64,000 bases of DNA, from contig AP026126.1 of NCBI GenBank assembly GCA_030295235.1, positions 496,001 through 560,000 on the forward strand, read 5' to 3'. How positions within the stretch are numbered: the first letter of the stretch is position 1; each line of letters opens with the position of its first letter. The position numbers were made by a program, and so were the translations under genes. The notes below the pieces were generated by a model that made no database searches, had not been told where the DNA came from, and saw only the letters and a program-made list of their open reading frames with translations. This DNA comes from Fistulifera solaris. Its lineage: Eukaryota. Positions 1 through 64,000 of the stretch are shown here, in pieces.

Positions 1-316
1 TGTCGCTCTCGGTTATTCCTTTCAATGCATCATCCTCTGGTACGGACTCGTCTGATTCCGTGTAAAATCTATGCCTCGCCAGACGAGGGCGATGTGATGC
101 AGCACGAGCCATCACAGCACCCAAAGTAGCCACAGTAACCAAAGTGTTCTTTCGCAGGATTCCTTTCGTCAAGGTCAATCCAAGCAAAGCGTGCTTTCCC
201 CGGGGAACATCGTGTCGCAAAAGCACCGGCCACGGAGAGCACACCTGACAGCCTTCCACAAACCACAACAGCGCATTGCAGAGCATTACAAGGATCGTTA
301 AGCGCAAAGCTCCCAT
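1..316 (-). CDS. Partial gene (5' part only, runs off the window), hypothetical protein with N-terminal signal-like segment
   Basis: Manual translation from ATG at 316: MGALRLTILVMLCNALLWFVEGCQVCSPW...YTESDESVPEDDALKGITESD, open to base 1. Not in the ORF track because there is no stop. Confidence 0.55.
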   Translation of the reverse strand, partial: MGALRLTILVMLCNALLWFVEGCQVCSPWPVLLRHDVPRGKHALLGLTLTKGILRKNTLVTVATLGAVMARAASHRPRLARHRFYTESDESVPEDDALKGITESD

Positions 317-431
317 ACTACTCTTGCTAAAAGATAGTTCAGCAAAGAAAAGAAGCGTTCATAAGTAGCGTATGATGCTCGCAACATAAAGCAACGATAA
401 AATCGCAACAAACGAAACAATGTTGCAATGT

Positions 432-488
432 CTCGTGACTGAAATCAGCAGTCATGGAGAAAAATTGAAAAGACTTTGGGACTATAGT
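432..488 (-). repeat. Copy of ~55-bp promoter-proximal hairpin element
   Basis: CGTGACTG-AAATCAG-CAGTCATG at 434-456, with ACTATAGT at 481-488 at the conserved spacing. Confidence 0.8.
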
Positions 489-644
489 AAAAGTTGAGCT
501 AAACGATGATTCGACTCAATGAACACGAATAATTTAACAAACTTATCTCATTACGCAATTAATTCGATAGCGAAGACAGAACAATATAGAGAAAGTGAAA
601 GTTAGACACACAAGGGACAATAAAAGGGGCTTAATTTCGTTTTA

Positions 645-668
645 CTCGTGACTGAAATCCAGTCATGA
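645..668 (-). repeat. Hairpin core of the dispersed element
   Basis: TCGTGACTG-AAATC-CAGTCATGA at 646-668. Confidence 0.85.
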
Positions 669-837
669 TTTTGGTTGCATTTTGGATGACAGTCCATTTT
701 GGTGCGCGGCAAAAATTGCGTGGAAAAGACGGTCGATCGAAAAACGAATAGTTGACGGATGAGTTTATCAATCATTAATTCCCATTTACTTATGCGCAGA
801 TCGTTTCTCGAACGAAGAAAACTAATATATCAGTTCA

Positions 838-1655
838 ATGTTTTCTGTTGCTTTTAATCATAAAACGGTGATTACTGCCGCCAGGATTTGTTCTCGCAAC
901 ATGTCGACCAAGCAGCCCCTACGAGCGTATCCGATGTACACTGTGTACGGCGCTGATTGTTACTTTAACCTCAAAGTAATTTTACCCAAATTTCGGACAC
1001 GCAATAATGTGCTTTCTACGGATGGCTTTCCACAATATGGCAGTCTTCTTTTGGAATGGGTCCCTCGCGGAAGCGACGGTAAGTTCAGCGGTCTGTCGGC
1101 CCGGCCCGGTGGCGCTTCTCGGATGTATAAATGCTTCGGTCAGTTCTCACTTAAATTTTTCCACTGCATACATGTACAGGAAAAGGAACTCCAGACCGAA
1201 GTCTACGTTTTGCTCTTTCTCCTCAAGAGGCTGGGTTGCTGATCGATCAGGCACGGAATGAAACGGTCGAGTTTTCGAGGACCGGCTTTCCGCCGAATGT
1301 CGTCGACAAAGTCTTTCGGGTCAGTCCACACGAAGCTGGAGCGGTCGAATTTCAAATCGATTATGAAACAGAAGGCCGCGGTGGTCAGAGTCCCACGGAT
1401 CGTCCCGACTTGGAAGGTATAGCTCCGCTCGGAATAGTGTTTCAGCGTGGCGAGTACGTTGTTCTCCGCGAGCTAATGAGGAATTCTATTCCCACTATAG
1501 CCAACTGGGACTTTATGATTAAAATGCAAGTTGAATCTGCCATTACAGAAGCTTCCAAAAGTCATTTTCAGACGATAGCTCGCCGTATGAAGTGCCTTTT
1601 TAACTGGGCGACACAAATGACGAATTGCTTCAATGTTTTGTTTTCCTTGCAGTGA
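838..1655 (+). CDS. Whirly-domain ssDNA-binding protein, probably mitochondrion-targeted; intron 1079-1179
   Basis: Spliced product YPMYTVYG..LPKF..GSLLLEWVPR..RFALSPQEAGLLI..KVFRVSP..GEYVVLRELMRNSIPTIANWD parallels plant WHY motifs (YSVFKG..LPSF..GSLMMTFMP..KFALSPTEVGSLI..AEFAVM..LPHIMGWD). The GTAAG...TACAG intron joins the two ORFs in frame. The true stop may be 1603. Confidence 0.75.
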
Positions 1656-2054
1656 TCCTTCTCAATACATTCAAACATGTTACTACCATCTGTTTGTTGC
1701 GTGAATTGTAAGGTCTAACAGAATCCATCTAAAAAACTAATAGTAGCTCTCCTTAGTCCATTCTTACTTCTCGTTGGCTTTTTCATGACAACACTCCTCT
1801 GAAGTAAAGCATCTAAAACCGATGCGATACATATCAAAGATACTGAAATAGGAGAGACGACAAAGATTCAAGATTCAACACCGGGATTCACGGTCATCAC
1901 ATTCGGACGAAAGCTCGCGTGCCTCTCTTCGTCTCTTCGTTGCCACAATGCCATCCATCATCATTGCAACGCACGAACTTTTCACAAAAAGCGTTCGCTT
2001 TATTGTGAAGCAACATGCGAGAGAGATCTCAACTTGTAATACCACAACAACAAG

Positions 2055-3458
2055 ATGTGGAAAAGGGAGTCGCGTTCAAGTAATGAAGAGGGTCATCTTC
2101 TTCTGGCGGGCCAAATCATTTCACGGCTCGCTCGATTTTCCGAAATTTTCTCGCGTCGTAATGAAATATTGGAGACTCTTGTCAATACAATTGAAATGGG
2201 TGATTTGCTTGTACTTGTGGGACTCGGGTGGTTTACAATTCCTGTTGTACGTGTCATTTATACATTTTATCACGCGCAATACGACCAAGCAACCAAAGTG
2301 GTGTCTTTGAAGAAGCCTGTCAACACTCAACCCATCAAAACGGAAGATCAGCATGACGCTCCATCATCACAAAACCCACAACAGGAGACCACCGACGTCT
2401 TTTTTCTCTTCCATGCCATTCTACATCGCTAATCTGGCCACAGAAGTATTCCAGCGAGCTTGCCTTGTATATTTCATTGATTGCCTGGTGATCGTTGCGG
2501 ACATTGTCGACCCCAGGCTAGATATTGCGCATCACGAGCTGAGTCTAAAATTTGCAAAAATTATATACTCGATATGGGCTGCTACTCGGCTGATGGCTTT
2601 CAAGAGATACTTACTTTGTCTGGCGGCCAAGCGTCCGGAGACAAAATTGGGGAAGGTTGGCCTCTACGACCGCATATTGGACATTTTGATTCTTTTCTGC
2701 CTCATTCTTGCTATATTGGACATAATGCACGTAGAAGTAGGGCCGGGATTGGCTTCTCTTTTTGCTTTTGGAGGCGTGGGAACGCTGGTGTTAACACTGG
2801 CTTCGAAGGATCTTGCGCATCAACTTGTTTGTGGTGTGGTGGTGTCGACCTCGGAAAATTTTTATGTAGGCGACCATATTCGACTGGGTAATGATACACG
2901 CGGAGCAATTGATTACATTGGATGGCTTTATACGGATGTTCGCGGTAAGTCACTAGGAAGCGCTTGCTATAATACTATTCCAGAAAGGATGCAGGTTCTC
3001 ATTCGCCATTATCTCATATCGTCTACCAAGGATACGATGAAATCACCACTCGCATACCAAATGAGCAGTTTGCAAATCGGCGAATATGTAACATTTCAAG
3101 GCACAATCGTTGTCAAGTGAAGCAGTTGCTTCGTGTGAAACATGCCGATTACAAGAAGATTCCTGCTTTTTGCACCGACATTTTGAAAGAAATTAAGCTA
3201 CAATGCCCTGAAGTAATAGCCGATGGATCCCGTCCTTTTCGAGCTTTCCTCAAGGATATCAAGAGTGACCATTTGTCTGTTGTAGTTGACGCTCGTTTCT
3301 ACCTCCCCGCTATTGGGAAACGGTACGATAACAATCGAAACAAAGTGTTGTTGATCATTTGCCAAGTTCTTGAAAGTCATGATATTTCTCTAGCAATACC
3401 GTCATTTGCAGCTGGAAATTTGGACGATGGGCAGCCAACGACCCTTCTAGACGACTAA
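2055..3458 (+). CDS. MscS-family mechanosensitive channel; intron 2945-3030; frameshift near 2400; start may be further upstream (1948)
   Basis: TM helices, SLFAFGGVGTLVLTLASKDLA..NFYVGDHIRL..IDYIGWLYTDVRG|YDEITTRIPN motif typical of MscS. Confidence 0.85.
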
Positions 3459-3699
3459 ACAGCTTGTACACAGTGCGGCATAAACTAGTCAATGTTTCAA
3501 TTAAGACTTCCTGCTTTTTGTTGCGAACAACTGCTAGTAGTTTATGCAAATTAGCAACCTTAAGGTATTTTATTAGCATACTCCGGGTCATATGTAATGC
3601 GGAGTAATCACTCTTGAGTCTTAATATTCTCCTAGCGTCAATACTCGTGACTCGCATTCTTTTGACTAGCACAAGCGCTAAATTGTCGCTAGTCGGGCC

Positions 3700-4275
3700 G
3701 TCCGTTTGTTTTGCAAAGAAAAAGAAACACCGCAAGGATTGTTAAGCAATGAGCATGCACAACAATGCAAAAACAGTGGACTTGTTATCCAGAGACACGA
3801 CGATCTGAAAGCGGAATTCATGTCTCTTCCACGCAAGCCTTTGGACCCAAATCTGTTCGCGATGAGCCTACCATGTGTAACAGCAACAACAGTACACAGG
3901 TTCAAGAGCTTCGAGGAGATGTTTCGGCCTATGGCTTTTGGAATGAGAGACGAACGACCATTTTCGATGTCCGAGTTACTGATACCGACGCACCGTCATA
4001 CAGAAACCGTGACCCGATTAAGGTTCTGGCTTCTCAAGAGCGTGAAAAGCGTAGCATGTACGGACCCCCTTGCCACGAACGCAGACGAGACTTCACTCCC
4101 CTGGTCTTTTCCATTGACGGAATGATGGGACAACAGGCTATTTCAGCATCGAGACAGCTTGCAAGAAAACTTCAGCCGGAAGTGGAACAAGCCATACTCC
4201 GAGATCTGTGGCTTCATCCGAGCGCATGAGTCTTTCCCTGGTCAGGTCAGTTAGTATGCTTCTCGCGAAATCCAA
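3700..4275 (+). mobile_element. 5'-truncated, frameshifted non-LTR retrotransposon remnant (zinc knuckle + restriction-like endonuclease, CRE-like)
   Basis: Across three frames: C..EHAQQCKNSGLVIQRHD / RGDVSAYGFW..IFDVRVTDTDAPSY..EREKR..Y...RRDFTPLVFSIDG / KWNKPYSEICGFIRA..MSLSLVRS. These are C-terminal RLE-domain motifs; no RT domain is present. Confidence 0.8.
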
Positions 4276-4574
4276 GAGAAGGAATGCCAAAACGGAATCC
4301 CCCCTCATTGGGAAACGGGCTCGGGACTGGCCCTCTACTAGCGCACTAAGGCTAGGGAGTTAGAACCAAAGCTTACTCATTGAAGTGTCAGACTGAAATA
4401 TATGTGAATGAAAAGTGGAAAATTCAGTCGAATGTCAAGATTAGATTCTGACGATTAAAAAATTAGGAATAAAATATATATGTGTTTTACTTGTAATTTG
4501 AGATTTAAATCTATTTGATTGGTACCGATATAGAGTATTGTCTCGAAGTGTTTTTGCAAAATACGCAAAAACGA

Positions 4575-4663
4575 CACCGAATGTGGGGGTCGAACCCACG
4601 ACCACACGATCGATCAAGGATAAGGATAAGAGTCGTGCGCTCTACCGACTGAGCTAATTCGGC
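4575..4663 (-). tRNA. tRNA-Lys(CTT) with 16-nt intron (4611-4626)
   Basis: GCCGAAT/ATTCGGT acceptor stem, GCTC-AGTCGGTA-GAGC D arm, CACGA-CT-CTT-A^A-TCGTG anticodon arm, GTGGG-TTCGACC-CCCAC T arm, downstream TTTTT Pol III terminator; 89 nt = 73 + 16. Confidence 0.97.
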
Positions 4664-4795
4664 TAATAATTTGAAAAGTGGAAACAACAATACACAATAT
4701 AAAGATGTGTTGTACCTGTGCTTGTTCAACGTTTTTTAAGGTTACTGCGTCGGTACGATCCATTTACAGGAGATAGCTAAAGTTCTCTTAGGTTA

Positions 4796-6328
4796 TTAGA
4801 GTTCAGTGTGGAACCCTTGTGTTACCGAGGGAACGTTTTCTTGAACAATGTCCACTTCCTCGGGGTGTGTCTCGTCGTATCTCGGCCTCACTTTTTTGAT
4901 TCGCGGAAGTACTGGTTCAATCATTTCCCAAGGTGTTTGCTTCTCCGGTGGGACGAAACCTAAGGATACAAACCAATCGAGTGGAGAATAATGTGGTACA
5001 TTGTAGTTGGCAAGAAGCTCTTGTCCCACCTTCAATGCTTTCCTTCTTCCGTGTCGAAAACTTCGGACCACAAATGTTCCGCTATCATCTTCCGTGGCAT
5101 CAATAAAGTGCCCATTTTCTATCCGCTCTCTTCCTGTCAATTCAATGAATCCAGCCGCACTTTCATCATGATTGATTTGATCTATCATGGGAATAAGACG
5201 AAGCGTGCCATGTTTCTCCGAACCAGCCGTCGCCCGCGATGCGACTTGACAGAGGGCCCAGGCAATGTTGTCGGCTACGGATTTGTCAGAAGGTGTTTGA
5301 ATGTATGGACCGTAATCTTTTGCCAACGCTTCCACGATCGTTTCCGCATAGGCCGTTGCTCGCGACAGCTCTTCCGACCATCCTTCCGTAGGAACATCGA
5401 GTTCTTCCCGCAAGACGGCAAGCGCGTCGAGCATGTAAGGTCGTAGGTTTCTCGAATAGCCACAAGACGGTTCAGGAGGCAGCGATGCTATGTACGGCAT
5501 CCATCGCGAATATCTACCCACTCCGCGTTCATGAGCCAAAAAGAGAACCAAGATGATGGCATCGTCCAATTCCGACATGCCCGCTTTGACTTGCACCTCT
5601 GCAGGAATGAGTGGCAATAACACTTCCAGCGCCTTTGCTCTAGTCATTTGATAGTTCAGGGGCACGCGTACGAGAATCTCCTCCTGTTTAAAGATGGGCT
5701 CCGTCGGTAAAGGATACGTTTCATTGTTGGCCTTGTAAGCCAGACGTTCTTTCTTCACGCGCTCTTTCTCCTCCGCACGTCCCGGAAGACACTGCTTTTG
5801 ACACTCGTGCCACCCATTCCGAACCATACCGATACCACGTGCCGCCCCGGAGGGTGCCGGAACCAAAAATCCCAAATCAGGGTGGACAAATCCCCCTGGT
5901 TCGCGGACAATCGCTTCACGCAATACGGCAAACACGCGAGGGTGCGCCGGATTCGATGCATACAATTCCACTTCCATATCGCGTTGCATACGTGCCACCC
6001 AGTATCCTATTCGGTATTGTACTTCTTCCCAGGCATCCGTCTCGAAGGAAAGAAGACGAAACGAAGTTGTCGACCGCAAGCGATTCGCGAGTTCTTGTCG
6101 CCATGGTTTGATTTCGGCGGAAAATTCCAACCACCCCGTTCCGACCAGAAATCCAAATAAGAGTCCCGTCAGTATACATCCACAAACCCAGATATAGGCT
6201 CGACGATCCTGAGCCAGCCATTGTCGTAATGTAATAGTCGGTGCACGGTGTTCGTCGTCGGGTATGGGTGATAGCGACGACTTGGTGGGTGATTCGTTGC
6301 TGTTTTTTGGCTTTTTATTCTTTCCCAT
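4796..6328 (-). CDS. SET-domain protein lysine methyltransferase (Rubisco-LSMT/SETD3-like) with N-terminal TM segment
   Basis: ARGIG..., EEILVRVP, WMPYIASLP, LIPMIDQINHD, GQELLANY motifs; 510-aa ORF. Confidence 0.8.
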   Translation of the reverse strand: MGKNKKPKNSNESPTKSSLSPIPDDEHRAPTITLRQWLAQDRRAYIWVCGCILTGLLFGFLVGTGWLEFSAEIKPWRQELANRLRSTTSFRLLSFETDAWEEVQYRIGYWVARMQRDMEVELYASNPAHPRVFAVLREAIVREPGGFVHPDLGFLVPAPSGAARGIGMVRNGWHECQKQCLPGRAEEKERVKKERLAYKANNETYPLPTEPIFKQEEILVRVPLNYQMTRAKALEVLLPLIPAEVQVKAGMSELDDAIILVLFLAHERGVGRYSRWMPYIASLPPEPSCGYSRNLRPYMLDALAVLREELDVPTEGWSEELSRATAYAETIVEALAKDYGPYIQTPSDKSVADNIAWALCQVASRATAGSEKHGTLRLIPMIDQINHDESAAGFIELTGRERIENGHFIDATEDDSGTFVVRSFRHGRRKALKVGQELLANYNVPHYSPLDWFVSLGFVPPEKQTPWEMIEPVLPRIKKVRPRYDETHPEEVDIVQENVPSVTQGFHTEL

Positions 6329-6479
6329 GTCCTGCTGTGATCTTTAAGTACTTAGGGAATGTGTTTAAATTCGTAACTTGTTTATTAGCAAAAAGAATGA
6401 ACGCATTTTGCTTGTACCAGGTATGACCTTTACTTCAGTTAGTTTCGTTTGCTCTTGCTGCCCGTGCACAATCAACCTG

Positions 6480-6603
6480 CTACCGGTACCAGTACGACAA
6501 TAATTTTCTGCCTCCGTCGCCGAACCTGTACTTGTACATATACGGGTCCGGTACGGTACCGGTACCGCACCGGTACCGGGTATGGTACGGTACCAGGTAC
6601 GTA
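6480..6603. repeat. GTAC/GGTACC-rich low-complexity palindromic patch
   Basis: taccggtaccagtacg...ccggtacggtaccggtaccgcaccggtaccgggtatggtacggtaccaggtacgta. Confidence 0.8.
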
Positions 6604-6704
6604 ATCTTTTGTGTTCTCCGTCACGAAATCGACGGACTAGATTAGAGAGATGACGCAGTTCGTCTTATTCTAGTCTAAAACAGCAAAAACACAAAAATTA
6701 AGCA

Positions 6705-8234
6705 TCACTTGGATCGTTGCCGGACAGCTTCTAAAAATACTTTCGTGATGTGTTCGATTTCCTTGGCGGTTTCGACTGGATTCCGCTTCCCTGTAATTCC
6801 CGTAGCCCGCCCCACCCACACGGGTGTCATTAAGCAGGTGTCCGAGAACTCATTATGGGAGATATCGCGGATAATTTTACATGACGAAATACCCGAATCG
6901 ATACCTAACCGCTTTCTGGCATCCATCTCTTCCAGGGCATCGGATCCGGCCCACTTCTTATCTCGCCATTCTTGAGAAAACAAGATCAACATATCCTTCT
7001 CATGAATCGAACCTTCATCCGTTGGAATGAAACCCTCATATCCACCCGTACCTCCTTGCCAGGAATGGTCGAAATCCTGCAACAACGTCGGCGAAAGCAA
7101 CGAGTGTCGTGCATCGTCCGGCATCCAATCGACCGCTGGTTCGTGTGCGACAATGGCTGCCACTAGATCCGGTCGGCGTTTCCCGGCCGTCAATGCCGTC
7201 GCTCCTCCAAAAGAATGCCCGATAAAGAACGTTTCCGATTTCGATAGTCGTCCTTGGAGTGAAATGCCGAGACCGGGAATGTCTTGTTGATCCATACGGT
7301 GAATTGCCTCGACCGCCGCGATGAATTCCTGAACGCGATGATCTGTCCGGCGCCTTCGTTCTTTCACGTAATGTAGGTGCTTCTCTTCTAAAAGTAATTT
7401 AGCGAGTTCAAAATCGTAATGAAGTTCCGTGCCGTTGGACAAGGCCACCACGGGCGCACTCCGATCTTGATGCGTCAACACGAGTACCACATATCCGTGC
7501 GAGGCCAACGCCATGGTCTGATACGAGTAAACATCTGCCGTTCCACCGAGACCGTGGGAAAATACCACGATCGGTAGACGCTGGTCCAGTGGAAGCAACG
7601 TCGCATTCTGTTTGGCTGGAATGGTCGCCAATTTCCAGTTGTGCAACATCCAACCGTGAGACTGGAGGGGTGGCGGAGCCCCAAATTGCATCACTTTTCG
7701 ACAATACTCATCTGCCAGAGAAGGATTTAAATAAGGATACTGTCCAGGAGGATCCAGAGTGGGATAGAATAATTTGACGGGTAACTCGGAATGGGATGTG
7801 CAAGTCGTATTCTCGTCGGAAAAGTCGACCGGTAAATGAAACTCTAGAATTCCCACCCGGTACGGTCCATCGGGTGATGGTATTTGGACCGCCGGTATGA
7901 GTATGCAAAGGACGGCGGCTAGCACAACCAACCAAAAGCCCAAGAAACCCAACAATCCTCGGCTCCAGTTAAAGCGCGAGAATAGTGGCACCCGTCGCAG
8001 CAATTGAATGACAATGAAGGGAATCATAGGTAAACTAATACTCCATCTTCCCGTCGGTCCACACGTGAGCAATAGAACACCAAAAGAAAAGAGCAGTACG
8101 TAGAGATTCGATGGCGTACGAATGCTGCTGAAATTCACATACAGCATGCACAAGAGCGTGTACAGATCAATCGCGATGTGTCGAGGGATCGGTTGCAGTC
8201 CGCCAATTATTTTGGAAACCAGAGAAACAATCAT
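6705..8234 (-). CDS. Platelet-activating-factor acetylhydrolase-like alpha/beta hydrolase with N-terminal TM helices
   Basis: PDGPYRVG, PIVVFSHGLGG, LASHGYVVL..HQDRSA, GHSFGGATA nucleophile elbow, SHNEFSD. Confidence 0.88.
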   Translation of the reverse strand: MIVSLVSKIIGGLQPIPRHIAIDLYTLLCMLYVNFSSIRTPSNLYVLLFSFGVLLLTCGPTGRWSISLPMIPFIVIQLLRRVPLFSRFNWSRGLLGFLGFWLVVLAAVLCILIPAVQIPSPDGPYRVGILEFHLPVDFSDENTTCTSHSELPVKLFYPTLDPPGQYPYLNPSLADEYCRKVMQFGAPPPLQSHGWMLHNWKLATIPAKQNATLLPLDQRLPIVVFSHGLGGTADVYSYQTMALASHGYVVLVLTHQDRSAPVVALSNGTELHYDFELAKLLLEEKHLHYVKERRRRTDHRVQEFIAAVEAIHRMDQQDIPGLGISLQGRLSKSETFFIGHSFGGATALTAGKRRPDLVAAIVAHEPAVDWMPDDARHSLLSPTLLQDFDHSWQGGTGGYEGFIPTDEGSIHEKDMLILFSQEWRDKKWAGSDALEEMDARKRLGIDSGISSCKIIRDISHNEFSDTCLMTPVWVGRATGITGKRNPVETAKEIEHITKVFLEAVRQRSK

Positions 8235-9047
8235 TCTCGTGGTCTTTTAAGTGAAAGTTGTGAAAACGAAGCGTTGTGTGAGCAACAAGAAAACGAATTC
8301 GTCTTTGTTCCTTGTTTGTTTTTGGTTTTTGTGCCCTCGTCGTTCGTCAAATGGAGGGCGAACAAAAAAGTCCTTGCGAGACGTGGATTGGAGGTGGAGA
8401 AATTGCGCGTGTACCGAGTACCGTTCTCAAGGTTTTAATCTGCTATACTACGTAGTAACTAATACGTAGTACTCCGTATATTTATTACTATTTAAAGGTT
8501 ACTGTTGAGGTTATAGAAAGACTTACGTTTTGCGTCAAAGAAGTGCGATGATTTTCTCTGCATTCTGTTTCTCCTTGCTTGAAATCAGGTATGGGCGCAA
8601 TAGAATCAATTTTTCGTCGACAAGAGTGAGAACAAAAGAATGGGAGACGAGCCAAACGCTAGAGATGAGAATGTTGACGACCAGAGCGACACGTAGGACA
8701 TCCGCAACGATATTCACGTGCTGTTCATTGAAGGAGAAGCCTCTTTTATGCCAAACAAGTACCCAGACATAGTTAAATCAATGACGAACCTGGGAATGCA
8801 TCCGAATAATTTGATGCGAAACATCAAAGAAGAGGTCGTAAAACTGGAAAGAAAGAGAAAGGCCGTCTTGGTTCCGGTGTAAAACCTGGATTTGCGTCCG
8901 TCACGTCTGCCTAACGATGCTCATTTCTATACGCTATAAAAGCAATCCGATATAATCAATAGATTCCATTTTGTTAGGCGCATATTGTTAACATTCGACA
9001 AAACTCTATCGATCGTTTACAACACATCATGAATATTGAATGTCGCA

Positions 9048-9836
9048 TTACGAGCAATGGATTGGGTGACTAGGTGAACGGGACTCCACAAAGGCGGCAA
9101 CCAGCACGATTGTATGGTCTTCAGCATTCACATCACCAAAGTATGCGATCACGCCTTTGCCATATGCATGCATGGCGACTACAGACTCGTAATTTGCATC
9201 ATTCGTTTGCGGCGGGGCGCGCTCTTCCTCTTCGTCATCACTGTCGTCATCATAGTCCATATAACGGTCCGTTACCCCGAAACAGCGCTCGTGATGCGGA
9301 ACAGACCTCATCGAAACAGCCTTGGCACTATATTCTTTTATGAATTCCTTGGAGTGTTTGCCTTTTCCAAACGAGTCAAGAATGTTTGCTTCATTGACGT
9401 CAAGGGAAGGCGCCCAAGTAATTCTGGAGTAGCTTGCCATTTTCCATTCGACGTCAAATAACCTGGCCAGTGTCGACACAATTAGTCCCTCTGACGATGG
9501 AAAAGCCACTACTCCACCAGCTGCAGCGAATTTCTGAAGCAAGTTACCGAAATCCATTTCGAATCTATGAACCTCATCAGGGTCCGAGTAATCGAGAACA
9601 ATAACAGCGTGATAACGTCCACTTTCGATTTCTTGCCGACCTCTTTCTACACCAAACGCATCCGGCGGGAGACCTTCATCATTTAAGTACTCAGGATCCG
9701 AGCACCAGACGCGAAAGGGATGAAGATGTGCGAATCGAGGCTCGCCGTCCAAAGATTTGTACGTTTGATACTTGTTTTGCATCCACGACACTTGGCAGTA
9801 CCCTTCGATGAAAAGAACATGAAGATCTTCAGTCAT
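9048..9836 (-). CDS. Hypothetical protein (possible class I GATase-like fold; YGKGVIAYFGDVNAE motif)
   Basis: 262-aa ORF with protein-like composition; FAAAGGVVAF and G.G.IAYFGDVN motifs. Confidence 0.65.
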   Translation of the reverse strand: MTEDLHVLFIEGYCQVSWMQNKYQTYKSLDGEPRFAHLHPFRVWCSDPEYLNDEGLPPDAFGVERGRQEIESGRYHAVIVLDYSDPDEVHRFEMDFGNLLQKFAAAGGVVAFPSSEGLIVSTLARLFDVEWKMASYSRITWAPSLDVNEANILDSFGKGKHSKEFIKEYSAKAVSMRSVPHHERCFGVTDRYMDYDDDSDDEEEERAPPQTNDANYESVVAMHAYGKGVIAYFGDVNAEDHTIVLVAAFVESRSPSHPIHCS

Positions 9837-10175
9837 AATTCTCTTTCTATATGCTGTTTAAAGGACTTCTCCCTCGTATATTTCTTTTTACTTTACTGGT
9901 TGGTTTGCCCTTGAATCTCAACGAATGTACCAGGTATTGTTGCAAAATTTGCAGAAAAGATCTCACAATCGTTCCGGTACCAAATCAAGAGAATGCGTTT
10001 CTCAGATTTACTCCGTATTAAAAAGCACCGGTCCGTCTGGCGTCACACCTCCGCGCCTTCTTCGTTTTTCACACCACGTTTCATTTTTCATCTTCATTTG
10101 CATCACGAACACAATCACAAGACTTGTTTCCCATCGTAATTTACTTTTTTCGTGTTGTCAACAATTTATATTTTT

Positions 10176-10487
10176 ATGGAACAGCAACAAGAAATGTCTC
10201 AATTCATCCAAAGACTTGTAAATCACCTCGCGAATGAAGTACTCATCAAAGGACTAGCGAATTCGAAAACATTTCAGCGTTTCGCGGTGCGAACCGACAG
10301 TGCTCTGAAAGACCTTCATAAGGACGGAGCGCAGAAATTTGATACTGTGATTCGTACGGTTGTTACTGAGGCGACAAAGCCTACCACTGTCACCTCGTCA
10401 GGTCCGCCGCAACCGCCGCTGCGAGGGTTTCCTGGATTTGTTTCTGCGTTTTTCAAAGAATTAAGACGAGATTTGGGAATGAAATAA
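10176..10487 (+). CDS. Small conserved protein (LAN(E)VLIKGLANSKTFQRFAVRT family)
   Basis: Motif resembles a small uncharacterised plant/algal protein family (..NE.IV.GLANS..FQRFAVRT); in-frame ATGs at 10176 and 10194. Confidence 0.7.
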   Translation: MEQQQEMSQFIQRLVNHLANEVLIKGLANSKTFQRFAVRTDSALKDLHKDGAQKFDTVIRTVVTEATKPTTVTSSGPPQPPLRGFPGFVSAFFKELRRDLGMK

Positions 10488-10689
10488 TCGAGGGAATTGT
10501 GTCGCTGTTGGACGACCGATCAATTGAGTCTAGATTTGCGGCAACAAAACCATGGCTTTGCGTATCGTCAATTCGTAAAACTTTTAGGAGCCATCCTTTT
10601 ACTATAATGTTTCATGCCACAATTCACGATGAATTATCATTTCCTAATTGCTAGATCTATGTCGTTGAAATACTTACGTCGTTATTATG

Positions 10690-13600
10690 TTACCGCGGGT
10701 ACCATCTCCCCTCACTTAGTCTCGCCACCGATTTTAACAGCCTGCGTAGTATAGCAACATCGCAATCAGATACATCATCAAACTTTTCCAAGATTTGATC
10801 CGTCGATGGGTTCCGTTGACGAACGAAATTCTTTATCCTGAGCAATAGATCAGCATATTTCTCCGTGTGTTCTGGATCCAGGCTCGGTCCAGCGGTTTCA
10901 ACGGCCTCTTTCTTTTGACGGATAGATGCAAGGACGTCGCGGGACGAAGAGTTAGGCCCTATACCTCTTCCCATCTCACCTAATGCTGGTCTCTTTGATC
11001 CGCCGAATCGCATAGGTGCGGTTTCATCTGTTCCTGTCCACGTCGGAGTAAATGGATCGTGATTACCAAGACTCTTCTCCAACGCTCGCACTGCCTCCTT
11101 CGCAACCCGCTTTGCGTGATCTTCCATCTCTCTTACAGTCACTGACTTGCGCGACGGATCGCCCTCTAGATAGTGATGATCAAAGACTCCTGCTAACCCT
11201 TTCGACTTCATCACTTTTCTCAGCGTTTCTTCGTTATCCGCATTAGCTGCGGGTCTCGCAGCTGCGTCATGGCGCACATCTTGATCCATATCGACAACCC
11301 CAACGCCTTTCGTAACCTTTCCCGTATCGGTTATTCCGACACCCCCGCTGCGTACGCTGGACGAATCAGCTGACAAAGAAAACAGATCATGAATTTCCCG
11401 CTGCGAGAAAAGACGTCTTTGTTTGGGGTCCTGTAGAATCTTATTCGATAAGGCCGTTTTAAAAATCTGGCGCTGGTAAATCTTTTCTTCAATGGTTCCG
11501 GCGCAAATAAGGCGATAAATCGTAACTTCTTTCTCCTGCCCAAATCGCCAAGCTCGTTCTCGAGCTACTCGTCACGATGTAAATGTTGTGAGAGATGGAA
11601 TCCGTATGCTTCGAGCACAATGCCTTTCGAGATTCCTTACCTTGAGCGTCTGTAGACGGGTTAAAGTCTTTGTTTGAAAGTGAAAGAAATGGATTAACGA
11701 AGGCTCGTGACTAGGCGCAGAAGAACACAACAAATGGCTCACCTGGGTCGTATAAGATTATTCTGTTTGCACCTGTGAGGTTGAGTCCGACTCCGCCTGT
11801 TCTAGTCGTGCAAAGAAGCGCAAAGTATGATTCGTCTGAATTAAATTCGTCGACGAGGCGTTGACGAGCTCCTACGTTGGTGTTCCCGTCAAGTCGGCCG
11901 AATTTCCATCCTTTTAGCAGCATAAAACGCTGAATTATGTCAAGCATCATCTTCCACTGACAGAAGATGAGCACGCGATGGCCCTGTTTGTTCCACAGAG
12001 GTAGGATTTTGGACAGTACCTCCAGTTTGCCAGATCTTTCCATTAGCGTTTCTTCGTCTTTCACGTCTTCAAAATCTGTCAAGGCATCTTCGCTGTCACT
12101 TTCGCGCCCCGGCTTGTTTGAATTTCCATTGTTCAAAAAAAGCTTGAAAAGACGACTCGTCGGGATCGCAAACCAGATCCGGATGATTGCAAATTTTTCT
12201 CAACATTGTGATGGCGGCTAGTAAACGGTTCGAACGCCCTCGTAAAAGGCCAGTGACATTATCAGATCGGATATAAGCTTCATACATATCTCTCTGACGT
12301 TGAGTTATACGACAAAATAGCACATGTTCCGTTTTGCTAGGCATTCTGCTAACCTCTTTGACTTCCTTTTTTTGACGTCTGAGAAGGTACGGATTGATAA
12401 GATCGCGAAGAGTCAGAGCGCAGCGATAGGCGAGCTGTACCTGCATAGGCGATGCATTCGAGTAACCACCTCGCTTTATAGGATCGCCGAACTCAGTTTC
12501 AAAAGCGGGCAGCGTTCCTAGTCGACCGGGATACACAAAATCAAAAAGAGACCACAACTCTCTGAGGTCGTTTTGAATGGGAGTTCCGCTCATGGCAAGA
12601 CGGTGGGGAGTACGAATCTTCTTGCAAGCCAAAGTAATCTCCGCATCAGGATTACGGATCTTTTGTGCCTCATCAAGAACGACATAACTCCAATTATGAT
12701 TTGCATAAATATCAGCATTTCTGCGGACGTTTTCATATGTGGTGACAACGGCGTACCCCGTACCACAGAAACAATGGGGTTCCATATTCTCGCGGTCCTC
12801 GGCGTCGATCGCTTCGTTAACACGGTCTACTCTGACTCTCTTAAGCCACTGATCCATTTTTCGCAGAAATGCTGAGGACATGGTCCGGGACTCCCCGTCC
12901 AATTCTCCTGAACTATGAATCACTATTCGTCGAATTCCCGGTGCCCACGTTGATAGCTCATTCAACCAGTGCTGAAGCATGGTCGCCGGCGCCACGACCA
13001 AAATTGATCGCAATTTCCGAGAAGCAGCCATCACCCCCAGAAAGGAGCTCACCTGCACTGTCTTTCCCTTTACATTAAATAAACGAAAGTTAGCTCGAAC
13101 TTCCTCTACATAAATCATTGAGCAGGCCACAATGACGCTTACCAATCCCATTTCATCGCCAATGATGCCACCAACTTGCTGTTGATGCAGTTCCCACATC
13201 CACTCCAGACTTTCGCGTTGGTAACCGAATAACCGGTTATTGATCCATGCTGGAATATAAAGCCCGCCCTGGAGCTTTCGCTCACCGGGCTGAGTGTCCA
13301 AGATGTCACGCTCTTTCATCTCCTTCATAATCGTCAAACCAGATTCAATCCAGTCGTCAACACGATCTGTGTAGCAATCTTCTTCATAATCATCTATACT
13401 TCGTGCGGAAATATGGGCAACTACAGTCACTCTTGGTCGTTTTCGAGAAAGTTTTGTAGTCTGTGGCCGTTTTGGCTGGGAATCGGTACCGGGGGTTGAT
13501 GTCGTGATGATCGCCGTACACGTTGACAACTATCCATGTGACGGGCGAGCTGTGTATCTCTGTCATCACCTTCAACAAGCAACAACTCTTGTGAACAAAC

Positions 13601-14399
13601 AGGGCACTTCAATGATTGGGTTTCTGAAACGACATTCGCATCTAAAGGAGTAGCGACGCCATCTGCGCCACTTTTCTGCTTCTTCGCTCGGTTCTCTTGC
13701 ATGTCGAACTCGGCTTCATCTGAAGATACGTCTTCATCGTAATATTCTGGTTCCGGTAGCAATTTTGGCTCACCTAAACGCTCTCTCCTTCTTTTTTTGG
13801 CGCTGTTCGCGAAGTCGACGTAATTCTTGCTTGTCTTTCACAGTGTCCTCGACTTCTTCATCGACTTGAGCAGATTGTTGTTCTTTCCTCTTCATCAGGG
13901 GAACACGCCGTCGATGTTTAGCAGCGACATCCACTCCTCCCGAGCTTCCTAGTTGTTGACGTTGCGGAAACGCGGAAGCAACACCTTCATGTTCCATTTG
14001 TGAATACCATTCAGACCTTTTCCTTTCCCATTCCACTTCATCACGCCGAACAGGCACATCAGTCACCCGGTCTGAAAGCAGCGCTAGTATCATTTGCTCC
14101 TGTAAATAAAATAATTCATTTCCCTCTTCTTTCTTTTGCTGCTTCCTTACATTGGATAGCACTCTGTACAATACTTCTATCGGAGGGTTGGAAGGTGCCA
14201 GACTGTTCAGACTCGGAAATCCTTTAGGAGAACTGTCGTCACTCAACGAAACCAGAGATGGAACCAATGCATGCGCAGCTTCTCGCAGAACCATGTCCTC
14301 ATAAACGTCCTGGTCCTGTAGCGTCGCAGCGACAGAAGCTAGAACATTCGCTTCGTCGTTCGAGTTGAACGCATGCCCTCCGGCACCGCCATTTGACAT
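10690..14399 (-). CDS. ERCC6: Cockayne syndrome B / Rad26 SNF2-family ATPase; introns 11565-11640, 11668-11742, 13068-13142; several frameshifts
   Basis: LFGYQ..[115 protein letters not shown]. Confidence 0.93.
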
Positions 14400-14987
14400 G
14401 TTCGATAGTTGGTAAAAATACCACTATATTTTCAGCAGGTGGTCTCCAACTTTCGCTTTAGCAGTTACGACGTAAGACTGTATTCGTTTATTCATGTTGG
14501 CGTATCGCCATATTGTTGGGTTTGCTTGTTCCATTTTGATCATCAAAATCAGCCCGCGTACCTGGTACAAGTACTACGTATACTTGTCGTCATTCGTTGT
14601 TTTGGTACCGGTACGATAGAGTGTTGCACTGATCAGTCACGAGTCGTGTGTCGCGAACAAGTTATTGGTCAAGTTCGTTCCTTCATCAGCGTCTTTTATG
14701 GTCGTCCTTTGCATGACATGAAAAAATTCATCTTTGCCTGTTTCTTAGGTACTCTCACTAACGGAATAATCGGGAGCCGACAATGCTTGGTCGACCACCT
14801 AAGAAAACGAGACCAAATTCATGTGTTCTAATATGAGCTTTCGATTTGGGATAGTTCAGCCTAACTGGAAGTAACAAAACACTTGCTATTGCCGGTCATC
14901 TCAATAGTAAATTACAAATGACAAATTGGTCGGCCTCGATTTTTTGCATCGATAAATTGTTCCCGCTGATGAAGCTCGGAGTTTTGT

Positions 14988-15044
14988 ACTATAGTAAAAA
15001 GTGTAGGCGACCTTTTTTCATGATTGGAATTTCAGTCATGAGTC
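14988..15044 (+). repeat. Copy of ~55-bp promoter-proximal hairpin element
   Basis: ACTATAG-TAAAAAGTGTAGGCGACC-TTTTTT-CATGATTG-GAATTT-CAGTCATG-AGTC. Confidence 0.85.
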
Positions 15045-15183
15045 GTTTGTCGCTTCATTTTCACATTATTTCAAGCAAAAGTACTGGTAATGTTGTCATT
15101 TTGAAGGGAGTACCTGGTAGTCTGCTATTATTTTGATTTGAAAAAAAGATAATTCTAATCTGGATATCGCTCAAATTTTCGCA

Positions 15184-16167
15184 ATGAGCAAACCGTCAGA
15201 AGAAGGAGGAGCCCCATCGTACGAGACGACCGAGAATAAAGAGACTCCGTCCGGAAGTCCGGGAGGATCGACCAATGAACTAAATTTTTCCGCGGCAAAC
15301 AACAATGATTTACTTCCCGCTACTTTGTTTAGGATGACGAAAGGATTGCCACGAAGAGAGCTGAATTTGATGGTCGTAGAAGCAACTGAATGCGAAGAGC
15401 TGCTACAGAGCGACATTGCGCTTCTAGAGAAAGCCTTAGAATCTGGCGAAACAGACGAGGCAACTGATGAGCTTCTTCAGAACGTTTTGACACCTCTTGA
15501 TACATACTGGACAGCTTCTTCTCTTCTGGGGCGACTACGAGATGACTGGACACTCCCGAGTATACTTGTGGCAATGGAAGCGAATGAGAGCAATGAAAAT
15601 CTCAACATTTTAGAAAGTCAACTACGCTCCCCATCTTCGGATCCGGGCGCCCAAATTTTAATCGAAACTTTGGCAAATCCGATTTTTACCAAAGAACAAC
15701 CAAATACGACGACACTTCTGGGGTTGTGGAAGAAGATCTACAATCACAAAGCCGCATTTGTTTTCAAAAAGCCCGTTCGACCGGAAGAGGCCCCTGGATA
15801 CATTGAGCGAATTGTCTTCCCAATGGACCTTTCGATGATACGAAAACTTATCGTCGCGCGCACTATCAAATCCTATTCGGACCTTCATCAATATATAGGT
15901 CTCATTTCGCACAATTGCGTGAAATTCAATGGGAGAGAATCGGAATACGGACGTGTTGCTAGAGAGTTCGAAGCAGCAGCGGATGAGTTGATTCGCCAAG
16001 CAGTGGAAAATCATGGCATAGAAAAAAGCACAACAGAACCTACCGTTACGAATACAGACATAACCGCTGATGCGGATCCTACACAACGAGTCCCTAACCC
16101 ACCCGCTTCTGCCACTACCCAACCGAGCAAATATGAAGCTCCAACGATAGAAATGACTGCCAGCTAA
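15184..16167 (+). CDS. Bromodomain-containing protein
   Basis: AFVFKKPVRPEEAPGYIERIVFPMDLSMI..LISHNCVKFN: ZA loop and conserved Asn. Confidence 0.9.
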   Translation: MSKPSEEGGAPSYETTENKETPSGSPGGSTNELNFSAANNNDLLPATLFRMTKGLPRRELNLMVVEATECEELLQSDIALLEKALESGETDEATDELLQNVLTPLDTYWTASSLLGRLRDDWTLPSILVAMEANESNENLNILESQLRSPSSDPGAQILIETLANPIFTKEQPNTTTLLGLWKKIYNHKAAFVFKKPVRPEEAPGYIERIVFPMDLSMIRKLIVARTIKSYSDLHQYIGLISHNCVKFNGRESEYGRVAREFEAAADELIRQAVENHGIEKSTTEPTVTNTDITADADPTQRVPNPPASATTQPSKYEAPTIEMTAS

Positions 16168-16245
16168 ACAACTTAAAAATCACGGAGGTTGCATATCTAA
16201 ATGTAAAGCTTAATTGGCAACGCCTCGCTATCTTTTTGTTCGAAT

Positions 16246-19200
16246 CTAAGGATCCTCCATGTTTGTCGACGAGGAATCCGATTGATTTCTTTGGCTTAAA
16301 CGCTCTTGTTGGTCACGCAAATAAACTGCTTCACGATGGGCTTCTTCCAAAGAATGCTGTTGCTGGGCTTGAATCGATGCTGCAAAGCGTTGTCGAAGTC
16401 TCTCATCGTTGCTTAAAGTCACTTGCAAGCGATGTAAAGTACCCGCTGCACTTTGCTGAAGAACCTGGTCACTTTTGTAATTACTCAAACACCATTCGAG
16501 CATCTGATAACAATTTGGCGTCCACAGAAGAGCACCGTGGTAGTTCTGTGAGAGCGAAATATTATGAAGAACGAGGCACGCTCGATTGAGAATCGCCTCA
16601 CTTGAACAAAAATTCTTCATGGCCGCCACAACCAAACCGACAACGCGGCCGACGACGGCGTCTAACATCTCCTTCTCAGAAACATCCCCGCTCGCTTCTT
16701 CTTGATCAGCGCTTCGAACTGAAGGTATGACCAAATTGATCAAGGCAAATAGAGCACGAAACTGACCGTTGTTCAAAAACAAAATCATGAGATTCCATAT
16801 TATTAAAAATAAGATGCATTGAGACAGTGACAAATTCCTACCTGCACTTCAGCATCGTAAGGGTGTATCATCATTGCATTCGCTGTAGCCTGGATGCCTC
16901 CCAATTTCACCAGCATCTGCTTCTGAGCCGGGGCTAAAGCGATGTTTACTAGGGACCAGCAACTCATGGCCTGTAGCACACCGTCGTACTCAAAGCGTTT
17001 AATCGAATCCAGCATAACAGCAATGCCGCTCTTACCGCCCTGGTCCGTTGGTGTTCTTGAATCAAATATGCTTGACGCATTCACCATCGACGAGTGAAAG
17101 AGCATGCCCTCTCGTCCGCCTAGAGGACGAGCAAGCAGAACGATCGCATGGAATGCCGCCGTATGCAAAGGAGCGCTATCAGGGAAACGTACCATGGCGC
17201 GAAGAACGTTGTTTGTTAAGCCGGCTCTCTGCGCTGCTGATCTCTGATGCTCATTTTCCATAATCGGAGGAAGGACCTTTAGACACATGGTTTGGATTCC
17301 TTCAATGTCAGAAAATGCAGTCATCCAATTTACGATCGAGTAGAGCGCACATGACCACGGAAGATTGACATTTCCTGGGTCACCGGTCGCGGTCGGCCCC
17401 AAAAGGCGTTCAGTAATCATGGAATATCCATACTTCGGCTTCTTGGATTTTGACTCTTTAGATGCCATCGGGCGTTTTTTAGACAACTCCGTTCCTTTGG
17501 AGGCAACTGGAAGTGTTGATCCCTCCCGGACTTCTGTCATTTTCTTCGCCTGAACGCTGTCTTTTGGTATCAGTTCCTTCTTTATTTTACGGGCTTTCGA
17601 CAAGAACTCTCTGAGCCCTTTATCATCTCTTACTGTACCACTTTTGGAATTCGCCGACGTGAAAGAATCAATAGGGGGCGTCCTACCGTTGGCAGTATCT
17701 TCTTTAATTCTCTGCAAATACCTCATGCACTTGATAAACGACGTGTACATGAGTCTGAACTTTCCGAAAGTCCGCTTGAGCTCCACAGTGACATCTATCG
17801 GAAATGAATCTGTCGATTCATATCCGCTGTCGTCAAAGTCCTCTTGCACCTGTGCCTTGAAAGGTTCAAGAAGACAAAGAACTCGCCAAAGCTCTGGCTG
17901 GCGAGTGAAGGAAGTCAGCCAATCTTTTGATAGAGGGGCAATGAGAACATCCAATATCTCGGGAGGCTCGAGAAATGTCAAAACGTGAACCATTAAATCG
18001 CACCCTAGGGACATGATTCCTGTTTTCTTTCCATCCTGTAAGCTAAGAGCGAGTGATACAGTCTTCTCTTTCAAAGCGCTCTTCTTTGAAGCTGTGGAGG
18101 AATGCTGACTCTGCATAAGGGGCCACTTCATCGTCGATAATCCGCTTTGATCATGGACTTGGTTTCTCGCTTTCTTTAGATGTCCATCATCTTGGTCATC
18201 AGATGACCCGTCACCGTTCGACGAAGAGGTGATCGAAGGCGAGTCGGATGGCGATGAAGAACTTTGGCGAAACCCATTTGAGCAGCTCTCACCAGCCGAA
18301 CTAAAATCAGCAATGTCCGACGATACGGAAAAGATGACTCTTGCTTCTGCCTCAGCATCGGGCGCTTGGGATCTCCAGAAACCGTTTTCTGACTCTTTGC
18401 ATATCTCTGAGCTAGGTGCGACTCTGAAGAAGAAACGGAAGGCGATGAAGACGACTCCGGTTGTATACGATCATTGGATGAAGCCGACCCGGCATACCCG
18501 CCCTCAGTACCACTGCCCGACGATCCACCAGCGTCATCATTACTATCCCCATCCTCCTTTTCAGCGTCTTTCTCTGCTCGTTCTTGAATATAGCGAAAAG
18601 TACGTTTCCTCGATGTAATAGTGTCCTTGAGTTCAGCCTGGGATGAAGGTCGCTTTGTACTTTGCTTTGCTTTACGATGATGTGTATTGCGGACTGCAGA
18701 ACCGGTCGCCCACTGATTTAAAGTTCTTTTGATTGTATGATAGCCGGGCTCGTGGTGAGGCTGTACAAGTTTTGTGCGACCATCAGAATCTCCTCCGCTT
18801 CCGGAAGACTCCGAATAGGGTGGTGGTAGATGAGCTACAACAGATGAGTGTTCCGTCGAGCTCTTTGTTGAAACTCTATCGTCTCTCAGAGCAGGAAGGC
18901 CGATCACGTCTGACGATTCACCACTCGGTTTATTTTGGCGGCTAAAATGGTGATGATTATGCGTAGTAGTAGTCAAACACTCGTGCATGCCTCCCCGTGA
19001 CTGATTCTCTCGAACATCATCACTCGAAGATGAATTGTTGTGTGATGAATTCGATGCACCCGCCCATTGCCTTGTGCTCTGTTTCTTTACATCGTCGCTA
19101 GATGATGTTGTGTTGGCGGAAGTAATGACTGCAGGGTCGCCATCTTTAATGCTTCCACCGGATGATGAATCGCCCCCTTCTTCGAAGCTACTCACACCAT

Positions 19201-19402
19201 CAGCTGCCGATCGTTTTGTACAGGAAAACAATGAATCGCCGCCGTTGAAAATATCCAATAGCCTCTCTTGTGAATCATATTTCTTATCATTTGTATCCGT
19301 GGATTCCGTACCGCCCAGCTGCTCGTCTCGAGCAGTTCTATTAATACGTTTCCGTGTCTCGTCCATCTCTGGAAATCCACCTACTTGGACTGCTTTGTTC
19401 AT
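16246..19402 (-). CDS. Large protein with disordered Ser-rich N-terminus, F-box-like motif and ARM-like C-terminal repeats; intron 16762-16841; frameshift near 18330
   Basis: MSLGCDLMVHVLTFLEPPEIL (F-box-like); VLQAMSCWSLVNIA, EVQ|FRALFALINL, LNRACLVLHNIS (ARM-like). Confidence 0.7.
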
Positions 19403-20210
19403 AGGGAAGTAGAGAATACCCGTTTATTGGTTGTGTGTTTTGTTTCAAAAAACTGCCTTTGGATGAGTTACTTTTATTTATGAGTGAATGGAGTAAACGC
19501 TACACATCAAGGATCATGCGATCAAACCATCTGGCAACCTGATGGCTCGAAGAAATGGCAATCACAGTGTCGAAAGACACGAATTTGCGGGCCATCGGGA
19601 AGGCGGCTGTTTGCCATCTGTTTTCTCCGGTCCCATTCATCTACTTTTGGAATCATACAAAGTAAAGACAAATCTGAGTCTATAGTGGAAATTTCGTACT
19701 TCGCCGCACTGGTAATAAAACTGGAAGAGTTTTTCGCTTTGTTTGATGTATGTTGTACGGCGTACGTCAGTATACGACGGCAAGTGAAGTTCACCTCGGC
19801 GAATGTGCATCTGTCGGACAGCTGGTGTTCTTCAGTTGTCCGTCTTTCTATCTACTACGAGAAAAAGGAGTCCCGCCAAAATGTTTCTGACCGTGACTGA
19901 AACATAGTATTGAAGTAAATAAAGCCTCATCTTCATTCCCGAATCCAATGATTTTCTTTAACACACTTTTAGAAAGCTAGGGAGATTCATTAGCGAAGAC
20001 GACTCTATTTCACATGCCTGTACAAATATTTGACAAACGCATCCGCTGTATTTCGTCTGATATGTCTTCAATCAAAATAACTAATCGATGGTATCATCAA
20101 ATATCACCAAGCTGCAACAGATAAAACATCAACTTAATCAAAAGTGAGTTATCCATCGAAGTCTATTTTGTTTTAGGTTTGGTACGTTGAGATACTTGCT
20201 TTGGTATCAT

Positions 20211-21349
20211 TCATTTGAATCGCTTGCCACGCGTGGCTCGCCCCGAATCAACGCATTGCTGTAACTGCTCTGTGATATCGTCCTTTAATGCATGTAATCC
20301 CGAGTCGACGCGTTTATCAAGATTCTTGAAGAGTGGATCGCAGCTCGTAATCTCTTCTCCGGTATGGGTTGTGCGACGGTATAAATAAACCGTGTGTCCT
20401 TCCTTCGAACCGTGCATCGACGTAGGTGCTTGAGCTATTAAGACTACATCGAATTCGTACGAATCAATAATATCCTTTGGACCATGGTAACAAATCAAGT
20501 ATGGGGAATCACTGCTGTTCCACATTGCAGCAAGGTGTATCCACAGCGAAGGTGGAAAGCTTACGAAAGAGTAGAATTTGTCAGTCAATGCAAAACGACA
20601 ATTGTTGCACATCACGGTTTCCCTTACCCAATACTAAACATGTACACGTGCGTGAACGGATTAAATGAGTTAGCTGAGCGGATATCTCCGCACTCGAAGA
20701 CACACCGATGAAGAATAATCTCGTCATCGTACGCTTCATCGATATCTTTTTCTTCCTTTACAGCAGCATCGAGGACACCTTTCAAACAGGTCATGCCGAG
20801 AATCCATCGTGCTTGTTCGATCTCGATCCCATAGCTCAGCTTCACTCCAGGATCCTGACAGACATGCAAATTCGGTTTGCCGATTCCGCTACCAACGTCA
20901 ATGAATTTGCTGTTACTGTTGAAATTCATGTGCTGTTTCATCAAATTTACGACCTTCTGCATCGATGACATGGTCAGCTCTCCGTAGATCGGTCCATGGG
21001 ATCCATTACCTCCAATTGAACCCGTCAGCTTTCGAATGATACCGTAGACTTTGCGAACGTTTGGCTGGATGTTGATTTCGTCGACAAGACGGCCAAAGAT
21101 CAGCTTTTTCTTTGCTTTCGGTTCACTTCGTTTCGGGGTAGCACGAGATCTACTTAAGAATGAACCCTCCGTGTCCGCAAATAGGTTTCGGTTTACAGTA
21201 CAAATCACGCTTTCACTGATATCACTAGCAGCGAGAGAAGGGGTGGGAGTAACGACATGTTTTAGCTCTTGGTCGCCGACACTTTCGCCCTTGATCTTGC
21301 GTCGCTTTAGCGGCGTCTCGTCGTTTCCAATGGTCACACCTGTCTTCAT
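20211..21349 (-). CDS. DOT1: DOT1-family histone H3K79 methyltransferase; intron 20560-20627
   Basis: GPIYGELT, FIDVGSGIGKP, SYGIEIE, GDI..FTHVYMF; the GT-AG intron joins SIG|FPP in frame. Confidence 0.82.
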
Positions 21350-21880
21350 TCTTTTAGTCTGATTTCGTTGCTATGATTGTCAGAGCAAATGGAGATTTAC
21401 TCTTTTTTTGAAACACGATGACTTACGAGGGTTGCGGCTTTGGTGGCAATAAACGAAGGAAAAAAAGCGATGCAACTCAAGAAGCGCGGCTGGCGATTAT
21501 GAATAAATCGAATCCAACTGAAATTACTATGTTTCATACATAGATAAAAAAGTACAATACTTACCGTTGCCAAAGATACATACATGTTTTAAGCCGATAA
21601 TAGTAGTAATGATATGTACACTTTTTACCGACCTTACCACCTTACCATTCATTTGTCCTTCGTGATGAGTGATAATGATGATTTTTCGTGGATTATGATA
21701 CATGAGCACTTAAGACTTATTAATAATTAACAATAATGAATGAAATTGCATATGAAACTGAAAAAGAATGCTGATTTTAGCTTTCAATGGCGGGTCCAAT
21801 ATCACTGCTTTATCTTTTCAAAGGTTTACGCCGTTATCATCATATATTTTTCACATCAAGCCCCATCTCTCTTCGCTTTG

Positions 21881-22791
21881 TTACCTCTCCCACCATCTGA
21901 TCAAGAAAGACGCCTCGTGTTCTTTGTCCCACACGGCCGTTCTTTTCAGTATCACACAAAATCCTTCATTTTCAACATCTACGCCTTGTTTAATCGCTTC
22001 TTTTGCCTCCTCTGTCAGAAAAGACCGCCATTTTGCTTCACCTACTGGGAATGCTAGACAGGAGAATAGCGTCTCATTCTGATCAGGTGCTCGTCCATCA
22101 GGGAATAGGACAGGAATTACGATAAGGTCACTCAACGTCAAAGATTTTTCAAGGCGTGTCGCCTCTTGAATTACTTGCTCAATTATTGATCGACCTCCAG
22201 CAGCAATGACAATTCGCTTTTCAATACCACGCCCCCTTCGAAAGTCCGAAAGCGAGGCAGTAAATATTTGACCATCGTTGACATCCACATCACCCAAAAT
22301 GGCTTTTGATCCTCGGACCATGAGTTTGGCCAATTCGGCACCCCTCGAGGCGCGCTTCAAGCGCGATTCTTGGGCATCCAGATCGCGTTTGAACAAAAAG
22401 ACCAAGACAGCAATACCAAGTGCATCTACGACAACATTGATAGAGCTCTCTTGTAAAAGCTCGGGATTAATACCGGAAAGAGCGGCGGCGACACGTGCCG
22501 CCGATACCACGAGACTAGCAGCAGCACCTCCGGCCAATGTTAAATAGAGCAAGAAACGAACTTTTCTGAAAGGCGATTCCGCTTCTTCTCTCATCCTTAC
22601 CTCTCTAGTAAAGTCATTATTGTTGTTCCCTTCTCGTTCTGAGTACAAAAGAATTTTGTTTCATGCCAAAATGCACGTTGCCGAGCAGTCACGTCTTTAG
22701 TGGAGAGATTGGGCAAAAAACTTACGACAGAGGGCAGCGTCAAGAAGAAAAGGAACAGCGAAAAAACTCTTCGCAAGATATGATTGGCCAT
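21881..22791 (-). CDS. LPA1-like (DUF3493) plastid protein with bipartite presequence; frameshifts near 22650 and near the 3' end
   Basis: MANHILRRVFSLFLFFLTLPSVVS-FLP presequence; RMREEAESPFRKVRFLLY motif; RIVIAAG, LIVIPV, GFCVILK. Confidence 0.78.
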
Positions 22792-23744
22792 AGTCTGCTA
22801 TCGCTTATTCCAGCAACCAGCTGTTTTTCGGTTCAAGGAATGTTTTTGTAAGGAAAAGACACTTTTGGTTAACCTTTTCTCGTGTTTCTAATGCTACGTT
22901 CAGTCTTCAATCTTGTTTCTGACGTCAGTAGATGACGCCATCATCATCCTCTATGGCACTTCAAATCTTTAACCTTTTGCGACTTGCGACGTAACACAGA
23001 CCTTTTGTCGCACGAAGCACAGACGACCGGCTCTCGTATTGCCAACCTCCACCCTCCACCATTCGATCCATTCCATTGTCCATTATTTCTTCCGATGACA
23101 TCAATCAATCTACAATCTACAGCACCGATTAGTGGACGAACTAGTGAGCTATTATTCATATTTCCTGGCTGCCTTTCTATGAGGTAAGCTGCTGTTTCGA
23201 AGTAGACGTTCTTTTGGGTTGTGTCCAATGGTCCTTCCAGGATGACAATATCACCCCCATTTCACGACGGTCTTTTGAGTTGTGCAAGAAGGAAGCTCTT
23301 CGAGAATGTGTGATCGTATCCAAAATGGATGAGAGAATGCATTTCGGGTTTCTTCCTCTTGTAATCAACGTGATATAATCGGGTTTACTGTGTCTGAGAA
23401 ATATTGGCTAAAATGAATGCGTCTAGGAACAATTGTATGGTTGAGCGATTTGTCTGACATATTGCTTTCACATTCATTTAACAGATAACTGAAAGAAGAG
23501 GTAGGTTGACTAGCTTCGGGTTGAAAGCAGCTTGATGTCGAGGACCCATTCCAAGTGAGGATACAAAACAATTTATCTGACACCTCTTATGCTAGGACAC
23601 ACTTTCGCGTGTGTTCGATGATCTATGTTGATTTCTGATGGAAATTGTTATGATAAAATTCGTTTGTGCCGTAGTTGGTGTTTTCCTCACATAACGCCAA
23701 TTCTTTTTCTGTTCAGAGGTGTCTCGAGAAGAAGCAATCCTGAC

Positions 23745-24411
23745 TTAGTCCTTTTCGGATAATTTCGGTTCGAGACGACTCGGCCACCGAATCCATACAA
23801 TGCCAACGACAGCCCCAACGGTCCATCCAATGGTGCTACCCGTGATGACGGGAACCGGCCACCGCTGCACTTGCCATCCACGATCGTACAATCGCAGTAT
23901 TTGAAAGACCACTGCACCCGCAAGGGTACCTTGACTCGCAGCTCGGGCCACAATGGCTTGTTGTCTCTGTTTCAGATCCGAATATACCTCATGTCCTCGT
24001 AATCGGTAACGAATATGCTCCGCGAATGTCGGGGGCGGGGAAACGGAAATCCAAATGGGTGGATCGGCCAGACACAGTGCGGCACAGTACAACGCCGAGA
24101 TGGCGGTATGAAGTATGTTTGTGGTCGGCGAGGCACCGGCTACGATCGTGCATGCCAACACCATGGCACTCGACGTTAGTAAATGATACCACATTCCTCG
24201 GAAGCATTGCGTTGCTATTAAGAATGCGATGATCAAGGCAACATAAACGAATAATCGGCTTAGGACGTAGGGTATTAGTACAATGTCCGTCGGATCAATC
24301 TGTTTCATGTGCTGTAATAAAAGAAGTTATGTTAGTCAGAGAGAATTGTTGTATAGTGAAAATCTTTGGTAGGATGCGGCAACGCACCATTTCCTCCGCT
24401 TCCTTGGCCAT
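23745..24411 (-). CDS. PIGF: GPI-anchor biosynthesis PIG-F/Gpi11-like protein; intron 24312-24387
   Basis: C-terminal GAVV...LYDRGWQVQRWPVP...G.TIG..VG matches the PIG-F PLDW..PWQ.WP motif; 5' exon MAKEAEEM|HMKQ via GTGCGT...ACAG intron. Confidence 0.72.
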
Positions 24412-24904
24412 GGGAGAAAGGAAAATAAAGTAATGGGCGAGATGTAACGTCACCATGTACGCACAAAGCTTGAGCAACACTATCTCCCCCATCTTTGAAT
24501 TCGAAACTGTTCAAATTTTGAAAAGAAATGATCAACTTTTTACGAATCATGCGGTTGAAAAAAATATTGTATTGTTGTCACAATCATCACTTTTGTGGTC
24601 ACACGGTGGTGCGGGCTCGAAACGGTTGCGAAGTGGAGGGAGATTTGTAATGTCGGAAAGGTGTCCAAGTTGTTTTTTGCATAGACCACGTCACGCGAAC
24701 GGAGGAGGACGTAGACGGAGGTGCGCCCAAAAATGTCGAGCCCCAAGCCCCAACACGACTGTACGAGACTCTGTACAAACACGGAGGAGCGAAGGGCACG
24801 CGACGATGACAAAGCATATAAATCTCGTCCTTAGGTGCACCCATTGCTGGAGCTGGAGCGTACTTGTTGTTCATTCATTCCACTTCATACCGCGTTGAGC
24901 CAAA

Positions 24905-26903
24905 ATGGACTTTTTAAAAGATCTGAGCCTCGATAAGGTCCGAAACTTGGCCGAAGATGCGTAAGTTATGCTCAAGATTCGATGCGGAGAGTGTGCAGTC
25001 ATTAACATTAATGTCACCTCCGCTGCTCGTGCTCGATATAAGCCTCTCACTATCCCCCTTTTACTGCTTTTTTCTCATCATCTTTGTTTCTCTTCTCTTC
25101 CAGCTTCAATCAAGCCAAGCCGAAAACAGAAGTCGAAGCCCGCGTGTACGAAGTCTTGTCGCACAAAAACTGGGGCTCGTCCAGTACGCTCCTCAACGAA
25201 ATTGCGCGTGATAGCTTCGATTATGACAAATTCGCCATTATCTCGCAGCTCATGTGGGAGGCGCTGGACAATCAACGTCCCGCGGCTTGGCGCGTCATCT
25301 TCAAAGGCCTCACCTTGCTCGAGCACCTCGTCAAAAATGGTTCCGAACGCTGCGTCGATGATGCCCGCAATCACGGTCACACGCTCAAAACATTGCTCAA
25401 GTTCAACTATTACGAAGGAACAGTCGACCGAGGATTGGGTGTCCGAGAAAAGACAAAACAGTTGGTAGAAATGCTTTCCGACGATGAACGAGTCCGCGAA
25501 GAACGTACGAAAGCACGTCAAATGCGGGAAAAACTGGGAAAATTGGCCGGCGTCAGCGGAGGTGGAGGTGCTTATGCAGGTTACGGAAATGATAACTGGA
25601 ACTCGGGATCCAGTGGCGGTGGCGGTTACGGCGACAGCGGAGGTTACGGGGACAGTGGCATCGGTTCCAAGTCTTCGACGGGTCGGTACGGTGGTCGATA
25701 CGATGAGGATACGCGTTCCCCGCCACGCGCCTCCGAACCGGCTCCTACCTTTGCAACGATACCCGATGATCCGCCGCTGAAATCAAAAAAAGACCAAGAA
25801 GAAAAAAGCAACCCGAAGTAGCGCCTGCTCTTGCGGCACCCGAAGTTGATTTGTTTTCGTTCGATGAGGCACCTGCTCCCGCTCCTGTAGCCGATGCGGA
25901 TGATTTTGAGTTTGATGCGTTTCAGTCGGCGGGATCACCGGTGGCTTCGACTCCAGATCCATTCGCCACAGTTCCTCCGCCACAAGCGGCTCAGTTTGAT
26001 GCGTTTGGTGCTGCTCCGGCTCCACCGTCGAACAACTCATTTGATGCCTTTGGAGGCTCCGGAATGCAGTTTCCGACTACTACCATAGGAGGAGTTATGA
26101 TGCAGTCGCCAGCCAACAATACCATGGCATCACAAAACAACAATACTTCGACGGCTGCTGCCGATGATGACGATTTTGGTGATTTCGCGGGAGCCAGCGC
26201 ACCTGCGCCGGCGCCCGTGCCGTCTATGGCCCCGCCAAAATCAACTGACCCGTTGAGCAAACTCATTTCTTTGGATAGTCTCACCAAGAATCCGCAGAAA
26301 AAGCCTGTTAACATGGTCAATCAACCGGTGGTCGCGAATGCCGCTGCTTCTCAGTACGTACAAAACCAGGCGCAAATTCATGCTCAAGTACATCAACAAA
26401 GTGTCAATGCGAGCTTCTCCGGGATTGATGGAATTCATTCAAGTGGCGGAATGGGCATGATGAACCCATCGTTTGGTATGCCACAGAATCCTTCGGTCAT
26501 GGGGAGTGGCGGTGATGCTATCAGCAGTGTGTTTGATCCCAGCGTTATGAAACAGCAAGCGCAAGCGAATCAAGTCGGAAACCAGCAAATGATGGGAGGA
26601 AACGCTTTTGGTATGATGGGAATGAATAACAACATGGGTATGGGATCAAACATTGGTATGAACTCGATGCAACCAGGCAATGGTGGCATGATGATGCCAG
26701 GAAATAACATGGGCGCCATGGGTGGACCTGCAATGCAGCAGGGAGGCATGATGTACGGAAACATGACACCGCAACAGCAGCAGCAAATGATGCAACAACA
26801 GCAGATGATGATGATGCAGCAGCAACAGATGATGAATCATAACCAGGGCATGCCAAGCGGTTTTAACATGCAAAGCAACATGAGTCAAGGTGGATTTAGA
26901 TAA
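24905..26903 (+). CDS. ENTH-domain epsinR/CLINT1-like clathrin adaptor; intron 24961-25103; frameshift(s) near 25790
   Basis: NWGSSSTLLNEIARDSF, WRVIFKGLTLLEHLVKNGSERC, DRGLGVREK; DLFSFD, DPF, DDFGDF motifs; Met/Gln-rich tail. Confidence 0.92.
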
Positions 26904-26954
26904 ATGATAGACCTCGTTCAATGAAGCATTCTGTATCCACTCGCTGAACCTTTT

Positions 26955-28139
26955 CTAAAAGAGCTTATTACTAAGTAAAATATCGAGACATTCTTTCGCT
27001 GCTCCAACGTTGATAGTCCATCCACTTCCACCGTGACCGTAATTGTGCAGCACCTTTACTTGGCTATCAGCGTATCTCAGATCCACTTCGCAGCGAACAC
27101 CAGCACTCCGTTTCGGCCGAAATCCGGTCCATTCACTTCGCGGTGCGCATTGATGAACATCAATACCCAAGCGATGAGCATTGGAAAGCAGTCGTTGACG
27201 CTCGTCGGGACGAATGGAAGATTCCGTGTCACCGGGTAAGTAGGAACCTCCTACCACAATTTGATCGCCACGGGGTATTAAATAACACGGCATAGTGTCA
27301 CTGCCCCATGGTCCTTCATCAATCATAATCAGTGTATCTTTTCGTTGTGTACCACTTTGATCAACCTGGGATTGACGCACACAGGATGTTCGATCGTATT
27401 GAAGTAGAATACCGCGAGCTCCCATCAAGTCATCATCGGATTCGCATCCGGATATTTGGGCGGCGCCGAGACCCGTGCAATTAATGACAGCATTACAGCC
27501 CAGTGTTTTAGCAGTATCCATCATATGCTCTATGGATTCCATGTATTCACCCGTTTCGACATCCACATCTGCCGCAGATTGTTGCACTTGTTGCAAAAGG
27601 TATTCGAGCATGCGAGCGGCATTCACAATGAGCGGATAAAACAACCACGCGTGAGAATAACCGGCGATTTGAAATTCCTCAACGGGCGGAATAACTAAAT
27701 CTGATTGTTTTGCGATTTCGGATAAAGCTAATACTCGGAACATAAGTCGAGGATCTTTCGTCCACGTTGGAGGTTCGTTTTGAACCGTCGATGTACTCTC
27801 ATGTAATAGAAAGAGAGCTGGCAATGTTTCCACTAGATCATCGGCACCGAGTGTTTGTTGTAATTCATACAGTTCTTGAAAGGTTTCCAGAGCCCATCGA
27901 TCGACACGAACATCATCACACCGAAACGGCATCCACAATCCCCCCGCTCCGACGGAACACGTGCGAGGATCCAATGGAGGAAAGGGTGCGCGAACGACCA
28001 CTCGACAACCTCGCCGGAGTGCTTCTTGCGCGGTGCGCAAGCCAACAGCACCGGCTCCGACAATGAGGACTTTGGGCAATGCAGATGTCATTTTGTCTGG
28101 TGTTTGGGGAACGTTTGGTGGCTTTTTTTCTCGTCTCAT
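26955..28139 (-). CDS. FAD-dependent D-amino acid/D-aspartate oxidase
   Basis: IVGAGAVG, SVGAGGLW, INCTGLGA, RGILL, YLIPR, GFRP.R, HNYGHGGSG. Confidence 0.92.
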   Translation of the reverse strand: MRREKKPPNVPQTPDKMTSALPKVLIVGAGAVGLRTAQEALRRGCRVVVRAPFPPLDPRTCSVGAGGLWMPFRCDDVRVDRWALETFQELYELQQTLGADDLVETLPALFLLHESTSTVQNEPPTWTKDPRLMFRVLALSEIAKQSDLVIPPVEEFQIAGYSHAWLFYPLIVNAARMLEYLLQQVQQSAADVDVETGEYMESIEHMMDTAKTLGCNAVINCTGLGAAQISGCESDDDLMGARGILLQYDRTSCVRQSQVDQSGTQRKDTLIMIDEGPWGSDTMPCYLIPRGDQIVVGGSYLPGDTESSIRPDERQRLLSNAHRLGIDVHQCAPRSEWTGFRPKRSAGVRCEVDLRYADSQVKVLHNYGHGGSGWTINVGAAKECLDILLSNKLF

Positions 28140-28669
28140 CCGCGTTTGGCCGATATTTTGTTTTACAAAACCCCCTTTCAGAATTTTACCAGTTACCCTT
28201 ACCCGGTACCCGGTGGTACAGTACGGATTTTGAAGTTAGAAGCTGTGGAAAGTGTAAACGGAAACCATAAAGGCCACGGAAAAGCTCAACCGATTCAGGT
28301 TTTCCTTCTAAAAAGTTGGATAACCTTAATTAAAAGTTATGGTTTTCGGTCTACACATATGACAATAGTCGTGGAGTGGTTCTAGAATATTAAATACAAT
28401 CTATGTTTTTTCCTTAAGTAATATCCGTAAATTTTTCAAGGGGCGATTGTCAAAGGCAAAACCAGAGTTTTTTTAGTTTACGTTTTACCAGTATTGTTTT
28501 GCAGTCAGCAGTCAGCATCACCACACCATGGGTGGAGGTCGTCAAATACCGTGTTAACACTTCAAGATAAATCCAAGTGAATAGAGTATCTGGTGATCAT
28601 CCCGACATTTATTGTAAAGCAAGGTCAATGATTGTCGCCATCTGCAACAAGTAGAACAGTACGATTACC

Positions 28670-31600
28670 ATGGCAAACACAGAAGGACAACTCACCGATG
28701 AGGCCTTACAATGCTTATTGGGGGGAGACGAGTTCATTACCACGAAAGGATTGTCGGCCCTGCAACGTCGGATGGATATGCCCATGGGGGACAAACCAGC
28801 TGCTAAAGTGACACGATCCAGTGGGCAATCTTCCCAGATCAATAACCCTTCACGTCAAAACACGAATGAGACGGCAATTCGTGCACCGTCGGACGAGACG
28901 CTACCACCACCACCACCACCACCACCACCACCACCATTGATCGGGAATATTGTCGAAAAAAAGAGATCCGATCGAACGAATCGACCATCCTCCACGTCGA
29001 GTCGCAAACCGTCGCGGTTTGCCATGCAATCCAAAAGTGGGTTTCCTTCCTTGCAGGCACCGTTGGGAAGTTTCGTACAAAAGAAGAACAAGTCAATTAG
29101 CAATACTACAACGTGGACGAGCTCGATGTCGAAAACAGACGAAACTGCGTCCGAAACGGATCGAATCATGGCACAAATGTCTCCAGAGGAAATCCAGGAA
29201 TCGATACAAGAACTCCATCAGGTTTTGTCACCGGAAACGATCCAGTTTTTAAAGACACGAAGGAAATCAAAAGAAACGCGTTCTATTGCATCAGTGGCGC
29301 CACCTACTGGAAACAATTTACAAGCGGAACCTACGTTATCGGCGGACGAGGCCCTAATTGAAAAGAACGAGTAGCAAATTTATTGGCTTCGGTCCGGAAT
29401 TACGATGACATGGATACGTTGTATCGACAAGAAATGGGCACAGAATTGTTCGTTGAAGAAGGAAAGAGTGAGTTTCAAACTGCCTGTGAACTTCTTCGAT
29501 CGTCCGTGCCCCGTCAAAATCTGTGGGCGGTCCGTCATTTGGAAAATGTGCTGCGGGAGGCAACAGATGTGTACTGTCTCGGAACTGAAAATGCCAACAA
29601 GTGGCCGTATCCGACGTTACTACCCGTTTCACTACGTTGTTTGCTGGATGTGTCTCCTTCCACGGTGGTAGGTGCGCAAATACAGATTTATGCACTGGGG
29701 TCGTTGTTCTATTTGACCAGTATGCGCGTACCGGTGGATTACGTTTTGTATGATGTCGCGACTGGAGATTTACGACCAACGGCAGCCCATCTTTATTCCG
29801 AATACTTCTTAGACGATGCGGTGCCGTCGTCGACATATAAATATGCAACTACGAACAGTATGCAGCCGCTGTCTGTTTCCGAATCGACGGTCGCGTATGC
29901 CACTTCTTCGTCCACGACGAGTGCACAAGACGATGGTGAAGCCTTCCTTCGAGATCCCCTCTGGACGTTGCTTTCGCGTATGAGAATCATTCCGTGGCTT
30001 GCCAATTGGTTGAGAGTTGATGTCTCGTCCACGAATTCGGTACGCGCAGTGATAGGATTGTTGGTTTTGCTGGTACAACGTTCTCCTGGGGCTGCCACCG
30101 CTGTAGTTCAACATCCCACCTTGCTGACGAATCTGATGACAAAGGACGCCGGTTCCACCATCATCCTCCAGTGTGTGGCAGCGAGACAATCAAGAGCTAC
30201 AGCGTGTCATCTGGCTAAGTCGGACCAAATCATACAAGATCTAGTTTCCTTTTCTGAGACGACCGAGCCTTCGGCAAGTGATCCCAAGCGCTGCAAATGG
30301 ACGATGGTGCTGTGGCGAACATTGCTGCGATACGGCTTGGCATTGGACGCTCTGCCAACGGTTCTCAAATTGGCCGCACGGCATGTTACCTTGGGATCCG
30401 ATTTGAGCTGTTATTTCTTTTCGGCCTTTTCAACACTCACAAATTGTATCATTGCAGCAAACAAGTCACCGACAAAGAATGAACCAATTGTTTCAAACGA
30501 TAATCGCGCATTGCTTGCGAACGCAGCTGCATGGCTATCAGCTAGTCGGTGCCAGGCTCTTCGTCATCTGGAAAGTGCGGAAGATAACTGGTTCAAAAGA
30601 ATTACTTTCAATGATTCAACATTTTTAGAGAAAACAAAGTTCTACGCTTCCGTATTTCGGTTTTTGGCGTCGTGGACAAGAATGTGTGAGAGTTTTGCTT
30701 CCGACCGGAGAGACGGAGATTTTAAGGCGGAAGATCTCACAGAATCGGAAGAAAAGTTATGGATCAATGTCGTATTAAAGTGTTTAGAATACGACAGCAT
30801 GAGAGAGCTAATGAGAAGATCTTTGACGGGAATGACCGATTTATCTTCGCGTTGTACGGTGCACGATCTTTCCATCGAATCAGCATCTTGTTCATTTACA
30901 GAATCGCTCTTGGAACTTCTATCAACATTGACCAGGTATAACGATAACACACCCGATACCGTTTCGTCGTTAAGGTCGATTCACGACCATATCAGAGAAA
31001 TCAGACATCAAGAGTCTGGTAAAGTGATCTCCTCACGCTTATTAGGGCATTCTTCCATTCAGGACGGAAGGAGTCGTCAATACTGGCTGAATCGAGTTCA
31101 CTCATCTTATCTCAAGTTTGTTTCGTTACGAGGTTGGGAATTAAGCGACGACAAAAGAGCAGATGTTACAGTTTCCTTGATTGATGTTATCGGGCGATTG
31201 GACAATGGAGAAGAGAGCATTGCGGCAATTTTGTTTAGCTGTGACAACTTGTTGCGTCCGACGTCTCAGGATTCCAATAGCCCTTCAATTATCTCCAGTT
31301 GGTTTGTACGGTGCCTCTGTGCAACACCAACAAGGCGCGCTCAGCTAGATCATAGCTTCAAACTCCGAGGAGGCTCTGGGATTTCGGCTGACAAATGTGG
31401 TCCGTTCGAACTGCAAACCCTTCTAAGTATTTCGACGTCGGTGGTATCTGCTACCGACAATCTGCTTCCGCTCGGCAGTAACTGGCTTTGGAAAACTTTG
31501 GCAGGTAGTGTTCTTGATAATGATGCAGCGGGTGAGGCTCTACTTGTGCTGACAAGTACACTCGGGCTGTCGTGCGAGCTTGAAGTCCTCGACATGTTCC

Positions 31601-32520
31601 AAAAGAGTTCCTTGGGATCGGCCAAAAGCGCGGGGGGTAGGATGTATTATGTGATGAATCTTTTACTGAAAAGTGAAGACATTTTAGCCGACGAGAGAAT
31701 TCAGATATTGGCAGTAAATTTCATGGATCTCCTTTACAAAGGGTGCATTGATGTGAACTTCATTGTTGGTTTTGCCGAAGAATGCGAATCTCACAATTCA
31801 ATTAAAGACCAATCTGGCGAGAAGTTGGAACTCGGCGAAGATTCAAGTGAGTTCCAGCAGCTTTCGAAGTTGATAGACCCGCCTGTAGGACGTGAGGAGA
31901 TCTTTACTAAGTCTCAGATCCACTCTCTGCAATCTTTTGTATATGACATATGCGACTCTTTTGTCGAGTACGGGGCGCAATTTGAGTTTGGTAGGAAGTG
32001 CATGAACTTCTTTTTCTCAGCGTATTTTCCGTCAAAAACAAAATGCGAGATAATTCAGCGATTGAGAGGCACCTTACACCTGATCACCGTAGAGAATGAA
32101 AAAGTTTTGGATGGCTATCTTAGACGATGTCTTCTTGGTGGCGTACCGTGCAGGGATGGCTCCGATCGTGACACCCCTGATATTTTGGACGCTGCAGCTT
32201 CCATCTTATCGCAGAAAGATACTGTTTTTCATCAATCTAATTTCGTGACGAAATGGGCAATTGCGCTGTTACTGCGTGATGTGACAGGCTGCTTCCTAGC
32301 TGGTGAAAACTTGCTCTCATGCCGTCGAAGAGTACTGGCTCTTCGAAAGGACTGTGCTCACGCTCTATTGGCAAGTGTCGATACCTTGGCCAAAGCTCAC
32401 GGCGAGGTGGATGATATTATCATTGTGAGCACAGCTTTGCAAATGGAGAACACAATCAACGGTTTCGACTCTGTGGAAGCTCATTGGGAACATATGTTAG
32501 AAGTACGTCATATTTTTTAA
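28670..32520 (+). CDS. RPAP1: RPAP1-like RNA polymerase II-associated protein; frameshift near 29365
   Basis: IMAQMSPEEIQESIQELHQVLSPETIQFLKTRR (RPAP1_N-like) and ELLRSSVPRQNLWAV (RPAP1_C-like), followed by a long helical region. Confidence 0.7.
28904..28936 (+). repeat. (CCA)11 coding microsatellite (poly-Pro)
   Basis: Direct read of the sequence. Confidence 0.95.
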
Positions 32521-32604
32521 AATGAGAAAGCCGATGAAACTGCATTTATTTTAGTTGTTTTTTTCTCAGTTGTATAGACCATGTACCCGTGCATCTGTGG
32601 CCAC

Positions 32605-33015
32605 TTAGAATCCTTTGCGAATGTTGGAACCTTTCAGAGTTCGACGAGTGAGAGTCCCCCTTGTGTTATCTTCTTGGTAAAGTTTGGTATCATCTTTGGT
32701 ATCTTCTCGTACACGCGGTTTGCATGTGACCGAGCAAAACGTCTCCTCTCGTCCGCAACAATCAAAATCAGTCTCGCACCTTTCCCCTATGTCCACACAC
32801 GTTTGAAGAGAAGGAACCGATGAAGGTGCATCCGAAGTGGTGGATAGCTCCTCTTGGATCGAACTGGGCTGATGAGATGCTGTCGACGGTGCGGCCGAAG
32901 GAAAACCGACAATTTGTCCTTCCACTGCATTCGATCCCAGAAGACCCACGATAATCAACAAAAGCATTCTCGTGCGAAATGAAATAGAGGATCCACGGCT
33001 GCTTTGTTTTTCCAT
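32605..33015 (-). CDS. Small secreted protein with PS-rich linker and knottin-like 6-Cys motif
   Basis: Signal-like MLLLIIVGLLGSNAVEG; PSAAPS/APSSVPS; C-x6-C-x5-CC-x6-C-x3-C. Confidence 0.7.
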   Translation of the reverse strand: MEKQSSRGSSISFRTRMLLLIIVGLLGSNAVEGQIVGFPSAAPSTASHQPSSIQEELSTTSDAPSSVPSLQTCVDIGERCETDFDCCGREETFCSVTCKPRVREDTKDDTKLYQEDNTRGTLTRRTLKGSNIRKGF

Positions 33016-33846
33016 CTTCAATATTCTATTCGGTTGTGGTTTTAAGAAATATTTGCCAACACAATCTAATGGAAGGAAAAGTGGTTGAAATGTGGGCAAT
33101 TTTGGTATCCTCCTTTACTCCACTCCGATTTCGGCTGGCGCGTGAAACCCAAAACGGTACTAGATATTAAGTAACGAAATTGTTCAAGTCCGTTCATGCG
33201 TTAAGAAATGCTGGTATTAGGCAGCTCCATCGCTAATTGAAAACCTAAAAGTAATCAACGGATACAAAGTTGTTTCTTATATATGTTGTCATCTACTTTA
33301 GTTTATTTGCTATGCACAAAGAAGTAGAAAAGGCTTCGCCTTCGAATTTGGCCGAAACTCACTCCAACATGGGCGGACAACAGACGGAATTCTCGTTCGC
33401 TTTGCTTTTTAGAGTCATGGAAGAACGAGGAGTGAGTCGTCGTGTCGTCGTCGAGTGTAGTAGATAAGAGCGGAATGGTACTCGACAATGGCTTTTACAC
33501 TACAGTACAAGTACCTGGTACCGGGTACCGGTAAGGCTTACTTTGTACTGGTAACCTGTGAATACACAGCAGACGAACGTATGTACGTACCATCTGCTTG
33601 CCGTCTTGGAACAACATCGAGCACAATCGAACAACAGCACCGGACCGGTTTTTCACCACGCATGTTTTCTCTGTGTGGCAGCCATTGCGTTCGGAGCCAT
33701 TCGCAAATGTTTTTTTTTCCGAAATTTCCGTGCGCGCACGCTGTGCTGGAGAACCAATTTTTTCGAGGGTAGTCACACAATTTTTGGCAAGTGTTTCTTT
33801 TGATGCGAACGCATCGTTTCCATGATACTTTCTAGATATTATTACA

Positions 33847-34872
33847 ATGAACAAAAGAATACGAAGCGGTGACATTGTCACAATTGACTTGGATTTAAAG
33901 CCGGAGAACGGTTTTGTGCCAGAGCCTTTGTTTGACTCTTCTGGCCGAATATCGTTGGTGGTGGGATGGGGCAACTACTTACCAGGTGTTCACGAGTTGT
34001 TGTTGGGTTGCCGCGTTGGTGACAACGTACGAGACGTCTCCATTGATGCTGGTTATGGAGAGCGAAGTGATGATCTCATTTTTACGGTACCACGAGACCA
34101 AATCAACAAACTAATGAAGAATTGGAAACCTGGTCAGCAACTTGTCCTAAGTGGTGCACCGGTCGAAGTCCTGTCGTATGATCAAAATAGAGTCGTGATT
34201 GATGCGAACTCTCCACTGGCTGGCTCTAGTTATCTCTGTAGCTTCACTGTCATTACTGTGGAGAAGGCTTTTGAGAAGAATCCATTTCAGAAAAGAGATG
34301 ATACTGTTGTTATTTTACCAGCTGGTAGGAAAACGAGTACCGACGAGATTGCTTTATCAAAGTCGTGTCCAGACCGTTATCAGGTCGCTACTTTTGCGTT
34401 GGGCTGTTTTTGGGGAGCCGAGCTGGCTTTTATGCGGACACCCGGTGTCCTTTCGACGCGAGTTGGATATTCGACTGGCTGGCAAAGGAAACGCGAAACT
34501 GTTTTGGTTGTATTTGACGCCGAAACTGTTTCTTTTGGAGATCTTGTCGAAATTGCTTTAAGCAGATCTTGGGATGCACAAGATGCGTTTACCAACGCTA
34601 CGCTATCCCAGATTGCCGAGAAGGAGGATTTTGGTCTGGTCGATTTGTTCGGGCAAGACGAAAACAGTGAAGTGTATGCGAACGCAATTTACTACAGGAA
34701 TGAAAAACAACTCGTTACAGCGCGCAAGGTGCTCGAAACGGCGCGATACAAGGTTGATTTGCTCCAGGCGCGTCCCTTTTATGATGCGGCCGAGTCTGAT
34801 CAGCAATATCTCTACAAAGGCGGCCAGAGCTCTCGAAAGAATGAACGAATAAAAATACGGTGTTACGGATGA
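33847..34872 (+). CDS. SlyD-like FKBP peptidyl-prolyl isomerase fused to MsrA-like methionine sulfoxide reductase (true start may be upstream)
   Basis: GDIVTIDL..LFDSSG..GNYLPG..AGYGER..IDANSPLAG (SlyD/FkpB type), then ATFALGCFWGAE..PGVLSTRVGY..QQYLYKGGQS..IRCYG (MsrA). Confidence 0.88.
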   Translation: MNKRIRSGDIVTIDLDLKPENGFVPEPLFDSSGRISLVVGWGNYLPGVHELLLGCRVGDNVRDVSIDAGYGERSDDLIFTVPRDQINKLMKNWKPGQQLVLSGAPVEVLSYDQNRVVIDANSPLAGSSYLCSFTVITVEKAFEKNPFQKRDDTVVILPAGRKTSTDEIALSKSCPDRYQVATFALGCFWGAELAFMRTPGVLSTRVGYSTGWQRKRETVLVVFDAETVSFGDLVEIALSRSWDAQDAFTNATLSQIAEKEDFGLVDLFGQDENSEVYANAIYYRNEKQLVTARKVLETARYKVDLLQARPFYDAAESDQQYLYKGGQSSRKNERIKIRCYG

Positions 34873-35244
34873 ACGAGCCCCTCTGGAAGGTTTCTGTATC
34901 AATAGATGAATAAAATTGTTTATAAACTAACATAGAATGATTGATATTGAGCAAAAGGATTCACTCTTTACTTTGACGCACCTGGTAATGACCCAGTAAG
35001 GTTGACGTTAGCGCCAAAAACCAAGAGTTGTCATATCGGTACACTTTGAATCGATTTTAGTCTATCGGAGTACCACGTCCTGCGTGCGCACATTTTTTCG
35101 CCGTTTTTTCCTCTCGGCGTTTTCCACCATTCACTTTCGGCACATCACATCGAAAAGGATTGCGACGAACAACAAAGAGACGACCAGGTAGTCTAAGATA
35201 CCTGCTGTTGTTAATCCCTAAATTTTGATTGACTATCTTAACTC

Positions 35245-37683
35245 ATGTCTCTCTTGGAACCACCTACTACGCTCCTGAAGCTTCTTCATGACTCGTTGCC
35301 GAAAGACTTCTTTTCTTCTTCATCGGAAGGCGATGAGATTCTGGCCTACACCGCCTTTCTAGCGGCCGGATTGGTAGAACTACAGGAGTTCGAAGTTTCA
35401 ACGTGGAAGGATACTTTGACTCCGTACTTGGAACAAATCGGATACTCGGAAGACGTTGTGGAAGAATATTGTTACAAAACGCAGAAAGAGTTCTCCGACG
35501 AGGACGATGCCAGCTCGTATGGTGAGCCTGAGGAAGGTGTGGAAGAACTTTGTAACATTCGTTTCAATCTCGCTTACGGAGGCAAGATCTTGTTACATCA
35601 AACGAAGCTTCGTCTTTTGAGAGGACGCCGATATGCGGTAAGTTAAAATGGCAAGCAGCACGACCTGGGCTTGGCTGCTTCTCTACATTCTCACAACCTG
35701 GTTTTTCACGTCAAGTTGGTGGGACAAAATGGAGTGGGAAAAACCACATTGATGAACGCAATCAACAACGGCAAGCTGGAGGGATGGCCGGATCATCTCG
35801 TCACAGCTTATGTGGACAGTGGTTCCAATGTAGATCCTACCTACGAAAGCTTGCTGGTCTTGCCACACCTCATGGAGTCTACCAAGTGCTCGAAAGAAGT
35901 CTGCATGGCGAAATTGAGAGAATTGGACTTTACGGATGCCATGATGGAAGGAAACATCGGATCACTCTCGGGTGGTTGGCAGATGAAATTGCGACTGGTC
36001 CGAGCGGTCCTCATTAACCCGGACATTTACCTCATGGATGAGCCGACGAATCACTTGTCCGAGTCCGCTGTCAAGTGGCTCACGGACTATTTGGTTTCGT
36101 TAGATCACCAGACTGTTGTTACCGTGTCGCACGACACGACATTTTTGGAAGCGACATCTACCGACGTCATTCATTATGAGCAACGCGATGTTTGGGGTCC
36201 CTACCGTAGGCTCGTTCATTACAAAGGGAAAATGAGTGAGTTTGTCAAGAAACAACCGCAGGCAAAGCACTACTTTGAGCTTGCTTCAACGGATGCTTTG
36301 AAGTTCAACTTCCCAGAGCCAGGTCGCCTCGAGGGTGTTCGTACATCCACTCAAAAATTCTTGGAGATGGAAAACGTTGACTTTCGCTACCCTGGCAAAG
36401 AAAAAAACCAGTTGACGGGGATCACGTTAAAGATGAGTCTATCGACTCGAGTCGTTATCCTTGGTGCGAATGGAGCTGGTAAAACGGTAAGAGATTTTAT
36501 TGCCTTATCATTATTCGATAGTGCCCGAAAGACTAACACTTTTTTCTTAATAAAAGACTCTTGTCAAGATGATCGTGGGTGAAACCGTTCCATCGAACCT
36601 TGGAATGTGCAAATATTACATCCACCCCAACTTGCGTGAGTGATCAACATGACTATTTTGTGTTAATTATATCAATGTGAACCACACTCTTATTTGTCTT
36701 GAATTTCTCATTTCAGGAATCGCCTATGTTGCTCAGCACGCCTTCTATCACGTTGAACAGCACATGGAAGAAAGCCCCGTTGCATACATCCAGTGGCGTT
36801 TTAAAGATGGCTGGGACAAAGAGAAGATGGAGAGTGAAGCGTATCGAATCCCAGAAGACGAGCAAAAGGCTATTGATGATTTTGGAATCGAAGGCATTTG
36901 GAGTCGCCGTATGCGCGCTGGTCAGTTGGAATACGAAGTGAAGAAGAGAAATGTCCGCGAGAAAGATAACAAGTATTATACGCGAGATGAGTTACTTGCT
37001 CTTGGGTTTGAGCATTTGATCAAACAGACTGATGAAAAGATTGCTTCGAAAGAAGCTGGTCTCGATCTTCGACCTGTGACCACGTCCGAAATTCAAAAAC
37101 ACCTTGATGGATTCGGTCTTCCCAAGAGTTCGGAACGTACGGGAAGGTTCGCGGGCTATCGGGTGGCCAAAAAGTTAAGCTTGTATTAGCTGCTGCATTT
37201 TGGACCAATCCCCACCTCGTTGTTCTGGATGAACCAACGAACTTTTTGGATCGCGAGGCGCTGGGGGCTTTATCCGAAGGATTGAACTCTTGGGGTGGGG
37301 CTGTTCTGATGATTTCTCACAATAAAGAATTCTACAGCTCTGTCTGCAAAGAAGAATGGCACGTTGCTGACGGTCAGCTCTCCATTAGTGGAGTCTCAAC
37401 AGAACGAGAGATGAAAGCAGTTGCCCGGAAGAAAAAATTCGAAAAGGAAGCCGGTAGTGATGAAATCCTTGACAAGGCGGGCGGGAACACGAACACCGAT
37501 GGAGATAAGTACAAAGACGCTACTGTTGACTTTTGGGGTAAGACAGTCAGTAAGAAAGATGCCCGTCTATACGAAAAGGCGAAGAAGAAGGGAGATGTAG
37601 CAACAATGAGAAAGATTTTGCAAATTCCCCCCGGAAAGGTCATGCCAGGACAAGAGGAACTCGGCGACGGGAAGAGTCCGTAA
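35245..37683 (+). CDS. eEF3/New1-like tandem ABC ATPase with chromodomain insertion; introns 35638-35715, 36487-36556, 36636-36716; frameshift near 37122
   Basis: FNLAYGGKILL, GQNGVGKTT, LSGGWQMK, DEPTNHL; GANGAGKT, HPNLRIAYVAQHAFYH, SRR...LEYEVK, LSGGQKVK, LDEPTNFLDRE. Confidence 0.9.
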
Positions 37684-37754
37684 TGGAAATCTAAAACTAC
37701 TGTAAAATCAAATAATTGGTCTAATCTTTACATAGTCTCCAGTATGAAAACAGT

Positions 37755-39871
37755 TCATGATATTGAACCTGGGACATAGCTTCCGTTGAGACTCCCTGCA
37801 ACTGGCGTTTCCATTTCTAATAGTGCGCTTCGATCCTGTGAGATCTCGTAGGTGCCAACTTCGGAGGACAACGACGTGTCAGTATGTAATAAGCGGTTCG
37901 TCAAAGCTTCCCTTGTTGGTCGGCTTTGTAAACTCGGCCAATCGCGCCGTATTGTATAGTAAGTCATCGCGCCGAATGAGAACAATAGTACAACAATAGT
38001 TGCAGAAGTCATTGCTCTCAGCTCTCCCTTGAAATGCGAGCCAATTTTTGTGACTGAATTATACACAGGTATATTCTGTACCAATGCATATGACACTGCT
38101 CCTCTCACTCCCGCAGAGAAAAGAATCAATTGAGTTCTCTTGTCTAGATAGACTTTTGTGCTTGAGTTTGCAAAGTCGTAGAAGGTCCCCGAATCCCGAG
38201 AAGCTGTCACGAACCGCCAACATCTTCCAATTTGTCCTTCTACGTCGAACCATACACAAGCGTTTACGACTAGACTGAGACATATTACCATTCCAGCTCG
38301 ACTTGTGACACACGCTATAATACCCGACATCATCAAAATGAAATCGCCTTGTTCATTGAACAGAAAAAGACCAAGATAAGCGAATATTGCTGTCTCCATG
38401 AGCGTCGCAACAACCTCGGAGAAAAAGTGAACATGCTTTCTGGATTTGGAGTGAATGTGACCTCGTCCCGAAAACGCTCTCGTCATGGCGTCCTTCAATT
38501 GTTCCATTGCCGGTTTTAAAGGCGGCGCCTCATCGGAGGAATGTCGGAGCTCCATGTATTCCATTCGTTCACCCTCCTCAGTCTGATGACCGCCTACCAC
38601 GAAATAATCCATCATGAACCCCATCACCATGATGGAAATAATACCCGATAAACCAACTCCATCCGCGATGTAGTAGGGTACAAGCGCCCACATGAAGAAA
38701 AGACCCACTTCAGCCACTGCTGTCTGCTTTCCTTGGAGTAGCCAAAAATACAAAGTAGCCATTGCACCAGACATTACGCCGACAAAGAAAGAACCCGACG
38801 TGACAAAAATAAAGTCTTTCAGCGTGTCATGGAGTGTCGCCACATCAACCACGTCCGTGTCTCCCATGTGTCGAACCAAGCTGTCAAACAGAACAATCGA
38901 GACCCCATCATTCAGTAACGATTCTCCGAAAATCAAGGTAAAAAGAGTGTCCGTCTGACTCACGCCTACGCTAACTAAAATACTTAGCGTGGCAACGGGG
39001 TCAATGGAGCTCATGAGTGCTCCGAACAAAAGTGAATCCAAAAGTGGCAGAGATGGACCCATGGACCACTTGGACAAGTAATAAGTAATAAACCCAATCG
39101 CCGCTGCACTGAGACCCGTACCGAAAATGGCAAAGGACAAGATCGGGAAGAGATCACGTCGAAAGGCTCGCTTATCAATGCAGATGGATGCTTGAAAGAT
39201 GATTGGAGGCAAGAGAATTTGCAAAAAAAGATCATTGTCAAAGGCAAATCGATCCCTCACCACGTGACCTAAAGTAAGACGCATGAGTCCACCCGTGACA
39301 GCTCCCACTAAGATGCACACCCCCGCGTTGGGTATCCACGGCACCCCCATCATGAGAATGACACTGCGCATAAAGCCACAAACCACCAAGACACTGACGA
39401 CTGCCAGCAAACGGACCGCATCCAAATGCGTTTCTTGACAGTTTTTTTCGTAATATTCCGATATGCTTTGACAACACTCCCAATTGTGATAGTCGTCATC
39501 AATTCTGGAATGATTATCGTCGCGCAAAGGGGAAATGTTTGCGTTTCGTCCTTACAATCCGCAGTCTTGAAGGCATCCATGAAGGCTTCACATTCATCGT
39601 TGGTATCGGTGGTCCCGTTCAGGAACTTCCAAATAAATTTCCGACAAATCTCATCCCGAGTAACATCATCGGTGATGTCATTGTCGACTTGTAGTAGTTC
39701 GACAAAACGGTGACTCATGGCGACTTGATGGCGTTGCTCGGATATCGATGAACTTTGGTGCCAATTTTGCACGGCACCGAGTATAATAGCCAACACCGCA
39801 AGACTGACTGCTGACCACATCCATTTCGATGTGTGTATTTTAAAAGAACCATTGTGAATGTTGATGCTCAT
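37755..39871 (-). CDS. CPA1 Na+/H+ exchanger (NHE8/NHX type) with N-terminal extension; frameshift near 39530
   Basis: FLQILLPPIIF, FGALMSSIDPVATL, IFGESLLNDGVSIVLF, LSGIISI, ETAIFAYLG, GVRGAVSYAL. Confidence 0.93.
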
Positions 39872-40403
39872 GTTTGTGTTGTCCAAGAACAAAAATCAAC
39901 GCACGACTCGACGCGTGTGACCTTCGTTCGATATAGGATGGATTGCAGCAAAGGAATGTTGTTCGCAGCACCAAATACTTGTAACAGGATTGCTGGTGAT
40001 ATACTAGAAAGATCTAAGCACTCAAGCTTTGCAAAGGCAAAAGCTTTTTGTTCATAAATGTGCTGTTGGTGATGAACAAATAATTATCATCATGCTCTGG
40101 GTTGCCGTGCCGCAAAGACAGATGAAACATGAAAAGACAACCGCGAAGAGAGACCGCGCTTCCACACAACATTACAACCTATAGTTCAGTGCCGGATTAT
40201 TTTTATTCTAACGATCTCTGTAGAAGATGACGTGGCTACGGTTCCAAGACGGGAAGATCCGGGTTTGGTGACGCGTTCCATTTTTGGCCACAAAACGAAA
40301 AAAAAACAGTCTCGAGCATTATTCAACATTCATTCTCTTACCATCGCCTTTAACCTACGTATATCACGACTTGGTCACAAGAGATACATTACCACAATCA
40401 CTC

Positions 40404-42263
40404 ATGTCAAATTGGACCAAGCTTTCCGTTCGTGGCACGGATGGCGATTCCGCCGACGATTCTCTTCTGCTCGTTTCCAACCCGTCGTTCACGATCCCCG
40501 ATGGATTGACCATGGTTGCCGATTTTATCTCTCAGTCAGAAGAAAGTAAGTTATTGGAAGCTATTGACGATCAGAACTACTCGTGGGAAGGCTTTGAGCA
40601 ACGCCGCAAAGTACAGCGGTTCAGCTTTGACGACAAGGCCTCGACTCCGTCTGAAATTTTTCATTTACTCAAAAACAAGATAAAAGAGAAAAGTGGATGG
40701 CAAGCAACACATCTAGCGATTGAGGAATACAATGTCGATAAAGTGGCATTTTCGGGAGAATTTTCTTCCAATTATAAGGTTACCACGTTTGAATCACCGG
40801 CCCCGGGGGACCCTTCCTGCTTCGTCGCACAAATTCCACTTCGAAAGGGGGCCGTGCAACATTTAAACAAGCCAAAAGAACGACAAGTCGCGTGCTGGAA
40901 TTTAGAGTCACCGAATCACTGTTCCGATGTGTACATACCCCGGGGCTCTCTTCTACTCAAGTCCAGTGAGTGTCTTATAGAATGGCGAAGTCGTATGGCG
41001 GCGTCCCGTGATACAGAAGACTGTGTCACGGTGTTAAAGTTCTATTCACTCTCCACTGAAGCGCTGGATTCCTCAAATCATGCTAATAATAATGTGAATG
41101 GGTCGGGTATGGACTCATTTGGCTATGTGCCGTCACCGGATGACAATGTCCCGTCTCCCGACGAAGCCATGCCACCACTCCAGGATCTGTTGACCATCAT
41201 TGTGACGACCTCACCGATTCGAAGTAATCCGTCCACAGAGGTACTCGAACGCGCTATGGAGACGTTTGTTTTTGGGGGAACCGATTTTGCTTACAAATGC
41301 CGTAAGGTCATTGTGTGCGACGGCGTCCGGAAGAAAGAAGATGAGGCACCGACGAAAAGTTATTCAAATGTCAAACAAGCACTCCGCAATGGCATCGTCT
41401 CGAATGAACAGGATGAGAACTATACAATATTTAAACAGCGTCTACGCCAACTTTGCCAGGAGGCACCGTTGAATTCTCCATTTCACAATACTCATGTCGA
41501 AGAGCTGTCGGAACGACAAGGATACGGATTTGCTCTCCGACATGCACTTCGACATTGTGTTTCGACGCCCTACGTATGTGTTATTCAGCACGATCGAACA
41601 TTTATGCGACCGACTCCCATTTGCGAGACGATGGAGGCCATGTGGCGGAATCGTTTTATCAAGTACGTTGGAATGAGCATGCGAAGTAACCTTTTCTACC
41701 GTGATATATTTCTTGCCAAATACGGTCGAATTTATCACGAAGAGTTCAAGAGGCTCATTGTCCGAGTTCCTGAACTTTTGGTAAAGAAAGAGTGTTATGG
41801 ACCGGATAGTGCATCTACGAGAGAAATGAATTTACTTAGCGAGCTTTTGCGAGAGAATATCCTGGCGCTCGCCAAAAGTTACCAGACGAGTGCGCAAGGG
41901 ACTATTGAACAAGACTGGTGCCGGCAGAATCCGGTGCAAGAGGGAATGCATCAATTATCGTTGACCCCGACACTCTTTTGGTATGACAATGTGCATATAT
42001 GCGAAACAAAACATTATCGAGATTTTGTTTTTAAGCCCTCTTACAAGATGGTTGCTAAAGGAGGATTTGTTGAAGATAAGCTGAGCCCTGTACTTTTACG
42101 AACGGTAGAGCGTCTGGGTTTAACAGATGGTCATTCTCGGTTTGGTTGCTACATACTCGATGATCACTCGGGAATGTTTTTCACTGGCCATTTGGATGGT
42201 GGATCGTATATGACAGATGAAGTGAGAAAGAAAATCAAGGAGAAATCAGGTCCTCGCTCCTAG
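40404..42263 (+). CDS. Fusion of degenerate AlkB-like 2OG-Fe(II) dioxygenase domain and GT-A glycosyltransferase-like domain
   Basis: IPDGLTMVADFISQSEESKLL..RRKVQRF..VYIPRGSLLL...W (AlkB/ALKBH8-like); LTIIVTTSP..KVIVCDG..GYGFALRHAL..VSTPYVCVIQHD (GT-A-like). Confidence 0.7.
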   Translation: MSNWTKLSVRGTDGDSADDSLLLVSNPSFTIPDGLTMVADFISQSEESKLLEAIDDQNYSWEGFEQRRKVQRFSFDDKASTPSEIFHLLKNKIKEKSGWQATHLAIEEYNVDKVAFSGEFSSNYKVTTFESPAPGDPSCFVAQIPLRKGAVQHLNKPKERQVACWNLESPNHCSDVYIPRGSLLLKSSECLIEWRSRMAASRDTEDCVTVLKFYSLSTEALDSSNHANNNVNGSGMDSFGYVPSPDDNVPSPDEAMPPLQDLLTIIVTTSPIRSNPSTEVLERAMETFVFGGTDFAYKCRKVIVCDGVRKKEDEAPTKSYSNVKQALRNGIVSNEQDENYTIFKQRLRQLCQEAPLNSPFHNTHVEELSERQGYGFALRHALRHCVSTPYVCVIQHDRTFMRPTPICETMEAMWRNRFIKYVGMSMRSNLFYRDIFLAKYGRIYHEEFKRLIVRVPELLVKKECYGPDSASTREMNLLSELLRENILALAKSYQTSAQGTIEQDWCRQNPVQEGMHQLSLTPTLFWYDNVHICETKHYRDFVFKPSYKMVAKGGFVEDKLSPVLLRTVERLGLTDGHSRFGCYILDDHSGMFFTGHLDGGSYMTDEVRKKIKEKSGPRS

Positions 42264-42687
42264 TTTGGTGTGACGGAACTTTGCAAAAGCGTGTATCACT
42301 GCGGGTCCTTACAGTTTTAAGTACATGGAGCCATGACGAATTTGTTGGAAGCGACGATTATTGAGAAAAAGGAAACGTAGACGACTACTAATCGTCTCCG
42401 TCACGATTTTGGAGCCCTGAAAAGTCGTATTTACACACTTAAATTGTATTGACATTTCCAATAACACTTACGGTGTAGTTAGCCTATAAACTACTCAGCG
42501 TTAACAGCATTCAGTCCATACCCTTTGTCTAATTGGGATCTTTGTCCATAGCATTCATGATATCACCATACGAGTCATTGTTTTTATTGATCCATCGTAG
42601 GACACAATTTAAACCCCATGTAATCAAGGAATGTTTGCGAGGAGGTCGCTTGGGGTTCTTTATTAATACGTCCTTAGTTCTTCTTAT

Positions 42688-42739
42688 TATAGCTCCATTT
42701 TACGCAACTTTTCCCTAGACTGCATTTCAGTCATGATTC
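42688..42739 (+). repeat. Copy of ~55-bp promoter-proximal hairpin element
   Basis: TATAGCTC...GACTG-CATTT-CAGTCATGATTC. Confidence 0.75.
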
Positions 42740-42893
42740 GTGATATTGGCGTGCGAGATTTCTACCTAGACCTTCGTTCTTTTGCTAGGTTAATAAAATA
42801 TAGGTATCCCTAGCCTGATGCATGTACCTTCAGCAGCATCTATTATGCATGCTTTGATTTCCTGGTGTCGATTAGATCGTGCCCTAGTCAAGA

Positions 42894-42950
42894 GTATATG
42901 CCAAAAGTGTAGGCGACCTTTCTTCACGACTGCATTTCAATCATGAATTC
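42894..42950 (+). repeat. Copy of ~55-bp promoter-proximal hairpin element
   Basis: GTATATG-CCAAAAGTGTAGGCGACC-TTTCTT-CACGACTG-CATTT-CAATCATG-AATTC; shares AAAAGTGTAGGCGACCTTT exactly with the copy at 14988. Confidence 0.88.
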
Positions 42951-43049
42951 GAGCTGTGAAGTGAGATCGATGATCGATGATCGGCAGTTTTCATTACGTT
43001 CAATGCAATAATACTCCACAATAAAATTAAAAAAGATCACAGCAGCAGC

Positions 43050-44613
43050 ATGAAGGTCCTCTTACACCGCTTACAGCTCTCGTTAGTGCTCTACCTAATT
43101 CGCAAAACATTCGTGGATGGATTCAGTGGCAACAGGCTCCCCACCGCACGGCAACGACCGACAACGAGACCAGCCAGCTTCTTTTCTATGACGAAAAACG
43201 ACTCGGAAGAAACATCCGACTCGGCAAATTCAACAGGAAAGGGTCCGAATTTCCGCAAAGGTGCAGGAAGTGTGCGAAGACGCTGCGTCGATTATCCAAA
43301 ATATGCTTACGATGCAGGGACGAAAGAAGTGAAAGTTCTAACCTCAACAGGTACGTTACCCATCTTCGCTTTTACAGCATGAGATCTTCATTAATACCGT
43401 TTGCCATTTTAGGCTTAAAAGATGGTTCCTTGAATGCAGAGGCGATGAGGACACGACTATTGGAAGACCGATCGTATGCCCGGAGTGAGCCTTTTTGATG
43501 GACAACATGATGAACCCTCCCACGCTAGCGGATTTGTCACCACCCAAGGAAGCCTTTCGGGACAAGTTTTTTATCAGTACACCCGCAAATTTGCTTTCGT
43601 TTCTTGTTGCTTACTTGCTCTTTCCACCGATTATTCACGGCATGGAATTTGTGATCAATACATCTGGTCCACAGCTCGAGGAAATATTGACTACGTATGC
43701 TCCGGGTGTTTCAATCCTGTACGGTACCTTCGTCTCATTGACGCTATCAATTTTATATAACCGTCAAAGAACAATTCAAGACAACGTCGCGATGGAAACG
43801 TCTTTGCTTTCAGTAATTACACGTAGTCTAATCAGTCTTCTCCGAGATGATGAATGCAAGTTGATCGAGGCAGGACAGTGTGCGGCTGACCAAATTCGTA
43901 CTCTGGTTAAGACTTCGAGAGGAGAGGAACTGATGCTGTTGATGTACAATGATCCCTATGCGCGAATGATGGAAATTATTGATTTGTACGAGTTTCAGCA
44001 AGGGGACGAGGTCAAACAGCGAGCTTTGATCTCGTACTCCAGAGATACCATCCGAGAGCTCATCAAGTACCGTTCGAAACGTTTGAGCGACGAATCCTTG
44101 GCACTTCCTCCGACTCATTTCTTCATTTTGAACAGTCTTACGCTACTCATATTGCTAAGCTACACAGTCTCGGTGCTCGCTACTCTCGAAGCGAATGGAG
44201 ATCCCTCCAATACAAGTTCCATACTATTTGGCTCGCTCGCATCGACTTACTTTCTGTTCTACAATTTTGCCAAGGATCTAAACAATCCTTTTCAGGGAGT
44301 TTATCAGGTACGTTATTGCGGGATAGTTATTATGTCTCGACTTCGGCTTGTCCTGACATGGATCATCATTATTGACGCAAAGATACGTCGAAGCTGCGCC
44401 GCCAGTCATCTTATGGGTATCAAATGGGTTATTGCGAACCATCCAAGTTTGAAAAATTTTGTTGATTTCGAAGAAGTCAAGGAAGAGAATGGAGCTGTTT
44501 TAATTCGAAGTCCAGGGGTTGGAGATGTTTGGTTTGAACGCGACGATATTTATTTCGTGGACGGTAACGGAGAAGGTTCACAGCCTCAGTCATCGTTTTG
44601 GAAAGGAAAATGA
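43050..44613 (+). CDS. Multi-pass membrane protein, DUF4239/bestrophin-like, probable plastid presequence; introns 43351-43412, 44308-44382; frameshift near 43495
   Basis: Signal peptide ending VDG-F; GVSILYGTFVSLTLSILYNRQ..E; LPPTHF; DLNNPFQGVYQ. Confidence 0.72.
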
Positions 44614-44724
44614 GAGACGAGCCTGTATGATCAAGGCCAAAAGCATTTGTCGTTGTATCGAAGAGCTTTAAAGACCGCTTTGCAAAATTTTATTGACAAG
44701 GAATCCAATGAAATATATGCTTCA

Positions 44725-45778
44725 TTACGCCCCACCAAGAAAATCGAGGACACTCTCATACACAACAAAAGTGACGGCAGCACCTGGTGCCACACGGAGT
44801 GCATTTGGTATAGCACCCTTAAAAAACCCTATGAAACCTTCTCGTTGCCATAAATGTCGGCCTGTAGCTAGCATACCTACATATTCACGACGTACTGCTT
44901 TGAGTTCACCGTTTGCCATTAGTTCTAATGACTGAGAGCGTTGCTGCAAGCGTGCTTTAATCACCTGGAGAGGATAAGTCGTAGTGCTGGCGGCACTGGA
45001 TGTTCGAGGAAACAGCGCAGCATCAGTAACTGACTTGTCATCGGAGTACGTCTCAGTAGGTAACTTACACTTTTGCCACAGCTCCCATACAAAGATACCC
45101 CATGGAAAGTTCAAACCGTTCCCAAACATTACTCGTATCTTCCCGCCTGGCTCGTTGGAAATGAAAGTGTTTTTTCAAATATTCATACACAACAAACTGA
45201 ACTCCGCCATGCGAAGTCAGCAGCAGAGCTGGCCCGCTGCCGCGATACAACGCCCAAATGCCTTCTTCCCGTACAATGGTCTGAAACGCGTCTCTCATTC
45301 CCGCATACGGCCGAATGTTATGCATTTCACTGGATCGTTTCATTTGTAGTTGCATTCTAGTCTTCATGAGCCATATTGGATTGGTGAAGGCTACCATGAT
45401 TCCTCCGGCAGCGACCGCTAGGGCAAAATTGTCGAGAGACGTCAAAACCGACGCCCTTTCTTGACTCGTTAGCGAATTTCCCATACGATGCTGTACTAAC
45501 TGCTTTTTGAAGCCTTCATAAAAGAAAAAATAACCTCCCCAAGAAATCGCCGAACCAATCACCGCCGGCGTCCATCCCGCGAAGAACCCTCCCAGTCCTT
45601 CGTACTTATAAATCAAGCCCGCCACCCGCAACGCTCCTAGTCTTGACCTTCCCTCGCTTTCGTGTACTTGCAATCGGACTTTAATGATATCCAGCGGAAA
45701 TAGAAGAGTAGTGGATACGGATCCCCCCAGAAAACCCGCAATCAGTGGAACGATGTTCTTCTTCAGCTCCGTCGTCAT
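44725..45778 (-). CDS. Mitochondrial carrier, folate/FAD transporter type (SLC25A32-like); intron 44996-45068
   Basis: PLDIIKVRLQ, NPIWLMKTRMQLQ, YPLQVIKARLQQR; SWGGYFFFYE and SHGGVQFVVYE signatures. Confidence 0.9.
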
Positions 45779-46123
45779 GGTTACTTTTGATCGAACGACG
45801 AAAAGGAAAAATTAAAAAAAATTACGGAGTACGGAGTATTTAATTATCTGGTAGGACAGTTCGGTGTTAAGAACAGGACGAACAAGGCGCAAACACATCA
45901 TCGTGTCGCACTAGTACCCGAATGTCGTTGTGGCATTTGAACTGTCAAGTGAAGTGGAGTGGAGGTGTTTTCTACGTACCAACTTTACGTAAAATACCGT
46001 AGACGTGTTACACACGATGCTGCCGCATTGCTTCATTCATTCAAATTAAATAGGTAATGATTCTTCCGCTGTTGTTCATCTCAAAGAACGCTTAACTAGA
46101 ATGTCAATAGAAGGACCGTTCGA

Positions 46124-47314
46124 ATGGCTGGCGGGAGGCCTCTTCTTCGGGAAGCAACAAAAGGTGGCATTGAAAGCATCGATTCGTGCGGAGATGCATT
46201 GGTATTGTTGAAGGGCATCGCCCATTCGTTGCAGGAAATACTGGCTCAGCCCGAGAACAACAGTGAGTCACCCGAATCACCTGCTATTCTTTTAGCAGCA
46301 CGTTTGCGTCGTTTGCGATTTCTCTTGTACGACGAACGAAGAGTACCGAAAGAAACCATTCGATGGGGTAACCATTCTCCGACCGTGGTGGAAAACACAC
46401 TGCAGGGATTGCTGGGACATGAGATGAATGACTTGATTCCTACATTACTCGAACATCTGGTAGTGCTGCCCTTTGAAAGTCGAAAGGACGTTGCCGCTAT
46501 TTTTAATTACTTGCTTGTGTCAGGGTTAGACGGCACGGACGCCGAAATCTATCGACCGCACATGATACGTTTCCGAGACCACGTCGAACAGCACTTTCCG
46601 CGTGTGATATCCGCTATCCTTGCCGGACATGATCCCGCAGTGCACGATCAAAAAGACGTGTGTCTGCATTACGGCTCCATGTACCGAGCCTGTTTGAGAC
46701 ATCCTGTATTGTACCATCGCATGGTGGGAACAACGGAGTCCGTTCGGAGTTACGTATTTCCTTTCCTGGATACTTTTGTTCACTTACCAAACTTTGAAGT
46801 GGCGAGTGATGCGATGGAAACTCTTCGAGAGGTTATGACAGCGGGTCAAGGGAGTAATCGAGATCCGGCGATACAGCAGGAACTGGCGGAAATCGCAGCA
46901 ACCTTTCTCGCTCGAGACTATGATGAAATATGGAATCAACGATTCACTACAAATCTATTATCCGAATCCGCAAATTACATGACTCGTCGAGTAGCGTTGC
47001 AGATTCTATCCACTGTTCTGTTGACAAGATCGAACTATTCTATCATGATAGAATTTGTGGCGAGTAAAACGAATCTCATTCTCATCATGAAATTGCTCCG
47101 CGATACATCCCCGCATATCACGCTGGATGCTTTTCATGTTTTTAAAGTGTTTGTGGCTAATCCCAACAAACCCGCCGAAGTTCTTCAAATTCTTCGGGAC
47201 AATCAGGTCAAGCTTGCGACTTATTTGACGTCGCTTCATCAAGAGAAAGAGGAAACAGACACTCAGTTCAGAGACGAGAAGGCTCTTATCATTGCAACCA
47301 TTCAAGCATTATAG
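46124..47314 (+). CDS. CAB39: MO25/CAB39 family protein
   Basis: LPFESRKDVAAIFN, NFEVASDA, NYMTRR.ALQILSTVLLTRSN, DAFHVFKVFVANPNKP, QFRDEK. Confidence 0.93.
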   Translation: MAGGRPLLREATKGGIESIDSCGDALVLLKGIAHSLQEILAQPENNSESPESPAILLAARLRRLRFLLYDERRVPKETIRWGNHSPTVVENTLQGLLGHEMNDLIPTLLEHLVVLPFESRKDVAAIFNYLLVSGLDGTDAEIYRPHMIRFRDHVEQHFPRVISAILAGHDPAVHDQKDVCLHYGSMYRACLRHPVLYHRMVGTTESVRSYVFPFLDTFVHLPNFEVASDAMETLREVMTAGQGSNRDPAIQQELAEIAATFLARDYDEIWNQRFTTNLLSESANYMTRRVALQILSTVLLTRSNYSIMIEFVASKTNLILIMKLLRDTSPHITLDAFHVFKVFVANPNKPAEVLQILRDNQVKLATYLTSLHQEKEETDTQFRDEKALIIATIQAL

Positions 47315-47340
47315 AGACGGAGTACTAATCAAACTTCGGC

Positions 47341-49693
47341 TTAAACATAATCGATTTGATAAAGGCGAATGTAACCTCTGGTGCTAAAGCCGAATTGCAT
47401 TGCTGACAGAGCATACAACAGGAAGATAGCGGCAAAGGAGGCGCTCGATTTGGCTTGCGATTGCAGGACTTTTGTCACATCATCTGTCGTCCACTCTGGA
47501 CATCGGATAGAATCAGACGGATCCTGGTCGCAACCCGTACAGGTGTTGGCTTGATCAAGGAAGCAAGCAATGTTTCCTCGAGCTTCCTCCGACAAAGGAT
47601 TTTCAACCAGAGAAATAGAGAATGCTATACTTCCGCCAACGATCCAAATAAGTAAAATGAAGACGACAGCGATAATGATTAGAAAGAAATTGACGGCTAG
47701 CATCTTGTATCGCTTATCCCTCGTGTTCAATATAGTGTACGAGCTGATGAACCATCCTAGAATCGCTGCAAGGAAGAAAAGTCCTGCGCAAAGGGATTCA
47801 AGGATGACATCATCGATTAGATGGTGGGCAACGAGTAAAAACATCCATAAACCAACTTTACATACCTCCTGCAGCAACGAAAAGCAAACCGACCCAAAAG
47901 GTAGATGACCTGTCGGCTTGATTGACTAGTTCGGACGAGGACGAAAAAACAAATAAGAGACCGTTACCGATACAACCCAAAATGGGAAGAGAAAACCACG
48001 CAGGGACGTTGGATTCTCTCGATTTTTGAACAAGGGGTCTAGAGATGATGCTTTCTAGGATTCTCACGACCAGCAGTAGCTGATGATATTGAAGGGCGTC
48101 AGTGAAACGTCTAATATCCAGTGTATAGGCGAAGAATATATAGACCGACTTACCAGGAGCACTAGCACGATTCCCCAGATAGCATTTCCGTAATAATATG
48201 CAATCATAAATTTGTCAAACTTATCTTGAGCATCAGCTCGAATCTCACCGCAATTGGTCACATTGAAATTGACCAAACACCAGCTCGTCACATTTTCCAC
48301 TTCCGGAGCTGCGCACAATGTATTGTATGAACTACTTGGTTTACAAAAAGCTCTTCGAAAAGTGGCCAGGGACTCATCTCGCCACCCTGTAAGGCAAACC
48401 ATAGAGATGATGATATGAGTACGAGAATCTGAAAGAGGTTGTCAACGAAAAGAAACGGCTACTTTCTGACATTTCCTTTCAACTTACAGTGCTTGACCCA
48501 GACCCTTGTAACTCGGAAATAATCAAAAGACCGATCACAGAATAAATCTAGATCGCATTCGTTCCATTTTTAGAGTAGGACATAAGCTACACGCGTTCAA
48601 AACGTGAATGCACTTACCTGAATTGGAATGATCCAGAGGAGAAGCCACAAGTATCGAATGGCCCCCTTCAAGTTGACACTGCGTACAACAGGAACAATTA
48701 CAATCGTCATGACCAGCAGAAGGAATGCAATACTCCCCATGGTAAAAACAGCTCCATTGATATTCCACACGTGAGACAAAACCTCGATGTCCGCGGGGGT
48801 GCTGTCCGGTCCTCGTAAATTACCCGTCGAATCATACTCTAACACATCGTGCTCCGCAATATCGGCAGTGAGGTACACAAAAGCATCACCGCAGAGAATA
48901 ATTGAAAAAAGGCGAAGATGGCGCAAAGAATATTCAAGCGTTGTACAATGGCTCGATCTGTCGTTTGCGACAAGGGAAAGCACAGGAAGCAAGGTGCTTT
49001 CATGACGACACAGGCCGCCAGTCGATTCCAGCTGGGTCGTTTCTTCGCAAGCCAAGTGGGCAAGGGAATACCCCAGAGGGACGGTGGTGTTCTTCCATTT
49101 CGTTCCGTAGACCAGTCAGCAGGATGCGACGAGTCGTCATCGTCGTACATTTCGCTGGTAGGACTCGACAAGCCGACCAACGAGTGGGATGGCTGGATTT
49201 GTGCCGGGGTGGGCTCATTTGAGGAGAACCGTGTTGGATTCTCCAAGTCATCCTCCACATTTGTACTGGATTGATTGTAGGACGAAAGACTTAATCGTGA
49301 AATGAGGTGCCTTTCGCCGGCAGGCGACGGCTTTGTTAATTTTTCATTGAGTAGATCTTCTTCAGCAATTTGATATGCTTCGCCCGGTTCGGATGGTTTC
49401 CTGGAATATCGCCTCAGCAAGCCACGTTTTGAATGAAATTTCCGTTCTTTCTTCGGAGACCGCGGATCAAGAAAAGGGAAACTAGCCCCTCCGCTACTCC
49501 ATATCCTAGCTCGACCCAAGCTCTTTTCCTCCGTTCCTCGAATGGGTAATCCGACCATATTTCCTTCGCTAAACGCTCGGCGCCGCGACAATCGATCCTC
49601 ACGTGGTGATAGGTCACATACATACTCTAAATCCTGGATAGAATAGTCTTCATACTCGTCGTCGTTTCCCATGTTCGCTTTGTTTTTATGCAT
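47341..49693 (-). CDS. Multi-exon polytopic membrane protein of unknown function with Cys-rich loops
   Basis: Chain of co-oriented ORFs with many TM segments, linked by GT-AG introns and frameshifts; exon structure only partly resolved. Confidence 0.6.
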
Positions 49694-49804
49694 TCGAGAT
49701 TTTTGAAGTGTGCGGCGGTTTTTGGTTTAAAAAAAACAACAACAACCCGTCTCATGACACGCAAACACGAAATCCGATCGTATAGTTCTCTTGATGATTC
49801 ATAA

Positions 49805-49861
49805 TTCATGACTAAAATCCAGTCGTGGTTCAGTTGATGGAAGAACACTTTGAACTATTGT
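49805..49861 (-). repeat. Copy of ~55-bp promoter-proximal hairpin element
   Basis: Minus strand reads ACAATAG-TTCAAAGTGT...CACGACTG-GATTT-TAGTCATG-AA. Confidence 0.8.
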
Positions 49862-50013
49862 CGTTGCGTGTGTCGCACTAACACACCCATCACAGCCACC
49901 GGATGATTTTTTCCCATTTATTGCATCACAACCAAACAACATTCTTCTACCATTCATTAAGAATGATACCAGCATCTCCGACTCGTCATCTCCTTTTCTC
50001 TTTTTAATTCATC

Positions 50014-52660
50014 ATGATACATTTCTTCTTGGTTTTGACGCACATTTTTATTGACAGTGCTATTGCTTGGACAGTCTCCTTATCGGATCGGCATTTTGTC
50101 AATTATAATACACCCCGTTCTTTCAAACGATACGCTTCGACTCCCTTTGAATCAGACTTGTACATTCCTCCGGAAAATGAAAGCTCGAGATCAGCACTAG
50201 CTGTACCAGATGATACGCAACTCGTTCTTGGGATAAATAAATACTCGCATGATACGTCATTATGTGCGGCCGACGCCAACACGGGTCAAGTCCTTTTCGC
50301 CCTGTCCAAAGAGCGCATCAGTCGTCGGAAACATGATTCGGGGAATATTGCTTCCTTGGTGGAAGTCTGCCTGGAGTCTCTCGATTTGCAGCTCGAAAAT
50401 ATTCAGAAAGTTGTCATGAACAATCACCATCATCGAATCTTACCGCTCGAAGAGAACAAACAATTTCACATGGAGTGGGAGTCGGCACTCAATATGAATG
50501 CGGGACACGAAAGTGGCTACGACGAACCAGAAAACACCTTACCCGATGCGGAACGCATGGAACTATCGCATCATTTGGCTCACGCGTACAGCACGGCCGC
50601 GCAGGCCCCGTTTGATGCGGGTCTCTGTGTCGTCATGGACGGTATGGGTGACACCTACAGAACGATGCTGCAAGCACAAGTTCAAAAGGATAACTCTTAT
50701 GTGAGTGATCTTACTTTTGGCGCAGATACTTTCCAGTGTATACCCAGTAACATCCAGGAATTGGCCGCATCTAGTCCGTTTGATTTCCGTGAAGCAGAAA
50801 GTGTATACCAGTTTCGGAAACAGACGTCGGAGAACGGCGCAAAGATAGATATTTGGCCCATTTTCAAGCGTTTTACCAGAGAAAATTCTCCACCTACGCT
50901 TTATAATCATGGATTTGAAAACATGGACGGTTTGGGAGCAGTCTATTCGAGAGCAAGTACTCACATTTTTGGAGACTGGAATAGTTGTGGTAAGGTGATG
51001 GGACTAGCTCCATGGGCTGGGTATCGTTGGACAGATAGCAATGGATATGAACTAGCCCCAAGGTCGATACTGGAACCTACGATGACCGGGTCAGTTTACA
51101 TTGAACAAGGCGACAATGCTTTGAAACTGGATAAGGCACTGATGGAAAAAGAGCCCTACTGCACAAAAAAATGATCCGGAGTTGTTCAACCCAGTTGACG
51201 GCACCATGAGAAAACGTTACGATTTCGATGACGATGACTTCACTTCTGGTGACAAAGCTGGACGGCGTTTACCTGCTTCGGTGGCTCTCAATGCTATATC
51301 GTTGGCAAGCCGTGTACAAGAAGACCTTGAAGAGGTGGGACTAGATTTTGTGAATTATTTCAAGGAAAAAACTGGCGAAACGAACCTTTGCCTTGCTGGA
51401 GGTGTTGCATTGAACTCGGTGTTGAATGGTCGATTGGCTAGAGATATCGGATTTGAACAAACTTTCATTTCTCCTTATCCAGGAGATGATGGCATTGCTG
51501 TTGGCTGTTGTGCTTTCGGGCTGTTTGGAAATAGTCGTCTTGGTATCAGCTCATCTATCCAATCTGAGAAGAACGCAGTGAGAGTATGGGACAAGCCTCT
51601 TTCTCCTTACCAAGGGCCCAGTTACGCGGACGATGAAATCAAAGACGCAATCGAACATGCACGTCCTTGGCTTGAAATCGATGTCGTACGAGATGAAGAC
51701 CAACGACTCGAGTTGATGGCTCGAGAGGTAGAATCTGGTGGGGTCATAGCATGGTATCGTTCTCGCTCAGAGCTTGGTCCTCGTGCACTAGGACACCGCA
51801 GCATTCTAGCTGATCCTCGAAAAAAAGGCTTGGTAAGGTTTATTAACGAAGAAGTCAAAAGCCGCGAGAGTTTCCGTCCATTTGCACCAAGTGTTTTGGC
51901 CGAAGAAGCAGATAAGTGGTTTGCAATTGGAGAAAGCAGACTAGACAACAATGTCAGTCCTTTCATGAGCATGACAGCCATTGTTCACAAAGCAAAACGA
52001 GCCATTATACCCGCAGTCACACACGTTGACGGTTCATCGCGCCTACAAACAGTAACGCGTGAAGACGAACCAATATATCACAAGTTCATTTCTAAATTTT
52101 TTGAAATAACCGGCGTCCCAATGGTGCTGAACACGTCTTTCAACACACTTCCAAGTGAACCCATCGTCGAGACACCGCACGACGCAATTCGGAGTTTTCT
52201 CTACTCCATGGGTTCAATTGAAATGCTAGTGATGGAGGACTACATTATCAAGCGAAAGAGAGCGGATGTTCGTAAACTACTTGGTGAAGCTTCAAATTCT
52301 GGAACGATAAAAACGGAACCCTCGTTCCCAAGGCGTACAGGCTTTGCTTATTTTGAATCATCCTTTACTTTAGAAGACGGAAACAACGAAAATGTATCAC
52401 CCAAAACACGTGTAAAAATGCCGGATAGACCCATGCACGGGAACAAAAACGAATGGTTTGAGCTTCTTGACGATCTCGAAGGAGAGATCCTGTCAGTTTG
52501 CGATGGACAAGTATCGTTGAATGATATTATGACATTCTACACTGCAGTGGAGCAAGAAGAAGCTTTGGGAGAGAAGAACGTCGCCGATGCGCAAAACATT
52601 TTGCAAAACACAGTCCACCGTTTAGTTCGACTGTATGAACATACGTTAATAAGTTGGTAA
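50014..52660 (+). CDS. O-carbamoyltransferase, NodU/CmcH/TobZ family, with signal/plastid-like presequence; frameshift in the A-run near 51165
   Basis: SHDTS, KERISRRKHD, SHHLAHA, MDGMG, GKVMGLAPW, CLAGGVALNS..NG, PGDDG.AVG, ELGPRALGHRSILADPR, VKSRESFRPFAP, HVDGSSRLQTV, LNTSFN. Confidence 0.93.
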
Positions 52661-52743
52661 TTATTTCTTTAAAAACGTATTTGTCCTATGTAAGAATGTA
52701 AAAATTGTATTCGGATTTCATCTATGATTCTAAAAGCGATAGT

Positions 52744-54129
52744 TCATGCGTGTTCAAGATGATGTTGTAGAATCTGTTGCAGCACCTCTTGGATCAATAC
52801 TTTTCTATCCGCATTCATAATTTCATCTTTCTTGATGTTTTCCAAAAACAAAGAGACTGTCTCTCTCAAAAATCCCGTCACTTCCTTGTTGGCGACAAGA
52901 ATAGTCTGGATTCCATCACCAATCATAGCTATCGCATTGCGGTCGTCAGAATGATCATGCTTGATTGCATGCAGATATAGATTGATAATAATAGCATGTT
53001 TCTCTTCCAAAGATGGAGCTTTGACTACGAGGTTCCAAGGAAAGCGGAAAGCGCGAGTAGTCTCCAGAATGCTGTGTACAATCGATACCCAAAAGAAAAA
53101 CGTGCGGTAGTCGGCGCTATCGGATGAGAGCGCCAGCTCGGTCTTTGATGAATATTCATGACACCGGCGAATGGCATCTGAAAGTATACTGTCGCCTCCA
53201 CCAGATAGAACAATATCCAGGCATTGGTCTGCAGAAAGATGTGCATTCCAAGATGTGAACCAGGTCGCAGCCGGGTCAACTTCGACCACACTTTGTCCGG
53301 CGACGGACATTCTACCTTCGGCATCCGCTTCAAGCCATTTCCAAAAGCATTCGCCTATACTCTGCACCCGCTTGTCGTGTACATAAACGCCTCGTAGCAT
53401 CCAGTCTTCAAACATAAGCAACGCCAATTCAACATAATTTCGAACCGTATTGTTTGTTTCTGTCGAGAGAACTATTCCAGAAGCAAGTTGTTCATCAATA
53501 ACGGTGACTAGATTTTGGCATAGACCGATTTGCATGGTGCGAAACTCGTTTGATGCGCGGCTTTTACTAAACCAACGCTTATGAAGTTCAAAAAAGTCGT
53601 GTGACGACGAGCTTAGCTCGTTGCGTAGACCTTCCAAAAAGAAGGGAGCCAGGTGTTCATCCCAATCGAGCAAAATATCCTGCAAGTACTCAAGACTCAG
53701 CAAAATCTGAACCCTCTTTCCCGTGCTCTCGCCCGATTCTTCCACCAAACGCTCCCATGACATGAAAGAGCCCAGAGACGCGCCGCCGAATAGCAAGGAA
53801 AACTGCGAAGGCTTTGACGGCGCTGTTGTCTTCAATTCCGGCAACGGAACGGAATTGCTCTTCCAGAGACGAACGGCATCTTCTCGCACGCGGGTTAGAA
53901 AGTCTTCGTCTGGCAGGCTACCATCGCCGCATCTGCGCCTTTCCTGGCATTCTTCCGCAATCTTCCGCAAGTAGCCATCGATTGTCTCTTGACTTGGCTC
54001 CCTCTTCTCATCGCTGGAGTACAAAATTGAAAGATTCTCCGCTAACGACGTTGCAGCAAGATGGCCCAGTTTTCTCTCGAGAGGATCTTTCCATTCGTAT
54101 GCTTTCTCTTCCGCCAGTTTTGTCGTCAT
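52744..54129 (-). CDS. Hypothetical helical protein
   Basis: Long open frame (461 aa from ATG 54129) with protein-like composition; no motif recognised. Confidence 0.7.
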   Translation of the reverse strand: MTTKLAEEKAYEWKDPLERKLGHLAATSLAENLSILYSSDEKREPSQETIDGYLRKIAEECQERRRCGDGSLPDEDFLTRVREDAVRLWKSNSVPLPELKTTAPSKPSQFSLLFGGASLGSFMSWERLVEESGESTGKRVQILLSLEYLQDILLDWDEHLAPFFLEGLRNELSSSSHDFFELHKRWFSKSRASNEFRTMQIGLCQNLVTVIDEQLASGIVLSTETNNTVRNYVELALLMFEDWMLRGVYVHDKRVQSIGECFWKWLEADAEGRMSVAGQSVVEVDPAATWFTSWNAHLSADQCLDIVLSGGGDSILSDAIRRCHEYSSKTELALSSDSADYRTFFFWVSIVHSILETTRAFRFPWNLVVKAPSLEEKHAIIINLYLHAIKHDHSDDRNAIAMIGDGIQTILVANKEVTGFLRETVSLFLENIKKDEIMNADRKVLIQEVLQQILQHHLEHA

Positions 54130-54705
54130 GGTGAAAAAATGGATCAAATAGGGGCTTTGCCAACACACGATAATACTCGCAGAAAACAACAATAGGGATG
54201 CTGATTCGTTTGAAAAGCGTTGCACGATCGCTTATTGTTGTGCGACTAAGGCGGGTTTCTCACAATCCGATGATCTCCGAAGCGCATCACGCCCATCAAC
54301 ATCGACATCACGACCTTGTCGGATCTTCGGAGGGAGATTTCCGCGGATGCACGACTGACTGCCATGCTTCGCACTATACGTTGTAAAGTAAAGTGGCATG
54401 CATTTTTTCGTTTTCGGATTACGTAGCTTTTTTCAAAACGGGATAGGCGTTCCACATTCTAAAGCTATGGTGACGTCCCCCGTTGCGATTGACAGGAACG
54501 GCTCAAAGGATGAGGATATGTCCGTTGGTTGTTTGACGGGCGGAGGAGAGACGGCGAACGTCGGATCAAAAAGAAAATTGACGGCTGCCGAATGCCGACT
54601 CTTGTGCACAATTACAAGGTACCAGGTACTTGTAGTTCATCGTATTGAAGGATAAGTTTTTATTATCCTCTGTTTACGAATACATAGACCAACTACTTCA
54701 TCAAG

Positions 54706-55430
54706 ATGTTTTCTATCATTCGAAATCTGAAACAACCCGCTTGTAGAGGATGCAATCTGATGCATCGAAAACTTTCCGAACCTTTCGTGACACCCGTTAC
54801 TGCAACACTACCTACGAATCATCTTGTTCTCCGCCAGCAAACTCGATCTCGATGGACCAAGGCGAAAAAGAAGCGTTTCGCTCGTTTTGAGTTGCGCAAG
54901 AAACTAGAAGAGGAAGGAAAATCATTACCGAAACCTGCGTATTATTTTCCTCGCGACACCCCCGTCGCCAACGCTCTTAGCAACACCGAGCGAGAAGCGC
55001 AGCGCACCGCCTTGAACGAAAAGGCATCAACCGAGATGAAAGCACGCTTGGAACAGAAAGAAGCCGAATTGGCACAGACTCCTATTCTGCGTCATCACTT
55101 TGGTGGTATTCAAATGAGTGAGCGCGTGCAAAAGCTTTTCGATTTGCAGAATGCCAGTCAAATGGAGCGAATCAAGTCGCAGAAGCAAAAAGTGATGCAG
55201 ATTTTTCAATACCGCCCGGGTGATACAGGAAGTTCTGCCGTTCAAATCGCTGCTCTTTCTACTCGCATTCAACAAATGCAAGCGCACATGACCAAACACA
55301 AGAAGGATAAACATAGTAAACGAGGAATGGAAGCACTTTTTCGCGACGTCGAAAGATGCTTGACTATTTGGAGCGAAAAGACTTTGAGAGCTATCGTCGT
55401 GTGGTGAAAGCACTTGGATTAGCCCGTTAA
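54706..55430 (+). CDS. MRPS15: Mitochondrial ribosomal protein uS15m; frameshift near 55340
   Basis: GDTGSSAVQIAALSTRI..HMTKHKKDKHSKRG, continuing in another frame as RRRKMLDYLERKDFESYRRVVKALGL; presequence-like N-terminus. Confidence 0.92.
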
Positions 55431-55526
55431 TACTAATTTTAATAACTTCCGATCAATTTGAAACTTGACTGGATTTTTTTTCGAATAAATCAGTGCGACA
55501 GAGTGCTAGTCAAACTATAGTCAAGA

Positions 55527-57350
55527 CTACAACCCCGATGTGGACTGGGAAGATAATACAGCTTTTCGGAGGACTTCGTTCTGTTCTCGGTAGCCATCGC
55601 GTTCGGCTTGTAGAACCATCATTTGTTTTCTACAATTCTTTACTTCCTTGACAAGAAGCTTCTTGGTTGCTCTCCATTCACGTTCGTTTTCGGTCCATTT
55701 TTCCCGCTCAAACTGTAGCATGTCACCCATGACGACTGCCTTTTGTTCGGCATGCTGTTTTATCGTTGCCATTTGATCACGCATCTCTTCTTCATTCTTC
55801 TTGTGTATCTTAGCTTCTCGTTCCAGCTCTTGGACTCTCCCGTCTAGAAATGCAATTACTTCTTGATCACTGGCGATTTGTTGAGATATTTTGGATTCAT
55901 TGTCTCCAATAGCCGCCAAAGTCCCTTCCATATCCCGTACTTTAGCGATTAAAAATTGCTTGACCCCTTCCGTACTTTCTAACGTTGCGGCGAGTTCTGA
56001 CTTTTCCTGCATAAGTCTCTCTACCAAACTTTCCTTTTGGCGCAACCGTTCCGTCATCACTATGATTGCGTTTAATTCCGCATCCGAAAGTTTCGATGCC
56101 ATCGAGCTTGCCAGGGCGGCGTTCATAGGTTGCTGAGCGTCCGAATTGGACCGTAACGGAGTTCGTGGAGGTGAAGGAGCGAATTTACCTCCCCGAGAAG
56201 GCTGTAGCATGGACGAGAATAAGCCACGTATCCCTTCCGCAGCTGAAGCGGTGGTCAAGGGGCTACTCTCGGAGCGGCGTAAAAAATGATGAGACGGGGA
56301 CGACGACGAAGGCGGTGACGAAGGTCCTGTCTGTGTCTCGAGATTGTTCACTTTACTGGACATTCCCGAAGCAACTTGAGTGGCTTGAGATGTGGTAGCA
56401 GTCGTTTCCACCGTCGCAATTGTCGAATTGTCAATACTGTCATTTCCACCACTCCCATTTCCGAGCCCAAACAATGTATCAACTCGACTGTACATGGATA
56501 TATTCACTTGAGCTGTATTGAGAATATCGAGCGCGTCGAGGTAGGCAAAAATTTGCATGAGAATCTTTGTTTCCAGGTTTTCCAGGGTCGGGACATCCTC
56601 TTGGATATCTTCTTCTAGAGCGACGACCGAATGGGGCTTGGCCAGAGTCTCTGTAGAAAGGAGCGTGTCTTCCGACTTTACTAGAACGGGTTGCTGTATA
56701 TTTGGTGGAACGTCTGTTTCTATCGTAAGTGGTGCGGGTACCTCGACGGAAGCTGCTCTTGCTACAGGAACGGAAGGCTCTGGCAATTGTACAATGGTGG
56801 CCTCTAGTGTCACCTTCGTACACTCCGTATCTTTACTTTCTTCCTTTGTTCTTTCTTTCGACCTTTCCGCTTTGGGTTTCTCTTGCTCCTCATGTGTTGG
56901 GCTTTGCCGAGAGACAGTTTCTTCGACGAGCGATTCTTCACTGCGATCGTTTCTACGACTCTCATTTTTCCGCTTGGCTTCCACCAGTTCTTCCTCCATT
57001 TGTATAAGCTTTGCAACGACTTCATCATATTGAATCAAAAAATCTTCATGTTTTTGTTTGATTAGTTTCAGTTCACCCATTTGTCGACTCAGCGCCAAAA
57101 GTTCTCGAACCAAATTATCCGCCACATATCTTTGCAGATGATAGCGTTCCTGAATGAGCACTTTCGATTCTTCCAGGGCCCACTCCTGTTCCACAACCTT
57201 TTCCTTTAGATACTTTAGCTCCTGTGCATGTGCCAGCTGCTCCTCCAACTTTTCAGCAATTTCGACATCCATAACCATTTCCTGGAGGCATTTTTCCACT
57301 GTAGAACGAATTTTGACATCCTCCAACGCACGGAGGAGTGTCTCCTCCAT
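55527..57350 (-). CDS. Coiled-coil protein with central F-box-like motif
   Basis: 607-aa ORF; LENLETKILMQIFAYLDALDILNTAQVN; C-terminal heptads including KKLLVKEVK. Confidence 0.78.
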   Translation of the reverse strand: MEETLLRALEDVKIRSTVEKCLQEMVMDVEIAEKLEEQLAHAQELKYLKEKVVEQEWALEESKVLIQERYHLQRYVADNLVRELLALSRQMGELKLIKQKHEDFLIQYDEVVAKLIQMEEELVEAKRKNESRRNDRSEESLVEETVSRQSPTHEEQEKPKAERSKERTKEESKDTECTKVTLEATIVQLPEPSVPVARAASVEVPAPLTIETDVPPNIQQPVLVKSEDTLLSTETLAKPHSVVALEEDIQEDVPTLENLETKILMQIFAYLDALDILNTAQVNISMYSRVDTLFGLGNGSGGNDSIDNSTIATVETTATTSQATQVASGMSSKVNNLETQTGPSSPPSSSSPSHHFLRRSESSPLTTASAAEGIRGLFSSMLQPSRGGKFAPSPPRTPLRSNSDAQQPMNAALASSMASKLSDAELNAIIVMTERLRQKESLVERLMQEKSELAATLESTEGVKQFLIAKVRDMEGTLAAIGDNESKISQQIASDQEVIAFLDGRVQELEREAKIHKKNEEEMRDQMATIKQHAEQKAVVMGDMLQFEREKWTENEREWRATKKLLVKEVKNCRKQMMVLQAERDGYREQNEVLRKAVLSSQSTSGL

Positions 57351-57981
57351 TTTGATCGCGTAAATTGTTTTTACGTCGATGCACGGACCGCCTCCGAAAA
57401 CAATTTAGAGCTTGATTCTTGCGTTGAACGACTTTTGTGCTTCCACAACGTTCGCAAAGCCTAATTGCTGTTCTACTACAATCCAATCAACTTCTGGATT
57501 TTTTTCGAGTGAGTTTTTTTTTCTTCACACAACACACGAATGCGTGAACTTTTCACTTTTCACTCACAATGAAAGTGTCGCAATAGGACCCATTTCAAGT
57601 CGTTGAGTTTCGGACAAGGCTACGTGGTACACGGGTAAAGAGAAGTGCGGAAATTGAATACCACTTACTTGAAATCAATGTAGTTTTTAGTTACACTGAT
57701 TCCTCGTATTTATAATTATGATCTACAGTTTTACGTATAGAGAAATAGAAAACGTTTCGTGTTTAAGCACAAAGATGACCGGCGACGCCATGCCATGCAC
57801 CATGGTCGATCTGTTGCTGCGGTGCTTGCTTGGTGCTTGGGCTTGGGCAGGGCGACGACCCCGACACTCCTCCTCCAAACGGTCCAATAAGTGCGGTATC
57901 ACGGCGTTTTGCAGTGCAACTCCAAAAACAGACCAACATATACAATCCTCAGAAGTTCATTCAATAATAACTAGATTTACA

Positions 57982-60020
57982 ATGACGACTCCCGAAATGT
58001 CTCTAAAGGCCGCCCAAGTCAAGGCGGTGCACCGTATGTTGGCCTTCAACGAAGAATCATCCGCCGCCACCTACGACAACGACTTTAGCTTACCCCCGGC
58101 CGGATCCAGCAACAATCAGTGGAAGATTTTAATTTATGACGCAGCTTGTCGATCGATCATTTCCCCCATCATGTCCGTCCAGCAATTACGCCGACGTGGA
58201 GTGACGCTGCATCTGTTGTTGAACTCGGAACGCGAAGCCATTCCGGATGTGCCCGCCATTTACTTTTGTCGCCCCACGAAAGAGAACTTGGCAATCATCG
58301 CTCAAGACTGCGCGAAAGGTCTTTATGATCGAGCGCATTTGAACTTTGTCACGAAGTTGGATCGGGAATTGATGGAAGAATTCGCCAAACTGGTGGTGCA
58401 AACGGGAAGTTTAAATAAGGTGGCCTCGGTGCATGATCAATATCTCGATTACGTTTGTCTAGAGAAACGCCTTTTTAGCTTGCATAAAGTCAATTCTTAT
58501 GCAATATACAATGGTTCGGGGACTACTGAGGCGATGATGGAGCAGGCAATGACAGAGATCGCGTACGGTTTGTTTTCAGTTGTTGCGACGCTGGGCCATA
58601 TTCCGATAATTCGCTGTCCCAAGGTGAGCTACTGAATGTGCGTTTTTGTTTTATTTTCTTGCCAGACACTTCTAAACTTAATTTTGGATTCTTTTGAAAG
58701 GGCGGTGCACCTGAAATGGTAGCGAGAAAATTGAACCGAATGATTTCTGAGCACCCAACACTCCTCCGCAACAAAAGCTCAATTACTCGGCCGCTGGTTG
58801 TAATATTGGATCGAAATGCCGATTTGATAACACCTATTCAGCACACGAGTACTTATCAGGCTCTCATCGATGATTTGTTGAAGCATCAGGCAAATCGCGT
58901 AGAGTTCGAGGTCGTGCAGGACCCAGACTCCAATCGCCCAAAGAAAACGCAAAAGCGTTTTGATCTCGATCCCGACGAGGATCGATTCTACTCTGCACAT
59001 AAATTCCAACCATTTCCAGAGGCTATCGAAAGTAACGGTGCTGAATTACAGGAAGTCACCGCTCGCGAACAAGAGATTCGATCCAAAACGGGCGGTGCTG
59101 ATCCGAGTTCCGCCGTCGATCCACTTTCGAGTGGGGCGAACGACCTTGCCAATGCCGTTGAATCGCTACCAGCACTACTGAATCGAAAGAAGCAGTTAGA
59201 GGTTCACACAAGTATCCTTCAAGCTGTCATGAACGAAGTGGCGGCTCGTGATGTTCCCCAATTCTACGAACTGGAGTCGGCCCTTGCAACCGGAACTTAC
59301 AAAAATGACCCAACCAAGGCAAAGCAAAAGGTTCTAACGTTTGTTGGTGATGCAGATAAAGGTAGTGTAGAAGACAAAATTCGCCTCATCATGGTCTATG
59401 CTCTTACTACAGCTGCGAAGACTGCGGAACTCGATGAAGTGGGGACAGCATTACAACAAGCGTGTGAAATGAAAGCGGCTCAGGACGCTTCAGTACGCCA
59501 AGTTCTTTCCAATGGTTTAAAAGCAATTAGTTATTTGAAGAAGCTACGGTCGATGCATATGATACCATCTGCCGCAGATATGCTGCAGGAGTTGCAGGCT
59601 ACACCAGGTGGTGAAAAGTCTTCTTCGCATGTATTTAGCAGTCTTATGGCCAAAGCAACGACGCAGGCGACGGATTTACTGGCCAAGGCAACCGATAAAG
59701 TTACTTCTATGCTGGGAAAGATCAATAAGCATCACGCAACTGTCGTGGTGGAAAATCTTTGTGAGATGAAACCTGGCACGGAAGACGAAACATATCTGTA
59801 TCTCGACCCAAAAGTCAAAGGTGACGTCGATGTTATCAAGTTACAATCGATGACACGTGCTACTGTGCGAGAAGCCATTGCTTTCGTGATCGGAGGAGGG
59901 TGCTACGGTGAGTATCAAAATTTGCAAATGGTTGCAAACGATCGACGACAAATCAGTTACGGCAGCACCGAACTTCTTAATGCCAGTGCATTCTTGTCGC
60001 AAGTAGGACAGTTAGGCTAA
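57982..60020 (+). CDS. SLY1: Sec1/Munc18 family protein Sly1; intron 58624-58700
   Basis: WKILIYD...IISPIMSV..LR..GVTLHL, IPDVPAIYFCRPT.EN, VHDQYLDY, RPLVVILDRN.DL, TYQALIDD, FVIGGG.Y.EYQNL, YGSTEL. Confidence 0.95.
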
Positions 60021-60152
60021 ATAGACTCTTTTTAAAATTGTGTTTGTCTGGCAGCTAGTAATATTACAGACAAATTCTGTCCACATTAAGCAAGTTGCAA
60101 AAAAAAACAATGTAGCCGAATTTATTGTATAAATACTTTCTAATGACATCAA

Positions 60153-61096
60153 TCATGAAAACGGTATAGGGCCGCTCCCGTCGATGATATCGCGACAATT
60201 CGGCTTTGATTCTCGCCCAAACTCGGGTAGCATCAAGTGCGCATCCCTGCAACGAACTCGGTTCACGTAATCCACAAACTCCTCCCTTGGCATCAACTTC
60301 GAGCCGAGCGTTTGCTTGTAGGCCATATCCATACCCAAATCCCATAACTCAAAACCACACCGAGACAGCAAACGTCCGAGGGTCAGTAGTTGCACCGATC
60401 CGGCCGAATCTTGTACCGTAAAGCCCGTCAATGAAGTATAAATACTACCCACCGTATAACCCAATTCTCCCGCCACCAGATTGTCCAAATCATCCCAAAG
60501 TTCCATCGAATAGAGACGAACCGGACAACACCTCTCAACAACATCGTCCAATACGTGTGTTGGCATTCCTTTGGATGCGTCCGATGAATGGCGGAGAACG
60601 CTTCGACCAGTTGCGGAATAAGCCAACAATTCACACCGTGTTGTCGTCGACACCCATCTACCACTTGATCAAAAGCTTGATTGAACGACGGTCGGTACTT
60701 TTTTGACTTTTTACGAGCCGATTTGGAAATGTGGAGACCGTTCGGTAATTGAATCACGCAGCGATGTTGATGCAACTTGGGCAACAACAATTGTTCGGTG
60801 GCAATCGGCAAGAAACCTTCCGCCATGAGTTGACACACGACATCCGGATGGAACACGGGAGAGACGCAGAAATCTCCATGATACGGGATGACGATGCGTT
60901 TAAGTGATTCGGGGATGTAGGATTGCAAACACCGGCGTCTCTCGGTCATTCGTTGGCGAACGCTGGCGTCCGTTTGTGTTGACTTTCTCAATGCCATGGG
61001 ATGACGCTCATTGTCGGTTGGCGTGGCCGGTGATGAAGAGTTTTCTTGTTCTGTGATCAGTTCATTTGGACGGTCATGCTTGATATTGGGGGCCAT
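60153..61096 (-). CDS. Leucyl/phenylalanyl-tRNA-protein transferase (Aat)-like aminoacyl transferase; frameshift near 60570
   Basis: LLLPKLH..RC, HISKSARK, FNQAFDQVVDGC, CWL, SMELW...LVAGELG...GSIYTSLTGF, WDLGM..YK. Confidence 0.85.
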
Positions 61097-61767
61097 TCTG
61101 TAAAGCGTAGTCGTATAGCGTCTAGACAAACGGGTTAGTTCTGCTTCTAATTTGTTGTTCCGTTCTTGGACGTCTTTCGTCGTAATTTTCCTTTGAGTAA
61201 TTCAAGCCCAAGATAGCTCTTGCGTGATAGGGGTCCGCAGCAACTATTCACCAAGTGAGAAAGAAAGGAATGGCATTCTATTATTTCATCTTCCCTCGCC
61301 AGTTCGCAAAAAACAAAAGGGTCGTCCAAATCCAAAGTCTCCGCCGGTCACGAACGAGTACCGTTATTTACTATTGGACGGTCTGTACAAAGTAGTCTGT
61401 AGGTAATATTATGGTTTCAGTCCCAGAAGTCATCCACGGCCATGGTTCCCCTTACCTCTTGACCCCGATGTTGACCAGCATTCGAGGCTACCGACATAGT
61501 AAACGCCTTTCGACCTCATTACTCAATCAATCATAAATCGCAAATGAAGACAAGAATAATCCTTGATAACGTCATAAAGGCACCCGTAACATGGTAGAAA
61601 AATTTATTGTACTATGTATAAATTTAAAAAACAAAAGGCTGACCGTGGTGTACGCGAGAAATCTGAACGGATCCGCTGTTGCTTTGTCAAAGAAGTCCAA
61701 AAACCTAAAATGTGTGTTAGTTTCTTTCTGGCAGAGGGGGTAAGCAGCAAAAGAACCTTGCGGATCT

Positions 61768-61812
61768 AAGTGTTGACGGTTTTTCGCCACGACTGCATTT
61801 CAGTCATGAGTC
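61768..61812 (+). repeat. Copy of promoter-proximal hairpin element
   Basis: AAGTGTTGACGGTTTTTCGC-CACGACTG-CATTT-CAGTCATG-AGTC. Confidence 0.9.
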
Positions 61813-61994
61813 ACTTTCCTTCCGAGCAACGCTACTACGCTACTACCAAACTTCCACTTGGATTCTGCTCAATGAGCGGGCGTTTTTTTTGTTTCATTCA
61901 GAAAGCAATAGCGTTCAGCAGCATTTGCAATACACGCGGCGACTCATAATGCCGAAAGTCCTTACGGATCTCTGTTCTTCCGTACAAAGTATTT

Positions 61995-62051
61995 ACTATA
62001 TAGCTCAAGTGTTGACGGTTTATCGCCACGACTGCATTTCAGTCATAAATC
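61995..62051 (+). repeat. Copy of ~55-bp promoter-proximal hairpin element
   Basis: ACTATATAGCTC-AAGTGTTGACGGTTTATCGC-CACGACTG-CATTT-CAGTCAT; 62007-62046 differs from 61768-61807 at 1 of 40 positions. Confidence 0.9.
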
Positions 62052-62210
62052 AATCTCATCAGAACCGGTGCGTCAGGAAGACACACGTTGAAGCAATCGT
62101 CATCGCAAAATGGACGACGGATGAGAGAAGGAACAACATCAACATCAATAAGAGCCGACCTCCCTCCAAATATTTAATACAGAGTAGGTCTTCTTGCACT
62201 CTCTTTTACC

Positions 62211-63711
62211 ATGAGAATACAATCAACTGCTATTTTAGCTCTCACTAGTGTCACTTCCGCGTATGTGGTGACGACCCCCAACGAGTTCCGTCGCTGTGCA
62301 CGCCGCTCCGGGCTCGTTGGGGACGGGAGAAGGATGGATTGATCCTTCGGCACCCGTCGGAAGTGCCGCCTCTCTCAAATTAACGCTCCAAAAATCATTG
62401 GAAGGATGTGAAAACTTTACCAAGCGTTTGAGTTTGCTCGGATCGACGGGATCGATTGGGACACAGACGCTCGAAATTGTCGACGCGTGTCCGGACAATT
62501 TTGTGGTTGACGCACTCTCGGCGGGGACGAATGTGGAATTGTTTGCGAAGCAAGTTCTTAAGTATAAACCGAAAGTGGCGTCTTTGGCGACCGCGGAAGC
62601 GGCGGCGGAGTTGAAAAGAGCGTTTGGTGGCGGCGGGATGTACCGAGATGCCCCAGATTGTATTTGGGGACGAAGGTATCTTGGAAGCGGCCACCGTCAG
62701 TTCCGCGGATACGGTCGTCACCGGTATTGTCGGCGCGGCGGGTCTCAAGCCAACGATTGAAGCTATCAAACTCAAAAAAGACATTGCTCTCGCTAACAAA
62801 GAAACATTGATTAGTGGTGGGCCCGTCATCAATCCTCTCGTCGAAAAATACGGAGTCGGAATGGTGCGTCTAACGCAATGATACTTTTCTTCTTTGCGTT
62901 TGCTCATCTCTCACTCACATTTTTAACGACACAGCTCCCCGCGGATTCCGAGCACAGTGCTATCTTTCAGTGTTTGCAGGGTGTCCCGGAAGGAGCTCTG
63001 CGTCGCATCATTCTTACCGCATCGGGTGGGGCCTTTCGTGATTTCTCCAAAGAAGAACTGTTCCGCTTGTGCCAAGAAGATCCGCGCATGATTCAGGCCA
63101 AGGCCACTACTCATCCCAACTGGGATATGGGTGCCAAAATCACCCTCGATAGTGCCACCATGATGAATAAGGGATTGGAAGTCATTGAAGCGCATTACTT
63201 GTTTGGAGCCAGCTACGACGATATCGATATTGTGATCCATCCTCAATCGATTGTGCATTCCATGATTGAAACACAAGACACGTCTTGTTTAGCTCAATTG
63301 GGATGGGCCGATATGCGTTTGCCGTTGGTGTACAGTGTTTCATGGCCGCACCGACTCCGTATGCCCTACAAGCCACTCAATTTGGCGGAACTGGGAACGC
63401 TCACGTTCAAAGCACCGGATACGGAAAAGTATCCGTGCATCAAATTAGCCTACGAAGCTGGAAAGATGGGTGGAACCATGACCGCCGTGTTGAATGCCGC
63501 CAATGAAGCGGCCAACGAAATGTTCCGGGCGGATGTCGGTCTCGGATTTCTCGACATTCCTCGATTAATTGAAGGTGCCATGGAAGCACACAAGGAAGAG
63601 TTAAAGACAAAGGACATTGTTTTGGACGATATTCTGAATTACGATCAATGGGCACGCCAACATGTTCGTATTGCGAGTCAAAAATTGGACAAGAACCAAC
63701 TTTTCGTATGA
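62211..63711 (+). CDS. DXR: 1-deoxy-D-xylulose 5-phosphate reductoisomerase (plastid MEP pathway); intron 62864-62934; frameshifts near 62280 and 62620
   Basis: [18 protein letters not shown] presequence; [67 protein letters not shown]. Confidence 0.97.
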
Positions 63712-64000
63712 AAGCAAGGTCAAAGTTGGATATGCAGGACATTATAACTCTTTGATAATAAAGCTTCCTTTTTATCCATCCTTACGGCTCCATCATTTGT
63801 CACTAAGTCTAGCCAAACATCAAATAATGACGACGAAGATCGACGCAATAATAACGTATTAGTATTCATTCAATCCGATTTCGACTGACTTTTCGTATTG
63901 AGAGGCCTGGCAATTCCGTCCTCACCAAGTTGCAAGCAACGGTTCGAATGAATGACTTCATCCGTCACAAATTTTGACTGCCCAGGAGAAATCACGCAAA

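What the first reader, a model, noticed from the sequence alone, without database searches (positions are those of the whole stretch)
432..62051. Orientation-locked ~55-bp hairpin element upstream of unrelated genes
Seen: eight clear intergenic copies at 432-488(-), 645-668(-, core only), 14988-15044(+), 42688-42739(+), 42894-42950(+), 49805-49861(-), 61768-61812(+) and 61995-62051(+), plus degenerate pieces at 19892-19912(-) and 14616-14645(+). Consensus is approximately ACTATAG-N3-AAAGTGT-N14-17-CAYGACTG-(C/G)ATTT-CAGTCAYG-A(G/A)TC, i.e. an 8-9 bp inverted repeat at a near-fixed distance from a TATA-like word. At all five loci the proximal copy points toward a gene whose ATG lies ~105-165 bp downstream (ATG 316, 15184, 43050, 49693, 62211). 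I noticed no full copy inside a CDS. Inference: this could be a composite core-promoter or dimeric-TF site (it contains an Inr-like TCAGTC), or a domesticated transposon end. The 5' part resembles Tc1/mariner TIR starts, and hairpin-plus-CTATAGT on the other strand is reminiscent of Helitron ends. A random TE remnant would not be expected to keep both orientation and distance to genes.
Basis: partly seen in the sequence, partly recalled or inferred. Interest (0 to 1): 0.78.

Follow-up and report, generated by a model that had tools for sequence, protein, structure and literature searches.

The report
Dispersed diatom repeat with conserved palindrome
The short palindrome-plus-boxes motif is real, but it is the best-kept part of a roughly 220-base repeat scattered between this diatom's genes in either orientation; it probably binds a protein, and it is not a promoter locked to the next gene.

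Summary
The motif is real and genome-wide: 1,161 matches of the 21-bp inverted repeat (IR) against 0 for the control. It is the conserved core of a ~219-bp unit found singly or in head-to-tail rows of 2-10.

The orientation lock fails outside the window. In co-directional gene gaps, 13 clusters point at a gene end and 11 at a start; distance to ATG is not fixed.

Relatives of one window unit start and end at scattered positions, and no target-site duplication or partner end was found. All five window loci recur on the homeologous chromosome. In 9 orthologous pairs the IR diverged 5% against 18% for flanks; two other tests did not show this. The stem is not compensatory.

Best reading: a satellite-like family spread by DNA copying, whose IR is a double-stranded protein-binding site under some constraint; function unproven. 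This scan noted the same family in at least five other windows of this genome. No printed description was found in 10 searches.

The parts
432..488 (-). Full core: box 1 and box 2 (472-488), linker, IR at 434-456 with a 2-bp insertion
   Evidence: a same-size insertion is in the C5 homeolog
489..646 (-). Spacer part of the ~219-bp unit joining the two copies
   Evidence: unit profile positions 1-203 match 667-473, E=2.6e-8
647..667 (-). IR of the outer copy; boxes decayed
   Evidence: C5 homolog has a 5-bp insertion in it
14988..15044 (+). Solo core, IR at 15019-15040 with a 1-bp insertion; weak unit remnants from 14931 and to 15082
   Evidence: orthologous copy on C5
42715..42735 (+). IR of the first copy of a dimer (no intact boxes)
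42736..42892 (+). Spacer part of the unit (period 210 bp)
   Evidence: unit profile E=3.5e-25 (this unit was in the training set); alignable to C5
42893..42949 (+). Full core, IR at 42925-42945
49803..49861 (-). Solo core, IR at 49807-49827
61768..61812 (+). Box 2 and IR (61788-61808); box 1 missing
61813..61994 (+). Spacer part of the unit (period 239 bp); 93%-identical relatives lie at C4:1.307 Mb, C4:1.465 Mb and C6:0.905 Mb
61995..62051 (+). Full core, IR at 62027-62047, 164 bp before the ATG (62211) of a DXP reductoisomerase gene

Best explanation
A lineage-specific, dispersed short-array repeat (satellite-like) with a ~219-bp unit. SHOWN: it spreads by DNA-level copying, because near-identical rows sit at unlinked or subgenome-specific places with arbitrarily permuted ends and no target duplication. 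SHOWN: its core (box 1 ACTRTRG, 4-5 bp, box 2 AAGTGT, 13-15 bp, IR CAYGACTG-VATTT-CAGTCAYG) is far better kept than the spacer across copies. INFERRED: new rows arise from circular or concatemeric copies of one unit (a core-spacer-core dimer can loop out a one-unit circle), inserted by repair at breaks in intergenic DNA. INFERRED: the spacers then erode while the IR is kept because a sequence-specific, probably dimeric, protein binds it as double-stranded DNA, acting independently of the direction of neighbouring genes (regulatory, chromatin or replication role; not resolved).
For: 1,161 vs 0 matches; 748 vs 5 for box 2 plus half IR. Per-column identity to consensus 0.89-0.94 in the IR, 0.74 in the boxes, 0.47-0.65 in the spacer, 58 non-redundant units. 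Clusters: 41 single, 38 double, 13 with three or more, of 92; periods mostly 205-240 bp. Four relatives of the window unit start at unit positions +40, +6, -61, -20 and end at +50, +67, +7, +26. No target duplication above shuffles in 61 loci. Spacer remnants beyond the outer core in 13 of 97 (upstream) and 15 of 97 (downstream) vs 0 of 257 random intergenic pieces. 14 of 15 C6 clusters have a cluster in the same gap on C5, and C5 has extra rows of 9-10 units. In 16 copies from 9 orthologous pairs: IR invariant sites 15/286 different, boxes 25/197, linker 66/217, flanks 601/3353; 4-fold sites 3616/18401; partner copies deviate from consensus at 9/286 vs 9.0% expected, P=9e-5. The stem has a C-A mismatch in 105 of 162 copies and an A-C mismatch in 33 of 162, while the asymmetric ATTT spacer is 88-94% conserved.
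Against: The constraint test used 16 of 52 copies; 36 were dropped for lacking orthologous flank on both sides. The unfiltered version gave 58/583 (9.9%), no signal, with visibly non-orthologous alignments included. Among 51 loci from two near-complete exact-variant lists only one homeolog-like pair shared the variant (L119/L120), which fits neutrality (low power). Many kept copies carry indels in the IR. Short-tract gene conversion among copies could mimic constraint. No binding protein, circle or transcript was observed. No clean empty site was recovered: the homeologous gaps of young rows are rearranged.
Confidence: 0.52

Rival explanations
1. Eroded non-autonomous rolling-circle transposon (Helentron/HINE-like): boxes = 3' subterminal repeat, IR = 3' palindrome; rows are head-to-tail products; conservation reflects needs of the element, not of the host.
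For: Layout fits the last 60 bp of HINEs: subTIR 38-60 bp and palindrome 8-35 bp from the 3' end, no target modification (PMC4067079, passages). No target duplication here. A T-rich run often follows the IR.
Against: An inverted copy of the boxes lies upstream in only 2 of 82 clusters, and both are part of another whole core. Ends of young rows are scattered. IR constraint after insertion. Stem is not compensatory.
Confidence: 0.22
2. A multigene family of short non-coding RNA genes with an external promoter: box 1 and box 2 act as upstream elements at about -31 and -20, and transcription starts at the IR.
For: Box 1 starts 31-32 bp before the IR in 63 of 162 copies and box 2 ends 13-14 bp before it in 80 of 162; such spacing resembles TATA-to-start distance (own knowledge). 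The module is asymmetric.
Against: No consensus structure in 10 units (0 pairs; four rows were out of register); circular-fold z medians -0.5 and -0.9 for 24 units; no Rfam match; box 1 tolerates ACTGTGG, unlike a TATA box.
Confidence: 0.1
3. A miniature LTR-type element (TRIM/SMART-like): core = terminal repeat, spacer = internal part, giving solo, dimer and tandem forms.
For: Core-spacer-core and solo cores dominate (79 of 92 clusters). Some copies have a purine run next to the IR on the opposite strand.
Against: No target duplication; no sharp boundary or TG...CA ends, similarity fades gradually; young rows begin and end inside the spacer or IR.
Confidence: 0.06
4. One reading: an orientation- and distance-locked core promoter of the downstream gene.
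For: 5 of 5 window loci point at an ATG 105-164 bp away. Convergent gaps are under-used: 2 of 63 vs 11.8% of intergenic length, P=0.016.
Against: 13 against vs 11 with in informative gaps; distances broad and alike on both sides; no TCAHW; rows of up to 10 units. Convergent gaps are short and probably mostly UTR (inference).
Confidence: 0.05

Closest known systems
Small euchromatic satellite clusters, Drosophila 1.688 and Rsp-like (bioRxiv 10.1101/846238; passages seen)
   Same: Dispersed short clusters near genes, old and young arrays, variable junctions, insertion beside another repeat family; spread proposed there via extrachromosomal circles and microhomology repair.
   Different: No large heterochromatic block seen here (not searched for directly); the unit has a sharply conserved IR-plus-boxes core with divergent spacers; circles not shown here.
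Helentron/HINE (DINE-1-like) elements (PMC4067079; passages seen)
   Same: Box plus palindrome within about 60 bp, no target duplication, tandem forms.
   Different: No 5' subterminal partner, no fixed ends, no coding partner found.
Non-LTR retrozymes (PMC7229834 and 10.64898/2026.07.22.740005; search listing and abstract starts only)
   Same: Short dispersed or tandem non-coding units thought to spread through circles.
   Different: No hammerhead core (1 and 3 of 58 units per strand have the words; no Rfam hit); no conserved fold.
Fistulifera solaris 'centromere/ARS' motifs 1 and 3 (bioRxiv 10.1101/2021.11.10.468027; section 7 and passages read; supplements closed)
   Same: Share 11 bp (CGACTGAATTT) with the left arm and spacer of one IR variant; also reported at intervals along chromosomes.
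   Different: A different family: no right arm, no boxes. In this window those motifs lie at about 4395-4480, in the 3' tail of a retrotransposon fragment.
TRIMs and Cassandra tandem arrays (PMC4717578, PMC7215508; search listing only); CryptonS (PMC3212892, passages); Replitrons (PMC10288648, parts 1 and 3 of 7)
   Same: Direct-repeat-bounded small elements; CryptonS occur in a diatom and end in TATGG, which is one variant of box 1.
   Different: No fixed termini or target duplication here; no tyrosine recombinase found with PF00589; Replitrons were not detected in diatoms by that paper.

Membership tests
Orientation-locked core promoter | Same strand as the gene whose start it precedes | tested here: not met
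   13 against vs 11 with
Orientation-locked core promoter | Fixed distance to the start | tested here: not met
   45-711 bp, median 294, predicted starts
Orientation-locked core promoter | Transcription starts at the element | not testable with these tools
   only contigs of four runs were available
Helentron/HINE | 3' box plus palindrome within about 60 bp | tested here: met
   (layout only)
Helentron/HINE | 5' subterminal inverted partner | tested here: not met
   2 of 82 clusters within 1.2 kb
Helentron/HINE | Fixed termini in T runs | tested here: not met
Helentron/HINE | RepHel partner in the genome | tested here: inconclusive
   PF14214 found nothing, but nothing rang in the controls either
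Tc1/mariner or MITE | Inward-facing terminal inverted repeats and target duplication | tested here: not met
TRIM/SMART | Terminal direct repeats with solo and tandem forms | tested here: met
TRIM/SMART | TG...CA ends and 4-6-bp target duplication | tested here: not met
Non-LTR retrozyme | Hammerhead ribozyme in the unit | tested here: not met
Crypton | Tyrosine recombinase partner and short terminal direct repeats | tested here: inconclusive
   PF00589 none in G000, controls rang 14 of 14 but are prokaryotic; no fixed ends
Dispersed short-array satellite | Head-to-tail monomers of similar length in many dispersed short clusters | tested here: met
Dispersed short-array satellite | Variable junctions, within-array homogeneity, turnover between subgenomes | tested here: met
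Dispersed short-array satellite | Extrachromosomal circles | not testable with these tools
   needs circle-enriched sequencing
Replication origin / ARS | Supports episome replication; ORC or nascent-strand peak | not testable with these tools
   only an 11-bp overlap with published motifs of another family

The most novel reading that the evidence does not exclude
The core is a sequence-defined chromosomal landmark, for example a replication origin or chromatin boundary, bound by a host dimeric protein at roughly 1,500 intergenic sites. Because it works on a looped-out 220-bp circle as well, it amplifies and re-seeds itself: a host control element that is also its own selfish replicon, with no transposase of its own.
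Probability: 0.13. Interest if true: 0.82.

Novelty: new variant of a known kind. Interest (0 to 1): 0.5.

Why it matters
At the least it is an apparently undescribed, abundant intergenic repeat family (rough estimate 1,500 loci, 2,500 copies) that promoter-motif studies in this diatom would confound with regulatory signals. If the constraint on the IR holds genome-wide, it gives a defined 21-bp handle on an unknown diatom DNA-binding protein and a direct test of whether diatom origins, boundaries or enhancers can be sequence-defined, which matters for episome design. The allopolyploid genome makes that test cheap: every locus has a dated sister copy.

Tried and rejected
Expression: no RNA holder listed. 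Contigs of four coded runs laid on 42400-62399 left the element bins, and also two of the downstream genes, with little or no cover in X2-X4; no inference drawn.

Strand polarity along chromosomes (lead from e1-7527623): C1-C5 differed in strand share (chi-square P=0.0014; likely homeolog pairs, so not independent), but on contigs C7-C46 same-strand pairs were 48 of 109 (P=0.92). Rejected as general.

Coding partners: PF14214 (controls silent) and PF00589 found nothing.

Other collections: viral contigs 0; metagenomes 0 for the composite pattern and 5 for the IR. Of these, two lie in ORFs that read like pyruvate kinase (my reading), two overlap a gag-like ORF, and one (L151) has two adjacent IRs behind an unnamed ORF. 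That ORF has 6 unnamed relatives, no Pfam hit, only sub-0.9 Atlas hits, no match in G000 with this query, none in viral contigs and none in my fetched DNA.

RNA structure: no Rfam family on the element, no consensus fold, no hammerhead.

Empty sites: homeologous gaps of five young rows were too rearranged to give a junction.

Literature: 10 searches gave no description of this family. PMC5935921 (passages) names only a TABASTA promoter motif in its main text; its motif table is in a supplement that I did not open. Supplements of the bioRxiv genome paper were closed and may bear on novelty.
Full report
Setting. The window is G000:C6:496001-560000 of a 51.7-Mb assembly in 62 contigs: a gene-dense eukaryote of about 46% GC. 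It has a colinear sister region on C5 at 82-93% identity with 19.7% difference at 18,401 four-fold sites. An ORF in the window has its closest named relatives in Fistulifera solaris. I treat it as an allopolyploid diatom of that type and use C5 as a dated sister copy.

Observation. A core profile trained on 45 copies from other loci scores them at 21.6-46.9 bits, against at most 7.9 in controls. The two degenerate pieces are not supported. Genome-wide the IR has 1,161 matches at up to one mismatch against 0 for the reversed pattern; box 2 plus the left arm has 748 against 5. The 224-kb C6 stretch holds 15 clusters and 26 copies and is 2.4 times richer than average, so the genome holds very roughly 1,500 clusters and 2,500 copies (my scaling).

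Anatomy. In 162 non-redundant copies the core is box 1 (ACTRTRG), 4-5 bp, box 2 (AAGTGT), 13-15 bp, then CAYGACTG-VATTT-CAGTCAYG. The stem is not kept as a stem: one pair is C-A in 105 of 162 and the next is A-C in 33 of 162, while the asymmetric ATTT is 88-94% conserved. That fits sequence recognition on double-stranded DNA better than a hairpin, though imperfect hairpins are also read by some single-strand transposases (own knowledge). Paired copies are joined by a homologous spacer. Fifty-eight non-redundant units align to a 219-position profile, with identity to consensus 0.89-0.94 in the IR, 0.74 in the boxes and 0.47-0.65 in the spacer. Of 92 clusters, 41 are single, 38 double and 13 have three or more copies. 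Young rows are 93-100% identical inside.

Orientation and distance. I trained a gene model on C5 and C6 and applied it to 73 other 3-kb loci (79 fetched, 6 overlapping ones dropped). None of 77 clusters overlaps a predicted exon; one lies within a gene span. Where both neighbours were called (48): 23 divergent, 13 facing a gene end, 11 facing a start, 1 convergent. Two of the 11 are a homeologous pair; 10 vs 13 gives P=0.68. Pfam confirms the faced gene's strand in 8 of the 13. On C6 the counts are 8, 2, 4 and 1, and one of the two 'against' is the window's 432 locus, whose short gene the model missed. Distances to predicted starts are broad on both sides (medians 294 and 236 bp; 19 of 57 and 11 of 52 within 95-170 bp; P=0.20); missed first exons would inflate both sides. 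Convergent gaps are under-used (2 of 63, P=0.016), which may only reflect their short, transcribed length. The IR lacks the TCAHW initiator-like word described for diatoms (PMC4686930, passages). The window's 5-of-5 pattern comes from four divergent gaps and one informative case.

Age and spread. All five window loci have an orthologous copy on C5, and 14 of 15 C6 clusters have a C5 cluster in the same gap, though at some gaps the content has turned over (output partly cut). C5 also has rows of 9-10 units that C6 lacks (output partly cut). The unit at 61788-62026 has three 93%-identical relatives elsewhere; the four start at unit positions +40, +6, -61, -20 and end at +50, +67, +7, +26. A scan of 61 loci for 4-6-bp duplications at any fixed offsets gave no more than shuffles, and similarity fades gradually beyond the outer cores. 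Spacer remnants extend beyond the outer core in 13 of 97 and 15 of 97 cases, against 0 of 257 random pieces. An inverted partner of the boxes lies upstream in 2 of 82 clusters. Several young rows sit inside or next to a second tandem family, as Rsp-like does in 1.688 clusters (10.1101/846238, passages). Copying is shown; a circular or concatemeric template and repair-based insertion are inferred.

Constraint. A first test that accepted any alignable partner gave 58 deviations in 583 sites, no signal, but included clearly non-orthologous alignments. Requiring orthologous flank on both sides, judged without the IR, kept 16 of 52 copies (9 pairs). IR invariant sites differ at 15/286, boxes 25/197, linker 66/217 and flanks 601/3353; partner copies deviate from consensus at 9/286 against 9.0% expected per branch (P=9e-5). 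Against this: only one homeolog-like pair shares an exact variant among 51 loci, many kept copies carry IR indels, and short gene conversion is not excluded. I read this as moderate evidence of soft constraint on the IR in place.

Mechanism. Most likely (0.52): a satellite-like family that re-seeds itself as permuted 220-bp rows, whose IR is a binding site for a dimeric protein acting without regard to gene direction. The right end often reads TGA(G/A)TCA, which recalls bZIP sites (recalled, not tested). Rivals: eroded Helentron-type ends (0.22), small-RNA genes with external promoters (0.10), a miniature LTR-type element (0.06), a locked promoter (0.05).

Comparison with what is known. It behaves like dispersed euchromatic satellite clusters and meets the sequence-level tests for that class. 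It has the 3' layout of HINEs (PMC4067079, passages) but fails the partner-end and fixed-end tests; it fails the TRIM, MITE and retrozyme tests. It shares 11 bp with the published F. solaris 'centromere/ARS' motifs, but those are another family: here they lie at about 4395-4480 in the tail of a C6-specific retrotransposon fragment. Ten paper searches found no description (listed under Tried and rejected); unseen supplements may hold one. Five earlier notes of this scan appear, from their short descriptions, to concern the same family in other windows; they are leads, not support. I tested their strand-polarity lead and did not confirm it.

Verdict. Real, abundant, apparently undescribed; not orientation-locked; a new variant of a known kind with an open question about what binds the IR. 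Interest 0.5.

Noticed in passing
window 3557-4557 (+): About 1 kb absent from the C5 homeolog: ORF 3765-4229 is related to the C-terminal part of reverse-transcriptase proteins, i.e. a 5'-truncated non-LTR retrotransposon just upstream of a tRNA gene. Its 3' tail (about 4395-4480) carries the published F. solaris 'centromere/ARS' motifs 1 and 3, so those motifs may be retrotransposon tails; a second copy in L075 had no such ORF match.
   Followed up: partly
window 4575-4663 (-): tRNA gene with an interrupted anticodon loop; ARAGORN cannot call the anticodon. Present on C5 too.
   Followed up: no
G000:C5 about 591430-591600 and 531980-532170 (L049, L043): A 140-190-bp insert with a hairpin and CTAG at one end, Helitron-like by recalled features, sits inside the repeat's spacer at two loci.
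   Followed up: no
G000:C5 about 960300-962500, 509000-511900, 619400-621300; C4 1465200-1466700: A second tandem family built on CCAGAA(A/T)TTCTGG words, with units of roughly 240 bp, often flanks or replaces rows of this repeat.
   Followed up: partly
L131:1888-1963, L143:669-744, L138:2180-2252, L141:3989-4044: A 75-80-bp palindromic mini-element recurs beside rows of the repeat; a 300-bp element with long inverted ends abuts the row in L040 and has copies on C13, C40 and C49.
   Followed up: no
L151:980-1085: A metagenome contig of unknown host has two adjacent IRs and a third half-site behind an unnamed 240-aa ORF; possibly the same motif in another organism.
   Followed up: partly
window 8630-8900 and 9048-9836; G000:C5 534900-538000: C5 holds two copies of a gene with a TPR-like tail (my reading); C6 keeps a deleted remnant at 8630-8900 beside a related ORF on the other strand.
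   Followed up: no
L147 (C7:21000-25000) and L148 (C1:2701000-2705500): Near-identical (up to 99.9%) inverted subtelomeric duplication carrying back-to-back clusters of the repeat.
   Followed up: no
window 23551-23640 (+): Borderline Rfam hit to fungal snoRNA Afu_264, exactly at the gathering score; probably chance.
   Followed up: no
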